Source of the DNA: Eledone cirrhosa
Lineage: Eukaryota
DNA: 64,000 bases
Direction of reading: 5' to 3'
Assembly (NCBI GenBank): GCA_964016885.1
Contig: OZ024742.1
Location: forward strand, 37,572,001 to 37,636,000
In this document: positions 1-64,000 of the stretch, one piece after another
How positions within the stretch are numbered: position 1 is the stretch's first letter
Layout: every line of letters begins with the position of its first letter
Notes under the pieces: generated by a model
Database searches by the model: none
The model's input: the letters and a program-made list of their open reading frames with translations, nothing else
What the model was told of the DNA's origin: nothing
Translations under genes and position numbers: made by a program

Positions 1-259
1 TGGTCGATGTTGAGAATGCGTTGACCTGGAAGGATCAAGAGGCAAGAGACCATGTTCAGGTTGCCAGAGAGTACAGCCTTGGCGACCGCACCTGGCTAGT
101 TAGAAGAGAGTGAGAATGCCCTGAGTATCCCTTTTATAGGGTCCCAGGACAGAAGTGACAAAAAGGGTTCTGCCACCCCTACGGGAAGTAACTCCAGCTA
201 CTTCCTGTCTAGAGAGCGGTGATGTGATTGTCATAACAAGGGAGGTAACTCTTGCTACA
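1..259 (-). mobile_element. Partial LTR (cut by window start), related to the LTR element at 36198-38109
   Basis: Ends in ...acaagggaggtaactcttgctaca, like ...acaagggagacaaccgctaca at 36533 and 38109. Shares ttttataggg...gaagt(g/t)aca..aagggttct with that LTR. Bases 1-51 also match 37066-37116. Confidence 0.6.
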
Positions 260-789
260 TAGCTATGCATTTATATTTAAGTGTGTAACGATGTTGATAT
301 GATCTATGCCTTCTTATTTTGGTAAGGAGAACATTTTTGTCGCCAGATTTTATTATCTAGGGAGTTTAAATACCACACTTCTGGCTGAAAGCTGACCAGG
401 TTCTCAACTTCATCACACACTAACGCCGGCCTGTGTGTGTATATATATGTGTGTGTGTATGTATGTATGTTCACCGCCATTGCTTCTCCTTGTCATTTCT
501 GTTGAAGTAGTCCTTACTTTCATTCTCTTTGATTTCTTTTATCTCCCTAGGGAATTCGTTGACAAGCTTCTTTAATTTATTTTCTTTATTTTCTTCATTC
601 AAATCACTGACTGTCTAAGAGACGTACAAATATGACTTATAAAACTTACCAAACTAAAAGGGCTTCTAGCGCCCTCAAAGTTTCAAACGCCCCCTTACTA
701 CATAACACTCACCTGGGGCTACGAAACGCCTCCCCGCCGGCATATGCCCCCCCGTTGAGAACCTTTAATCTACATGATAACCGCACCCT

Positions 790-1176
790 ATACATGCTGT
801 AAAGTGGTTGGTCATTAGAAGGGCATCAAGCCATAGAAAGCTTGGGAGGATCCTTTAGTTATGTCAAGGACATGACACCCTTGCTAGTGCTGGTGATCTA
901 CAGAATAAAAACACACAGTACATGCTGTAAAGTGATGGTGTTAGGAAGTGCATCCAGCTGTAGAAAGCTGACGAAACAAGGGGTTAGGAAGATCCGTCAG
1001 TTTGTGTCAAAAGTCACAACTCCTCCGCACTCTATAATGACCATTCGTAAGTGGGATACAAACATCCTCGGCTTGTCTGGGACGTCAGTGGCTCCGCTTC
1101 AGTACTAATTTGGTCAATATAGACCCCGTCCAACCCCTGCCTGCAGGGAAAGCGTACATTAAATGATGATGATGAT
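790..1176 (+). mobile_element. RTE-tail SINE-like repeat with an internally duplicated core and (GAT)n tail
   Basis: Two copies of catgctgtaaagtg..ttag(g)aag(g/t)gcatc(a/c)agc..tagaaagc (794-841, 921-968). The 3' end cccgtccaacccctgcc...aaatgatgatgatgat matches the RTE tail at 41855-41916. Confidence 0.65.
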
Positions 1177-1257
1177 ACCAACAGTCTCTGTCAGAATCTG
1201 GCAAGTGGCAAAAAATACATTCAGCTTGAACTATCCTTGCAATATCAAGAAGCAAGT

Positions 1258-1440
1258 CATCATCGTCATCATCATCATCTTCGTTTAACGTCCATTTTCC
1301 ACGCTAGCATGGCTTAGATGGGAGTTGTCCCACTTGAGGCAAGGTTGGTCGGGTGACCGTGTCTCGCTCATATAGGACTATCTGGCAGGTTTTCTATGGC
1401 TGGATGCCCTTCCTAACACCAACCACATTTACAGTGTGGA
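1258..1440 (-). mobile_element. RTE-tail SINE-like repeat, inverted copy
   Basis: Starts with (CAT)n then gtttaacgtccattttccacgctagcatgg. Contains ctatggctggatgcccttcctaacaccaaccac, the reverse complement of the core at 921-968. Confidence 0.6.
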
Positions 1441-1554
1441 CTAGGAACTTTTTACCGTGTTACCTACATAGCCACATTAACAGCGTGAACTGTGTTTTTT
1501 TTGTCGTGACACCTACACGATCTCAATCTCATTATCTCATTTTGGCAGTATAGG

Positions 1555-1724
1555 TAGAGAGTCGGACGCCATGATTTGACGCAAAGAGTTACGGCCCTTT
1601 CCATTCTGAGTTCAAATCCCGCCGAGGTTAATTTTGCCTTTCATCCTTACGGGGTCGATAAAATAAAATACCAGTAATACACTGGGATATTTGCTGGCCT
1701 TGTGCCAAAAGTAGAAACAATTAT
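1555..1724 (+). mobile_element. tRNA-derived SINE with Deu/Nin-like domain (partial)
   Basis: B-box-like gagttcaaatcc, then gcctttcatccttacggggtcgataaaat...accagt, then tgctggccttgtgccaaaagtagaaacaattat. Near-identical to 6355-6476. Confidence 0.7.
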
Positions 1725-1879
1725 CTCATTTATTTGGACTGGATATTCTGGTACCAACTTTACAGAGAGAGGGTGGTGTTGGTGGGAGTGAGAGGATGGA
1801 GTAGAGGTAGAGGATTGGGGTGTATATTTGGTTAAGAGGTGCCTACTGACTGTAGGTTTCGCTTTGTACATAGGGGGGG

Positions 1880-2994
1880 TCTTCTGTTTAACTGCGTAGC
1901 GCCAAAGGTCTCGGTCCAGTGACATTGTCTTAGAGAGGTGCAAGTGTGTAAGGTCGGAATTTATCAGATCGTCCCAGGTTTTTCTGGGTCTACCTACTCC
2001 GTAACTACCATCAATTTTGATCGCCCTGCACTTTTTCATACAGCTGTCGTCTTTCATGCGCATCATGTGGCCATACCAATGTAGTCTTCTCTCAAGTAAA
2101 CAGCATCTGATCCTTCTTATTCCTAATTTCTCACTTAGTTCATTTATGCTTTGCCATTCACATATATTACTATTACACATCCAACGGAGCATGCATGCTT
2201 CGTCCCTTTCCAGTCTACGCAGGCCCTCTTCACACAATGCCCATGTCTCACTGCCATGTAGCATTGCTGTTCGTATACAGGCATCATACAATTTGCCTTT
2301 CATTTTTAGAGAGAAACCTTTTGTAGCCAACAGCGGTATAAGCTCTCTGAACTTTTTCCATCCCGTCTGACTCTGGCTACTGTACTTTCAAAACACCCTC
2401 CACTAGTGCTGATTTTGTCACCCAGGTAACGGAAAGTCTCTACTATTTCTATAGAACTATCTGGGCAATAGAAGGGGCTAGTATCCTGTGGACACTTGCT
2501 ACCTATTGCACCTGAGCATCGGCCACATATAAAGTCTACGTTCTTAGATAGCAGCCGGTCTTGAACTCCTGTTATAGCCTGAAGGGCAATAATAAATAGG
2601 AGGGGGCTAAGGACAGAGCCTTGGTGAACACCAACTTTTACACTAAATTCTTCACAATATTCATTGTTAATTCTAACCTTACTGACTGTTTCATTAAACA
2701 TAGCTTGTATAGCTCTCACAAGCCATTCATCTACACCTAGTTTTCTAAGAGCCCACCAGATAATGGAGCAGGGGACTCTGTCAAAGGCTTTCTCCAGGTC
2801 TACAAAAGCTAAGTAGAGGGGTTTACTTTTAGCTAGGTACTTCTCTTGTAGTGTCGCACAAGGAAAAGAGCGTCTGTGGTACTTTTACCTGACACAAACC
2901 CAAACTGCATTTCATCTAGATCAATTTGGTTTCTGATTAGTTGCGCTATAACTTTTTCTGTGACCTTCATGACCTGGTCAACTAACTTAATGCC
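1880..2994 (-). mobile_element. Degenerate RTE-clade LINE (RT and C-terminal fragment; frameshifted, internally deleted)
   Basis: Motifs FVDLEKAFDRVP, VGVHQGSVLSPLLF, FRYLG, KGKLYDACIRTAMLHGSETW, RRLHWYGH and GRPRKTW across ORFs 2306-2719, 1647-2330 and upstream sequence. Confidence 0.9.
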
Positions 2995-4232
2995 TCATCA
3001 TGGGAGAGAACTCTCATAGCTTCAGCTTCTCAAATTTGAGGAAATGCAGTGAGAATAGACCTTATCTGTAAACCATCCTGGTGAAAGCAAGTTGGCTTCT
3101 TTTGCAATCTATCAAACCTGTCACTTCTGATAACCATATCTACCTCACTATTCCACCATTAAATTACATATAACTTAACTGAGGTCTTGCTCCAACTGTA
3201 CACTAAATCACTGACTTACAGTATGTTATCTTTTTCATAAATTCTCTATCTAAATGGATGTTTCTAATGCCATTAAGAGGTATCTTTCAACTTCCACATC
3301 TTCCATTTCCACGAAACAGTTCTCTTCTCATCTCAAATTCATACATTTATTTTGTTTTATTGACATTTTGAATGCAATAATTTACAAGAGAGCTTCTTTC
3401 AATTAAAGTTACACTTCTTCCAAATACACAATGTTACAACTGTAAAAATATAAGTAAATAGTTTTTCTAGTTTATTTATTGCAATTTTAATTCAAACACA
3501 AAAGTACATCAGTCACAAAACCCAACTGTCAACTGTTCATAACATAAAAATAGTGACAAATGTTTGTGTAACGAGACTGGGTATTAATGTTAATCCAAAA
3601 TAAATCAGTGCAGATCACAAATTCATGTAACATATAATATATCATTACAACACTTCATTTGTTATTTACACTAACTTTCTAACAAATAAAATACACTGAC
3701 ACATGTAAATCTCCATTCAGTTCCAAAACCATATTGTAGAATATTCAGTAAAAAATTTCAAGAAACTTTTCAGCTCATGTTTGTCTGAGATAAAACAAGA
3801 AAGGCATTGTATGGAAACATTACAAACCAGTGAGATTTTATTTATTAATCTGGGTGTAAATGTTTTTTTATTGAAAACATTCCTAACCATGTATAAGATC
3901 TGGCTGGTATATGATATAAAACAGATTCTTTTTGAAAGTTAATAAGTAGTAAATATTACAACAGTGTGATTTATAATTGTCTTTAAAATGTTACAAAATA
4001 TTCTCAAGTACAAGTAACATAACATTATTGAATCACTGCTTTCATCTATTTTTTCTGATCTTACACAAAATTATATTATATCATTTCTGCCACGAGTTGC
4101 AACCTGCAGATCTTATTAGCAATAGAAAATCCAATACAAACATTGTTTCTTGGTCTGATCTGATGGGTGACACTTTTCCTTTTTCACCATCTCACAGGAA
4201 TTCTAAGGAATAATTTGTAGCATTTCTTCCAA

Positions 4233-5501
4233 CTAATTCTCTTGTTTTATTGTTTGTTTTCCATGAGAGACTTGCCTGTGATGAGTCAAACTCCTATTCA
4301 CAGAGAAAGTTCTACCACAGATGTCACAGCGATATGGTTTCTCACCTGTGTGAACAGGCTTGTGACGAGTTAAACTTTGATTATCAGAGTATGATTTACC
4401 ACAAATATCACACCTATAAGGTCTTTCACCTGTGTGACCACGTATATGAAGTGTTAAATGAGTATTCTGAGAGAATGTTTTACCACAGATATCACAGTGG
4501 TATGGTTTTTCACCTGTGTGAACACGTACATGTTGAGTTAAATGACCATTCTGAGAGAATGTTTTACCACAGGTATTACAATGGTATGGTTTCTCACCAG
4601 TGTGAGTACGTATATGTCTAGTTAGTCTACTACTGCTAGAGAATGTTTTGCCACAGATATCGCAGCGGAATGGTTTATCTCCAGTGTGACCTTTTATGTG
4701 ACTAGCCAAACTATTACATCCAGAGAAAGTTTTACCACAGATATCGCAACGGTATGGTTTCTCACCACTGTGAATAAGTTTGTGGTTAGTCATGTTTCCT
4801 CTCACAGAGAACGTTTTTCCACAGATATCACAACGATGTGGTTTTTCCCTTGTGTGAACAGATTTGTGAACATTTAAATAGGAACTTCGTGAGAATGTTT
4901 TACCACAAACACCACACTGATATGGTTTTTCTCCTGTATGAATACGTATATGACGAGTTAAACTATCAATCTGTGAAAAGGATTTCCCACAGGTATCACA
5001 ATGATATGGTTTCTCACCTGAGTGAGTATATTTGTGTCTACTCAAATGTCCAAATTGTGTGAATCTTCTACCACAAATATCACAGTGGTAAGGCTTTTCA
5101 TCTGTATGAATACGTTTGTGATTCGTTAAAGTACTGCTCTGAGAGAAAGTTTTGTCACAGATATCACAGCGATAAGGTTTTTGGCTTCTATGATTACGTT
5201 TGTGTCTCGTCAGATGACATCTTTGAGAGAATACTTTACCACAGATTAAACATTCAAAATCCTTCTGATCTGACTGAACACCTTTAGAATAAGAACGGTT
5301 TTTACCAGCTGTTTTGCTGTGCATTTTAGAATACTTCAGCTTTAAGCTTGTAAGAAGTACATTATATTGTGTGAATGTTTTCTTATGGATGTCAAAGTGA
5401 TATGATTTCTTCTGTGTATCTCCACATGTCTCATGAGATATGTCGCTAGGTTCAGACTTAATTTCATCACAAACTGGTCTTTCACACACTTTATCCTCCA
5501 T
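4233..5501 (-). CDS. C2H2 zinc-finger protein, 12 tandem fingers (copy 1, 422 aa)
   Basis: Intact ORF with 12 CxxC-x12-HxxxH fingers joined by TGEKP-type linkers. The ~80-aa N-terminus includes a decayed finger (SYHFDIHKKTF). No KRAB, SCAN or BTB domain recognisable. Confidence 0.95.
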   Translation of the reverse strand: MEDKVCERPVCDEIKSEPSDISHETCGDTQKKSYHFDIHKKTFTQYNVLLTSLKLKYSKMHSKTAGKNRSYSKGVQSDQKDFECLICGKVFSQRCHLTRHKRNHRSQKPYRCDICDKTFSQSSTLTNHKRIHTDEKPYHCDICGRRFTQFGHLSRHKYTHSGEKPYHCDTCGKSFSQIDSLTRHIRIHTGEKPYQCGVCGKTFSRSSYLNVHKSVHTREKPHRCDICGKTFSVRGNMTNHKLIHSGEKPYRCDICGKTFSGCNSLASHIKGHTGDKPFRCDICGKTFSSSSRLTRHIRTHTGEKPYHCNTCGKTFSQNGHLTQHVRVHTGEKPYHCDICGKTFSQNTHLTLHIRGHTGERPYRCDICGKSYSDNQSLTRHKPVHTGEKPYRCDICGRTFSVNRSLTHHRQVSHGKQTIKQEN

Positions 5502-5922
5502 AATTTTCTTACAAATATTCTAAAAATGTTTATTTTCAAATGCTTAATGCAGAATAATAAATTCTCTGAAACTTCCTAATAAATATTGAAGCTCTAATAT
5601 ATTTCCTCTGACAGTAAAATAAGATATTTGACAAAGTCTGTAAATTTCTGTTATAAAGAAATAGTTTCAAAATATTTTATTATGACAGTTACTTTTCTAG
5701 GAATTAAAAATCAATATTCAAACAGCCTCCAGTTTTCATTATATATCCAAATATGAAAGACATTACACCAACAGAATATTCATGTTATAACCTTTCTATA
5801 ATCTCAATTAAAATCAAAGTTACAGAGAACAGTTACTTGTGTTCTTGATAATGTCAGTTTTCTGGTTTCAAAATTTGATAAATCTTGAATCAACAATTAC
5901 CATCTCAATGTCACCACAAACC

Positions 5923-7135
5923 CTGCAATAAATAAATATAAGGTAGAAAGGGTGAAGAACAGTTAACATAAGGTTATTGGGGTGAAGTAATTATACATGA
6001 TCATCATTTTAAATTTGTTTACTATGCTGCCATGGGTTAGACAGGTCGTCACGTTCTGAGGTGACCACCTCTTGCTCATACATTTTATTCTTGTAGCAAC
6101 ATATATACAGAAACTATGTACATTAAGTCTTCAGTAAATATACTATTGTATATTTAGTGAGGCTGCCTGTGAGACGTGGCTGACAGAGATTCTCTTGTGT
6201 ACAATAAAAGTGGACACGATATAAAAAATGAAGGAAACAGCCTGTCTGGCCTTGTGTCTATATAAGAAAGCATTATTTACATCAGGGCGGTGGATTGGCA
6301 GTATCGGTAAAGCGTCAGACAGCATGGTTTGCGACATAGTTATGACCCTTTACGTTCTGAGTTCAGATCCCGCCGAGGTTAGTTTTGCTTTTCATCCTTA
6401 CGGGGTTGTTAAAATAAAGTACCAGTAATGCACTGACGTAATTTGCTGGCCTTGTGCCAAAAGTAGAAACAATTATTTAGATCTACTATTGATGGGGTTT
6501 ATGACAGAAATATAAACATTCAACAATCTACTAGTAATGGTTGCTAAAATGTACAAAATATTACATTTTCATTTAAATATTTCTAATTGATGTGTTTAAT
6601 TAACACATATTTAATTAGAGATTAAACAGATGAGAAGCTACAAAAACGCTACGGAGCATATAGAATTATATTAATTACTTTTAACTGATTGTTAATAGTT
6701 ATGTATAATGCGTTTACACTGTTGTTTAATGTTTTCAAATTTCGTTAAAATGAATATAACCAAACACGTTAAACACAAGACAACCCCCTTCACACACACA
6801 CGTATGTATATATATATATATAGCGGCGATGAATTAGTTTTGCGAGGTTTTTTATATGAAATATAAATATATATATACAAGTGTAGGAACAAAGTCAAAA
6901 GATAAAACTAAGGATGTCCAAAATATAGGAAGATTCATTACAAACTGATTTGGTTGAAATGAAACTGTTGTCAAAGAAAGAATAACAATGGAGGGGAACA
7001 TTAGGACACTATGTCACAATTAATAACAAATACATCAATGTTACCATGAATAGTGGTGTTAAATAGTTTATAAAATTCAACATTACTGGTGTTTACTTTT
7101 CAATAGAGATTAAAACAATGTAAAGAACAGCTCAC
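5923..7135 (-). other. Putative 5'UTR intron of ZNF copy 1
   Basis: Minus-strand donor ATG|GTGAGC at 7135 and acceptor tatttatttattgcAG| at 5923. Both sites have counterparts in all five copies. No transcript evidence. Confidence 0.5.
6285..6476 (+). mobile_element. tRNA-derived SINE with Deu/Nin-like domain
   Basis: A-box-like tggcagtatcggt, B-box-like gagttcagatcc, then ttttcatccttacggggttgttaaaataaagtaccagt. Same 3' end as 1555-1724. Confidence 0.72.
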
Positions 7136-7695
7136 CATCAATACATACTGTGGGTTGTTGTTACAGTAGAGATGTTTACACTAGAAATACTAAAACATCA
7201 TATTTAACAACAGATCGAATTATTGTGTATCTTTCTCGCTATTTAGTTAAATAATGTTGAGAGCCGAATGGATCTGTGAATTTTAACAAACATAAAACAT
7301 ATTTCATCTTCCTTTGGTAAAATTCAATTAAATCAGAAGAAACTAAGTGATATATCATATAAGACATAACTAATGTATAAAATGATTAGCCGTACTTTCG
7401 TAAAAAGACTTCCCGATTGTGTATGTCCCGATTGTGTATGTTCCAAAAAGTATAGCAAGTGATTTGATACATTAACTATGATTGTATCTGTGAGCGTGTA
7501 TACAGTCATACTTTAAGCAAGATGAGGACTCCCGGCTTATATGTAGCCCTTCTTAACATCCTGCATTTCCCCACAAACATAGATTTCGTTTCTCCGTTTT
7601 AGCTCGCTCTTAACTTCCTATTCCCGTCCGGTAGATTTAACACTAATTGTCTGTTTAAAAAAAGTCACCATTTAGATTTAAACCTAAATTATTTT

Positions 7696-8860
7696 AAGGT
7701 CAGAGGCCGAGTGGCCAGGAGACCCGCATGGTTAAAGGATTTATAATGTTCTATCAACCTTCACCAGTCACCAGTTCCCCCACCACATTTCAAGGGAGTT
7801 ACCTTGTATATCCCCCTATCTCCCCTCCATCGTCGGATTCAGTCGAAATTAGCCTTAGTCACCCAACCACTCCCGTAACAGCTAGCTTGTCTCTAACGCC
7901 ACCGTGCTCCCATTGCCAGAGTTAATGCTGTGGTCGACCTCACTGATGTTGCCAATTCACCACCAAACTGTGCTCACTGCTTCCGTACCAATTGATATTT
8001 GAAGACCCTTGAATGTCATTTGTGTAGCTTAAACTATCACAGGAGCTGTGTTGGCATTACTAAGGTTCAAGCTGAAAGTTTCTTAAACTGGACCTGTAAC
8101 CAATGGCAATTCAGCAACAATTTACATTTGCAGGTCAGAACCTAGTTCTGACATTCAGATCTCTGTTGGGGATTTTGCTATTGCCCTCCAGTGCTTGTCT
8201 AAATTGAAACTCATCAACAGGATCCCAAAGGGAGCTTGGATCAGTTTCACCCGAGTTCTCTCCAAGCTGCTGAAAAACGTTTGCCTATCCAACAACATCT
8301 TGGATTGGCAGAAACTATTCTTGTTCCCCCCCCCCCCCAGTTTCTCTCCACATGTCTAACACAAAATCTTGATCCCTCACATCTTCTCTAAAATGGCAGT
8401 TCATGTTGTTTGTTTCAACCCTAACTACTGCTCATCTCAAGTTGGTGATCAACTTAGATTCAAACTAAGGCCATTAAAGCCAAATTCAATGAAGTTGACA
8501 TTAAAGGGGCTGTTTGCCTCCTCTCTGTCATCCCTCACCCAGTGCACTACTGATTCACGCAACCAACTGATAGTGAAACATCCTCCGGTTCCTCCGAATG
8601 ACCACTTACACTGGCCCGATCCACCAGGTTATTTACAACCTGTCTTCACCCCAGGAAGGTGATCATATCTTTTCCTGTGGATTCTGGTGCAGGAGTTGAT
8701 CTTCAATGATCTCAGCACCTCAAAATGGTGACCCCTTGATCTCTTGAAGAACCTCACCCAATTCATCAACCTATTCTCATCTAGAATGTCCTCCCTTATA
8801 TTCACCCCGTTCCTTGGGACTAAACTGTTTGGCTTCACAAAGCTCTACGGTGACCTCCAT
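7696..8860 (+). mobile_element. Degenerate CRE-clade non-LTR retrotransposon 5' fragment with PHD finger (cassette A)
   Basis: Broken reading frame gives a PHD-like CAHC..ECHLC..YHRSC..WTC (7969-8106), LINRIPKGAW...DWQKLFLFP, DIKGAVCLL...LIVKHPP, SFPVDSGAG..QHLK and FLGTKLFGFTKLYGD, which resembles the FFGA.L.AL.K..GG.RPI start of CRE RTs. Confidence 0.7.
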
Positions 8861-9606
8861 TATTTGGAATTATTTGTCAATTCCTAAGTTGTTATATTTC
8901 CTCAGAATTAGATACTATTAGGACAAAAATAAATACCACATAACACACAGACATCTTTGTCTTCATATAAACTAAATTTTACTGTTCATTTTTCATTGTC
9001 TTATCCTTCTTAAAACAAATCATTTTCTACATTATACACAATGGTTCAGCTGTTGGGCCCTGACTCTCCCTAATATAGTTACACTCTACTATCCCAAGTA
9101 TCGAGTAATCTGCTGAACAATGGTATTACTAGTTTAAAACTGCTAAAACACTGACCTCTCTCTCTCTCTATATATATATGTATATATATATATAATAAAA
9201 TGTTGTAGTTTGCTTGAAACATTGTGTATAGTGTGTAATGTAGAAAATAATTTGGTTAAAGAAGGATAGGACAATGTGAAATGGACAGTAAAATTTAGTT
9301 AAATGAAGGCAATGAAGATGTTTGTGTGATACCTGGTATTCATTTTCTACATTATACACTATACACAATGCTTCAAGCAAACTACAACATATATATAATT
9401 TTAAAAAAGGACAGATATAATATCAATAGTTTTATTTGTCTCATGCTTGAAAGGAAAAGGAAAGTTCACCATATTAGACATTAGTCCTTCATTAGAAGTA
9501 GAAGAAACACAAAGATGAGGTTCACAGATAGAAGATAAAAAGGGTGGGGGGCATGTGAGTGTGTGTTTTTGCATTTAATTCTTTGTGTGTTTGTGTTGGA
9601 GTGATG

Positions 9607-10258
9607 CATGTATGCCTGAGTGTATTAACATTGTATATATACCTGGTTTGTCCATGTATGGCTGGGTGTATTAACATCGTATATATACCTGGTTTGTCCA
9701 TGTATGGCTGGGTGTATTAACATTGTATATATACCTGGTTTATCCATGTATGGCTGGGTGTATTAACATCGTATATATACCTGGTTTATCCATATATGGC
9801 TGGGTGTATTAACATTGTATATATACCTGGTTTGTCCATGTATGGCTGGGTGTATTAACATTGTATATATACCTGGTTTGTCCATGTATGGCTGGGTGTA
9901 TTAACATTGTATATATACCTGGTTTGTCCATATATGGCTGGGTGTATTAACATTGTATATATACCTGGTTTGTCCATGTATGGCTGGGTGTATTAACATT
10001 GTATATATACCTGGTTTATCCATATATGGCTGAGTGTATTAACATTGTATATATACCTGGTTTGTCCATATATGGCTGAGTGTATTAACATTATATATAT
10101 ACCTGGTTTGTCCATATATGGCTGGATGTATTAACATCGTATATATACCTGGTCTGTCCATATATGGCTGGGTGTATTAACATTGTATATATACCTGGTT
10201 TATCCATATATGGCTGGGTGTATTAACATTGTATATATATACCAGGTTTATCCATGTA
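9607..10258. repeat. 46-bp satellite array 1, about 14 units
   Basis: Consensus ctggt(c/t)t(g/a)tccat(g/a)tatg(g/c)ctg(g/a)gtgtattaacattgtatatatac. Confidence 0.98.
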
Positions 10259-10842
10259 AACATACAAAAAAAAATGTGAAAAACACAACCTAACTCCAAA
10301 AGATGAAATAACAGGAGTAAAAATAAACATATCACGACCATTGCATCATCAATATATGATGCTAAGTAAGAATATGTGTGTACAAGTGTTGATATGTGTA
10401 TGTTTATCAGTGTGTTTCAGCTTTTTGTTGCATGTGTAATGTATCTGCATTTGTGAGTGTCATTTGGTGCATGTGTATTGGTTTGAACATAGATGGGACA
10501 TTAGTGTGGGGCACAGTGGGGAAAGTAGATTAGATGAAGAAGGGCTGCACATTCAGTCCATAGGGGTGGGGGCAATATATGCAGGAAAAAATGAACTTCA
10601 GTTCCCTCAGGTGGCTCGAGTTCATGGGTCCAGTGCAGGATGCAAGGCCAATTACTGTAGGGTGTCATGTGGAATAGCCGAGAGAGCGAAAATATTGGGC
10701 AACAGGAGATGGGTTGCCAACACAGATGTCCCAAAGATGTTCAATGAATCTGTCAACAACACAAGTCAAATTATTTGAGTTAAGTCTGCTTCAGCTCTCA
10801 CTATTTTTCTTAAATAAATCAAACTAATAAAGAATATATATC

Positions 10843-10884
10843 ATCATCATGGTTTAATGTACATCTTCCACGCTAGCATAGGTT

Positions 10885-10918
<34 letters not shown>
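10843..10918 (-). repeat. RTE/SINE tail fragment followed by (TA)n microsatellite (also ~32454-32545 and ~43441-43517)
   Basis: catcatcatggtttaatgtacatcttccacgctagcat, then (AT)n whose length differs between cassettes. Confidence 0.7.
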
Positions 10919-10920
<2 letters not shown>

Positions 10921-11970
10921 TTATTTTATGTCTGCTTTTCATACTGGCATTGGTTGGTCGCTACTGCCTGAGTCAGTTCCTAACTGGAGTTACTGCTCTC
11001 CTAGAGAGGTGATTGAAATAGGTCTCGTTAATGCGTTCCAAATGTTGGCATTGTTTCTACAGCGAGATGTCCTTCTTAACACATTACAGAATGTATTGAT
11101 TATATTTTATCATAACAATTCTAAAGAGGTTGTTTTATCCATTGCAAGGTTAGAGAGAGTTTTTCACTGCATGAAGTCTTTGTCCTTTCAAAGTGAACAT
11201 TACTGAGAGATATTTTATTGAGAGTGATAGCCAAGAGTTGAAAGAGAAAAGAGTGAGAGAATAGATCCGAGTATGTAGGGGAAACATGAGTGATAGTATG
11301 GTAGGGAAACAGAGGAGTAGAGGTAGACACATGTTAATTGTTGGTAGTGGATTGGTGGTTGAGTAGAAAACAGCATGAGCAATGTGATGGGCTAGCCATA
11401 GGGATAAGTCATAGGATGAAATAGCTTTTCTAGATATTTTATTAAAATTTTATGTCAGACACAAAAGTACAAAAGTCACAAAACCCAACTGTCAACTGGT
11501 CATAACATCAAAATAGTGACAAATGTCTGTGTAACCAGGCTGGGTATTAAAGTTAATCCAAAATAAATTGCAGAAGATCACATATTTATATAACATTAAA
11601 TAAATTATTACAACATTTCATTTGTTATTTACACAAATTTTCTACCAGATATATGGTGACAATGACACATGTAAATTTCCATTCAGTTCCATTACCATAT
11701 TGTAGAACATTTTGTAATGACAGTTAAAGAAAATCTCCAGCTCATGTTTGTCTGAGATAAAACAACAAAGATAATGTAGTTTGAAAACACAGCCTTTCTC
11801 CATTTTTTGTTCAGTTCTGAAAGATTTCATTGCATCAATAGTCTCACAGCAATTCTATTGTGGCATGAAATAATAATTTGTACAAATTTTTCATTATTTT
11901 CTTGTATATGTGTCATGGAGCATTGCAATGAGTAAAACTACCACCCTTAGTGGATATTTCTTCATGAATA

Positions 11971-13140
11971 TCAGGATTTCTTACCTGTGTGAACAGGTTT
12001 ATGACGAGTTAAACTTTGATTATCAGCATATGATTTACCACAAATATCACAACTATATGGTCTCTCACCTGTGTGACTACGTATATGAAGTGTTAAATGA
12101 CCTCTCTGAGAGAAAGTTTTACCACAGGTATCACAGTGAAATGGCTTTTCACCTGTGTGAACACGTACATGTTGAGTTAAATGACCATTCTGAGAGAATG
12201 TTTTACCACAAGTATTACAATGGTATGGTTTCTCACCAGTGTGAGTACGTATATGTCTAGTTAGTCTATTATTGGTAGAGAATGTTTTTGTACAGATATC
12301 ACAGTGGTATGGTTTATCTCCAGTGTGAACTTGTACATGACTGGCCAAACTATTACATCCAGAGAAAGTTTTACCACAGCTATTGCAACGGAATGGTTTC
12401 TCACCACTGTGAATACGTTTGTGGTTAGTCATGTTTCCTCTCCCAGAGAACGTTTTTCCACAGATATCACAACGATGTGGTTTTTCCCTTGTGTGAACAG
12501 ATTTGTGAACCTTTAAATAAGAACTTCGTGAGAATGTTTTACCACAGACACCACACTGATATGGTTTTTCTCCTGTATGAATACGTATATGATGAGTTAA
12601 ACTATCAACCTGTGAGAATGATTTCCCACAGGTATCACAATGATATGGTTTCTCACCTGAGTGAGTATATTTGTGTCTACTCAAATGTCCAAATTGTGTG
12701 AATCTTCTACCACAAATATCACAGTGGTAAGGCTTTTCATCTGTATGAATACGTTTGTGATTCGTTAAAGTACTGCTTTCTGAAAAGGTTTTGTCACAGA
12801 TATCACATCGGTGTGCTTTTTTGCTTCTGTGAATACGTTTATGTCTAGTTAAATACGAATTCTGAGAGAATACTTTACCACAGATTAAACATTCAAAATC
12901 CTTCTGATCTGACTGAACACCTTTAGAATAAGAACGGTTTTTACCAGCTGTTTTGCTGTGCATTTTAGAATACTTCAGCTTTAAGCTTGTAAGAAGTACA
13001 TTATATTGTGTGAATGTTTTCTTATGGATGTCAAAGTGATATGATTTCTTCTGTGTATCTCCACATGTCTCATGAGATATGTCGCTAGGTTCAGACTTAA
13101 TTTCATCACAAACTGGTCTTTCACACACTTTATCCTCCAT
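11971..13140 (-). CDS. C2H2 zinc-finger protein, 11 fingers (copy 2, 389 aa)
   Basis: Intact ORF, paralog of copy 1, ends HTGKKS*. Minus-strand AATAAA at 11438-11443. Confidence 0.95.
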   Translation of the reverse strand: MEDKVCERPVCDEIKSEPSDISHETCGDTQKKSYHFDIHKKTFTQYNVLLTSLKLKYSKMHSKTAGKNRSYSKGVQSDQKDFECLICGKVFSQNSYLTRHKRIHRSKKAHRCDICDKTFSESSTLTNHKRIHTDEKPYHCDICGRRFTQFGHLSRHKYTHSGEKPYHCDTCGKSFSQVDSLTHHIRIHTGEKPYQCGVCGKTFSRSSYLKVHKSVHTREKPHRCDICGKTFSGRGNMTNHKRIHSGEKPFRCNSCGKTFSGCNSLASHVQVHTGDKPYHCDICTKTFSTNNRLTRHIRTHTGEKPYHCNTCGKTFSQNGHLTQHVRVHTGEKPFHCDTCGKTFSQRGHLTLHIRSHTGERPYSCDICGKSYADNQSLTRHKPVHTGKKS

Positions 13141-14248
13141 AATTTTCTTACAAATATTCTAAAAATGTTTGTTATTTTATTTTCAAATGTTTAACGCAGA
13201 ATAATAAATTCTCTGAAACTTCCCAACAGAATCTTCATGTTAAATGTCTCTATAATCTCAATTAAAATCAAAGTTACAGAGAACAGTTACTTGTATTCTC
13301 GATAATGTCAGTTTTTTGGTTTCAAAAACCTGACAAATTTCTTGACATATCTTGAATCAACAATTACCATCTGAATGTCACCACAAACTCTGAAAAAAAA
13401 AAATAAGGTAGAAAGTATAGAGAAAAGTTAACATAAAGATTATTAGTGATGGAGGAACTTGATTAGAGACATTGAATGTTAGATTAACAAAGATTAGAAA
13501 ATATCTACAGAAGAAAGACACAACAGTATGGATATGTAGTGTAAATATATAATGTGATGTGAGGATGATGGACTTTAGAATGATGAAAATAATGGGATAC
13601 ACTGAGGGAGAAGGAAAAGCAGAATGTTTTTAGTGTGAGTGTATATGATCAGATACCTCAGGTACTCCATATGCATGAAAAACTGTAGTTCAGTGAAATG
13701 AAAATGAAATTTACAGCTCCCACCTATGTAGGTTTAGCTGGTCTCCTATAGGTTGTATCTCAGAAGAAGTTTCTTGAGTGGTTTAATGATAGGGGCTCCA
13801 GGTCTATCATGAAAAGTAACATGAAATAAAGTGTCCTGCTCAAGAATAAAACATCCTGCCCAGTCCAATAATTGAATCCATGACACCCAAACCACTCAGT
13901 GAGTATTAACATATCAATGTAAAGAGCATTAAATATGCTATCACTAAATATATTAGCTAATGACTAATATAATTTTAACTGTTTCGGCAATGCTTGCTAA
14001 AAGATAGGAAAAAATGAGTATATTTTAATTAAAATGAAATAAAATATTGGCTTGTTAATTGGATCTTGAATTCTATATGTTGTTTATGTTTCATATATTC
14101 TTTAGTTTTATTATTTTGTTAATCCAGTGAATGTTCAGGTTAATGCTAAAAATATTCAGATGACATACTGGCCATACAGGCATTTGGTCAATACTCAGTG
14201 GATGATTCGGTTGGGCACAAAAAAGATTGAAATGAAAATGAGACATGC

Positions 14249-15385
14249 CTTAACTGAGCAGTGAAAACATATCTCTTGCTCTCAGTAGTCTGTTAGTCAG
14301 TGTCACTTTAACAAAAGAAGTGAAAACACACGTCTGGTCCTTAACATTCAGTTGGTCAATGTCGCCTTAGCACTGAAAATATGAGCTCAGCGTTCAGGTA
14401 TCTATTAGTGTCACTTTAGATGAGCAGTAAAAACACACATCTAGCCCTCAGCAGTCTGTGTCAACTTAGATGAGCATTGAAAACACACCCCGGGTCTTCA
14501 GCAGTTAGTTAGTCAGTATTGCGTTAGCTGAGCAGTGAAAAAACAGCTTTCACCCTAAGCAATTTTTTAACCAGTGTCACCTTAGTCAAACAATCAAAAC
14601 TCACCTCTGGCATTCAACAGCCTGTTAATCAGTGTTGCTTTAGCTGAGCAATGAAAACACACTTCTGGTTCTGAGCACTTTGTTAGTCAGTGTTACGTTA
14701 GCTGAGCAGTGGAAACTCACCTCTGGCCCTTGGCAGTCTGGTAGCTAATGTTGCCTTAGCTGAGAAATGAAAATGCAACTCTGGCACTGTGCAGCCAGAA
14801 GTCTGTAAGTCGGTGTTGCTTTACCTGAGCAATGAAAACTTATGTCTAGCTCTCAAAAGTCAGCAGCCTGTTAATTAAAGTCCCATTAGCTGAGCAGTGA
14901 AAACATGACTCTGGCCCTCAGCAGGCTTTTAGCGAGAGTTACCTTAGCTGAGAAGTAAAAACACACTTCTGGCCTACAACTGTCTGTTAATCAGTGATGC
15001 TTTAGCTGAAAGTTGAAAACACTCCTAGCACTAAACAATTAGTGCAGGTATGAGCAACCTTTTTTCGAGTAGTGGGTTGCATAGGATGTGGCTCATCATA
15101 AGGCAAACTGCACCACTAAAGAATCCATTTTGAAATTAGGTGTGTAGGTGTATCACTCACAAAGCCAAACGGGTCGCAGTTTGGCCATGACAGTATTAGT
15201 GTATACTTAACTGAGCAGTGAAAACATGCACCAGAGCCTCAGCTGTCTATTAGTCAGCGTCACATTAGCTGAGCAGTGAAAACACACCTCCATCTCTCAG
15301 TATTCAGCAGCCTGTTAGTAAGTGTCACATCAGATGAGCACTGCAAACACGCCTGGTCGTCAGTAGTTTGTTAATCAGTGTCATC
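14249..15385. repeat. Diverged 58-bp tandem repeat, about 17 units, intronic
   Basis: Approximate consensus ttagctgagcagtgaaaacacacctctggccctcagcagtctgttagtcagtgtcacc. Unit starts at 14524, 14582, 14640, 14698 and 14756 give period 58. Confidence 0.9.
15045..15193. mobile_element. hAT-type MITE, 149 bp, inside the 58-bp repeat (also 35611-35759, 49697-49845, 60557-60705)
   Basis: Imperfect TIRs caggtatgagcaac / gtttggccatgac(t/a)g; 8-bp TSD aattagtg/tattagtg. Confidence 0.7.
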
Positions 15386-15484
15386 CAGATAACCAGATGG
15401 AGAGATACTTCAGATGATTTTATCACAGCATATCCACTAACTTTTCTGGTGACCAGTGTACAGCTAGCCTTTCTTTCATTGTAT

Positions 15485-15604
15485 GGTTTCTGAATTAGGA
15501 ACAAAGTCAGCAATTTAATGGGAGGGGAAAGTCGATTATATCGACCCCGGTAGTTGACTGGCATCGAGTCGAAAGGATGAAAGGCAAAGTTAACCTCAGC
15601 AGGA
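15485..15604 (-). mobile_element. Deu/Nin-type SINE fragment (also 36051-36170, 50137-50256, 60997-61116)
   Basis: cgaaaggatgaaaggcaaagttaacctc is the reverse complement of the SINE core at 1625-1650. Confidence 0.7.
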
Positions 15605-16624
15605 TTATAACATATAAGAATAAAATGAGTCTGTGCTGTGTTCTGGAGAATTTATGTCAACGAACAGTTACTATTGGAACTAACATTCTGAATTTTAATT
15701 AACGTATCACTATCGTGAATTATCATGATACCGCTGTTCTGATGTTTTGTATGTGTAATTAAAGTATATATAATCAAACACGTTGAACACAAGATAAACA
15801 CACGTGTGAGCGTGTGTTTATGTAACACACGAAGATATTGTCAAAAGATTAACTATGGGGGTCTAAAATATAGGAAGATTCATTACAAACTGATTTGGTT
15901 GAAATGAAACTGTTGTCAAAGAAAGAATAACAATGGAGGGGAACATTAGGACACTATGTCACAATTAATAACAAATACATCAATGTTACCATGAATAGTG
16001 GTGTTAAATAGTTTATAAAATTCAACATTACTGGTGTTTACTTTTCAATAGAGATTAAAACAATGTAAAGAACAGCTCACCATCAATACATACTGTGGGT
16101 TGTTGTTACAGTAGAGATGTTTACACTAGAAATACTAAAACATCATATTTAACAACATATCGAATTACTGTGTATCTTTCTCGCTATTTAGTTAAATAAT
16201 GTTGAGAGCCGAATGGATATGTGAATTTTAACAAACATAAAACATATTCCATCTTCCTTTGGTAAAATTCAATTAAATCAGAAGAAACTAAGTGATATAT
16301 CATATAAGACATAACTAATGTATAAAATGATTAGCCGTGCTTTCGTAAAAAAACTTCCCGATTGTGTATGTTCTGAGAAGGATTTTCCAAAAAGTATAGC
16401 AAGTGATTTGATACATTAACTATGATTGTATCTGTGAGCGTGTATACAGTCATACTTTAAGCAAGATGCGGACTGTAGCCGGACTGCAAGATGCGGATAT
16501 GTAGCCCTTCTTAACATCCTGCATTTCCCCACAAACATATATTTCATTTCTCCGTTTTAGCTCCCTCTCAGCTTCCTATTCCCGTCCGGTAGATTTAACA
16601 CTAATTGTCTGTTTAAAAAAATGT

Positions 16625-18330
16625 CAGTTCCCCCACCACATTCCAAGGGAGCTAACTTGTAACCCCCTATCTCCCCTCAATCGTCGGATTCAGTCGAAAT
16701 TAACCTTATTCACCCCACCACTCCCTAACAGCTAGCTTGTCTCTCACGCCACCGTCATCACATTGCCAGAGTTAATGCTGAGTACTCCCCCACTCTAGCT
16801 CTGTCGTTAACCTAATTCTATCGTCGACCTCTCTGATGTTGCCAATTCACCACCAAACTGTGCTCACTGCTTCCGTACCAATTGATATTTGAAGACCCTT
16901 GAATGTCATTTGTGTAGCTTAAACTATCACAGGAGCTGTGTTGGCATTACTAAGGTTCAAGCTGAAAGTTTCTTAAACTGGACCTGTAACCAATGGCACT
17001 TCAGCAACAATTTACATTTGCAGGTCAGAACCTAGTTCTGACATTCAGATCTCTGTTGGGGATTTTGCTATTGCCCTCCAGTGCTTGTCTAAATTGAAAC
17101 TCATCAACAGGATCCCAAAGGGAGCTTGGATCAGTTTCACCCGAGTTCTCTCCAAGCTGCTGAAAAACGTTTGCCTATCCAACAACATCTTGGATTGGCA
17201 GAAACTATTCTTGTTCCCCCCCAGTTTCTCTCCACATGTCCATATAACGGCTGCGAAGATTCGAAACCTATCTGAGCTTTCCCGCCTCTGGGACAAGCTG
17301 TGGTAACTTGTTTACGCTCAAGAGACTAACCCCTTGGGAGAGGCTAAACACAGGTCAGAGGTGTTTACGCCTGACAGAAAATAGGTCAGAGGATATATCT
17401 ACCTTTCTGACTTGTTTACGCTAGGCAAACTAATCCCTTGGGAGAGACTAACCAAAGTTCAGAGGATATATCTATCCTTCTAACTTCAACTCTTATAAAT
17501 ACAGGGGTTGTTCACGCCCCGACAGAAAAGAAGTGAGATACAGACAAGACAAGTTGTTTTTACAAGCTCTCGTCATGAAAAACCAGCCTGCCACTTATTC
17601 TCACCTTCCTGGCTGATCGCTGACTCCTGCAATACAAATAAGTAAATATACTGATACGCCGCACACACGCATTCATAGTGAGTCCAGCATTTGTACACGC
17701 ACCATTCATTTCTGTTTACACATTATAATCGTATTCTGTGATACTTGAATTTACGTGGCTCGAAGAGCCACCAAATTATTGTATGAATATTTTGTGTCAA
17801 TTATTTTATCATTCAATATTCAAATTGAATATTGTTGTAATAAAATAAAGTTTGTAACAACACAATCCTGGTATTTTTCTTTACATCGAAACCACCATAC
17901 CAACAGTTACATCCATCCATCCACTTATCGTTACAACCACACATAATATTCCGTTACATCCAACACAAAATCTTGATCCCTCACATCTTCTCTAAAATGG
18001 CAGTTCATGTTTTTTGTTTCAACCCTAACTACTGCTCATCTCAGGTTGATGTTCAACTTAGTTCCAAACTAAGGCTGTTAAAGCCAAATTCAAAGAATTT
18101 GACATTAAAGGGGCTGTTCGCTTCCTCTCCTCTCGGTCATCCCTCGCCCAGTGCACTACAGATTCACTCAAACAACTGATAGTGAAACATCCTCTGGTTC
18201 CTCCGAATGACCTCACCCAATTCATCAACCTATTCTCATCCGAGAATGTCCTCCCTTATATTCACCCTGTTCCTTGGGGCTAAACTGTTTGGCTTCACAA
18301 AGCTCTACGGTGACCTCCACCCCATCTTTC
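16625..18330 (+). mobile_element. CRE-clade fragment (cassette B), interrupted by a solo LTR
   Basis: Near-identical to 7696-8860, with different deletions. Confidence 0.7.
17243..17958 (+). mobile_element. Solo LTR, 716 bp
   Basis: Termini TATAACGG...CCGTTACA; 4-bp TSD TCCA; empty site atgtccaacac in cassettes C and D; TATAAATA at ~17494 and AATAAA at ~17839-17849. Confidence 0.85.
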
Positions 18331-18796
18331 GATTTAAGTTGGCTAACCTCAAGCAACTTTTAAAAAGCCTCGAAGCCATTGAGTCTCACCAAGGTTTTTT
18401 ATACTTAGGAATTATTTGTCAATTCCTAATATACTATTAGGACAAAAATAAATACCAGATAACACACAGACAGAAGATGTTTGTGTGATACCTGGTATTC
18501 ATTTTCTACATTGTGTGATACCTGGTATTCATTTTCTACATTATACACTATACACAATGCTTCAAGCAAACTACAACATATATATAGTTTTAGAAAAGGA
18601 CAGATATAATATCAATTTGTCTCATGCTTGAAAGGAAAAGGAAAGTTCACCATATTAGACATTAGTCCTTCATTAGAAGTAGTAGAAACACAAAGATGAG
18701 ATTCACAGATAGAAGATAAAAAGGAGGGGGGGGGGGAGCATGTGAGTGTGTGTTTTTGCATTTAATTCTTTGTGTGTTTGTGTTGTTGGAGTGATG

Positions 18797-21700
18797 CATG
18801 TATGGCTGGGTGTATTAACATTGTATATATACCTGGTCTGTCCATGTATGGCTGAGTGTATTAACATTGTATATATACCTGGTCTGTCCATGTATGGCTG
18901 GGTGTATTAACATTGTATATATACCTGGTTTATCCATATATGGCGGGGTGTATTAACATCGTATATATACCTGGTTTGTCCATGTATGGCTGGGTGTATT
19001 AACATTGTATATATACCTGGTCTGTCCATATATGGCTGGGTGTATTAACATTGTATATATACCTGGTCTGTCCATGTATGGCTGGGTGTATTAACATTGT
19101 ATATATACCTGGTCTGTCTATATATGGCTGGGTGTATTAACATTGTATATATACCTGGTCTGTCCATATATGGCTGGGTGTATTAACATTGTATATATAC
19201 CTGGTCTGTCCATGTATGGCTGGGTGTATTAACATTGTATATATACCTGGTCTGTCCATATATGGCTGGGTGTATTAACATTGTATATATACCTGGTTGT
19301 CCATGTATGGCTGGGTGTATTAACATTGTATATATACCTGGTTTGTCCATGTATGGCTGGGTGTATTAACATTGTATATATACCTGGTCTGTCCATGTAT
19401 GGCTGGGTGTATTAACATCGTATATATACCTGGTCTGTCCATATATGGCTGGGTGTATTAACATTGTATATATACCTGGTCTGTCCATGTATGGCTCTGT
19501 GTATTAACATTGTATATATACCTGATCTGTCCATGTATGGCTGGGTGTATTAACATTGTATATATACCTGGTTTATCCATGTATGGCTGGGTGTATTAAC
19601 ATTGTATATATACCTGGTTTATCCATATATGGCTGGGTGTATTAACATTGTATATATACCTGGTCTGTCCATGTATGGCTGGGTGTATTAACATTGTATA
19701 TATACCTGGTCTGTCCATATATGGCTGGGTGTATTAACATTGTATATATACCTGGTCTGTCCATGTATGGCTGGGTGTATTAACATTGTATATATATCTG
19801 GTCTGTCCATGTATGGCTGGGTGTATTAACATTGTATATATACCTAGTTTGTCCATATATGGCTGGGTGTATTAACATTGTATATATATCTGGTCTGTCC
19901 ATATATGGCTGGGTGTATTAACATTGTATATATACCTGGTCTGTCCATATATGGCTGGGTGTATTAACATTGTATATATACCTGGTTTATCCATATATGG
20001 CTGAGTGTATTAACATTGTATATATACCTGGTCTGTCCATATATGGCTGGGTGTATTAACATTGTATATATACCTGGTTTATCCATATATGCCTGGGTGT
20101 ATTAACATTGTATATATACCTGGTTTATCCATATATGGCTGGGTGTATTAACATTGTATATATACCTGGTTTGTCCATGTATGCCTGGGTGTATTAACAT
20201 TGTATATATACCTGGTCTGTCCATGTATGGCTGAGTGTATTAACATTGTATATATACCTGGTCTGTCCATGTATGGCTGGGTGTATTAACATTGTATATA
20301 TACCTGGTCTGTCCATATATGGCTGAGTGTATTAACATTGTATATATACCTGGTTTATCCATATATGGCTGGGTGTATTAACATTGTATATATACCTGGT
20401 TTATCCATATATGGCTGGGTGTATTAACATTGTATATATACCTGGTTTGTCCATGTATGCCTGGGTGTATTAACATTGTATATATACCTGGTCTGTCCAT
20501 GTATGGCTGAGTGTATTAACATTGTATATATACCGGGTCTGTCCATGTATGTCTGGGTGTATTAACATTGTATATATACCTGGTTTATCCATATATGGCT
20601 GGGTGTATTAACATTGTATATATACCTGGTCTGTCCATATATGGCTGAGTGTATTAACATTGTATATATACCTGGTCTGTCCATATATGGCTGGGTGTAT
20701 TAACATTGTATATATACCTGGTCTGTCCATGTATGGCTGGGTGTATTAACATTGTATATATACCTGGTCTGTCCATATATGGCTAGGTGTATTAACATTG
20801 TATATATACCTGGTTTATCCATATATGGCTGGGTGTATTAACATTGTATATATACCTGGTCTGTCCATGTATGGCTGGGTGTATTAACATTGTATATATA
20901 CCTGGTCTGTCCATGTATGGCTGGGTGTATTAACATTGTATATATACCTGGTCTGTCCATGTATGCCTGGGTGTATTAACATTGTATATATACCTGGTCT
21001 GTCCATGTATGCCTGGGTGTATTAACATTGTATATATACCTGGTTTATCCATATATGGCTGAGTGTATTAACATTGTATATATACCTGGTCGGTCCATGT
21101 ATGCCTGGGTGTATTAACATTGTATATATATCTGGTCCGTCCATGTATGCCTGGGTGTATTAACATCGTATATATACCTGGTTTATCCATGTATGGCTGG
21201 GTGTATTAACATTGTATATATACCTGGTTTATCCATATATGGCTGGGTGTATTAACATTTTATATATACCTGGTCTGTCCATGTATGGCTGGGTGTATTA
21301 ACATTGTATATATACCTGGTTTGTCCATATATGGCTGGGTGTATTAACATTGTATATATACCTGGTTTATCCATGTATGGCTGGGTGTATTAACATTGTA
21401 TATATACCTGGTTTGTCCATATATGCCTGGGTGTATTAACATTGTATATATACCTGGTCTGTCCATGTATGGCTGAGTGTATTAACATTGTATATATACC
21501 TGGTCTGTCCATGTATGGCTGAGTGTATTAACATTGTATATATACCTGGTCTGTCCATGTATGGCTGAGTGTATTAACATTGTATATATACCTGGTCTGT
21601 CCATGTATGCCTGGGTGTATTAACATTGTATATATACCTGGTCTGTCCATGTATGGCTGAGTGTATTAACATTGTATATATACCTGGTCTGTCCATGTAT

Positions 21701-24700
21701 GGCTGAGTGTATTAACATTGTATATATACCTGGTCTGTCCATGTATGCCTGGGTGTATTAACATTGTATATATACCTGGTTTATCCATATATGGCTGGGT
21801 GTATTAACATTGTATATATACCTGGTTTATCCATATATGGCTGGGTGTATTAACATTGTATATATACCTGGTTTATCCATATATGCCTGGGTGTATTAAC
21901 ATTGTATATATACCTGGTTTATCCATATATGGCTGGGTGTATTAACATTGTATATATACCTGGTCTGTCCATGTATGGCTGGGTGTATTAACATTGTATA
22001 TATATCTGGTCCGTCCATGTATGCCTGGGTGTATTAACATTGTATATATACCTGGTTTATCCATATATGGCTGGGTGTATTAACATTGTATATATACCTG
22101 GTCTGTCCATGTATGGCTGAGTGTATTAACATTGTATATATACCTGGTCTGTCCATGTATGCCTGGGTGTATTAACATTGTATATATACCTGGTTTGTCC
22201 ATGTATGGCTGAGTGTATTAACATTGTATATATATCTGGTCCGTCCATGTATGCCTGGGTGTATTAACATTGTATATATACCTGGTTTATCCATATATGG
22301 CTGGGTGTATTAACATTGTATATATACCTGGTCTGTCCATGTATGGCTGAGTGTATTAACATTGTATATATACCTGGTCTGTCCATGTATGCCTGGGTGT
22401 ATTAACATTGTATATATACCTGGTCTGTCCATGTATGGCTGAGTGTATTAACATTGTATATATATCTGGTCCGTCCATGTATGCCTGGGTGTATTAACAT
22501 TGTATATATACCTGGTTTATCCATATATGGCTGGGTGTATTAACATTGTATATATACCTGGTCTGTCCATGTATGGCTGGGTGTATTAACATTGTATATA
22601 TACCTGGTCTGTCCATGTATGGCTGGGTGTATTAATATTGTATATATACCTGGTTTATCCATATATGGCTGGGTGTATTAACATTGTATATATATCTGGT
22701 CCGTCCATGTATGCCTGGGTGTATTAACATTGTATATATACCTGGTCTGTCCATGTATGGCTGGGTGTATTAACATTGTATATATACCTGGTCTGTCCAT
22801 GTATGCCTGGGTGTATTAACATTGTATATATACCTGGTCTCTCCATGTATGCCTGGGTGTATTAACATTGTATATATATCTGGTCCGTCCATGTATGCCT
22901 GGGTGTATTAACATTGTATATATACCTGGTCTGTCCATATATGCCTGGGTGTATTAACATTGTATATATACCTGGTCTGTCCATGTATGGCTGAGTGTAT
23001 TAACATTGTATATATACCTGGTTTATCCATGTATGCCTGGGTGTATTAACATTGTATATATACCTGGTCTGTCCATGTATGCCTGGGTGTATTAACATTG
23101 TATATATACCTGGTCTGTCCATGTATGCCTGGGTGTATTAACATTGTATATATACCTGGTCTGTCCATATATGCCAGGGTGTATTAACATCGTATATATA
23201 CCTGGTTTATCCATATATGGCTGGGTGTATTAACATTGTATATATACCTGGTCTGTCCATGTATGGCTGGGTGTATTAACATTGTATATATACCTGGTCT
23301 GTCCATGTATGGCTGGGTGTATTAACATTGTATATATACCTGGTCTGTCCATGTATGCCTGGGTGTATTAACATTGTATATATACCTGGTTTATCCATAT
23401 ATGGCTGGGTGTATTAACATTGTATATATACCTGGTTTATCCATGTATGCCTGGGTGTATTAACATTGTATATATACCTGGTCTGTCCATGTATGCCTGG
23501 GTGTATTAACATTGTATATATACCTGGTTTGTCCATATATGGCTGGGTGTATTAACATTGTATATATACCTGGTCTGTCCATGTATGGCTGGGTGTATTA
23601 ACATTGTATATATACCTGGTCTGTCCATATATGGCTGGGTGTATTAACATTGTATATATACCAGGTCTGTCCATGTATGCCTGGGTGTATTAACATCGTA
23701 TATATACCTGGTTTATCCATATATGGCTGGGTGTATTAACATTGTATATATACCTGGTTTATCCATGTATGCCTGGGTGTATTAACATTGTATATATACC
23801 TGGTCGGTCCATGTATGCCTGGGTGTATTAACATTGTATATATATCTGGTCTGTCCATGTATGCCTGGGTGTATTAACATTGTATATATACCTGGTTTAT
23901 CCATATATGGCTGGGTGTATTAACATTGTATATATACCTGGTCTGTCCATGTATGCCTGGGTGTATTAACATTGTATATATACCTGGTCTGTCCATGTAT
24001 GGCTGAGTGTATTAACATTGTATATATACCTGGTCTGTCCATATATGCCTGGGTGTATTAACATCGTATATATACCTGGTTTATCCATGTATGGCTGGGT
24101 GTATTAACATTGTATATATACCTGGTTTATCCATATATGGCTGGGTGTATTAACATTTTATATATACCTGGTCTGTCCATGTATGGCTGGGTGTATTAAC
24201 ATTGTATATATACCTGGTTTGTCCATATATGGCTGGGTGTATTAACATTGTATATATACCTGGTTTATCCATGTATGGCTGGGTGTATTAACATTGTATA
24301 TATACCTGGTTTGTCCATATATGCCTGGGTGTATTAACATTGTATATATACCTGGTCTGTCCATGTATGGCTGAGTGTATTAACATTGTATATATACCTG
24401 GTCTGTCCATGTATGGCTGAGTGTATTAACATTGTATATATACCTGGTCTGTCCATGTATGGCTGAGTGTATTAACATTGTATATATACCTGGTCTGTCC
24501 ATGTATGCCTGGGTGTATTAACATTGTATATATACCTGGTCTGTCCATGTATGGCTGAGTGTATTAACATTGTATATATACCTGGTCTGTCCATGTATGG
24601 CTGAGTGTATTAACATTGTATATATACCTGGTCTGTCCATGTATGCCTGGGTGTATTAACATTGTATATATATCTGGTCCGTCCATGTATGCCTGGGTGT

Positions 24701-27700
24701 ATTAACATTGTATATATACCTGGTTTATCCATATATGGCTGGGTGTATTAACATTGTATATATACCTGGTCTGTCCATGTATGGCTGGGTGTATTAACAT
24801 TGTATATATACCTGGTCTGTCCATGTATGGCTGGGTGTATTAATATTGTATATATACCTGGTCTGTCCATGTATGGCTGGGTGTATTAACATTGTATATA
24901 TACCTGGTCTGTCCATGTATGCCTGGGTGTATTAACATTGTATATATACCTGGTCTGTCCATGTATGCCTGGGTGTATTAACATTGTATATATATCTGGT
25001 CCGTCCATGTATGCCTGGGTGTATTAACATTGTATATATACCTGGTCTGTCCATATATGCCTGGGTGTATTAACATTGTATATATACCTGGTCTGTCCAT
25101 GTATGGCTGAGTGTATTAACATTGTATATATACCTGGTTTATCCATGTATGCCTGGGTGTATTAACATTGTATATATACCTGGTCTGTCCATGTATGCCT
25201 GGGTGTATTAACATTGTATATATACCTGGTCTGTCCATATATGCCAGGGTGTATTAACATCGTATATATACCTGGTTTATCCATATATGGCTGGGTGTAT
25301 TAACATTGTATATATACCTGGTCTGTCCATGTATGGCTGGGTGTATTAACATTCTATATATACCTGGTCTGTCCATGTATGGCTGGGTGTATTAACATTG
25401 TATATATACCTGGTCTGTCCATGTATGCCTGGGTGTATTAACATTGTATATATACCTGGATAATCCATATATGGCTGGGTGTATTAACATTGTATATATA
25501 CCTGGTTTATCCATGTATGCCTGGGTGTATTAACATTGTATATATATCTGGTCCGTCCATGTATGCCTGGGTGTATTAACATTGTATATATACCTGGTCT
25601 GTCCATATATGCCTGGGTGTATTAACATTGTATATATACCTGGTCTGTCCATGTATGGCTGAGTGTATTAACATTGTATATATACCTGGTTTATCCATGT
25701 ATGCCTGGGTGTATTAACATTGTATATATACCTGGTTTATCCATGTATGCCTGGTTGTATTAACATTGTATATATACCTGGTCTGTCCATATATGGCTGG
25801 GTGTATTAACATTGTATATATACCTGGTCTGTCCATGTATGCCTGGGTGTATTAACATTGTATATATACCTGGTCTGTCCATATATGCCAGGGTGTATTA
25901 ACATCGTATATATACCTGGTTTATCCATATATGGCTGGGTGTATTAACATTGTATATATACCTGGTTTATCCATATATGCCTGGGTGTATTAACATCGTA
26001 TATATACCTGGTCTGTCCATGTATGCCTGGGTGTATTAACATTGTATATATACCTGGTTTATCCATATATGGCTGGGTGTATTAACATTGTATATATACC
26101 TGGTTTATCCATGTATGCCTGGTTGTATTAACATTGTATATATACCTGGTCTGTCCATATATGGCTGGGTGTATTAACATTGTATATATAACTGGTCTGT
26201 CCATGTATGCCTGGGTGTATTAACATTGTATATATACCTGGTCTGTCCATGTATGCCTGGGTGTATTAACATTGTATATATACCTGGTCTGTCCATGTAT
26301 GGCTGGGTGTATTAACATTGTATATATACCTGGTATGTCCATATATGGCTGGGTGTATTAACATTGTATATATACCTGGTCCGTCCATATATGGCTGGGT
26401 GTTTTAACATTGTATATATACCTGGTTTGTCCATATATGGCTGAGTGTATTAACATCGTATATATACCTGGTTTATCCATATATGGCTGGGTGTATTAAC
26501 ATTGTATATATACCTGGTCTGTCCATGTATGGCTGGGTGTATTAACATTGTATATATACCTGGTTTATCCATATATGGCTGGGTGTATTAACATTGTATA
26601 TATACCTGGTCTGTCCATGTATGGCTGGGTGTATTAACATTGTATATATACCTGGTCTGTCCATATATGGCTGGGTGTATTAACATTGTATATATACCTG
26701 GTTTGTCCATATATGGCTGGGTGTATTAACATTGTATATATACCTGGTCTGTCCATGTATGCCTGGGTGTATTAACATTGTATATATACCTGGTCTGTCC
26801 ATGTATGCCTGGGTGTATTAACATTGTATATATACCTGGTTTATCCATATATGGCTGGGTGTATTAACATTGTATATATACCTGGTCTGTCCATGTATGC
26901 CTGGGTGTATTAACATTGTATATATACCTGGTCTGTCCATGTATGCCTGGGTGTATTAACATTGTATATATACCTGGTTTATCCATATATGGCTGGGTGT
27001 ATTAACATTGTATATATATCTGGTCCGTCCATATATGGCTGGGTGTATTAACATTGTATATATACCTGGTTTATCCATGTATGCCTGGGTGTATTAACAT
27101 TGTATATATACCTGGTTTGTCCATGTATGCCTGGGTGTATTAACATTGTATATATACCTGGTCTGTCCATGTATGCCTGGGTGTATTAACATTGTATATA
27201 TACCTGGTCTGTCCATATATGGCTGGGTGTATTAACATTGTATATATACCTGGTCTGTCCATATATGGCTGGGTGTATTAACATTGTATATATACCTGGT
27301 TTATCCATATATGGCTGGGTGTATTAACATTGTATATATACCTGGTTTATCCATATATGGCTGGGTGTATTAACATTGTATATATACCTGGTTTATCCAT
27401 GTATGGCTGGGTGTATTAACATTGTATATATACCTGGTCTGTCCATGTATGGCTCGGTGTATTAACATTGTATATATAACTGGTCTGTCCATGTATGGCT
27501 GGGTGTATTAACATTGTATATATACCTGGTCTGTCCATGTATTCCTGGGTGTATTAACATTGTATATATACCTGGTCTGTCCATGTATGCCTGGGTGTAT
27601 TAACATTGTATATATACCTGGTTTATCCATATATGGCTGGGTGTATTAACATTGTATATATACCTGGTTTATCCATGTATGGCTGGGTGTATTAACATTG

Positions 27701-30700
27701 TATACATACCTGGTCTGTCCATGTATGGCTGGGTGTATTAACATTGTATATATACCTGGTCTGTCCATGTATGGCTGGGTGTATTAACATTGTATATATA
27801 CCTGGTCTGTCCATGTATGCCTGGGTGTATTAACATTGTATATATATCTGCTCCGTCCATGTATGCCTGGGTGTATTAACATTGTATATATACCTGGTCT
27901 GTCCATGTATGCCTGGGTGTATTAACATTGTATATATACCTGGTCTGTCCATGTATGGCTGGGTGTATTAACATTGTATATATACCTGGTCTGTCCATGT
28001 ATGGCTGGGTGTATTAACATTGTATATATACCTGGTCTGTCCATGTATGCCTGGGTGTATTAACATTGTATATATACCTGGTTTATCCATATATGGCTGG
28101 GTGTATTAACATTGTATATATACCTGGTTTATCCATGTATGCCTGGGTGTATTAACATTGTATATATACCTGGTTTATCCATGTATGCCTGGGTGTATTA
28201 ACATTGTATATATACCTGGTCTGTCCATATATGGCTGGGTGTATTAACATTGTATATATACCTGGTCTGTCCATGTATGCCTGGGTGTATTAACATTGTA
28301 TATATACCTGGTCTGTCCATATATGGCTGGGTGTATTAACATTGTATATATACCTGGTCTGTCCATGTATGCCTGGGTGTATTAACATTGTATATATACC
28401 TGGTTTATCCATATATGGCTGGGTGTATTAACATTGTATATATACCTGGTTTATCCATGTATGCCTGGGTGTATTAACATTGTATATATACCTGGTCTGT
28501 CCATGTATGCCTGGGTGTATTAACATTGTATATATACCTGGTCTGTCCATGTATGGCTGGGTGTATTAACATTGTATATATACCTGGTTTGTCCATATAT
28601 GGCTGGGTGTATTAACATTGTATATATACCTGGTCCGTCCATATATGGCTGGGTGTTTTAACATTGTATATATACCTGGTTTGTCCATATATGGCTGAGT
28701 GTATTAACATCGTATATATACCTGGTCTGTCCATGTATGGCTGGGTGTATTAACATTGTATATATACCTGGTTTGTCCATATATGGCTGGGTGTATTAAC
28801 ATTGTATATATACCTGGTCCGTCCATATATGGCTGGGTGTTTTAACATTGTATATATACCTGGTTTGTCCATATATGGCTGAGTGTATTAACATCGTATA
28901 TATACCTGGTTTATCCATATATGGCTGGGTGTATTTACATTGTATATATACCTGGTCTGTCCATGTATGGCTGGGTGTATTAACATTGTATATATACCTG
29001 GTTTATCCATATATGGCTGGGTGTATTAACATTGTATATATACCTGGTCTGTCCATGTATGGCTGGGTGTATTAACATTGTATATATACCTGGTCTGTCC
29101 ATATATGGCTGGGTGTATTAACATTGTATATATACCTGGTTTGTCCATATATGGCTGGGTGTATTAACATTGTATATATACCTGGTCTGTCCATGTATGC
29201 CTGGGTGTATTAACATTGTATATATACCTGGTCTGTCCATGTATGCCTGGGTGTATTAACATTGTATATATACCTGGTTTATCCATATATGGCTGGGTGT
29301 ATTAACATTGTATATATACCTGGTCTGTCCATGTATGCCTGGGTGTATTAACATTGTATATATACCTGGTCTGTCCATGTATGCCTGGGTGTATTAACAT
29401 TGTATATATACCTGGTTTATCCATATATGGCTGGGTGTATTAACATTGTATATATATCTGGTCCGTCCATATATGGCTGGGTGTATTAACATTGTATATA
29501 TACCTGGTTTATCCATGTATGCCTGGGTGTATTAACATTGTATATATAGCTGGTTTGTCCATGTATGCCTGGGTGTATTAACATTGTATATATACCTGGT
29601 CTGTCCATGTATGCCTGGGTGTATTAACATTGTATATATAACTGGTCTGTCCATGTATGGCTGGGTGTATTAACATTGTATATATACCTGGTCTGTCCAT
29701 GTATGCCTGGGTGTATTAACATTGTATATATAACTGGTCTGTCCATGTATGGCTGGGTGTATTAACATTGTATATATACCTGGTCTGTCCATGTATGCCT
29801 GGGTGTATTAACATTGTATATATACCTGGTCTGTCCATGTATGCCTGGGTGTATTAACATTGTATATATACCTGGTTTATCCATATATGGCTGGGTGTAT
29901 TAACATTGTATATATACCTGGTTTATCCATGTATGGCTGGGTGTATTAACATTGTATATATACCTGGTCTGTCCATGTATGGCTGGGTGTATTAACATTG
30001 TATATATACCTGGTCTGTCCATGTATGGCTGGGTGTATTAACATTGTATATATACCTGGTCTGTCCATGTATGCCTGGGTGTATTAACATTGTATATATA
30101 TCTGCTCCGTCCATGTATGCCTGGGTGTATTAACATTGTATATATACCTGGTCTGTCCATGTATGCCTGGGTGTATTAACATTGTATATATACCTGGTCT
30201 GTCCATGTATGGCTGAGTGTATTAACATTGTATATATACCTGGTCTGTCCATGTATGCCTGGGTGTATTAACATTGTATATATACCTGGTTTATCCATAT
30301 ATGGCTGAGTGTATTAACATTGTATATATACCTGGTCTGTCCATATATGGCTGGGTGTATTAACATTGTATATATACCTGGTTTATCCATGTATGCCTGG
30401 GTGTATTAACATTGTATATATACCTGGTCTGTCCATGTATGGCTGGGTGTATTAACATTGTATATATACCTGGTCTGTCCATATATGCTTGGGTGTATTA
30501 ACATTGTATATATACCTGGTCTGTCCATGTATGGCTGGGTGTATTAACATTGTATATATACCTGGTTTATCCATATATGGCTGGGTGTATTAACATTGTA
30601 TATATACCTGGTTTATCCATGTATGCCTGGGTGTATTAACATTGTATATATACCTGGTTTATCCATATATGGCTGGGTGTATTAACATTGTATATATACC

Positions 30701-31867
30701 TGGTTTATCCATGTATGCCTGGGTGTATTAACATTGTATATATACCTGGTCTGTCCATATATGGCTGGGTGTATTAACATTGTATATATACCTGGTCTGT
30801 CCATGTATGGCTGGGTGTATTAACATTGTATATATACCTGGTTTATCCATGTATGCCTGGGTGTATTAACATTGTATATATACCTGGTTTATCCATATAT
30901 GGCTGGGTGTATTAACATTGTATATATACCTGGTTTGTCCATGTATGGCTGGGTGTATTAACATTGTATATATACCTGGTTTGTCCATGTATGCCTGGGT
31001 GTATTAACATTGTATATATACCTGGTCTGTCCATATATGCCTGGGTGTATTAACATTGTATATATACCTGGTCTGTCCATGTATGGCTGGGTGTATTAAC
31101 ATTGTATATATACCTGGTTTGTCCATGTATGGCTGGGTGTATTAACATTGTATATATACCTGGTCTGTCCATATATGGCTGGGTGTATTAATATTGTATA
31201 TATACCTGGTTTGTCCATGTATGGCTGGGTGTATTAACATTGTATATATACCTGGTTTGTCCATGTATGCCTGGGTGTATTAACATTGTATATATACCTG
31301 GTTTGTCCATGTATGCCTGGGTGTATTAACATTGTATATAGACGTTGTTTATCCATATATGGCTGGGTGTATTAACATTGTATATATACCTGGTCTGTCC
31401 ATATATGGCTGGGTGTATTAACATTGTATATATACCTGGTTTGTCCATATATGGCTGGGTGTATTAACATTGTATATAGACGTTGTTTATCCATATATGG
31501 CTGGGTGTATTAACATTGTATATATACCTGGTTTATCCATATATGGCTGGGTGTATTAACATCGTATATATACCTGGTTTGTCCATGTATGGCTGGGTGT
31601 ATTAACATTGTATATATACCTGGTTTATCCATATATGGCTGGGTGTATTAACATCGTATATATACCTGGTTTGTCCATGTATGGCTGGGTATTAACATTG
31701 TATATATACCTGGTTTATCCATATATGGCTGGGTGTATTAACATCGTATATATACCTGGTTTGTCCATGTATGGCTGGGTGTATTAACATTGTATATATA
31801 TACCAGGTTTATCCATATATGGCTGGGTGTATTAACATTGTATATATATACCAGGTTTATCCATGTA
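18797..31867. repeat. 46-bp satellite array 2, about 13.1 kb and 284 units
   Basis: Uninterrupted 46-bp period; same unit and same flanks as array 1. Confidence 0.99.
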
Positions 31868-32496
31868 ACAAACATACAAAATAAAATGTGAAAAACACAA
31901 CCTAACTCCAAAAGATGAAATAACAGGAGTAAAAATAAACATATCACGACCATTGCATCATCAATATATGATGCTAAGTAAGAATATGTGTGTACAAGTG
32001 TTGATATGTGTATGTTTATCAGTGTGTTTCAGCTTTTTGTTGCATGTGTAATGTATCTGCATTTGTGAGTGTCATTTGGTGCATGTGTATTGGTTTGAAC
32101 ATAGATGGGACATTAGTGTGGGGCACAGTGGGGAAAGTAGATTAGATGAAGAAGGGCTGCACATTCAGTCCATAGGGGTGGGGGCAATATATGCAGGAAA
32201 AAATGAACTTCAGTTCCCTCAGGTGGCTCGAGTTCATGGGTCCAGTGCAGGATGCCAGGCCAAAGACTGTAGGGTGTCATGTGGAATAGCCGAGAGAGCG
32301 AAAATATTGGGCAACAGGAGATGGGTTGCCAACATAGATGTCCCAAAGATGTTCAATGAATCTGTCAACAACACAAGTCAAATTATTTGAGTTAAGTCTG
32401 CTTCAGCTCTCACTATTTTTCTTAAATAAATCAAACTAATAAAGAATATATATCATCATCATGGTTTAATGTACATCTTCCACGCTAGCATAGGTT

Positions 32497-32546
<50 letters not shown>

Positions 32547-33596
32547 TTATTTTATGTCTGCTTTTCATACTGGCATTGGTTGGTCGCTACTGCCTGAGTC
32601 AGTTCCTAACTGGAGTTACTGCTCTCCTAGAGAGGTGATTGAAATAGGTCTCGTTAATGCGTTCCAAATGTTGGCATTGTTTCTACAGCGAGATGTCCTT
32701 CTTAACACATTACAGAATGTATTGATTATATTTTGTCATAACAATTCTAAAGAGGTTGTTTTATCCATTGCAAGGTTAGAGAGAGTTTTTCACTGCATGA
32801 AGTCTTTGTCCTTTCAAAGTGAACATTACTGAGAGATATTTTATTGAGAGTGATAGCCAAGAGTTGAAAGAGAAAAGAGTGAGAGAATAGATCCGAGTAT
32901 GTAGGGGAAACATGAGTGATAGTATGGTAGGGAAACAGAGGAGTAGAGGTAGACACATGTTAATTGTTGGTAGTGGATTGGTGGTTGAGTAGAAAACAGC
33001 ATGAGCAATGTGATGGGCTAGCCATAGGGATAAGTCATAGGATGAAATAGCTTTTCTAGATATTTTATTAAAATTTTAAGTCAGACACAAAAGTACAAAA
33101 GTCACAAAACCCAACTGTCAACTGGTCATAACATCAAAATAGTGACAAATGTCTGTGTAACCAGACTGGGTATTAAAGTTAATCCAAAATAAATTGCAGA
33201 AGATCACATATTTATATAACATTAAATAAATTATTACAACATTTCATTTGTTATTTACACAAATTTTCTACCAGATATATGGTGACAATGACACATGTAA
33301 ATTTCCATTCAGTTCCATTACCATATTGTAGAACATTTTGTAATGACAGTTAAAGAAAATCTCCAGCTCATGTTTGTCTGAGATAAAACAACAAAGATAA
33401 TGTAGTTTGAAAACACAGCCTTTCTCCATTTTTTGTTCAGTTCTGAAAGATTTCATTGCATCAATAGTCTCACAGCAATTCTATTGTGGCATGAAATAAT
33501 AATTTGTACAAATTCTTCATTATTTTCTTGTTTATGTGTCATGGAGCATTGCAATGAGTCAAACTACCACCATTAGTGGATATTTCTTCATGAATA

Positions 33597-34680
<1,084 letters not shown>

Positions 34681-34984
34681 AATTTTCTTACAAATATTCT
34701 AAAAATGTTTGTTATTTTCAAATGTTTAATGCAGAATAATAAATTCTCTGAAACTTCCCAACAGAATCTTCATGTTAAATGTCTCTATAATCTCAATTAA
34801 AATCAAAGTTACAGAGAACAGTTACTTGTATTCTCGATAATGTCAGTTTTCTGGTTTCAAAATCTGACAAATTTCTTGACATATCTTGAATCAACAATTA
34901 CCATCTGAATGTCACCACAAACTCTGAAAAAAAAAATAAGGTAGAAAGTATAGAGAAAAGTTAACAAAGATTATTAGTGATGGA

Positions 34985-35950
34985 TGATGAGCAGTAAAAA
35001 CACACATCTAGCCCTCAGCAGTCTGTGTCAACTTAGCTGAGCATTGAAAACACACCCCGAGTCTTCAGCAGTTGACAGTCAGTATTGCGTTAGCTGAGCA
35101 GTGAAAAAACAGCTTTCACCCTAAGCAATTTTTTAACCAGTGTCACCTTAGTCAAACAATCAAAACTCACCTCTGGCATTCAACAGCCTGTTAATCAGTG
35201 TTGCTTTAGCTGAGCAATGAAAACACACTTCTGGTTCTGAGCACTTTGTTAGTCAGTGTTACGTTAGCTGAGCAGTGGAAACTCACCTCTGGCCCTTGGC
35301 AGTCTGGTAGCTAATGTTGCCTTAGCTGAGAAATGAAAATGCAACTCTGGCACTGTGCAGCCAGAAGTCTGTAAGTCGGTGTTGCTTTACCTGAGCAATG
35401 AAAACTTATGTCTAGCCCTCAAAAGTCAGCATCCTGTTAATTAATGTCCCATTAGCTGAGCAGTGAAAACATGACTCTGGCCCTCAGCAGGCTTTTAGCG
35501 AGAGTTACCTTAGCTGAGAAGTAAAAACACACTTCTGGCCTACAACTGTCTGTTAATCAGTGATGCTTTAGCTGAAAGTTGAAAACACTCCTAGCACTAA
35601 ACAATTAGTGCAGGTATGAGCAACCTTTTTTCGAGTAGTGGGTTGCATAGGATGTGGCTCATCATAAGGCAAACTGCACCACTAAAGAATCCATTTTGAA
35701 ATTAGGTGTGTAGGTGTATCACTCACAAAGCCAAACGGGTCGCAGTTTGGCCATGATTGTATTAGTGTATACTTAACTGAGCAGTGAAAACATGCACCAG
35801 AGCCTCAGCTGTCTATTAGTCAGCGTCACATTAGCTGAGCAGTGAAAACACACCTCCGTCTCTCAGTATTCAGCAGCCTGTTAGTAAGTGTCACATCAGA
35901 TGAGCACTGCAAACATGTCTGGTCGTCAGTAGTTTGTTAATCAGTGTCAT
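34985..35950. repeat. 58-bp diverged tandem repeat (cassette B); left part removed by a ~965-bp deletion
   Basis: tattagtgatgga is joined directly to gatgagcagtaaaaac; these lie at 13441 and 14419 in cassette A. Confidence 0.85.
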
Positions 35951-36197
35951 CCAGATAACCAGGTGGAGAGATACTTCAGATGATTTTATCACAGCATATC
36001 CACTAACTTTTCTGGTGACCAGTGTACAGCTAGCCTTTCTTTCATTGTATGGTTTCTGAATTAGGAACAAAGTCAGCAATTTAATGGGAGGAGAAAGTCG
36101 ATTATATCGACTCCGGTAGTTGACTGGCATCGAGTCGAAAGGATGAAAGGCAAAGTTAACCTCAGCAGGATTATAACATATAAGAATAAAATGAGTC

Positions 36198-38109
36198 TAT
36201 AGCGATGAACGGCTGCGTGTTCGTATCACGTCAGGGTTACCAATATAGTGAAGAACTCGTGTGTATAATATTTAATCAACAATTTAACAGTATAGTTGAC
36301 ATGTCAATGAATAAACGAAAGAATGAAGCAAAGTTAGTAGTTACCGTTTTGATTGCCAGGCAAACGCGAGACGCCTGGCGAAGGCCAGGCGCCGGAAGGG
36401 CAGATGAGAGGGAGAGAGCCGAAGGCTATTGGTTTTATAGGGCTCTGCCGGAAGTTACAGAAAGGGTTCTACATTCCGTCTAGATGTTAATCTATTGGGT
36501 TTGTGAGTCACAACAAGGGAGACAACCGCTACATAACCTCCCGCCAGAATTTTAGAATATAAAAATCGCATGAAATATGTAGCAAGTTGGCGAGAATGTT
36601 GTAACAGGCATGAAAATTATGACAAAAGAATGTTTGCAAAAATCAATGATAGATATCAAGGTAGCCAACCGCTCTTGGCCAGAGAACGACTGGACATCTA
36701 TCTATCCATTACCCAAAGATACAATGTAATAAAGTAAGAGAAGAGCTCAAAGTTCAAATGTACAAAATATAGTTCACAGGTGTGCAATCACATGACAGCA
36801 GGAAAGAAAGTGTGTTCCAGAGAATGAATGCAGGTGGTTTCTGTTCTGTGGTATATCGTGAAATTTCCAACCTCCGAATGGATTTTCTCACAGGAAGAGT
36901 ACTGCAAAAATAAATTCTCTGGCTTGTTCTGCTGGTTTTGGTTGTTGGTGAAGCTGTGTTGCTGTCTCGCGGAGTGAGCGTATTTGGTGTTTAAATTCAC
37001 AGTAAAAAAATTTTTTTCAGAAAAAATGAGTTGCGCAAAGTGCTAAAAATAACAGCCGAAGTTGATGGTCGATGTTGAGAATGCGTTGACCTGGAAGGGT
37101 CAAGAGGCCAGCGACCAAAGAAATAAGCATTCTGAATAAATGCGCAGTTTTCAACGGCAAATTTACGTGGTAAATTTTTAAACCGGTAAATAGGAGAATA
37201 TAGCTTAAGGCTGAAGAATCCTTGGCGAGAAACGTTATCTCTGGCGTGCGGCTATCTCAGTGAGTCGAGAATTTGTGCTGCCCACACGTGCCAACACAAG
37301 GTTAAGCTAGGTTGAAAAAATAATATTTCTCACGCGCGAGAAAATGATAGTACAAGTGTGAAAGTGACAATGATGAAAAAGAAAGGCTTCACTTAGCATA
37401 ATAGTTGGTGTGAACTTTGGAAAAAAAAACTTGAACGATGAAGAAAACGATGAAAAAAAAGGCAATGGTTCATCGAAAATAAATGTTCCTGTTGAAATGT
37501 TTTTTAAAGAATATCAAATTTCTTTTTTTTTTTTTTTTTGAAAGTGTTCGTTGTAAGAAACGAGAAACATATATATATATCGTGAAATGCGACAGTTAGT
37601 TGATGCGTGAGAGAAAAAGTCTGTCTGTGCGAAAATTTCACATGTGCGTGGTGTGTTCGTTTCTTTCACTGAGTATTTTCATAGTTTGTCGATAAATTTG
37701 CTGTGTATTCGTAATGTTACTCACACAACTCCAGAATCTGCTATTTTTTTCTTTTTTCGGGGTGACCACTTATAGCGATGAAGAGCTGCGTGTTCGTATC
37801 ACGTCAGGGTTACCAATATAGTGAAGAACTCGTGTGTATAATACTTAATCAACAATTTAACAGTATAGTTGACATGTCAATGAATAAACGAAAGAATGAA
37901 GCAAAGTTAGTAGTTACCGTTTTGATTGCCAGGAAACCGCGATACGCCTGGCGAAGGCCAGGAGCCGGAATGGCAAATGAGAGGGAGAGAGCCGAAGGCT
38001 ATTGGTTTTATAGGGCTCTGCCGGAAGTTACAGAAAGGGTTCTACTTCCCGTCTAGATGTTGTTAATCTATTGGGGTTGTGAGTCACAACAAGGGAGACA
38101 ACCGCTACA
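36198..38109 (-). mobile_element. Non-autonomous Gypsy-like LTR retrotransposon (TRIM-like), 1912 bp
   Basis: LTRs 36198-36533 and 37771-38109; 4-bp TSD AGTC; empty site in cassettes A and D. Minus-strand PBS TGGTCACCCCGA (tRNA-Trp-like) at 37757-37768 and PPT ctggcgggaggtta at 36534-36547. No gag/pol ORF. Confidence 0.92.
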
Positions 38110-39105
38110 AGTCTGTGCTGTGTTCTGGAGAATTTATGTCAACGAACAGTTACTATTGGAACTAACATTCTGAATTTTAATTAACGTATCACTATCGTGA
38201 ATTATCATGATACCGCTGTTCTGATGTTTTGTATGTGTAATTAAAGTATATATAATCAAACACGTTGAACACAAGATAAACACACGTGTGAGCGTGTGTT
38301 TGTGCAAACACACGAAGATATTGTCAAAAGATTAACTATGGGGGTCTAAAATATAGGAAGATTCATTACAAACTGATTTGGTTGAAATGAAACTGTTGTC
38401 AAAGAAAGAATAACAATGGAAGGGGAACATTAGGACACTATGTCACAATTAATAACAAATACATCAATATTACCATGAATAGTGGTGCTAAATAGTTTAT
38501 AAAATTCAACATTACTAATTAAAACAATGTAAAGAACAGCTCACCATCAATACATACTGTGGGTTGTTGTTACAGTAGAGATGTTTACACTAGAAATACT
38601 AAAACATCATATTTAACAACAGATCGAATTATTGTGTATCTTTCTCGCTATTTAGTTAAATAATGTTGAGAGCCGAATGGATCTGTGAATTTTAACAAAC
38701 ATAAAACATATTTCATCTTCCTTTGGTAAAATTCAATTAAATCAGAAGAAACTAAGTGATATATCATTTAAGACATAACTAATGTATAAAATGATTAGTC
38801 GTACTTTCGTAAAAAAAACTTCCCGATTGTGTATGTTCTGAGAAGGATTTTCCAAAAAGTATAGCAAGTGATTTAATACATTAACTGTGGTTGTATCTGT
38901 GAGCGTGTATACAGTCATACTTTAAGCAAGATGCGGACTCCCGGCTTATATGTAGCCCTTCTTAACATCCTGCATTTCCCCACAAACATAAATTTCATTT
39001 CTCGGTTTTAGCTCGCTCTCAACTTCCTATTCCCATCCAGTAGATTTAACACTAATTGTCTGTTTAAAAAAATGTCACCATTTACATTTAAACCTAAATT
39101 ATTTT

Positions 39106-40110
39106 AAGGTCAGAGGCCGAGTGGCCAGGGAACCCGTACGGTTAAAGGATTTGCTATCGTTCTATCAACCTTCACCCGTGCCCAGTACCCTAACCATATT
39201 CCAAGGAAGCTAACTTGTATCCCCCTATCTCCCCTCAATCGTCGGACTCAGTCGAAATTAGCCTTATTCACCCCACCACTCCCTAACAGCTAGCTTGTCT
39301 CTCACGCCACCGTCCTCACATTGCCAGTGTTAATGCTGAGTACTCCCCCCCCCCTCTAGCTCTGTCGTTAACCTAATTCTATCGTCGACCTCTCTGATGT
39401 TGCCAATTCACCACCAAACTGTGCTCACTGCTTCCGTACCAATTGATATTTGAAGACCCTTGAATGTCATTTGTGTAGCTTAAACTATCACAGGAGCTGT
39501 GTTGGCATTACTAAGGTTCAAGCTGAAAGTTTCTTAAACTGGACCTGTAACAAATGGCAATTCAGCAACAATTTACATTTGCAGGTCAGAACCTAGTTCT
39601 GACATTCAGATCTCTGTTGGGGATTTTGCTATTGCCCTCCAGTGCTTGTCTAAATTGAAATTCATCAACAGGATCCCAAAGGTATCTTGGATCAGTTTCA
39701 CCCGAGTTCTCTCCAAGCTGCTGAAAAACGTTTGCCTATCCAACAACATCTTGGATTGGCAGAAACTATTCTTGTTCACCCTAGTCTCTCTCCACATGTC
39801 CAACACAAAATCTTGATCCCTCACATCTTCTCTAAAATGGCAGTTCATGTTGTTTGATTCAACCCTAACTATTGCTCATCTCAGGTTGCCAAATTCAATG
39901 AATTTGACCTTAAAGGGGCTGTTAGCCTCCTAGGGATTGATCTTCAACGATCTCAGCACCTCAAAGATGATGACTTCTTGAGCCCTTGAAGAACCTCACC
40001 CAATTCATCAACCTATTCTCATCCGAGAATGTCCTCCCTTATATTCACCCTGTTCCTTGGGGCTAAACTGTTTGGCTTCACAAAGCTCTATGGTGACCTC
40101 CACCCCATCT
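39106..40110 (+). mobile_element. CRE-clade fragment (cassette C)
   Basis: Paralog of 7696-8860; lacks the KHPP segment. Confidence 0.7.
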
Positions 40111-40950
40111 TTCGATTTAAGTTGGCTAACCTCAAGCAACTTTTAAAAAGCCTCGAAGCCATTGAGCCTCATCAAGGTTTTTTATACTTAGGAATTATTT
40201 GTCAATTCCTAAGTTGTTATATTTCCTCAGATTTATATACTATTAGGACAAAAATAAATACCAGATAACACACAGACATCTTTGTTATCTTCATATAAAC
40301 TAAATTTTACTGTTTATTTTACATTGTCTTATCCTTCTTAACACAAATCATTTTCTACATTATACACAATGGTTCAGCTGTTGGGCCCTGACTCTCCCTC
40401 CCTAATATAGTTACACTCTACTATCCCAAGTATCGAGTAATCTGCTGAACAATGGTATTACTAGTTTAAAACTCTTTCTCTCTCTCTATATATATATAAT
40501 AAAATGTTGTAGTTTGCTTGAAACATTGTGTATAGTGTATAATGTAGAAAATAATTTGGTTAAAGAAGGATAGGACAATGTGAAATGGACAGTAAAATTT
40601 AGTTAAATGAAGGCAATGAAGATGTTTGTGTGATACCTGGTATTCATTTTCTACATTATACACTATACACAATGCTTCAAGCAAACTACAACATTTATAT
40701 ATTTTTAAAAAAGGACAGATATAATATCAATAGTTTTATTTGTCTCATGCTTGAAAGGAAAAGGAAAGTTCACCATATTAGACATTAGTCCTTCATTAGA
40801 AGTAGTAGAAACACAAAGATGAGGTTCACAGATAGAAGATAAAAAGGAGGGGGGGGGGGCATGTGAGTGTGTGTTTTTGCATTTAATTCTTTGTGTGTTT
40901 GTGTTGTTGGAGTGATGCATGTATGCCTGAGTGTATTAACATTGTATATA

Positions 40951-42553
40951 TTTAACGAAGGGTTAAAAATGAAAAGTTAGAATGGTTATATGTAGTTATT
41001 AGAAATGATTATAACAAGAATAATAGTTGTAAATGTATAATAGGAATAGGTGTAATAACGAAAATATAAAGAATAAATGATTTTATTTTATTGGCCATGT
41101 TCGATATGCAGAAAAGGAACTGGCATAAATTCTATAAAATGCACACAATGCAGATCCTGGGTACACAAGAGATGTAGCGTGATAGCAGGCAAACTAACAG
41201 GTAGGGAGAAATATGTATGCAGCAGATGTACAGGGAAATTAGACAGTAGAAGTCGCATGATAGACACATTTTTCAAATGCAGGAGGGTGCTATAGAAGTT
41301 GTGGATAGCTTGTGGTACCTAGGAAATCAGATTAGCATGGGAGGAGGGTGTTCCGAGGCCATAGTATCTAGAATAAGGACTGGTTGGAAGAAGTTTAGGG
41401 AGCTGCTGACGAAGAAGCGTTTCTCCCTGCGTACGAAAGGCCGGTTGTATGATGCCTGTGTGAGGAGTGCGATGCTACATGGTAGTGAGACATGGGCAGC
41501 AACTGCAGAGGATATGCGACGGCTGGAGAGAAATGAGGCAAGCATGCTCCGTTGGATGTGCAGTGAAAATGTGTGTGAACGACCCAGCATGAATCTGTTG
41601 AGAGAGAAACTGTGTCTGAGAGGGATAGAATGTAGTGTATGGGAGAGGAGACTGAGGTGGTATGGACATGTGATGCGCATGGAGGATGACCGATGGGTGA
41701 AGAAGTGCCAGGAAATGCCAGTTAAGGAAGACATGGTAGAGGTAGACCACGAAAAACATGGGCGGAGGTGATGAGAACAGACCTCAGATCGTTGAAGCTC
41801 ATGGTGGAGATGACGAAGGACCGTGACGAGGGAGAGATGCTGTGCTGAATAAGACCCGTCCCACCCTTGCCAGCAGGGAAGAGCAGATGTAAAATGATGA
41901 TGATGATGATGATGATATAGTTTACTTCACGTGAATCAATTAAAAAGTACATATAAAACAGTTACCAAGAGTTGTTATTGTTTCTGATGTGAGGCTGTTG
42001 TAATCTGTTGTTGTTGTTGGTGTGAAAGCAGCGAGCAACAGATAATTGTTGTTGTTGGAATTTGGAGACCTTGGTAGTAGTTGTGTGACCGTGTTAGTAA
42101 AAGAGAGAGATATGGTATGTATATCTCGGAATGGTCTGTAGTAACTTTGAAACACTGTGGCCTGCAGACGGCGGTGAATCTTCCACATTTGTATTCTGTA
42201 GTAGTAGGGTTTCAATCGCTCTGGGTGTATCTGTAGACCTCATGGGGTCTGTTGAATAGTGGTGAATCTTTACATAGCTAGTTGTGTATCCTAGCGCTTC
42301 GATATCTCTGTGTCTGTAGACCCTTTGGGTCTATTGATAGCAGTAAATCCTTACATAGCTTGTTATAGGTGTAATGATCTGATGTATCTCCTATAGTGGG
42401 ATAATAGCACAGGCTTTATATAACTATCGCTTCCTGTCCCCCACCTTGAGGGGATAGTCAACAAATCAACCTGTCTGCACCAAAAGGGTGTTGACCCAGA
42501 ATTTAACCTTTAGGTATCACCCAAAGTTCAAGGCGCGGACAGATTTCGTTACA
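40951..42553 (-). mobile_element. Solo LTR (~780 bp) carrying a nested RTE fragment
   Basis: Termini TTTAACGAA...TTCGTTACA (imperfect inverted). The satellite TA tract has 4 extra bases, consistent with a TATA TSD. Minus-strand TATA-like motif at ~42415 and AATAAA at ~41082. Confidence 0.75.
41091..41916 (+). mobile_element. 5'-truncated RTE LINE with PHD-like finger and (GAT)n tail, frameshifted
   Basis: WPCSICRKG..CTQCRSWVHKRC..CSRC, YLG, KGRLYDACVRSAMLHGSETW, RRLRWYGHV. Confidence 0.92.
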
Positions 42554-43483
42554 TATATATCTGGTTTGTCCATGTATGGCTGGGTGTATTAACATTGTAT
42601 ATATACCTGGTCTGTCCATATATGGCTGGGTGTATTAACATTGTATATATATCTGGTTTGTCCATATATGGCTGGGTGTATTAACATTGTATATATACCT
42701 GGATCGTCCATATATGGCTGGGTGTATTAACATTGTATATAGACGTTGTTTATCCATATATGGCTGGGTGTATTAACATTGTATATATACCTGGTTTATC
42801 CATATATGGCTGGGTGTATTAACATTGTATATATATACCAGGTTTATCCATGTAACAAACATACAAAAAAAAATGTGAAAAACACAACCTAACTCCAAAA
42901 GATGAAATAACAGGAGTAAAAATAAACATATCACGACCATTGCATCATCAATATATGATGCTAAGTAAGAATATGTGTGTACAAGTGTTGATATGTGTAT
43001 GTTTATCAGTGTGTTTCAGCTTTTTGTTGCATGTGTAATGTATCTGCATTTGTGAGTGTCATTTGGTGCATGTGTATTGGTTTGAACGTAGATGGGACAT
43101 TAGTGTGGGGCACAGTGGGGAAAGTAGATTAGATGAAGAAGGGCTGCACATTCAGTCCATAGGGGTGGGGGCAATATATGCAGAAAAAAATGAACTTCAG
43201 TTCCCTCAGGTGGCGCGAGTTCATGGGTCCAGTGCAGGATGCCAGGCCAAAGACTGTAGGGTGTCATGTGGAATAGCCGAGAGAGCGAAAATATTGGGCA
43301 ACAGGAGATGGGTTGCCAACATAGATGTCCCAAAGATGTTCAATGAATCTGTCAACAACACAAGTCAAATTATTTGAGTTAAGTCTGCTTCAGCTCTCAC
43401 TATTTTTCTTAAATAAATCAAACTAATAAAGAATATATATCATCATCATGGTTTAATGTACATCTTCCACGCTAGCATAGGTT

Positions 43484-43519
<36 letters not shown>

Positions 43520-44002
43520 TTATTTTATGTCTGCTTTTCATACTGGCATTGGTTGGTCGCTACTGCCTGAGTCAGTTCCTAACTGGAGTTACTGCTCTCC
43601 TAGAGAGGTGATTGAAATAGGTCTCGTTAATGCATTCCAAATGTTGGCATTGTTTCTACAGCGAGATGTCCTTCTTAACACATTACAGAATGTATTGATT
43701 ATATTTTGTCATAACAATTCTAAAGAGGTTGTTTTATCCATTGCAAGGTTAGAGAGAGTTTTTCACTGCATGAAGTCTTTGTCCTTTCAAAGTGAACATT
43801 ACTGAGAGATATTTGATTGAGAGTGATAGCCAAGAGTTGAAAGAGAAAAGAGTGAGAGAATAGATCTGAGTATGTAGGGGAAACATGAGTGATAGTATGG
43901 TAGGGAAACAGAGGAGTAGAGGTAGACACATGTTAATTGTTGGTAGTGGATTGGTAGAGTAGAAAACAGCATGAGCAATGTAATGGACTACCCATAGGGA
44001 TA

Positions 44003-46096
44003 GCGTGTGCAGCATCGGTGCCATGTAAGCAGAAAAAAAACCACCCCAAAAGTGCAATTTGGGCAACTTCAGCGGTCCGACTTGCCAGGAAAGAACGTCG
44101 GAACGCTGAACGGGAATATAAACTGCATAAATCAGATGCCAACAGAAAAATGCGGAATAAATCTTCTAACCATCTCAAGCAAGTGACAAAGAAGGCAGTG
44201 CTTGAATTTGAACAGTGCATAGCAACCAATACTGACGGTAAGGTGTTCTGGAAATATGTTCATTCAAAGCAGATACCTCACTCTCAAGTTGGTCCTCTTC
44301 GCAATCCCCACACAAGCCAGATCACTGATGATCCCAAAGAATGCGCAGAACTCATTGCTGAGTGCTATGCAAGTATATTTACTGTTGAAAACCAGAATGT
44401 ACCATCTCTAACATCAAATTCCATAACAACTATGGAATTTACACCTGCAATGTTGCGACGTCACCTTAAGAATAAGCGCAACTATGCCTCCCCTGGTCTT
44501 GATGGTGTTACATACCTGCTTCTCAAACATGGCGGGTATTTCCTTTTGCGCCAGCTTTCTTTCTTACAATACCGTCTCAACAATGGTGCTACTCCGGAGC
44601 AGTGGAAAACTGCCAGTATCATTCCCCTGTTCAAAAAGGGCAACAGCATGTCACCTGTCAACTATCGTCCAGTCAGTCTTACTAGCTGTATGGCCAAACT
44701 GATGGAATCCTGTGTCAGAGAAACACTTTGGAACTTCTGGAGCTCTCACAGCCTCATCCGGCCCTCACAGTTTGGATTTATCCCTAACTCCAGCTGCTCT
44801 GATCAGCTTATCTAGTTCCTTGAAGACATCACCCGGATCACTGGCAGCGGCTCATGGGTGGATGTTGTTTACCTTGACTTTGCTAAGGCTTTTAATTCTG
44901 TGCCACACAAAAGACTTATGGCAAAACTCTCTGCAATGGGTGTGAGGGATGATCTTTTCGACTGGTTGAAATCCTTCATTCTCAGCCGAAAAAAAGTAAT
45001 CACGGTCTACGACAGCATTCTTCACCATATGAGATGTCATCTGGTGTACCACAGGGATCTGTTCTTGGTCCCCTTTTGTTTGTGGCATATATTAATGACA
45101 TAGATGCCAACTTACAGAATGCCACGGTACTAAAATATGCAGATGACATCAAGCTGTACCTTGAAATCAAAAGGACTGATCCTGAAATCTACAACTCTTT
45201 CCTACAATCAGACCTGGACACAATGCAGCAATGGATCACAGACTGGCAACTGAAGCTGGCTGTGGACAAGTGTACTACTATGCATTTTGGGAGGAAAAAT
45301 CCAGCGTCCCCATACTCCCTCCACAACACTGATATCAAGAAGTCCTCTTGTGAACGTGACCTGGGCATTACTGTCAGCAGCGATTTGCGTTGGACAAAGC
45401 ATGTCTCTAAGATTGTCAAGAAGGCCGAGGGTGTCTTGGCATCACTCAGCAAGACCTTTGTTAGCCGCTCTCCAGCCATCTATTTAAAACTGTATACAGC
45501 TATGGAACGACCACACTTGGAATTCGCATCATCAGTCTGGAACCCCTATCTTGCTCAGAACATTGACCTGGAAACTGTTCAGAGACGTGCAACCAAGCGC
45601 ATACCCTCCATCAGACACCTACCATACTCTGAACGCCTTGCTTCCCTGGGCATGGATTCATTGAAGCTCCGACGTCTGGCAATGGACTTGGTGAATACCC
45701 ACAAAGTTATTAACCATCTCGCCAATTGCAACCCTGAGCACCTTTTTGATCTCCATGTGTCTAACACACGTGGACATGCCTACAAAATCAGAAAACAGCA
45801 CAGCTCCCATGACTTTCGTAGACATTTATTCACGCTCAGTGTTGCTGAAGCATGGAACAAACTGCCTGCATCAGTTGTTAGCTGCCGAGACACTGTGTCC
45901 TTTAAGACACTCATGCTTCCCGAAATACGCCAAAACTACACCTGATGTACCCCTTCCATACACATGCACACGTGTGTATCATGACTCATGCACTATTCAT
46001 TTTCCTGATGTTTGTACATTACGCTATGTACTATACCTACAGTTTTTGATGAGTTGTAGTGCACCTGAGCACTGTACACAATATTTCATTATTATT
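44003..46096 (+). mobile_element. 5'-truncated CR1/L2-group LINE (RT with stop and frameshifts)
   Basis: SPGLDG, PLFKKG..NYRPVSLTS, QFGF, YLDFAKAFNSVPH, SGVPQGSVLGPLLF, YADDIK, RGHAYK..WNKLP; (ATT)n tail; empty site gggataagtc at 11401 and 33027. Confidence 0.95.
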
Positions 46097-46664
46097 ATAA
46101 GTCATAGGATGAAATAGCTTTTCTAGATATTTTATTAAAATTTTAAGTCAGACACAAAAGTACATAAGTCACAAAACCCAACTGTCAACTGGTCATAATA
46201 TCAAAATAGTGACAAATGTCTGTGTAACCAGACTGGGTATTAAAGTTAATCCAAAATAAATTGCAGAAGATCACATATTTATATAACATTAAATAAATTA
46301 TTACAACATTTCATTTGTTATTTACACAAATTTTCTACCAGATATATGGTGACAATGACACATGTAAATCTCCATTCAGTTCCATTACCATATTGTAGAA
46401 CATTTTGTAATGACAGTTAAAGAAAATCTCCAGCTCATGTTTGTCTGAGATAAAACAACAAAGATAATGTAGTTTGAAAACACAGCCTTTCTCCATTTAT
46501 TTGTTCAGTTCTGAAAGATTTCATTGCATCAATAGTCTCACAGCAATTCTATTGTGGCATGAAATAATAATTTGTACAAATTCTTCATTATTTTCTTGTT
46601 TATGTGTCATGGAGCATTGCAATGAGTAAAACTACCATCCTTAGTGGATATTTCTTCATGAATA

Positions 46665-47834
46665 TCAGGATTTCTTACCCGTATGAACATTTTTATGACG
46701 AGTTAAACTGTGATTATCAGCATATGATTTACCACAAATATCACAACTATATGGTCTCTCACCTGTGTGACTACGTATATGAAGTGTTAAATGACCTCTC
46801 TGAGAGAATGTTTTACCACAGGTATCACAGTGAAATGGCTTTTCACCTGTGTGAACACGTACATGTTGAGTTAAATGACTATTCTGAGAGAATGTTTTAC
46901 CACAGGTATCACAATGATATGGTTTCTCACCAGTGTGAGTACGTATATGTCCAGTTAGTCTATCACTGGTAGAGAATGTTTTTGTACAGATTTCACAGTG
47001 GTATGGTTTATCTCCAGTGTGAACTTGTACATGATTGGCCAAACTATTACATCCAGAGAAAGTTTTACCACAGATATCGCAACGGTATGGTTTCTCACCA
47101 CTGTGAATACGTTTGTGGTTAGTCATGTTTCCTCTCGCAGAGAACGTTTTCCCACAGATATCACAACGATGTGGTCTTTCCCATGTGTGAACAGATCTGT
47201 GAACCTTTAAATAAGAACTTCGCGAGAATGTTTTACCACAAACACCACATTGATATGGTTTTTCTCCTGTATGAATACGTATATGATGAGTTAAACTATT
47301 AAGCTGTGTGAATGATTTCCCACAGGTATCACAATGATATGGTTTCTCACCTGAGTGAGTATTTTTGTGTCTACTCAAATGTCCAAATTGTGTGAATCTT
47401 CTACCACAAATATCACAGTGGTAAGGCTTTTCATCAGTATGAATACGTTTGTGATTCGTTAAAGTACTGCTTTCTGAAAAGGTTTTGTCACAGATATCAC
47501 ATCGGTGTGCTTTCTTGCTTCTGTGAATACGTTTATGTCTAGTTAAATACAAATTCTGAGAGAATACTTTACCACAGATTAAACATTTAAAATCCTTCTG
47601 ATCTGACTGAACACCTTTAGAATAAGAACGGTTTTTACCAGCTGTTTTGCTGTGCATTTTAGAATACTTCAGCTTTAAGCTTGTAAGAATTACATTATAT
47701 TGTGTGAATGTTTTCTTATGGATGTCAAAGTGATATGATTTCTTCTGTGTATCTCCACATGTCTCATGAGATATGTCGCTAGGTTCAGACTTAATTTCAT
47801 CACAAACTGGTCTTTCACACACTTTATCCTCCAT
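46665..47834 (-). CDS. C2H2 zinc-finger protein, 11 fingers (copy 4, 389 aa)
   Basis: Intact ORF paralogous to copies 1, 2 and 5. Confidence 0.95.
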   Translation of the reverse strand: MEDKVCERPVCDEIKSEPSDISHETCGDTQKKSYHFDIHKKTFTQYNVILTSLKLKYSKMHSKTAGKNRSYSKGVQSDQKDFKCLICGKVFSQNLYLTRHKRIHRSKKAHRCDICDKTFSESSTLTNHKRIHTDEKPYHCDICGRRFTQFGHLSRHKNTHSGEKPYHCDTCGKSFTQLNSLTHHIRIHTGEKPYQCGVCGKTFSRSSYLKVHRSVHTWERPHRCDICGKTFSARGNMTNHKRIHSGEKPYRCDICGKTFSGCNSLANHVQVHTGDKPYHCEICTKTFSTSDRLTGHIRTHTGEKPYHCDTCGKTFSQNSHLTQHVRVHTGEKPFHCDTCGKTFSQRGHLTLHIRSHTGERPYSCDICGKSYADNHSLTRHKNVHTGKKS

Positions 47835-48927
47835 AATTTTCTTACAAGTATTCTAAAAATGTTTGTTATTTTCAAATGTTTAACGCAGAATAATAAATTC
47901 TCTGAAACTTCCCAACAGAATCTTCATGTTAAATGTCTCTATAATCTCAATTAAAATCAAAGTTACAGAGAACAGTTACTTGTATTCTCGATAATGTCAG
48001 TTTTCTGGTTTCAAAACCTGACAAATTTCTTGATATATCTTGAATCAACAATTACCATCTGAATGTCACCACAAACTCTGAAAAAAAATATAAGGTAGAG
48101 AAAAGTTAACATAAAGATTATTAGTGATGGAGGAACTTGATTAGAGACATTGAATGTTATATTAACAAAGATTAGAAAATATCTACAGAAGAAAGACACA
48201 ACAGTATGGATATGTAGTGTAAATATATAATGTGATGTGAGGATGATGGACTTTAGAATGATGAAAATAATGGGATACACTGAGGGAGAAGGAAAAGCAG
48301 AATGTTTTTAGTGTGAGTGTATATGATCAGATACCTCAGGTACTCCATATGCATGAAAAATTGTAGTTCAGTGAAATGAAAATGAAATTTACAGCTCCCA
48401 CCTATGTAGGTTTAGCTGGTCTCCTATAGGTTGTATCTCAGAAGAAGTTTCTTGAGTGGTTTAATGATAGGGGCTCCAGGTCTATCATGAAAAGTAACAT
48501 GAAATAAAGTGTCCTGCTCAAGAATAAAACATCCTGCCCAGTCCAATAATTGAATCCATGACACCCAAACCACTCAGTGAGTATTAACATATCAATGTAA
48601 AGAGCATTAAATATGCTATCACTAAATATATTAGCTAATGACTAATATAATTTTAACTGTTTCGGCAATGCTTGCTAAAAGATAGGAAAAAATGAGTATA
48701 TTTTAATTAAAATGCAATAAAATATTGGCTTGTTAATTGGATCTTGAATTCTATATGTTGTTTATGTTTCATATATTCTTTAGTTTTATTATTTTGTTAA
48801 TCCAGTGAATGTTCAGGTTAATGCTAAAAATATTCAGATGACATACTGGCCATACAGGCATTTGGTCAATACTCAGTGGATGATTCGGTTGGGCACAAAA
48901 AAGATTGAAATGAAAATGAGACATGCC

Positions 48928-50037
48928 TTAACTGAGCAGTGAAAACATATCTCTTGCTCTCAGTAGTCTGTTAGTCAGTGTCACTTTAACAAAAGAAGTG
49001 AAAACACACGTCTGGTCCTTAACATTCAGTTGGTTAATGTCGCCTTAGCACTGAAAATATGAGCTCAGCGTTCAGGTATCTATTAGTGTCACTTTAGATG
49101 AGCAGTAAAAACACATCTAGCCCTCAGCATTGAAAACACACCCCGGGTCTTCAGCAGTTAGTTAGTCAGTATTGCGTTAGCTGAGCAGTGAAAAAACAGC
49201 TTTCACCCTAAGCAATTTTTTAACCAGTGTCACCTTAGTCAAACAATCAAAACTCACCTCTGGCATTCAACAGCCTGTTAATCAGTGTTGCTTTAGCTGA
49301 GCAATGAAAACACACTTCTGGTTCTGAGCACTTTGTTAGTCAGTGTTACGTTAGCTGAGCAGTGGAAACTCACCTCTGGCCCTTGGCAGTCTGGTAGCTA
49401 ATGTTGCCTTAGCTGAGAAATGAAAATGCAACTCTGGCACTGTGCAGCCAAAGTCTGTAAGTCGGTGTTGCTTTACCTGAGCAATGAAAACTTATGTCTA
49501 GCCCTCAAAAGTCAGCAGCCTGTTAATTAAAGTCCCATTAGCTGAGCAGTGAAAACATGACTCTGGCCCTCAGCAGGCTTTTAGCGAGAGTTACCTTAGC
49601 TGAGAAGTAAAAACACACTTCTGGCCTACAACTGTCTGTTAATCAGTGATGCTTTAGCTGAAAGTTGAAAACACTCCTAGCACTAAACAATTAGTGCAGG
49701 TATGAGCAACCTTTTTTCGAGTAGTGGGTTGCATAGGATGTGGCTCATCATAAGGCAAACTGCACCACTAAAGAATCCATTTTGAAATTAGGTGTGTAGG
49801 TGTATCACTCACAAAGCCAAACGGGTCGCAGTTTGGCCATGACTGTATTAGTGTATACTTAACTGAGCAGTGAAAACATGCACCAGAGCCTCAGCTGTCT
49901 ATTAGTCAGCGTCACATTAGCTGAGCAGTGAAAACACACCTCCGTCTCTCAGTATTCAGCAGCCTGTTAGTAAGTGTCACATCAGATGAGCACTGCAAAC
50001 ACGCCTGGTCGTCAGTAGTTTGTTAATCAGTGTCATC
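48928..50037. repeat. 58-bp diverged tandem repeat (cassette C)
   Basis: Paralog of 14249-15385. Confidence 0.88.
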
Positions 50038-51058
50038 CAGATAACCAGGTGGAGAGATACCTCAGATGATTTTATCACAGCATATCCACTAACTTTTCTG
50101 GTGACCAGTGTACAGCTAGCCTTTCTTTCATTGTATGGTTTCTGAATTAGGAACAAAGTCAGCAATTTAATGGGAGGGGAAAGTCGATTATATCGACTCC
50201 GGTAGTTGACTGGCATCGAGTCGAAAGGATGAAAGGCAAAGTTAACCTCAGCAGGATTATAACATATAAGAATAAAATGAGTTTGTGCTGTGTTCTGGAG
50301 AATTTATGTCAACGAACAGTTACTATTGGAACTAACATTCTGAATTTTAATTAACGTATCACTATCGTGAATTATCATGATACCGCTGTTCTGATGTTTT
50401 GTATGTGTAATTAAAGTATATATAATCAAACACGTTGAACACAAGATAAACACACGTGTGAGCGTGTGTTTGTGCAAACACACGAAGATATTGTCAAAAG
50501 ATTAACTATGGGGGTCTAAAATATAGGAAGATTCATTACAAACTGATTTGGTTGAAATGAAACTGTTGTCAAAGAAAGAATAACAATGGAGGGGAACATT
50601 AGGACACTATGTCACAATTAATAACAAATACATCAATGTTACCATGAATAGTGGTGTTAAATAGTTTATAAAATTCAACATTACTGGTGTTTACTTTTCA
50701 ATAGAGATTAAAACAATGTAAAGAACAGCTCACCATCAATACATACTGTGGGTTGTTGTTACAGTAGAGATGTTTACACTAGAAATACTAAAACATCATA
50801 TTTAACAACATATCAAATTACTGTGTATCTTTCTCGCTATTTAGTTAAATAATGTTAAGAGATAAATGGATTTGTGGATATTTACTCACATTAGGTATCT
50901 CTCATGTGCTTATTTAACGAATAATACTGACGACACAGAAGAAATTTAGTCATATACATTGCTACAGACATAACTAATGCATCGAATCATCAGCCGTTTT
51001 TTCGTATAAGACTTTTAATTCTCTTACCTAACGGTGTACCGAACGAAGTACTGTAGGC

Positions 51059-51965
51059 CAGTGCTTCTCAAACTACCTGATGTGGCGGACGGGCATTTTT
51101 TTTTCAATGTGCCACGTACTGCTAATATTTCGTAGTAATATTAATTTATACCGGAAATGATATATATAATGAATATAATAAAAGTTGACAATTTTTTTAT
51201 CTTCTATTTATTCTGTAAACAATAATACAATATCAAAACATATAAAAAAAATAATAAGCAGTTTATTAACACAAAAATAAAAAAAATTATATAACCTTAA
51301 TCTTTACTAGTATGAAAGGTGAACCTGCTTCTTTTTTTACTGTTAAGAATTAATCAGGCTATTTTAAGCGTGAGAAAACAGTTACACTAAGGGAAGAAAT
51401 AATTTATTTGAGGATACGGGCCGAAGTAAAGGGAGCATGGTTTTGAATGGAGACTAAAGTATCATTCGGCGGCATTACAATATCACAAATATACTACATT
51501 TACTTACATAATCTCTACCACAGCCGGTAAGTACCACGCGTCACCACCGGCCAACTGATAAGTTGTTTACTTACTGCAGTAGGTCGTTTAGTCACCGAAA
51601 CTGATGCTGCACGGTCCATTTTCTATTATTTGACTTTCTTTCTTTCTTTCTTCATAGAAAACTATGATATATTATCAACTTATATTTTTACTATCAGCTT
51701 AATTTACCTATTATTGTCATATAATTTTCACTCCCAGTTTTCATTGCATCAGGACAAATTACTGAAACTAGCAGTCACAGCCTAAAATTTCCTTGAAATT
51801 CCTTAGATTTTACCAATTCCTCAAATCATTCCCTCGACACTGGCCGCGTACCAGTAGCTGATGGCTCGCGTACCGCTACCGGTAGCTGGTGGCTCGCGTA
51901 TCGGTAGCTGATGGCTCGCGTACCGGTAGCTGATGGCTCGCGAACCACCACTTTGAGTAGCACTG
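51059..51965 (-). mobile_element. Non-autonomous hAT (Charlie-like) DNA transposon, 907 bp
   Basis: TIRs cagtgcttctcaaa / tttgagtagcactg; perfect 8-bp TSD CTGTAGGC; minus-strand remnant KKQVHLSY* (~51308-51334) resembling a Charlie transposase C-terminus; subterminal ~22-bp repeats ggtagctgatggctcgcgtacc. Confidence 0.9.
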
Positions 51966-52041
51966 CTGTAGGCAACATCTCTTTTATATACTACATTTAT
52001 GAAGAATGTCATCATTGGGTCAATAACAATATATATATATA

Positions 52042-52252
52042 TACGATATATTAACAAATGGAAACTATATTTATAAAACCATATTTATTTCATTATACAT
52101 ATTTCAAGGACATCAAGTTAAATTATGGTGTGCTTTCATCAGATAAAATATAATATAGAGCAGTTTTATAAATAAATATTGACATACCCTTAAAGAATGC
52201 GACCATTTCTGTTGGAAGCTCCCGGATAGTGGGGTTATATCCGGGAGCTTCC
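52042..52252. mobile_element. Truncated copy of the foldback element (left arm, loop, 15 bp of right arm)
   Basis: Matches 62893-63106, then switches to cassette-start sequence. Confidence 0.85.
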
Positions 52253-52354
52253 GTTTTATCTCGCTCTCAACTTCCTGTTCCCGTCCGGTAGATTTAACAC
52301 TAATTGTCTGTTTTAAAAAAATGTCACCATTTATATTTAAACCTAAATTATTTT

Positions 52355-53506
52355 AAGGTCAGAGGCCAAGTGGCCAGGGAACCCTTACGGTTAAAGGATT
52401 TAGTATCGTTCTATCAACCTTCACCCGTGCCCAGTACCCCAACCATATTCCAAGGGAGCTAACTTGTAACCCTCTATCTCCCCTCAATCGTCGGATTCAG
52501 TCGAAATTAGCCTTATTCACCCAACCACTCCCTAACAGCTAGCTTGTCTCTAACGCCACCGTCCTCACATTGCCAGTGTTAATGCTGAGTACTCCCCCCC
52601 TCTAGCTCTGTCGTTAACCTAATTCTATCGTCGACCTCACTGATGTTGCCAATTCACCGCAAAAAACTGTGCTCACTGCTTCCGTACCAATTGATATTTG
52701 AAGACCCTTGAATGTCATTTGTGTAGCTTAAACTATCACAGGAGCTGTGTTGGCATTACTAAGGTTCAAGCTGAAAGTTTCTTAAACTGGACCTGTAACA
52801 AATGGCAATTCAGCAACAATTTACATTTGCAGGTCAGAACCTAGTTCTGACATTCAGATCTCTGTTGGGGATTTTGCTATTGCCCTCCAGTGCTTGTCTA
52901 AATTGAAATTCATCAACAGGATCCCAAAGGGAGCTTGGATCAGTTTCACCCGAGTTCTCTCCAAGCTGCTGAAAAACGTTTGCCTATCCAACATCTTGGA
53001 TTGGCAGAAACTATTCTTGTTCACCCTAGTCTCTCTCCACATGTCCAACACAAAATCTTGATCCCTCACATCTTCTCTAAAATGGCAGTTCATGTTGTTT
53101 GATTCAACCCGAACTATTGCTTATCTCAGGTTGCCAAATTCAATGAATTTGACATTAAAGGGGCTGTTAGCCTCCTCTCCTCTCTGTCATCCCTCGCCCA
53201 GTGCACTACTGATTCACTCAACCGGCTGATAGTGAAACATCTTCTGGTTCCTCCGATCCACCAGGTTATTTACAACCTGTCTTCACCCCAGGAAGGTGAT
53301 CATATCCTTTCCTGTGGATTCTGGTGCAGGGGTTGATCTTCAACGATCTCAGCACCTCAAAGATGATGACTCCTTGAGCCCTTGAAGAACCTCACCCAAT
53401 TCATCAACCTATTCTCATCCGAGAATGTCCTCCCTTATATTCACCCTGTTCCTTGGGGCTAAACTGTTTGGCTTCACAAAGCTCTATGGTGACCTCCACC
53501 CCATCT
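52355..53506 (+). mobile_element. CRE-clade fragment (cassette D)
   Basis: Paralog of 7696-8860, extending to LFLGAKLFGFTKLYGDLHPI. Confidence 0.7.
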
Positions 53507-54379
53507 TTCGATTTAAGTTGGCTAACCTCAAGCAACTTTTAAAAAGCCTCGAAGCCATTGAGCCTCATCAAGGTTTTTTATTCTTAGGAATTATTTGTCA
53601 ATTCCTAAGTTGTTATATTTCCTCAGATTTATATACTATTAGGACAAAAATAAATACCAGATAACACACAGACATCTTTGTTGTCTTCATATAAACTAAA
53701 TTTTACTGTTTATTTTACATTGTCTTATCCTTCTTAACACAAATCATTTTCTACATTATACACAATGGTTCAGCTGTTGGGCCCTGACTCTCCCTCCCTA
53801 ATATAGTTACACTCTACTATCCCAAGTATCGAGTAATCTGCTGAACAATGGTATTACTAGTTTAAAACTGCTAAAACACTGACCTCTTTCTCTCTCTCTC
53901 TTTCTCTCTCCATATATATATATATATAATAAAATGTTGTAGTTTACTTGAAACATTGTGTATAGTGTATAATGTAGAAAATAATTTGGTTAAAGAAGGA
54001 TAGGACAATGTGAAATGGACAGTAAAATTTAGTTAAATGAAGGCAATGAAGATGTTTGTGTGATACCTGGTATTCATTTTCTACATTATACACTATACAC
54101 AATGCTTCAAGCAAACTACAACATATATATAATTTTAAAAAAGGACAGATATAATATCAATAGTTTTATTTGTCTCATGCTTGAAAGGAAAAGGAAAGTT
54201 CACCATATTAGACATTAGTCCTTCATTAGAAGTAGTAGAAACACAAAGATGAGGTTCACAGATAGAAGATAAAAAGGAGGGGGGGGGGCATGTGAGTGTG
54301 TGTTTTTGCATTTAATTCTTTGTGTGTTTGTGTTGTTGGAGTGATGCATGTATGCCTGAGTGTATTAACATTGTATATA

Positions 54380-55987
54380 TTTAACGAAGGGTTAAAAATG
54401 AAAAGTTAGAATGGTTATATGTAGTTATTAGAAATGATTATAACAAGAATAATAGTTGTAAAGGTATAATAGGAATAGGTGTAATAACGAAAATATAAAG
54501 AATAAATGATTTTATTTTATTGGCCATGTTCGATATGCAGAAAAGGGACTGGCATAAATTCTATAAAATGCACACAATGCAGATCCTGGGTACACAAGAG
54601 ATGTAGCGTGATAGCAGGCAAACTAACAGGTAGGGAGAAATATGTATGCAGTAGATGTACAGGGAAATTAGACAGTAGAAGTCGCATTGATAGACACATT
54701 TTTCAAATGCAGGAGGGTGCTATAGAAGTGGTGGATAGCTTTTGGTACCTAGGAAATCAGAGTAGCATGAGAGGAGGGTGTTCCGGGGCCATAGTATCTA
54801 GAATAAGGACTGGTTGGAAGAAGTTTAGGGAGCTGCTGACGAAGAAGCGTTTCTCCCTGCGTACGAAAGGCCGGTTGTATGATGCCTGTGTGAGGAGTAA
54901 GATGCTGCATGGTAGTGAGACATGGGCAGCAACTGCAGAGGATATGCGACGGCTGGAGAGAAATGAGGCAAGCATGCTCCGTTGGATGTGCAGTGAAAAT
55001 GTGTGTGAACGACCCAGCATGAATGTGTTGAGAGAGAAACTGTGTCTGAGAGGGATAGAATGTAGTGTATGGGAGAGGAGACTGAGGTGGTATGGACATG
55101 TGATGCGCATGGAGGATGACCGATGGGTGAAGAAGTGCCAGGAAATGCCAGTTGAAGGAAGACGTGGTAGAGGTAGACCACGAAAAACATGGGCGGAGGT
55201 GATGAGAACAGACCTCAGATCGTTGAAGCTCATGGTGGAGATGACGAAGGACCGTGACGAGGGAGAGATGCTGTGCTGAATAAGACCCGTCCCACCCTTG
55301 CCAGCAGGGAAGAGCAGATGTAAAATGATGATGATGATGATGATGATATAGTTTACTTCACGTGAATCAATTAAAAAGTACATATAAAACAGTTACCAAG
55401 AGTTGTTATTGTTTCTGATGTGAGGCTGTTGTAATCTGTTGTTGTTGTTGGTGTGAAAGCAGCGAGCAACAGATAATTGTTGTTGTTGTTGGAATTTGGA
55501 GACCTTGGTAGTAGTTGTGTGACCGTGTTAGTAAAAGAGAGAGATATGGTATGTATATCTCGGAATGGTCTGTAGTAACTTTGAAACACTGTGGCCTGCA
55601 GACGGCGGTGAATCTTCCACATTTGTATTCTGTAGTAGTAGGGTTTCAATCGCTCTGGGTGTATCTGTAGACCTCATGGGGTCTGTTGAATAGTGGTGAA
55701 TCTTTACATAGCTAGTTGTGTATCCTAGCGCTTCGATATCTCTGTGTCTGTAGACCCTTTGGGTCTATTGATAGCAGTAAATCCTTACATAGCTTGTTAT
55801 AGGTGTAATGATCCGATGTATCTCCTATAGTGGGATAATAGCACAGGCTTTATATAACTATCGCTTCCTGTCCCCCACCTTGAGGGGATAGTCAACAAAT
55901 CAACCTGTCTGCACCAAAAGGGTGTTGACCCAGAATTTAACCTTTAGGTATCACCCAAAGTTCAAGGCGCGGACAGATTTCGTTACA
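54380..55987 (-). mobile_element. Solo LTR with nested RTE (duplicate of 40951-42553)
   Basis: Same termini and same insertion point in the first satellite unit. Confidence 0.75.
54520..55348 (+). mobile_element. 5'-truncated RTE LINE; frame still open (ORF 54506-55279)
   Basis: Same motifs as 41091-41916 plus in-frame GRRGRGRPRKTW; (GAT)n tail. Confidence 0.92.
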
Positions 55988-56840
55988 TATATATCTGGTT
56001 TGTCCATGTATGGCTGGGTGTATTAACATTGTATATATACCTGGTCTGTCCATATATGGCTGGGTGTATTAACATTGTATATATATCTGGTTTGTCCATA
56101 TATGGCTGGGTGTATTAACATTGTATATATACCTGGATCGTCCATATATGGCTGGGTGTATTAACATTGTATATAGACGTTGTTTATCCATATATGGCTG
56201 GGTGTATTAACATTGTATATATACCTGGTTTGTCCATATATGGCTGGGTGTATTAACATTGTATATATACCTGGTTTATCCATATATGGCTGGGTGTATT
56301 AACATTGTATATAAATCTGGTTTGTCCATATATGGCTGGGTGTATTAACATTGTATATATACCTGGTTTATCCATATATGGCTGGGTGTATTAACATTGT
56401 ATATATACCTGGTCTGTCCATATATGGCTGGGTGTATTAACATTGTATATATACCTGGTTTATCCATATATGGCTGGGTGTATTAACATTGTATATATAT
56501 CTGGTTTGTCCATATATGGCTGGGTGTATTAACATTGTATATATACCTGGTCTGTCCATATATGGCTGGGTGTATTAACATTGTATATATATCTGGTTTG
56601 TCCATATATGGCTGGGTGTATTAACATTGTATATATACCTGGTCTGTCCATATATGGCTGGGTGTATTAACATTGTATATAGATGTTGTTTATCCATATA
56701 TGGCTGGGTGTATTAACATTGTATATAGATGTTGTTTATCCATATATGGCTGGGTGTATTAACATTGTATATAGACCTGGTTTATCCATATATGGCTGGG
56801 TGTATTAACATTGTATATATATACCAGGTTTATCCATGTA
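55988..56840. repeat. 46-bp satellite array 4, about 18 units (plus partial unit 54347-54379)
   Basis: Same unit; almost all are the ccatatatgg variant. Confidence 0.97.
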
Positions 56841-57523
56841 ACAAACATATAAAAAAAAATGTGAAAAACACAACCTAACTCCAAAAGATGAAATAACAGG
56901 AGTAAAAATAAACATATCACGACCATTGCATCATCAATATATGATGCTAAGTAAGAATATGTGTGTACAAGTGTTGATATGTGTATGTTTATCAGTGTGT
57001 TTTAGCTTTTTGTTGTGTGTAATGTATCTGCATTTGTGAGTGTCATTTGGTGCATGTGTATTGGTTTGAACATAGATGGGACATTAGTGTGGGGCACAGT
57101 GGGGAAAGTAGATTAGATGAAGAAGGGCTGCGCATTCAGTCCATAGGGGTGGGGGCAATATATGCAGAAAAAAATGAACTTCAGTTCCCTCAGGTGGCGC
57201 GAGTTCATGGGTCCAGTGCAGGATGCCAGGCCAAAGACTGTTCCATTATCATATTGTAGAACATTTTGTAATGACAGTTAAAGAAAATCTCCAGCTCATG
57301 TTTGTCTGAGATAAAACAACAAAGATAATGTAGTTTGAAAACACAGCCTTTCTCCATTTATTTGTTCAGTTTTGAAAGATTTCATTGCATCAATAGTCTC
57401 ACAGTAATTCTATTGTGGCATGAAATAATAATTTGTACAAATTCTTCATTATTTTCTTGTTAGTGTCATGGAGCATTGCAATGGGTCAAACTACCACCCT
57501 TAGTGGATATTTCTTCATGAATA

Positions 57524-58693
57524 TCAGGATTTCTTACCCGTGTGAACATTTTTATGACGAGTTAAACTGTGATTATCAGCATATGATTTACCACAAATAT
57601 CACAACTATATGGTCTCTCACCTGTGTGACTACGTATGTGAAGTGTTAAATGACCTCTCTGAGAGAATGTTTTACCACAGGTATCACAGTGAAATGGTTT
57701 TTCACCTGTGTGAACACGTACATGTTGAGTTAAATGACTATTCTGTGAGAATGTTTTACCACAGGTATTACAATGGTATGGTTTCTCACCAGTGTGAGTA
57801 CGTATATGTCCAGTTAGTCTATCACTGGTAGAGAATGTTTTTGTACAGATATCACAGTGGTATGGTTTATCCCCAGTGTGAACTTGTACATGATTGGCTA
57901 AACTATTACATCCAGAGAAAGTTTTACCACAGCTATCGCAACGGTATGGTTTCTCACCACTGTGAATACGTTTGTGGTTAGTCATGTTTCCTCTCCCAGA
58001 GAACGTTTTCCCACAGATATCACAACGATGTGGTCTTTCCCTTGTGTGAACAGATCTGTGAACCTTTAAATAAGAACTTCGTGAGAATGTTTTACCACAA
58101 ACACCACACTGATATGGTTTTTCTCCTGTATGAATACGTATATGATGAGTTAAACTATTAAGCTGTGTGAATGATTTCCCACAGGTATCACAATGATATG
58201 GTTTCTCACCTGAGTGAGTATTTTTGTGTCTACTCAAATGTCCAAATTGTGTGAATCTTCTACCACAAATATCACAGTGGTAAGGCTTTTCATCAGTATG
58301 AATACGTTTGTGATTCGTTAAAGTACTGCTTTCTGAAAAGGTTTTGTCACAGATATCACATCTGTGTGCTTTTTTGCTTCTGTGAATACGTTTATGTCTA
58401 GTTAAATACGAATTCTGAGAGAATACTTTACCACAGATTAAACATTTAAAATCCTTCTGATCTGACTGAACACCTTTAGAATAAGAACGGTTTTTACCAG
58501 CTGTTTTGCTGTGCATTTTAGAATACTTCAGCTTTAAGCTTGTAAGAAGTACATTATATTGTGTGAATGTTTTCTTATGGATGTTAAAGTGATATGATTT
58601 CTTCTGTGTATCTCCACATGTCTCATGAGATATGTCGCTAGGTTCAGACTTAATTTCATCACAAACTGGTCTTTCACACACTTTATCCTCCAT
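57524..58693 (-). CDS. C2H2 zinc-finger protein, 11 fingers (copy 5, 389 aa)
   Basis: Intact ORF paralogous to the other copies. Confidence 0.95.
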   Translation of the reverse strand: MEDKVCERPVCDEIKSEPSDISHETCGDTQKKSYHFNIHKKTFTQYNVLLTSLKLKYSKMHSKTAGKNRSYSKGVQSDQKDFKCLICGKVFSQNSYLTRHKRIHRSKKAHRCDICDKTFSESSTLTNHKRIHTDEKPYHCDICGRRFTQFGHLSRHKNTHSGEKPYHCDTCGKSFTQLNSLTHHIRIHTGEKPYQCGVCGKTFSRSSYLKVHRSVHTRERPHRCDICGKTFSGRGNMTNHKRIHSGEKPYRCDSCGKTFSGCNSLANHVQVHTGDKPYHCDICTKTFSTSDRLTGHIRTHTGEKPYHCNTCGKTFSQNSHLTQHVRVHTGEKPFHCDTCGKTFSQRGHLTLHIRSHTGERPYSCDICGKSYADNHSLTRHKNVHTGKKS

Positions 58694-59787
58694 AATTTTC
58701 TTACAAATATTCTAAAAATGTTTGTTATTTTCAAATGTTTAACGCAGAATAATAAATTCTCTGAAACTTCCCAACAGAATCTTCATGTTAAATGTCTCTA
58801 TAATCTCAATTAAAATCAAAGTTACAGAGAACAGTTACTTGTATTCTCGATAATGTCAGTTTTCTGGTTTCAAACCCTGACAAATTTCTTGATATATCTT
58901 GAATCAACAATTACCATCTGAATGTCACCACAAACTCTGAAAAAAAAATATAAGGTAGAGAAAAGTTAACATAAAGATTATTAGTGATGGAGGAACTTGA
59001 TTAGAGACATTGAATGTTATATTAACAAAGATTAGAAAATATCTACAGAAGAAAGACACAACAGTATGGATATGTAGTGTAAATATATAATGTGATGTGA
59101 GGATGATGGACTTTAGAATGATGAAAATAATGGGATACACTGAGGGAGAAGGAAAAGCAGAATGTTTTTAGTGTGAGTGTATATGATCAGATACCTCAGG
59201 TACTCCATATGCATGAAAAATTGTAGTTCAGTGAAATGAAAATGAAATTTACAGCTCCCACCTATGTAGGTTTAGCTGGTCTCCTATAGGTTGTATCTCA
59301 GAAGAAGTTTCTTGAGTGGTTTAATGATAGGGGCTCCAGGTCTATCATGAAAAGTAACATGAAATAAAGTGTCCTGCTCAAGAATAAAACATCCTGCCCA
59401 GTCCAATAATTGAATCCATGACACCCAAACCACTCAGTGAGTATTAACATATCAATGTAAAGAGCATTAAATATGCTATCACTAAATATATTAGCTAATG
59501 ACTAATATAATTTTAACTGTTTCGGCAATGCTTGCTAAAAGATAGGAAAAAATGAGTATATTTTAATTAAAATGCAATAAAATATTGGCTTGTTAATTGG
59601 ATCTTGAATTCTATATGTTGTTTATGTTTCATATATTCTTTAGTTTTATTATTTTGTTAATCCAGTGAATGTTCAGGTTAATGCTAAAAATATTCAGATG
59701 ACATACTGGCCATACAGGCATTTGGTCAATACTCAGTGGATGATTCGGTTGGGCACAAAAAAGATTGAAATGAAAATGAGACATACC

Positions 59788-60897
59788 TTAACTGAGCAGT
59801 GAAAACATATCTCTTGCTCTCAGTAGTCTGTTAGTCAGTGTCACTTTAACAAAAGAAGTGAAAACACACGTCTGGTCCTTAACATTCAGTTGGTTAATGT
59901 CGCCTTAGCACTGAAAATATGAGCTCAGCGTTCAGGTATCTATTAGTGTCACTTTAGATGAGCAGTAAAAACACATCTAGCCCTCAGCATTGAAAACACA
60001 CCCCGGGTCTTCAGCAGTTAGTTAGTCAGTATTGCGTTAGCTGAGCAGTGAAAAAACAGCTTTCACCCTAAGCAATTTTTTAACCAGTGTCACCTTAGTC
60101 AAACAATCAAAACTCACCTCTGGCATTCAACAGCCTGTTAATCAGTGTTGCTTTAGCTGAGCAATGAAAACACACTTCTGGTTCTGAGCACTTTGTTAGT
60201 CAGTGTTACGTTAGCTGAGCAGTGGAAACTCACCTCTGGCCCTTGGCAGTCTGGTAGCTAATGTTGCCTTAGCTGAGAAATGAAAATGCAACTCTGGCAC
60301 TGTGCAGCCAAAGTCTGTAAGTCGGTGTTGCTTTACCTGAGCAATGAAAACTTATGTCTAGCCCTCAAAAGTCAGCAGCCTGTTAATTAAAGTCCCATTA
60401 GCTGAGCAGTGAAAACATGACTCTGGCCCTCAGCAGGCTTTTAGCGAGAGTTACCTTAGCTGAGAAGTAAAAACACACTTCTGGCCTACAACTGTCTGTT
60501 AATCAGTGATGCTTTAGCTGAAAGTTGAAAACACTCCTAGCACTAAACAATTAGTGCAGGTATGAGCAACCTTTTTTCGAGTAGTGGGTTGCATAGGATG
60601 TGGCTCATCATAAGGCAAACTGCACCACTAAAGAATCCATTTTGAAATTAGGTGTGTAGGTGTATCACTCACAAAGCCAAACGGGTCGCAGTTTGGCCAT
60701 GACTGTATTAGTGTATACTTAACTGAGCAGTGAAAACATGCACCAGAGCCTCAGCTGTCTATTAGTCAGCGTCACATTAGCTGAGCAGTGAAAACACACC
60801 TCCGTCTCTCAGTATTCAGCAGCCTGTTAGTAAGTGTCACATCAGATGAGCACTGCAAACACGCCTGGTCGTCAGTAGTTTGTTAATCAGTGTCATC
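59788..60897. repeat. 58-bp diverged tandem repeat (cassette D)
   Basis: Almost identical to 48928-50037. Confidence 0.88.
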
Positions 60898-61913
60898 CAG
60901 ATAACCAGGTGGCGAGATACTTCAGATGATTTTATCACAGCATATCCACTAACTTTTCTGGTGACCAGTGTACAGCTAGCCTTTCTTTCATTGTATGGTT
61001 TCTGAATTAGGAACAAAGTCAGCAATTTAATGGGAGGGGAAAGTCGATTATATCGACTCCGGTAGTTGACTGGCATCGAGTCGAAAGGATGAAAGGCAAA
61101 GTTAACCTCAGCAGGATTATAACATATAAGAATAAAATGAGTCTGTGCTGTGTTCTGGAGAATTTATGTCAACGAACAGTTACTATTGGAACTAACTGAA
61201 TTTTAATTAACGTATCACTATCGTGAATTATCATGATACCGCTGTTCTGATGTTTTGTATGTGTAATTAAAGTATATATAATCAAACACATTGAACACAA
61301 GATAAACACACGTGTGAGCGTGTGTTTGTGCAAACACACGAAGATATTGTCAAAAGATTAACTATGGGGGTCTAAAATATAGGAAGATTCATTACAAACT
61401 GATTTGGTTGAAATGAAACTGTTGTCAAAGAAAGAATAACAATGGAGGGGAACATTAGGACACTATGTCACAATTAATAACAAATACATCAATGTTACCA
61501 TGAATAGTGGTGTTAAATAGTTTATAAAATTCAACATTACTGGTGTTTACTTTTCAATAGAGATTAAAACAATGTAAAGAACAGCTCACCATCAATACAT
61601 ACTGTGGGTTGTTGTTACAGTAGAGATGTTTACACTAGAAATACTAAAACATCATATTTAACAACATATCAAATTACTGTGTATCTTTCTCGCTATTTAG
61701 TTAAATAATGTTAAGAGATAAATGGATTTGTGGATATTTACTCACATTAGGTATCTCTCATGTGCTTATTTAACGAATAATACTGACGACACAGAAGAAA
61801 TTTAGTCATATACATTGCTACAGACATAACTAATGCATCGAATCATCAGCCGTTTTTCGTATAAGACTTTTAATTCTCTTACCTAACGGTGTACCGAACG
61901 AAGTACTGTAGGC

Positions 61914-62776
61914 CAGTGCTTCTCAAACTACCTGATGTGGCGGACGGGCATTTTTTTTTCAATGTGCCACGTACTGCTAATATTTCGTAGTAATATTAAT
62001 TTATACCGGAAATGATATATATAATGAATATAATAAAAGTTGACAATTTTTTTATCTTCTATTTATTCTGTAAACAATAATACAATATCAAAACATATAA
62101 AAAAAATAATAAGCAGTTTATTAACACAAAAATAAAAAAAATTATATAACCTTAATCTTTACTAGTATGAAAGGTGAACCTGCTTCTTTTTTTACTGTTA
62201 AGAATTAATCAGGCTATTTTAAGCGTGAGAAAACAGTTACACTAAGGGAAGAAATAATTTATTTGAGGATACGGGCCGAAGTAAAGGGAGCATGGTTTTG
62301 AATGGAGACTAAAGTATCATTCGGCGGCATTACAATATCACAAATATACTACATTTACTTACATAATCTCTACCACAGCCGGTAAGTACCACGCGTCACC
62401 ACCGGCCAACTGATAAGTTGTTTACTTACTGCAGTAGGTCGTTTAGTCACCGAAACTGATGCTGCACGGTCCATTTTCTATTATTTGACTTTCTTTCTTT
62501 CTTTCTTCATAGAAAACTATGATATATTATCAACTTATATTTTTACTATCAGCTTAATTTACCTATTATTGTCATATAATTTTCACTCCCAGTTTTCATT
62601 GCATCAGGACAAATTACTGAAACTAGCAGTCACAGCCTAAAATTTCCTTGAAATTCCTTAGATTTTACCAATTCCTCAAATCATTCCTTAGCATTGCCTC
62701 GAAACTGGCCCTGTACCGGTAGCTGATGGCTCGCGTACCGGCACCGGTCAGCGAACCACCACTTTGAGTAGCACTG
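61914..62776 (-). mobile_element. Non-autonomous Charlie-like hAT, 863 bp (duplicate of 51059-51965)
   Basis: Same TIRs and CTGTAGGC TSD; different subterminal repeat block. Confidence 0.9.
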
Positions 62777-62835
62777 CTGTAGGCAACATCTCTTTTACAT
62801 ACTACATTTATGAAGAATGTCATCATTGGGTCAAT

Positions 62836-62839
<4 letters not shown>

Positions 62840-62894
<55 letters not shown>
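62840..62894. repeat. (TA)n microsatellite
   Basis: About 27 TA units versus about 7 at the paralogous site ~52029-52043. Confidence 0.95.
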
Positions 62895-62895
<1 letters not shown>

Positions 62896-63282
62896 GATAT
62901 ATTAACAAATGGAAACTATATTTATAAAACCATATTTATTTCATTATACATATTTCAAGGACACCCAGTTAAATTATGGTGTGTTTCATCAGATAAAATA
63001 TAATATAGCGCAGTTTTATAAATAAATAAATATTGACATACCTTTAAAGAATGCGACCATTTCTGTTGGAAGCTCCCGGATAGTGGGGTTATATCCGGGA
63101 GCTTCCAACAGAAATGGTCGCATTCTTTAAGGGTATGTCAATATTTATTTATTTATAAAACTGCTCTATATTATATTTTATCTGATGAAAGCACACCATA
63201 ATTTAACTTGGTGTCCTTGAAATATGTATAATGAAATAAATATGGTTTTATAAATATAGTTTCCATTTGTTAATATATCGTA
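62893..63282. mobile_element. Foldback/MITE-like long palindrome: 190-bp arms, 9-bp loop
   Basis: 62893-63082 is the reverse complement of 63092-63282 with about 4 mismatches; loop gtggggtta; TA at both ends. Confidence 0.85.
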
Positions 63283-63384
63283 GTTTTACTCCAATAGTTT
63301 GTTGAGTGCTTTATATCAGTTATAAAAATATTTGCTTGTTGTATCCCAACAATTTAAATAGAACTTCTACATATATATATATAT

Positions 63385-63499
63385 ATAGGAACGAGTTGGA
63401 CCCCGACGGCTGAGCTCAACCGTTTCGACGGCTAATTCTGGACTGAATTAGCCGTCGAAACGGCTTGAGCTCAGCTGTCGGGGTCCTACTCGTTCCTAT
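63385..63499. mobile_element. GC-rich hairpin MITE-like element, ~54-bp arms, 6-bp loop
   Basis: ataggaacgagttggaccccgacggctgagctcaaccgtttcgacggctaattc-tggact-gaattagccgtcgaaacggcttgagctcagctgtcggggtcctactcgttcctat; flanked by TA, next to a (TA)n tract. Confidence 0.75.
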
Positions 63500-64000
63500 T
63501 ACCCACTCTACTACCCTAAGTATTGAGTACTTTGGTGCGTTATGGTTCATCTGGTGCCTTACCACATTTCCTTTGTTATATATATATAAGAAAGTAAGTC
63601 CATAGAATCATTTGATAAAATATATACAGTATTTCTCCTCCCAATCAGCATAATTAACCACACAAAAAATCAATTAAATGAGGCTATAAGTTTAAAATGT
63701 ACCTATGAAGAAACAGTAGATAAATAAATGATACCTATTTTATCCGCGATCAACAGCCACAGAAGATTTACCTAGTATTTCCAATAGCCCGTAGAAATTG
63801 ATTAGACACATAGCCAACCATACACAATTAGGTACGAAATCAAAGTTAGAAGAAAAAATGTACATAAACATACCAAAATTATGTTTCTACCCCATGGTGT
63901 TTCATTCGCTTTTTGGAAATATCCAATCATGGATAAATTCACGAGTTTCGAAATCATCAGGAAACAAACTCAATTGGACAAAGATTTTTCTTAAATGATC

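What the first reader, a model, noticed from the sequence alone, without database searches (positions are those of the whole stretch)
4233..58693. Paralog differences concentrate in the DNA-contacting helix residues
The ~80-aa N-termini differ by only 0-2 residues, yet helices (-1..6) differ across copies 1/2/4/5. F1: QRCHLTR/QNSYLTR/QNLYLTR/QNSYLTR. F4: QIDSLTR/QVDSLTH/QLNSLTH/QLNSLTH. F6 position -1: V/G/A/G. F8: SSSRLTR/TNNRLTR/TSDRLTG/TSDRLTG. F9: QNGH/QNGH/QNSH/QNSH. F10: QNTH/QRGH/QRGH/QRGH. F11: DNQS/DNQS/DNHS/DNHS. F3 (QFGHLSR) is invariant. This resembles the diversifying selection of KRAB-ZNF/TE arms races or PRDM9, but no effector domain is recognisable here.
Basis: partly seen in the sequence, partly recalled or inferred. 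Interest (0 to 1): 0.7.

Follow-up and report, generated by a model that had tools for sequence, protein, structure and literature searches.

The report
Octopus zinc-finger tandem duplicates drifting apart
Five neighbouring copies of a zinc-finger gene, likely from an octopus, keep their zinc-binding frame while their DNA-facing residues change about as fast as silent sites, which likely reflects loosened constraint plus sequence swapping between copies, with only a borderline hint of an adaptive burst; this is an ordinary case of a known kind of gene expansion.

Summary
The helix differences are real. The window holds five tandem single-exon poly-C2H2 genes (four intact, one pseudogene), likely octopod. 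13 of 44 contact columns vary versus 34 of 262 others (p=0.011), but not more than non-structural scaffold columns (20 of 99, p=0.28). Contact omega is 0.83 (95% about 0.45-1.47); M7/M8 p=0.87. With four outside paralogs it is 0.91. The main contacts (-1, 3, 6) sit at 0.5; change falls on positions 1 and 2. The identical N-termini are no sign of a conserved effector: copies 2-5 differ there at flank level, and copy 1 shares a 278-nt conversion tract with copy 2 despite 14% 3' flank divergence. Selection is not excluded: the stem of copies 3-5 carries six contact changes (omega about 6, p=0.023; 0.067 after correction), and array dS is inflated about five-fold, partly by finger-to-finger conversion. 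It is not PRDM9-like (finger identity 0.65) and has no KRAB or SET; the leader has a SUMO-consensus motif. The scan noted similar clusters elsewhere in this genome. Known kind, weak example.

The parts
4233..5501 (-). Copy 1 CDS, 422 aa, 12 C2H2 fingers, long C-terminus ending IKQEN; the older paralog
   Evidence: 3' flank 14% diverged from copy 2
5224..5501 (-). 278-nt tract of copy 1 identical to copy 2 (leader to F1 -1), likely gene conversion
   Evidence: 0 of 20000 permutations reach this run length
5139..5223 (-). Unconverted island in copy 1 (F1 helix to F2 -1), about 23% diverged in its 100-column bin, with as many silent as replacement changes
   Evidence: exact match 5109-5253 in contigs of runs X1 and X4
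4981..5138 (-). 158-nt tract identical between copies 1 and 2 (F2 helix to F4 start), which explains the invariant F3
   Evidence: p=0.00015
5451..5462 (-). IKSE, residues 14-17 of the leader (all intact copies): SUMO consensus psi-K-x-E (motif recalled); candidate repression handle, untested
4239..4250 (-). Second psi-K-x-E (IKQE) at the C-terminus of copy 1; absent from copies 2-5, which stop after F11
11971..13140 (-). Copy 2 CDS, 389 aa, 11 fingers
33597..34680 (-). Copy 3, pseudogene: five small frameshifts, an exact 84-nt loss of one finger, a stop, two Cys-to-Ser changes (lower end approximate)
   Evidence: four of the indels also in a contig of run X4
46665..47834 (-). Copy 4 CDS, 389 aa, 11 fingers
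46710..47300 (-). Span of the six contact changes that separate copies 3-5 from copies 1/2: F4 D2N (47300), F7 S6N (47035), F8 position 2 to D (46964), F8 R6G (46952), F9 G2S (46880), F11 Q2H (46710); copy 3 is deleted at two of them
57524..58693 (-). Copy 5 CDS, 389 aa, 11 fingers
18797..31848 (.). 46-bp satellite, 284 copies; the same repeat separates all units (9607-10258, 42553-42851, 55987-56837)
49126..49661 (.). 58-bp repeat x9 upstream of the coding exon of copies 2-5 (also 14465-15009, 35032-35575, 59986-60521); not reported for copy 1
43994..46098 (+). Broken LINE inserted in the 3' flank of copy 4 only
   Evidence: (RVT_1)

Best explanation
Five tandem poly-C2H2 genes (one older copy, four young duplicates, one of them dead) keep their zinc-binding scaffold under purifying selection while their recognition helices change at about the silent rate, likely because constraint on target choice loosened after duplication and because gene conversion likely homogenised some tracts and left others. 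Shown: the unit structure; omega 0.14 at structural sites, 0.47 at other scaffold sites and 0.83 at contact sites; two long identical tracts between copies 1 and 2. Inferred: copy 1 and the ancestor of copies 2-5 are old paralogs; short finger-to-finger conversions add silent changes inside the array; the proteins are likely sequence-specific DNA-binding repressors that would act through a SUMO-acceptor motif in the leader rather than a folded effector domain; and drift at helix positions 1 and 2 would shift specificity only modestly. A short adaptive episode on the stem of copies 3-5 is possible but not shown.
For: Fixed-class codon ML: contact 0.83, =1 not rejected (p=0.54); omega 1.5 and 2.0 rejected (2dlnL 4.2 and 9.5). 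Same under F3x4 (0.76) and in 8 genes (0.91 / 0.82; 1.3 rejected). Site models not significant: M7/M8 p=0.87 (4 copies) and 0.26 (8 genes). Primary contacts -1/3/6 have omega 0.51, equal to non-structural scaffold 0.47 (p=0.85) in the 4 copies. Leader variation among copies 2-5 (2 of 243 nt) matches flanks (42 of 2488; p=0.43). Copies 1 and 2 share 278- and 158-nt identical tracts while their 3' flanks differ by 14%. 5 of 19 derived silent alleles lie in runs of 18 nt or more identical to another finger (0.87 expected, p=0.0014). Silent changes among copies 2/4/5 do not peak at the helices (0.045 near, 0.088 far per site).
Against: The stem of copies 3-5 has contact omega 5.8-6.4 (p=0.023, one of six branches); the count version is 6 contact versus 3 silent changes, p=0.067 after simulation for the best of five branches. 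A two-class mixture on helix sites gives an upper class of 1.3-2.1, with p from 0.04 to 0.33 over four tests and two null distributions. Silent variation in the array is 19 of 202 sites versus 1.7% in flanks (p=3e-8), and templated changes explain only part of it, so dS may be inflated and omega understated; in copies 2/4/5 alone, masking templated codons raises contact omega to 1.3-1.5 (not significant). In 8 genes the primary contacts do exceed other scaffold sites (0.89 vs 0.58, p=0.018). Four to eight sequences give little power. The test for clustering of incompatible sites was not significant (p=0.80), so tract-like recombination among copies 2-5 rests on 33% incompatible pairs alone. 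Expression, binding and SUMOylation are untested.
Confidence: 0.55

Rival explanations
1. Diversifying selection on a subset of helix residues (arms race with mobile DNA): selection keeps divergent finger arrays against homogenising conversion, which deepens the local genealogy, inflates dS and hides omega above 1.
For: Stem of copies 3-5: contact omega about 6, p=0.023. The array is a divergence peak inside near-identical units: copy 2 vs 4 differs 3.7% in the array and 0.5% upstream; a peak of divergence is the published signature of selection under conversion (PMC3924837, passages). Helix mixture class 1.3-2.1. Outgroup helices mostly show the copy 1/2 state, so most stem changes are derived.
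Against: No class-wide or site-model test is significant. The branch was picked after looking; corrected p=0.067. Four of the six stem changes are at position 2 and none at -1 or 3, whereas selected poly-ZF clades concentrate at -1/3/6 (PMC2604467 section 9). Six non-contact scaffold changes lie on the same branch. Silent changes in the young copies are lower near helices, not higher.
Confidence: 0.33
2. All young copies are redundant and decaying towards pseudogenes; helix variation is plain loss of function.
For: Copy 3 is dead. R6G in F8 likely removes a base contact (recognition code recalled). Copies 2-5 lost F12 and the C-terminal motif.
Against: No Cys, His, Phe or helix Leu changes in any of 11 fingers of the four intact copies. 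Structural omega is 0.14-0.16, also among copies 2/4/5 alone. The terminal branch of copy 5 rejects neutrality (p=0.002 or lower).
Confidence: 0.07
3. A PRDM9-like hotspot specifier whose finger minisatellite turns over by unequal exchange.
For: One exact 84-nt finger loss in copy 3 and some finger-to-finger micro-conversion.
Against: Within-array finger identity averages 0.65 (max 0.80-0.86) against 0.81-0.88 in the minisatellite-like arrays elsewhere in this genome. Finger order is collinear across all copies and distant paralogs. No PR/SET, KRAB or SSXRD hit.
Confidence: 0.02
4. Assembly artefact: haplotypes or read errors laid out as tandem copies.
For: Copies 4 and 5 are 99.6% alike upstream; copy 3's indels sit in short runs typical of read error.
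Against: Units differ by a private LINE, satellite lengths and 17-85 array substitutions. Copy 1's island is matched exactly by contigs from two samples and four copy 3 indels by one; these runs are one study and may include the assembly's source.
Confidence: 0.03

Closest known systems
Coleoid cephalopod C2H2 zinc-finger expansion (PMC9068888 passages; PMC12513265 abstract and section 16)
   Same: Clustered, lineage-expanded poly-C2H2 genes in a genome that is likely octopod; targets unknown; the arms-race question is called open in PMC12513265.
   Different: The passages read describe number, clustering and expression, not codon-level selection or conversion; placement in their trees was not tested here.
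Lineage-specific poly-ZF expansions under positive selection (Emerson and Thomas, PMC2604467 passages and section 9)
   Same: Recent clustered paralogs, conserved scaffold, faster helix, short conversion tracts.
   Different: There M7/M8 is strongly significant with sites at -1/3/6; here it is not significant and change falls on positions 1 and 2. They note that small sets lack power.
KRAB-ZNF and zebrafish FiNZ-ZNF transposon repressors (PMC10547256 passages)
   Same: Poly-finger array behind a short N-terminal leader; octopus ZNF motifs are predicted there to be enriched in transposons, and base-contacting residues are reported among the most variable in the species examined.
   Different: No KRAB here; their dN/dS test was on zebrafish only (4 of 7 clades significant); no target or repression is shown for these genes.
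Divergence peaks under gene conversion, e.g. red/green opsin (PMC3924837 passages)
   Same: A coding region more diverged than its near-identical flanks in tandem duplicates.
   Different: Here part of the excess is templated from other fingers, and the silent excess does not centre on the helices in the young copies.
PRDM9 (features recalled)
   Same: Variable helix residues, whole-finger loss.
   Different: No PR/SET, no minisatellite-like finger homogeneity, multi-copy family.

Membership tests
Coleoid C2H2 expansion | Host is a coleoid cephalopod | tested here: met
   Indirect: 3.0-Gb genome with molluscan haemocyanin genes, seven unit-domain hits in tandem on C1; seven units as the octopod and nautilus pattern is recalled. 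No named relative was found.
Coleoid C2H2 expansion | Tandem poly-C2H2 genes with TGEKP linkers in clusters | tested here: met
Coleoid C2H2 expansion | Falls in an octopus-specific clade of the published tree | not tested
   The published sequences were not fetched.
Coleoid C2H2 expansion | Nervous-tissue expression | not testable with these tools
Positively selected poly-ZF expansion (Emerson and Thomas type) | M7/M8 or M1a/M2a significant | tested here: not met
   p=0.87/0.86 (4 copies); p=0.26/0.48 (8 genes); own MG94 implementation, not codeml; low power
Positively selected poly-ZF expansion (Emerson and Thomas type) | Fast sites concentrated at -1, 3, 6 | tested here: inconclusive
   omega 0.51 vs 0.47 in 4 copies; 0.89 vs 0.58, p=0.018, in 8 genes but not above 1
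KRAB-ZNF | KRAB domain | tested here: not met
   No Pfam hit in the leader or in 35 of 35 minus-strand frames of 45 aa or more upstream of copy 4; shorter exons were not scanned
KRAB-ZNF / FiNZ-ZNF (works like) | Binds and represses transposons | not testable with these tools
   No binding data; no motif prediction run
PRDM9 | PR/SET domain | tested here: not met
PRDM9 | Near-identical fingers within the array (minisatellite) | tested here: not met
   mean identity 0.65-0.66
PRDM9 | Contact omega far above 1 | tested here: not met
   0.76-0.91; 2.0 rejected

The most novel reading that the evidence does not exclude
The ancestor of copies 3-5 was re-targeted in one adaptive burst (six contact changes against one to three silent ones), selection has since held the finger array apart from its converting neighbours, and these KRAB-less proteins silence their target through a SUMO-acceptor leader: a before-and-after pair (copy 2 versus copy 4, 99.5% identical upstream) that makes a KRAB-independent zinc-finger/transposon arms race in octopus directly testable.
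Probability: 0.15. Interest if true: 0.6.

Novelty: new member of a known kind. Interest (0 to 1): 0.26.

Why it matters
Whether the huge cephalopod zinc-finger expansion is driven by an arms race with transposons is stated to be open (PMC12513265, section 16). This cluster does not settle it: its contact residues evolve near the silent rate, and the tempting contrast of a conserved N-terminus and variable helices comes from gene conversion and recent duplication. It is useful as a caution (dS in finger arrays is about five times the flank rate, so both clocks mislead) and as a small test pair: copies 2 and 4 are nearly identical except in the array.

Tried and rejected
Whole-protein homologue search was swamped by unrelated ZNFs, best identity about 53%. 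Leader-only searches found nothing credible: 0 hits; one flea protein at E=1e-3 for another family's leader; one repetitive unnamed protein at 27% identity among 1.84 billion representatives, judged spurious. The Atlas look-up gave no result for the leader. Sequencing-run search: no RNA holder listed. The RAD-seq run X6 gave no reads 99% alike. Run X5 (another organism) had no cover over copy 1's F1 helix at 88%; a hole proves nothing. Flanks as the neutral clock were rejected, since silent sites in the array exceed them about five-fold. CpG decay was considered: it fits several copy 3 lesions but none of the six stem contact changes (read). The four-gamete adjacency test was not significant. 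Donor test: three thresholds were tried (10, 15, 18 nt: p=0.098, 0.024, 0.0014); copy-3-only alleles were left out; two of the 19 silent alleles may be mis-polarised; replacement alleles showed no significant excess (2 of 24, p=0.075). The first 300 columns of one flank alignment were a non-homologous edge and were dropped. F1 and F12, and F7/F8 of L007, were left out of the 8-gene alignment. A post hoc split into fast and slow fingers (omega 1.32, p=0.079) is not counted as evidence. No structure or complex prediction was run: it would not bear on the question. Paper searches listed no dN/dS study of octopus contact residues and no paper on a SUMO motif in octopus ZNF leaders; Supplemental Fig. 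8 and Data 4 of PMC10547256 were not seen and may bear on this.
Full report
Anatomy. The minus strand carries five copies of a poly-C2H2 gene with one coding exon as far as the sequence shows: copy 1 (4233-5501, 12 fingers), copy 2 (11971-13140), copy 3 (about 33597-34680), copy 4 (46665-47834) and copy 5 (57524-58693); the intact young copies have 11 fingers. Units are separated by a 46-bp satellite of 14, 284, 6.5 and 18.5 copies. A search of the genome with the leader DNA gave 14 matches: five at 98-100% (all in the window) and nine at 74-88% elsewhere. The 40 kb on either side hold other ZNF families but no further copy. Copy 3 has five small frameshifts, an exact 84-nt finger loss, a stop and two Cys-to-Ser changes; four of its indels recur in a contig of run X4. 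The host is likely an octopod: 3.0 Gb, with molluscan haemocyanin genes of seven tandem units (the seven-unit rule is recalled).

Observation. All helix strings quoted are correct, as is the 0-2 residue difference in the leader. Of 306 array codons, 47 vary in amino acid: 13 of 44 at -1/2/3/6 versus 34 of 262 elsewhere (p=0.011), but versus 20 of 99 non-structural scaffold columns p=0.28. Positions 1 and 2 account for 10 of the 18 helix columns; position 3 varies once.

Selection tests (own MG94 codon likelihood; not codeml). Four intact copies: contact omega 0.83, scaffold 0.31 (difference p=0.0017; omega=1 p=0.54); M1a/M2a p=0.86, M7/M8 p=0.87, M8a/M8 p=0.61. Finer classes: structural 0.14, other 0.47, position 1 1.31; -1/3/6 0.51, position 2 1.91 (p=0.11 against 1); 95% range for the contact class about 0.45-1.47. 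Adding four collinear paralogs from two other clusters on the same chromosome (fingers 2-11): contact 0.91, other 0.58 (p=0.005), structural 0.15; M7/M8 p=0.26, M8a/M8 p=0.10. F3x4 frequencies lower all values slightly. A two-class mixture on helix sites gave upper classes of 1.3-2.1; of four tests, one reached p=0.077 (0.038 on the boundary null).

Why the N-terminus looks conserved. Among copies 2-5 the leader varies at 2 of 243 nt and the flanks at 42 of 2488 (p=0.43): it simply has the age of the duplication. Copy 1 is old. Its 3' flank is 14% from copy 2, about as far as from distant paralogs, and its leader family is only about 84% identical to outside paralogs, yet it matches copy 2 over 278 nt (leader) and 158 nt (F2-F3) without a difference. 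Between these lies an island (F1 helix to F2) with as many silent as replacement changes. So both the identical leader and the invariant F3 are likely conversion tracts, and copy 1's F1 difference is likely old unconverted divergence. F10 QNTH also stands in paralog L003 and QRGH in L006-L008.

What cuts the other way. The array is a divergence peak inside the young units: 19 of 202 silent sites vary against 1.7% in flanks (p=3e-8). Five of 19 derived silent alleles sit in runs of 18 nt or more identical to another finger (0.87 expected), so finger-to-finger conversion likely inflates dS, though it does not explain all of it. Masking those codons gives omega 0.89-0.94 (four copies) or 1.3-1.5 (copies 2/4/5), none significant. 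One branch stands out: the stem of copies 3-5 has contact omega 5.8-6.4 (p=0.023, six branches tested on each of two trees). By counts, the copy 4+5 branch has 6 contact, 1 position-1, 6 other, 1 structural and 3 silent changes; under omega=1, 6.7% of 2000 simulations give a best branch this extreme. Four of the six are at position 2 and none at -1 or 3. A peak of divergence under conversion can mark selection (PMC3924837, passages), but silent change in copies 2/4/5 is lower near the helices than away from them.

Effector. Pfam finds nothing in the leader or in 35 upstream frames. The leader has IKSE at 14-17 and copy 1 has IKQE at its C-terminus, both fitting the SUMO consensus (recalled). 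The motif stands in 27 of 32 leaders sampled, but these fall into about three related groups, were sampled by likeness to copy 1, and the chance per leader is 2-17%. An earlier unchecked note on another genome reports the same motif and says most of the wider family lacks it. It is a lead only.

Comparison. This fits the coleoid C2H2 expansion (PMC9068888, passages; PMC12513265, abstract and section 16). Fast helices in recent poly-ZF paralogs are long known, with selection at -1/3/6 (PMC2604467, passages and section 9). Wells et al. report base-contacting residues among the most variable, and predicted motifs enriched in transposons, for a species set that includes octopus, with dN/dS tested in zebrafish only (PMC10547256, passages; supplements not seen). 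It is not PRDM9-like: finger identity within arrays is 0.65, whereas arrays on C27, C18, C25, C28 and others reach 0.81-0.88. The scan has noted such clusters elsewhere in this genome, one with a reported omega of 2.4 (unchecked).

Verdict. Diversifying selection is not demonstrated and a strong class-wide signal is excluded; a weak or episodic one keeps about a one-in-three chance. New member of a known kind; interest 0.26.

Noticed in passing
window 18797-31848 (also 9607-10258, 42553-42851, 55987-56837): A 46-bp satellite marks each unit boundary and ranges from 6.5 to 284 copies; it may seed the unequal crossing-over that builds the array.
   Followed up: no
window 5451-5462 and 4239-4250; leaders of L003-L050: psi-K-x-E (SUMO consensus) near the N-terminus in 27 of 32 sampled ZNF leaders from about three groups (IKSE, IKCE/VKCE, IKVE), and a second at the C-terminus of long-form genes.
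   Followed up: partly
L021-L034 (G000:C27:15.76-16.84 Mb), also L035-L038, L041-L045, L047-L050: A different ZNF family with minisatellite-like fingers (within-array identity 0.81-0.88) and shuffled finger order; a much better PRDM9-like candidate than this cluster.
   Followed up: partly
window fingers F9-F11; L004, L006, L007, L008, L039, L040: The C-terminal helix trio of type QNGH-QRGH-DNQS is kept across distant paralogs while middle fingers turn over, suggesting a shared anchor site or a protein-binding role.
   Followed up: partly
window 43994-46098: A 2.1-kb broken LINE with a short-repeat tail is inserted only in copy 4's 3' flank; an 87% relative lies about 14 kb before the window.
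   Followed up: partly
window 41092-41916, 54521-55347, 1647-2884: Fragments of another LINE family (RVT_1 in one, a PHD-like stretch in another), two of them duplicated with the units.
   Followed up: no
window 62893-63282: A 390-bp near-perfect inverted repeat (96%), MITE-like, where the copy 4/copy 5 homology ends; half of it is at 52042-52252.
   Followed up: no
window 14465-15009, 35032-35575, 49126-49661, 59986-60521: A degenerate 58-bp tandem repeat upstream of the exon in copies 2-5 and not reported for copy 1; it could alter regulation.
   Followed up: no
window 5088-5620 and 46400-48100 (laid runs): Shared-leader contigs are about 4 times (X1) and 6 times (X4) deeper than the copy-1-specific contig, and copy 3's indels are listed in X4 only: a weak hint of copy-number polymorphism. 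Contig depth is not a copy number.
   Followed up: no
window 47547-47588 (run X5): One contig of another organism reads as the copy 2-type F1 (QNSY) with the ancestral Glu before it, which would make the copy 3-5 state derived.
   Followed up: partly
L011:894-1607 and L012:550-1767: A neighbouring ZNF pair 9-20 kb before the window shares a leader but has 6 versus 12 fingers, likely an internal deletion.
   Followed up: no
G000:C1:173.75-173.91 Mb and C26:21.93-22.02 Mb: Several haemocyanin genes, including a mirror-image pair on C26 whose domain scores match in pairs.
   Followed up: no

What the first reader, a model, noticed from the sequence alone, without database searches (positions are those of the whole stretch)
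7590..61900. Co-amplified ZNF + satellite + CRE/PHD cassette repeated four times
Seen: cassettes at about 7590-16550, 16551-39002, 39003-52252 and 52253-61900 each carry one C2H2 gene and its own copy of the same 46-bp satellite 0.7-3.8 kb past the stop codon. Array size ranges from about 7 to 284 units. A PHD-bearing CRE fragment also lies head-to-head with the preceding gene's 5' end. Known: cephalopods have large KRAB-less C2H2 clusters reported to be interspersed with satellite DNA. Inference: either the satellite drives unequal crossing-over that amplifies the genes, or the ZNFs bind this linked satellite (11-12 fingers span about 33-36 bp of a 46-bp unit), making a protein-plus-target module with tunable site dosage.
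Basis: partly seen in the sequence, partly recalled or inferred. Interest (0 to 1): 0.75.

Follow-up and report, generated by a model that had tools for sequence, protein, structure and literature searches.

The report
Zinc-finger tandem array carrying hitchhiking minisatellite
Five near-identical zinc-finger genes sit head to tail with a 46-base repeat between each pair, and that repeat matches a single-copy piece of an old scattered repeat element, so it likely swelled in place and was copied along as cargo rather than being the genes' binding target or the main cause of their duplication.

Summary
The cassette is real; the proposed protein-plus-target module is not supported. Five C2H2 paralogs (one frameshifted) are separated by four copies of one spacer holding a dead PHD/RT retrotransposon fragment and a 46-bp array (14, 284, ~7, ~19 units). 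All 140 genome-wide exact matches of a 33-base core lie in this window. The monomer is a single-copy internal piece of an old dispersed repeat (seen in 11 of 12 aligned loci); a related 50-bp array on another contig has no zinc-finger array within 50 kb. The sister four-gene cluster has no such satellite. Two mapped junctions lie outside the arrays: a crossover in the 5' exon and a 3-bp microhomology join inside a long AT-rich palindrome. One divergence step falls across an array, so arrays may serve as occasional exchange sites. A published recognition code gave no match above shuffles (0 of 32 tests; weak method). Base-contacting residues vary more than the rest of the fingers (13/44 vs 28/226). 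One run shows the predicted splice joint. Earlier notes of this scan describe the same arrangement, with other satellites, elsewhere in this genome. A new member of a known kind.

The parts
4233..5501 (-). G0: intact C2H2 ORF, 422 aa, 81-aa N-terminal region plus 12 fingers; fifth paralog, no array on its 3' side
5923..7135 (-). G0 intron in the 5' UTR (predicted from the same donor/acceptor contexts as G2)
   Evidence: inferred
7700..8860 (+). Dead RLE-type (CRE-like) non-LTR retrotransposon fragment: PHD, pre-RT region, RT start, internal deletion
9385..10750 (.). Old dispersed repeat of unknown class that hosts array 1 in place of a single monomer
9607..10258 (+). 46-bp array A1, 14.1 units
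11971..13140 (-). G1: intact ORF, 389 aa, 11 fingers (PF00096, 11 stretches)
13390..16080 (-). G1 intron (predicted), with a degenerate 58-bp tandem repeat at 14465-15009
16162..16204 (.). Crossover or conversion boundary in the 5' exon: to its right copies 0/1/2 differ from 3/4 at 46 sites, to its left all five are nearly identical
16625..18436 (+). Second copy of the retrotransposon fragment, interrupted by a private insertion at about 17243-17958
18797..31867 (+). 46-bp array A2, about 284 units, 66 unit variants
33590..34680 (-). G2: frameshifted paralog, one finger deleted; three of its frameshifts are shared by contigs of run X4
34924..38544 (-). G2 intron; a contig of run X4 joins 34923 to 38545 (ends CT..AC on +, i.e. 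GT-AG on -)
39110..40334 (+). Third copy of the retrotransposon fragment
40918..42851 (+). Array A3 (34 bp plus 6.5 units) split by a 1.6-kb insertion (40952-42552) with short inverted ends and a LINE-like piece inside
43984..46098 (+). LINE RT fragment private to unit 3 (PF00078), dispersed elsewhere
46665..47834 (-). G3: intact ORF, 389 aa, 11 fingers
52042..52252 (.). Left half of the palindrome, cut at the unit 3/4 junction (52252/52253, 3-bp microhomology)
52360..53729 (+). Fourth copy of the retrotransposon fragment (PHD at 52695-52844)
54347..56837 (+). Array A4 (34 bp plus 18.5 units) split by the same 1.6-kb insertion (54381-55986), which carries a second PHD
57524..58693 (-). G4: intact ORF, 389 aa, 11 fingers; about 1 kb of 3' flank deleted at 57240/57241
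62895..63282 (.). Whole AT-rich palindrome (arms about 190 bp) in the right flank; the unit 3/4 duplication breakpoint (63106) lies just past its loop

Best explanation
This is a local tandem array of five C2H2 zinc-finger genes whose four spacers each hold the same dead retrotransposon fragment and a 46-bp minisatellite, which likely grew in place from one monomer of an old dispersed repeat and was likely copied along as cargo. Inferred history: two older paralogs with one spacer between them; an unequal crossover in their shared 5' exon made a third gene and second spacer; a further homologous duplication (exchange point uncertain, possibly in an array) and a microhomology-joined duplication broken at a palindrome gave five genes. 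Arrays then changed length on their own. Gene conversion among finger arrays, with relaxed or diversifying selection at base-contacting residues, likely lets the paralogs drift towards different DNA targets.
For: Shown: 140 of 140 exact core matches in the genome lie in the window. The monomer sits once, between the same flanks, in 11 of 12 aligned dispersed loci, none with a finger array. A related 50-bp array on C7 has the same left flank about 3 kb away and no finger array in 50 kb. The sister cluster on C3 at 71.83-71.86 Mb has 4 finger arrays and no minisatellite passing the filter in 80 kb. Junctions mapped at 16162-16204 (46 sites switch) and 52252/52253. The retrotransposon fragments share one internal deletion, so they are one insertion copied. 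Finger arrays are more diverged than introns (G1 vs G3 33/920 vs 11/2195) and mosaic (59 of 190 informative-site pairs incompatible). Contact positions vary at 13/44 vs 28/226 other finger positions, p=0.0096.
Against: Unit 1 vs 2 divergence drops across the array (11/277 vs 6/1142, p<0.001; 4/400, p=0.015), and unit 1 vs 3 less so (p=0.033 with the long flank); the other four pairs show no step. The order of duplications is not resolved because identity is patchy along the unit. Binding was tested only by a weak code without a positive control. Contact-site pN (0.075) only equals finger-body pS (0.074) for G1 vs G3, so positive selection is not shown. The junction at 52252 and the 13-kb array were not checked with reads.
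Confidence: 0.8

Rival explanations
1. The satellite is the main recombination substrate: unequal crossing-over between arrays amplifies the genes.
For: Divergence step across the array for unit 1 vs 2; arrays share identical units (12 of 17 A4 units occur in A3, 8 of 13 A1 units in A2); array length varies about 40-fold.
Against: Two mapped junctions are outside the arrays; the commonest informative split (units 1+2 vs 3+4) is the same on both sides of the array; the sister cluster expanded with no satellite; one ancestral array cannot duplicate its neighbours (inference).
Confidence: 0.1
2. The zinc-finger proteins bind the linked 46-mer (or the dispersed parent element it came from), so the arrays act as a tunable sink or a cis silencing platform.
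For: Tight linkage. Octopus ZNF motifs as a set are predicted to be enriched in TEs (PMC10547256, section 6). Two unlinked sister-cluster proteins gave nominal p=0.007-0.037 on one unit variant (5 of 56 control tests), which does not survive correction for 88 tests.
Against: 0 of 32 tests for the four linked proteins below p=0.05 (range 0.082-0.945); recognition helices differ among paralogs while arrays are alike; the largest array flanks the frameshifted gene.
Confidence: 0.07
3. Part of the array (units 3 and 4, or the 13-kb satellite) is an assembly artefact such as two haplotypes placed in tandem.
For: G3 and G4 introns differ at only 3 of 2151 sites; a palindrome lies at the junction; no read-level check was made.
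Against: The junction joins two non-homologous sequences with no gap; units 3 and 4 differ by a 2.1-kb LINE and a 1-kb deletion; run X4, a different sample code, carries both G2-specific and G4-specific alleles; A2 has no long perfect higher-order repeat.
Confidence: 0.03

Closest known systems
Beta-satellite blocks in the human 19p12 zinc-finger cluster (Eichler et al. 1998, PMID 9724325; paper not held, title seen only in the reference list of PMC8125562; content recalled)
   Same: Tandem C2H2 genes interspersed with satellite blocks that travel with the duplicated unit.
   Different: Here a private 46-bp minisatellite derived from a dispersed repeat, five genes, no KRAB hit in Pfam; beta satellite is a widespread 68-bp family.
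Coleoid cephalopod C2H2 expansions and clusters (PMC9068888 and PMC12513265, passages read; the 70-90-bp repeat enrichment in Albertin et al. 2015 is recalled, paper not held)
   Same: Lineage-specific, clustered multi-finger C2H2 genes.
   Different: Neither main text contains the word 'satellite' (0 occurrences each); this locus gives breakpoint-level detail. The organism of this window was not determined here.
Tandem repeats born from parts of transposable elements (review PMC6947457, passages read)
   Same: A mini/satellite unit matching an internal piece of a dispersed element.
   Different: The parent element here is unclassified, and the array was then multiplied by segmental duplication.
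Young TE-targeting ZNF families such as zebrafish FiNZ-ZNFs (PMC10547256, passages and section 6 read)
   Same: Recent paralogs with variation concentrated at base-contacting residues and a conserved N-terminal region.
   Different: No target, no repressor function and no dN/dS above 1 shown here.

Membership tests
Tandem multi-finger C2H2 ZNF cluster | Five or more tandem C2H2 fingers in one ORF | tested here: met
   11-12 fingers; PF00096 11 stretches in G1
Tandem multi-finger C2H2 ZNF cluster | Adjacent paralogs in the same orientation | tested here: met
   five - strand copies, N-terminal 82 aa 99-100% identical
Tandem multi-finger C2H2 ZNF cluster | Transcribed and spliced | tested here: inconclusive
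   one contig of run X4 joins across the predicted GT-AG intron; the run's library kind is not on record
KRAB/SCAN/ZAD/BTB-type ZNF | Known N-terminal effector domain | tested here: not met
   no Pfam family above cutoff for the 82-aa N-terminus; no homolog at E<=0.001 among 2 candidates
CRE-clade non-LTR retrotransposon | RT of non-LTR type | tested here: met
   relative L077: PF00078 E=1e-15, best PDB hit R2 protein 9nl2 E=4e-4; window fragments align to it at E down to 1e-23
CRE-clade non-LTR retrotransposon | C-terminal restriction-like endonuclease, no APE | tested here: inconclusive
   no APE family hit in the two L077 ORFs scanned; an RLE-like PD..D..K stretch is seen by eye (motif recalled, no Pfam hit); the window copies lack this part
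CRE-clade non-LTR retrotransposon | Placement in the CRE clade on an RT tree | not tested
   no reference RT set on hand; the clade name rests on recalled motifs
TE-derived minisatellite | Monomer occurs singly inside a dispersed element with the same flanks | tested here: met
   11 of 12 aligned loci
TE-derived minisatellite | Parent shown to be a transposon of a named class | not tested
   ends and target-site duplications of the parent were not defined
Satellite-binding ZNF / linked protein-target module | Protein binds the repeat | tested here: inconclusive
   prediction only: 0 of 32 tests above shuffles; such predictions matched 11 of 236 measured motifs in PMC10547256
Satellite-mediated duplication | Duplication junctions inside the satellite | tested here: not met
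   both mapped junctions are outside; one further event may lie in an array

The most novel reading that the evidence does not exclude
The subfamily evolved to bind the old dispersed element, and one of its target monomers, trapped beside the gene, was amplified into a private array that soaks up or recruits the protein, so that gene dosage and site dosage co-evolve in one self-regulating cassette; the satellite-bearing read-through RNA of G4 and the transcribed pseudogene G2 would be part of that loop.
Probability: 0.06. Interest if true: 0.75.

Novelty: new member of a known kind. Interest (0 to 1): 0.27.

Why it matters
As it stands it is a clean worked example of how a zinc-finger cluster grows: two junctions can be mapped to the base or to a 40-bp window, the satellite's parent can be found, and fingers diversify faster than the introns around them. 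It argues that zinc-finger/satellite association in such clusters can arise by hitchhiking. It would matter much more if the proteins proved to bind the 46-mer, which is directly testable with four proteins and one oligonucleotide.

Tried and rejected
Satellite unit against 200 kb of flanking DNA: no hit. Binding prediction with Kaplan 2005 Table S2 (positions -1, 3, 6 only; 11 finger arrays with 9 or more uninterrupted fingers; 2 of 66 unit variants; 400 shuffles each; no positive control): nothing for linked proteins. A by-eye match of fingers 8-11 to the minus strand of the commonest unit, from a recalled code, did not hold in that test. No RNA holder was listed on record. Run X5 (organism B) has contigs about 90% alike to parts of the gene and to the right flank, but that flank is a dispersed repeat, so it says nothing on conserved linkage. 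RAD-seq run X6 gave only repeat-derived reads. The unit 1 vs 2 value of 7.6% in the finger array is an alignment artefact of G2's missing finger and was not used; sites 9183-9216 are a misalignment. Paper searches: (0 hits) found no description of this locus or of a linked ZNF-plus-target satellite module; most subscription papers are not searched, and Albertin 2015 and Eichler 1998 were not held. PMC9977147 passages did not help classify the retrotransposon; PMC4005693 supplement 3 was seen in part 1 of 28 only and not used.
Full report
Observation. A self-comparison with the arrays masked shows four direct copies of one unit at 85-99% identity. The 46-bp arrays have 14.1, 283.8, 6.5 and 18.5 units and lie 1713, about 1729, 3814 and 687 bp past the stop codons. 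There are five paralogs, all on the minus strand: G0 (12 fingers), G1, G3, G4 (11 fingers each) and G2, which has several frameshifts and lacks one finger. G0 has no array on its 3' side, so the structure is five genes with four spacers. G2, the broken gene, sits beside the largest array.

Gene structure. All five copies share one donor and one acceptor context. A contig of run X4 joins 34923 to 38545 with CT..AC ends, the predicted GT-AG intron on the minus strand. X4's kind is not on record; I infer RNA from this joint. X4 contigs match G2 exactly over 33322-33701, including its 2-base deletion, and share two more G2 frameshifts, but not the extra base at the start codon. Another X4 contig carries G4's alleles at six of six listed sites and runs into the satellite. 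Contigs show neither strand nor level.

Is the satellite dispersed? An exact 33-base core has 140 matches in the 3.0-Gb genome and 140 in the window. A looser DNA search (9 of 10 candidates scored, a lower bound) added a 68-72% alike array on C7 and three short single hits. The C7 array has a 50-bp unit, lies among unrelated 29-47-bp arrays, and has no finger array in the 50 kb fetched.

Where the satellite came from. Both flanks of the array are dispersed repeats. I fetched 14 flank-hit loci and aligned 11 of them plus L026; L060, L068 and L071 were left out because they had no hit over the monomer position. In 11 of the 12 aligned loci a single monomer-like stretch lies where the window has its array (one of them partial; L064 lacks it). 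Ten loci have no finger motif and two have one. The C7 array has the same left flank about 3 kb away. So the unit is a piece of an old (65-77% identical) unclassified repeat that likely expanded in place, at least twice independently. This test was prompted by earlier scan notes.

The retrotransposon fragment. It carries a PHD and is dispersed at 67-82% identity in the longer matches. A better preserved relative, L077, has an 875-aa frame with an RT (PF00078; best solved relative the R2 protein) and a downstream frame with an RLE-like stretch seen by eye. The window copies align to it, and copies 2-4 show the same jump from residue 431 to 662, with copy 1 breaking at the same place. They are one dead insertion copied four times. 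The CRE label is plausible but rests on recalled motifs.

Does the subfamily need a satellite? The N-terminal region found 13 matches (150 of 370 candidates scored): five here, four at C3 71.83-71.86 Mb, two at C3 41.74-41.76 Mb and two single ones. The 80 kb around the sister cluster hold four finger arrays and the same 5' exon element but no tandem repeat passing my filter (period 12 or more, 3.5 or more copies, score 120 or more); the visible part of the BLAST output, which was cut, showed no hit to the spacer other than microsatellites.

Junctions. First, in the 5' exon all five copies are nearly identical up to about 16160 (G1 numbering); beyond 16162-16204, copies 0, 1 and 2 differ from 3 and 4 at 46 sites. 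This is the mark of an unequal crossover or conversion between two older paralogs (inference). Second, units 3 and 4 share a 1.6-kb insertion in their arrays and are 97.5-97.7% identical. Their join at 52252/52253 fuses the right flank to the spacer start with 3 bp of microhomology, just past the loop of a palindrome with arms of about 190 bp that is whole at 62895-63282. Neither junction is in an array. Against this reading, unit 1 vs 2 divergence falls from 11/277 left of the array to 6/1142 right of it (p<0.001), unit 1 vs 3 gives p=0.033 with the long flank, and the other four pairs show no step. An exchange in or near an array for one event is therefore possible. Identity is patchy along the whole unit, so the order of events is inferred, not shown.

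Do the proteins bind the 46-mer? Using Kaplan et al. 2005 Table S2 (PMC1183507, supplement read), the four linked proteins scored two common unit variants no better than 400 shuffles: 0 of 32 tests below 0.05. Among seven unlinked proteins, 5 of 56 tests were below 0.05, all from two sister-cluster genes on one variant; none survives correction for 88 tests. No positive control was run, and such predictions matched only 11 of 236 measured motifs in PMC10547256, so this is weak. The paralogs also diverge where they read DNA: 13 of 44 contact positions vary against 28 of 226 other finger positions (p=0.0096) and 2 of 81 N-terminal positions. Finger arrays are 6-14 times more diverged than introns, synonymous sites included, and are mosaic (59 of 190 site pairs incompatible; 8 sites shared by G0 and G1 only). 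That points to gene conversion plus relaxed or diversifying selection; contact pN only equals finger-body pS for G1 vs G3, so positive selection is not shown.

Comparison with what is known. Clustered C2H2 expansions in coleoids are described (PMC9068888, PMC12513265; passages). Satellite blocks inside a zinc-finger cluster are known from human 19p12 (Eichler 1998; title only). TE-derived tandem repeats are a known class (PMC6947457; passages). Earlier notes of this scan report the same arrangement with 40- and 82-bp satellites elsewhere in this genome; they are unchecked and are not counted as support.

Verdict. The best reading is a local tandem duplication with a hitchhiking, repeat-derived minisatellite (0.8). 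Satellite as main driver gets 0.1, protein-plus-target module 0.07, artefact 0.03. New member of a known kind; interest 0.27.

Noticed in passing
window 33322-34680: The frameshifted gene G2 beside the 13-kb array has its broken alleles present in run X4, which also holds the splice joint; it may be a transcribed pseudogene that could encode only the N-terminal region.
   Followed up: partly
window 56797-57241: An X4 contig with G4-specific alleles runs from the 3' flank into array A4; G4 has lost about 1 kb of 3' flank with two AATAAA sites, so read-through into the satellite is possible (G3 and G4 also gained a nearer AATAAA).
   Followed up: partly
window 62895-63282: AT-rich palindrome with arms of about 190 bp and a short loop; half of it marks the unit 3/4 breakpoint.
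   Followed up: partly
window 12895-13140 and paralogs: The 81-aa N-terminal region has no nucleotide difference between G0 and G1 while their finger arrays differ by about 7%; no Pfam family; conserved at 44-83% in other clusters. Candidate unnamed effector region, or a recent conversion tract.
   Followed up: partly
window 14465-15009, 35032-35575, 49126-49661, 59986-60521: A second, degenerate 58-bp tandem repeat (9 units) in the introns of G1-G4, constant in length, unlike the 46-bp arrays.
   Followed up: no
window 40952-42552, 54381-55986: 1.6-kb insertion with 7-bp inverted ends in an AT run of the satellite, holding a LINE-like piece with its own PHD finger.
   Followed up: partly
G000:C7:82993997-83030802 (L021-L025): Five unrelated minisatellite arrays (47, 30, 44, 50 and 29 bp) within 37 kb and no finger array; the 50-bp one is related to the window's 46-mer.
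   Followed up: partly
G000:C3:71826290-71867800 (L031-L035): Sister tandem cluster of four paralogs (at least one broken) with the same 5' exon and no satellite; two of its proteins gave the only nominal predicted matches to the 46-mer.
   Followed up: partly
L077:1832-5012: Fairly well preserved RLE-type non-LTR element (875-aa frame with RT, separate C-terminal frame), a member of a large dispersed family (1262 candidates).
   Followed up: partly
G000:C3:37481000-37564000 (L011-L020): Four further finger arrays (6-12 fingers) on the + strand within 91 kb left of the window, only distantly related to the five paralogs.
   Followed up: no

What the first reader, a model, noticed from the sequence alone, without database searches (positions are those of the whole stretch)
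52042..52275. Duplication breakpoint lies at the tip of a long hairpin
The intact 390-bp palindrome at 62893-63282 appears here as left arm, loop and only 15 bp of right arm. It then joins, via a 3-bp TCC microhomology (gagcttcc|gtttta), sequence homologous to 7593, 16552 and 39002 (tctccgttttagctcgctct). This is what cruciform cleavage or fork stalling with template switching would leave, suggesting the palindrome triggered the rearrangement joining cassettes C and D.
Basis: partly seen in the sequence, partly recalled or inferred. Interest (0 to 1): 0.7.

Follow-up and report, generated by a model that had tools for sequence, protein, structure and literature searches.

The report
Penelope hairpin tip ends gene duplication
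A stump of a Penelope-type jumping gene sits in the DNA as a 390-base mirror repeat, and a second copy of it is cut off 12-15 bases past the mirror's centre at the seam of a repeated zinc-finger gene cassette; sibling mirror repeats elsewhere in the genome are broken near their centres far more often than unpaired copies, so the hairpin likely triggered this rearrangement, an example of a known kind of DNA fragility.

Summary
The junction is real. 52042-52252 holds the left arm, a 9-nt spacer and 15 nt of the right arm of the palindrome at 62893-63282, then joins sequence shared with three other cassettes. Short contigs from 2 of 3 runs of one sample cross the junction without mismatch.

The palindrome is not a fold-back DNA transposon. 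It is a 5'-truncated Penelope-like retroelement with an inverted pLTR, a one-sided 90-nt tail and (TA)n flanks. Longer relatives carry the motifs of the Hydra clade.

The junction joins two sister 11-13 kb units of a C2H2 zinc-finger gene array. Among 56 other tight-hairpin copies, 17 of 112 arms break within 40 bp of the centre (12 at 10-20 bp), against 1 of 90 unpaired arms (p=3e-4). A hairpin-triggered event is therefore likely (about 0.8).

Still open: direct duplication versus an aborted conversion tract or a later deletion, and cleavage versus template switching. The 3-bp microhomology is weak evidence (6% by chance) and rests on an inferred ancestral base. This is a known phenomenon with a new example. 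The scan noted Penelope fold-backs on other DNA before.

The parts
52042..52228 (-). Inverted, untailed pLTR arm of a Penelope-like element (left arm of the hairpin; duplicate of 62893-63082)
   Evidence: 97.4% to the sense pLTR over 191 positions; same (TA)n site and left flank as 63k
52229..52237 (.). 9-nt spacer GTGGGGTTA, identical to 63083-63091
   Evidence: of the centres listed only these two loci have it
52238..52252 (+). 15-nt stub of the direct pLTR arm; its last 3 nt (TCC, 52250-52252) are the putative microhomology
   Evidence: bridged by a short contig
52250..55986 (.). Y segment of the right-hand unit, sister of 39002-42552; the break lies inside an old dispersed repeat whose other copies run across this point
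39002..52252 (.). Unit A (13,251 bp): Y, 46-bp satellite, spacer with an RT-bearing insertion, C2H2-ZF gene, upstream DNA, hAT-like repeat, half hairpin
52250..63106 (.). Unit B (10,857 bp): sister of unit A and last cassette of the array
   Evidence: no further Y copy downstream
46668..47852 (-). C2H2 zinc-finger ORF (395 aa stop to stop, 11 fingers) in unit A
57527..58711 (-). C2H2 zinc-finger ORF (395 aa, 11 fingers) in unit B
62893..63082 (-). Inverted untailed pLTR arm of the complete insertion
63092..63282 (+). Direct 5'-truncated pLTR arm; holds a hammerhead-like motif (CTGATGA 63182-63188, stem II, GAAA 63219-63222)
   Evidence: Rfam gave no hammerhead hit
63283..63372 (+). One-sided 90-nt tail of the Penelope-like insertion, followed by (TA)n

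Best explanation
A Penelope-like retroelement stump forms a 390-bp inverted repeat beside the last zinc-finger cassette, and its hairpin tip was likely the place where the DNA broke or copying slipped, the free end likely being joined through about 3 matching bases to a point 11-13 kb upstream, which would have added one gene cassette in tandem. Step 1 (shown): the element inserted into (TA)n as an inverted arm, spacer, direct arm and tail. Step 2 (inferred from the family statistics and from known palindrome biology): the 97.9%-identical arms with a 9-nt spacer extrude as a hairpin or cruciform. Either a hairpin-capped end was opened 12-15 nt past the loop, or a nascent strand folded back on its GC-rich 15-bp stem and left the template; the two cannot be told apart here. 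Step 3 (junction shown, pathway inferred): the end was joined to the start of the Y segment by microhomology-type end joining or template switching. Step 4 (pattern shown, cause inferred): the interiors of the units were later homogenised (0-0.5% divergence over most of 4.7 kb) while DNA next to the junction kept 2-4.5% divergence.
For: A before/after pair: the same site and spacer at 52k and 63k. A short contig bridges the junction at single-copy depth. Units A and B are sisters that begin and end at the junction: Y at 52250 shares derived characters with Y at 39002 from the junction onward, and the gene side is nearest to the last cassette. Family test: raw counts were 19 of 112 hairpin arms against 1 of 90 control arms broken 8-40 bp from the centre. 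After dropping 3 centre duplications and adding 1 missed break, it was 17 of 112 against 1 of 90, p=2.9e-4, and 12 of the 17 lie at 10-20 bp, like this junction. Beyond 40 bp the raw rates were alike (17 of 112 against 13 of 90), and arm divergence was similar (median 2.7% against 3.2%). Eight of the 17 are deletions that rejoin the same arm (8 of 112 against 0 of 90, p=0.009). Seven of the other 9 lack the dinucleotide run that follows 89 of 95 native ends, which points to loss after insertion. Breaks at palindrome centres joined with little homology are documented (PMC4255720, passages), as are 10-20 kb tandem duplications with microhomology that depend on polymerase theta (PMC7368036, passages).
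Against: The family test shows that tips break; it does not show that this one did, and the rearrangements it counts are deletions or joins to unknown partners, not shown duplications. The curation was mine and not blind, and breaks under 8 bp were invisible to the pattern. The sample was 56 copies from the first 100 of 204 hits (contigs C1-C6), while the controls were the first 90 of 1399 hits (C1 only). Short 5' palindromes can arise at insertion in Penelope elements (PMC3846280, passages), and 2 of the 9 joins abut (TA)n. A microhomology of 3 bp or more arises by chance in 6.4% of local pairs, and the nearest sister reads TCG. There is no excess of mutations on the junction-bearing copy (7 against 7). 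The left breakpoint lies only ~190 bp past the end of the X homology block, which a plain tandem duplication does not explain. No other junction of the array involves this family.
Confidence: 0.5

Rival explanations
1. Aborted conversion tract. The cassette already existed as an ordinary unequal-crossover copy. A break near its X/Z boundary was repaired by invading the last cassette; synthesis ran 1.2 kb past the homology into the hairpin, was ejected just past the centre and was joined to Y. The hairpin still sets the breakpoint, but copy number did not change at this event.
For: It explains why the partner breakpoint is only ~190 bp beyond the end of X (38814 to 39002) and why only Z is missing. 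Near-identity of 47113-51832 with 57972-62687 (99.5%) shows that the two cassettes exchange sequence.
Against: It needs two events. The hairpin arm itself differs by 2-3% between the copies while the P region differs by 0%, so later homogenisation is needed as well.
Confidence: 0.2
2. A larger duplication with other ends came first, and a hairpin-initiated deletion later removed the right arm, the tail and the original junction.
For: Near-tip deletions are the common outcome in this family.
Against: It needs two events, no remnant of the terminal flank is seen inside the array, and it does not explain the near-register of the breakpoints.
Confidence: 0.1
3. Coincidence. An ordinary microhomology-joined rearrangement happened to end near the centre of the repeat, and the hairpin played no part.
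For: This is a single event picked after the fact among many junctions in the array, the microhomology is weak, and no other junction involves this family.
Against: The breakpoint falls in the 10-20 bp zone that holds 12 of 17 near-tip breaks, and that zone is almost empty in unpaired arms.
Confidence: 0.15
4. Retroelement-made duplication. An RNA started near the tip, ran leftwards through the gene and was reverse-transcribed back into its own locus by the element's enzyme.
For: Many family copies end at this point of the pLTR. The inverted arm points into the gene on its coding strand. A Penelope element has been reported to move an intron-containing host gene (PMC3846280, passages).
Against: The copy includes the locus-specific spacer and 15 nt of the opposite arm, spans 11-13 kb of intergenic DNA and satellite, and has no flanking pLTR or target duplication at its other end.
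Confidence: 0.03
5. Assembly or read fold-back artefact.
For: The only bridging data come from one sample, perhaps the source of the assembly, and X4 showed no bridging piece.
Against: A k-mer depth of 12-17 across the junction in two runs, private substitutions beside it, and the join is to non-inverted sequence.
Confidence: 0.02

Closest known systems
Palindrome-centre rearrangements: human PATRR translocations (PMC4255720, passages) and the general account of hairpin and cruciform fragility (PMC7999016, passages)
   Same: A near-perfect palindrome of several hundred bp with a short spacer, a breakpoint at or near the centre, and a join with few shared bases
   Different: Here the palindrome is a retroelement insertion, the partner lies 11-13 kb away on the same chromosome in direct orientation, and the product is a fixed or polymorphic gene cassette rather than a translocation or an inverted duplication
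Hydra clade of Penelope-like elements (PMC8557442, section 11 read)
   Same: RWR, DKT, YRDD, CxCX5C linker, C-terminal GIY-YIG-like region without the internal cysteine pair, CxxC and CxH motifs, (TA)n targeting, hammerhead-like motif, inverted pLTR and one-sided tail
   Different: The tail is 90 nt rather than the 30-40 bp described for Penelope-like elements, the motif reads RWR rather than RWK, and no phylogenetic placement was done
Polymerase-theta-type tandem duplications (PMC7368036, passages)
   Same: Size of 10-20 kb, head-to-tail orientation and microhomology at the junction
   Different: Those were seen in BRCA1-deficient worms and not tied to a palindrome; no enzyme can be assigned here
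Penelope-mediated host gene expansion in Adineta vaga (PMC3846280, passages)
   Same: A Penelope pLTR at the edge of a copied host gene, and palindromes at the inverted junction
   Different: There the gene was moved in trans between pLTRs with a target duplication; here the element appears to be a passive fragile site and the copy is in tandem

Membership tests
EN+ Penelope-like elements | Single ORF with RT and C-terminal GIY-YIG endonuclease in family members | tested here: met
   Long copies that share the same arms carry RT (D..YY, YRDD) and IVY..YVG..R..H segments, broken by frameshifts or stops; 908 homologues at E<=1e-10. Identified by motif: Pfam gave no hit for the genome's own ORFs and only a weak RVT_1 hit (E=0.004) for one homologue; PDB gave 0 hits
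EN+ Penelope-like elements | pLTRs in direct and inverted orientation, with a 5'-truncated inverted copy | tested here: met
   Direct pLTRs around the ORF in L085 and L086; inverted pairs 0.1-5 kb apart in others
EN+ Penelope-like elements | Tail on one end of the insertion | tested here: met
   Most complete hairpin copies have one arm ending at position ~191 and the other at 281; the tail is 90 nt, longer than the 30-40 bp in PMC8557442
EN+ Penelope-like elements | Hammerhead ribozyme in the pLTR | tested here: inconclusive
   CTGATGA, stem II and GAAA on the sense strand; cores intact in 123 and 139 of 143 matched arms, with a pattern that favours intact cores. No Rfam hammerhead hit. Cleavage was not tested
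Hydra clade of PLEs | RWK and DKT N-terminal motifs | tested here: met
   RWR (MWR in L079) and SDKT in the genome's own ORFs
Hydra clade of PLEs | CxCX5C linker, no CCHH, CxxC and CxH around the conserved E and N | tested here: met
   CxCX5C in 4 of 5 loci scanned, CxxC..E in 5 of 5 and N..CxH in 4 of 5; a single C between the GIY-like and YIG-like boxes
Hydra clade of PLEs | Insertion into (TA)n | tested here: met
   89 of 95 native ends are followed by a dinucleotide run, mostly TA
Hydra clade of PLEs | Grouping with reference Hydra RTs in a tree | not tested
   No named reference sequences were in hand
MITE or foldback DNA transposon | Terminal inverted repeats define both ends and the parent encodes a transposase | tested here: not met
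   The element has a one-sided tail, and its parents encode RT and endonuclease
Palindrome-mediated rearrangement | Near-perfect long arms with a short spacer present before the event | tested here: met
   191-bp arms, 97.9% alike, 9-nt spacer shared by both copies
Palindrome-mediated rearrangement | Breakpoints enriched at the centre | tested here: met
   17 of 112 against 1 of 90 arms
Palindrome-mediated rearrangement | Hairpin or cruciform extrusion and breakage in cells | not testable with these tools
   Needs structure probing or break mapping
Microhomology-mediated tandem duplication | Junction microhomology above chance and one-step origin | tested here: inconclusive
   3 bp, P about 0.064; one-step origin cannot be separated from conversion or deletion with one haplotype

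The most novel reading that the evidence does not exclude
Fold-back insertions of an abundant Penelope-like family act as self-made fragile sites across this genome, and they contribute recurrently to tandem duplication of host genes such as C2H2 zinc-finger cassettes. This would be a DNA-level route from Penelope elements to gene-family growth, distinct from RNA-mediated capture.
Probability: 0.2. Interest if true: 0.65.

Novelty: new member of a known kind. Interest (0 to 1): 0.38.

Why it matters
It is a clean before-and-after pair of a natural hairpin-tip rearrangement in an animal genome, at the edge of an extra intact zinc-finger ORF. The family provides a built-in control: the same sequence breaks near this point far more often when it is paired as a tight hairpin. 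More than a hundred such hairpins (204 pattern hits, about two per copy) make palindrome fragility measurable over evolutionary time in one genome. The mechanism class is known, so the value lies in the example and the census, not in a new principle.

Tried and rejected
(1) MITE or long-TIR DNA transposon: this was my first reading, and I rejected it when longer copies showed RT and endonuclease ORFs. (2) The variable centres (33 distinct among 56 copies) as proof of tip nicking: not used as evidence, because Penelope self-priming at insertion can also make them (PMC3846280) and my pattern selected for centres at this position. (3) Error-prone repair synthesis next to the junction: rejected, 7 against 7 private substitutions. 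(4) A simple insertion into an ordinary cassette that rejoins Y downstream of the window: no Y copy in 78 kb downstream or elsewhere near the array. (6) Naming the protein by library: no Pfam hit for the genome's own ORFs, no PDB hit, and the protein atlas returned no result, so clade assignment rests on motifs. (7) Rfam found no hammerhead. (8) A first pattern for the hammerhead cores was mis-spaced and found 0; it was corrected. (9) The centre-break paper of Cunningham et al. 2003 could not be read and is not used as evidence. (10) L155-L157 were fetched but not analysed.

Full report
The observation. The window comes from a 3.0-Gb genome (G000, contig C3). At 52042-52252 it holds the left arm, the 9-nt spacer and 15 nt of the right arm of the palindrome at 62893-63282. 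From TCC at 52250-52252 it continues as the 'Y' segment found at 7593, 16551/2 and 39002. The spacer and the insertion site in (TA)n are the same at 52k and 63k, so the two are copies of one insertion and 63k shows the earlier state. The nearest Y sister (39002) reads TCG, while 7593 and 16551 read TCC. The 3-bp microhomology therefore depends on TCC being ancestral, and 3 bp or more would arise in 6.4% of random local pairs.

Is it real? Of four runs laid, X2 gave a 96-bp contig over 52212-52307 with no difference at depth 12.2. X3 gave an 85-bp contig over 52223-52307 at depth 17.5, with 30 letters on the left, one short of the tool's bridging rule. Nearby single-copy pieces had depth 13.7-22.6. 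X4 and X5 showed no bridging piece, and three RAD-seq runs had no cover. X2-X4 are one sample of unrecorded library type, possibly the source of the assembly. Separately, the sequence right of the junction has 7 private substitutions against 7 in its sister, which a chimera of two existing copies would not show.

What the palindrome is. It belongs to a dispersed family (2161 first-look candidates; 1972 exact hits to a 26-nt arm-tip pattern). Many arm pairs lie 0.1-5 kb apart. [quoted passage not shown] The motifs RWR, SDKT, YRDD, CxCX5C, CxxC..E and N..CxH match the description of the Hydra clade of Penelope-like elements (PMC8557442; section 11 read, plus passages). The one-sided tail, the inverted 5'-truncated copy and (TA)n targeting (89 of 95 native ends) match the same paper and PMC11167929 (first two of four parts read). 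A hammerhead-like motif lies on the sense arm (compare PMC4209133, passages), but Rfam did not detect it. Pfam and PDB gave no useful hit for the genome's own ORFs, so the assignment rests on motifs and structure. The 390-bp palindrome is thus a minimal inverted-pLTR insertion, not a DNA transposon.

The array. The window holds five C2H2 zinc-finger cassettes on the minus strand. Four have open frames with 11-12 fingers and the one near 33.6-34.8 kb is broken. Three cassettes run X-Z-Y. The last two run X, a hAT-like repeat (298 candidates; the label is recalled from its terminal sequence) and then the hairpin. The last cassette continues into other DNA, with no Y copy downstream. Old dispersed relatives of Y run across the point where the junction cuts it, so the junction is the derived state. 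Y at 52250 is sister to Y at 39002, and the gene side of 46671-52252 is sister to 57530-63106. Units A (39002-52252, 13,251 bp) and B (52250-63106, 10,857 bp) therefore begin and end at this junction. Divergence is 0-0.5% over most of a 4.7-kb interior tract but 2-4.5% beside the junction; I infer later homogenisation that stopped at the non-homologous boundary.

Family test of tip fragility. One search found 204 hits for two arm tips within 30 nt of each other. The first 100 listed gave 58 places, and the 56 outside the window were examined. The controls were the first 90 of 1399 hits for an arm tip that continues inward; none had a partner within 30 nt. An automatic extension found 19 of 112 hairpin arms and 1 of 90 control arms ending 8-40 bp from the tip (p=8e-5). 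By eye I dropped three centre duplications (L118, L127, L130) and added L150, whose break at 33 shows. That gives 17 of 112 against 1 of 90, p=2.9e-4; the single control case is an insertion. Twelve of the 17 lie at 10-20 bp, as this junction does. Eight rejoin the same arm further out. Nine join other sequence, with no resumption of the arm within 0.7-1.5 kb, and 7 of those 9 lack a dinucleotide flank. Beyond 40 bp the raw rates were alike (17 of 112, 13 of 90; both include false stops in a low-complexity stretch), and the two sets are of similar age. Limits: the curation was not blind, breaks under 8 bp were invisible, the two sets come from different contigs, two arms of one copy are not independent, and some short 5' palindromes may form at insertion (PMC3846280, passages).

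Mechanism. Shown: the insertion, its symmetry, the junction, the sister units and the enrichment of breaks near tips. Inferred: the repeat extruded as a hairpin or cruciform, and the end was joined by microhomology-type repair. Opening of a hairpin-capped end past the loop, and fold-back of a nascent strand on the 15-bp GC-rich stem (-17.9 kcal/mol), both predict left arm, loop and a short stub. Both routes to palindrome breakage are described in PMC7999016 (passages). I put hairpin involvement at about 0.8 in total: 0.5 for one-step tandem duplication, 0.2 for an aborted conversion tract and 0.1 for a deletion after a larger duplication. Chance takes 0.15, an RNA-templated copy 0.03 and artefact 0.02. 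The conversion model has one point in its favour: the partner breakpoint lies only ~190 bp past the end of the X block.

Comparison and novelty. Breaks at palindrome centres with little homology are known from human PATRRs (PMC4255720, passages), and 10-20 kb tandem duplications with microhomology from BRCA1-deficient worms (PMC7368036, passages). Three searches for Penelope or transposon palindromes as duplication breakpoints (listings only) returned no paper whose title or abstract start describes this case; the library lacks most subscription journals. Earlier notes of this scan describe Penelope fold-backs in other genomes, one with a later flank duplication; none lay near this place. Verdict: a real, well-supported new example of a known kind, with a useful internal control. 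Interest 0.38.

Noticed in passing
window 18472|18473 (equals 8953|9314 in the first cassette): A 360-bp near-symmetric deletion removes the interior of a second, 83%-identical inverted repeat (8926-9042 / 9228-9346) in one cassette, next to a 30-bp tandem duplication (18481-18542); a second hairpin-linked junction in the same array, from a different family
   Followed up: partly
window 18797-31848: 46-bp satellite of 284 copies; the same array has 14, 6 and 18 copies in the other cassettes
   Followed up: no
window 47113-51832 versus 57972-62687: 99.5% identical tract that ends short of the junction on both sides, where divergence rises to 2-4.5%; likely a conversion tract
   Followed up: partly
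window 62893-63282: Both arms at 63k carry an extra ATAA unit that is absent from the 52k arm and from most family copies, and the 63k left arm has 4 private changes; arm-to-arm copying or slippage, not resolved
   Followed up: no
family-wide, e.g. L048, L051, L063, L071; window equivalent 52228: Many copies end at the same base of the pLTR and abut (TA)n, and 40 of 56 hairpin centres have spacers of 1-6 nt at this point; may mark the 5' end of the element's RNA
   Followed up: partly
window 63385-63499: A second palindrome (115 bp, 91% self-match) in (TA)n right after the tail; related sequence flanks other family copies (L002, L004, L006)
   Followed up: no
window 43984-46098 and 41092-41916 / 54521-55347: RT-type insertions: a 2.1-kb RVT_1-bearing element only in unit A (unit B has a ~1-kb deletion over that site), and a second LINE-like element shared by units A and B
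   Followed up: no
window ~33600-34790: One of the five zinc-finger copies has no long open frame; the other four are open
   Followed up: no
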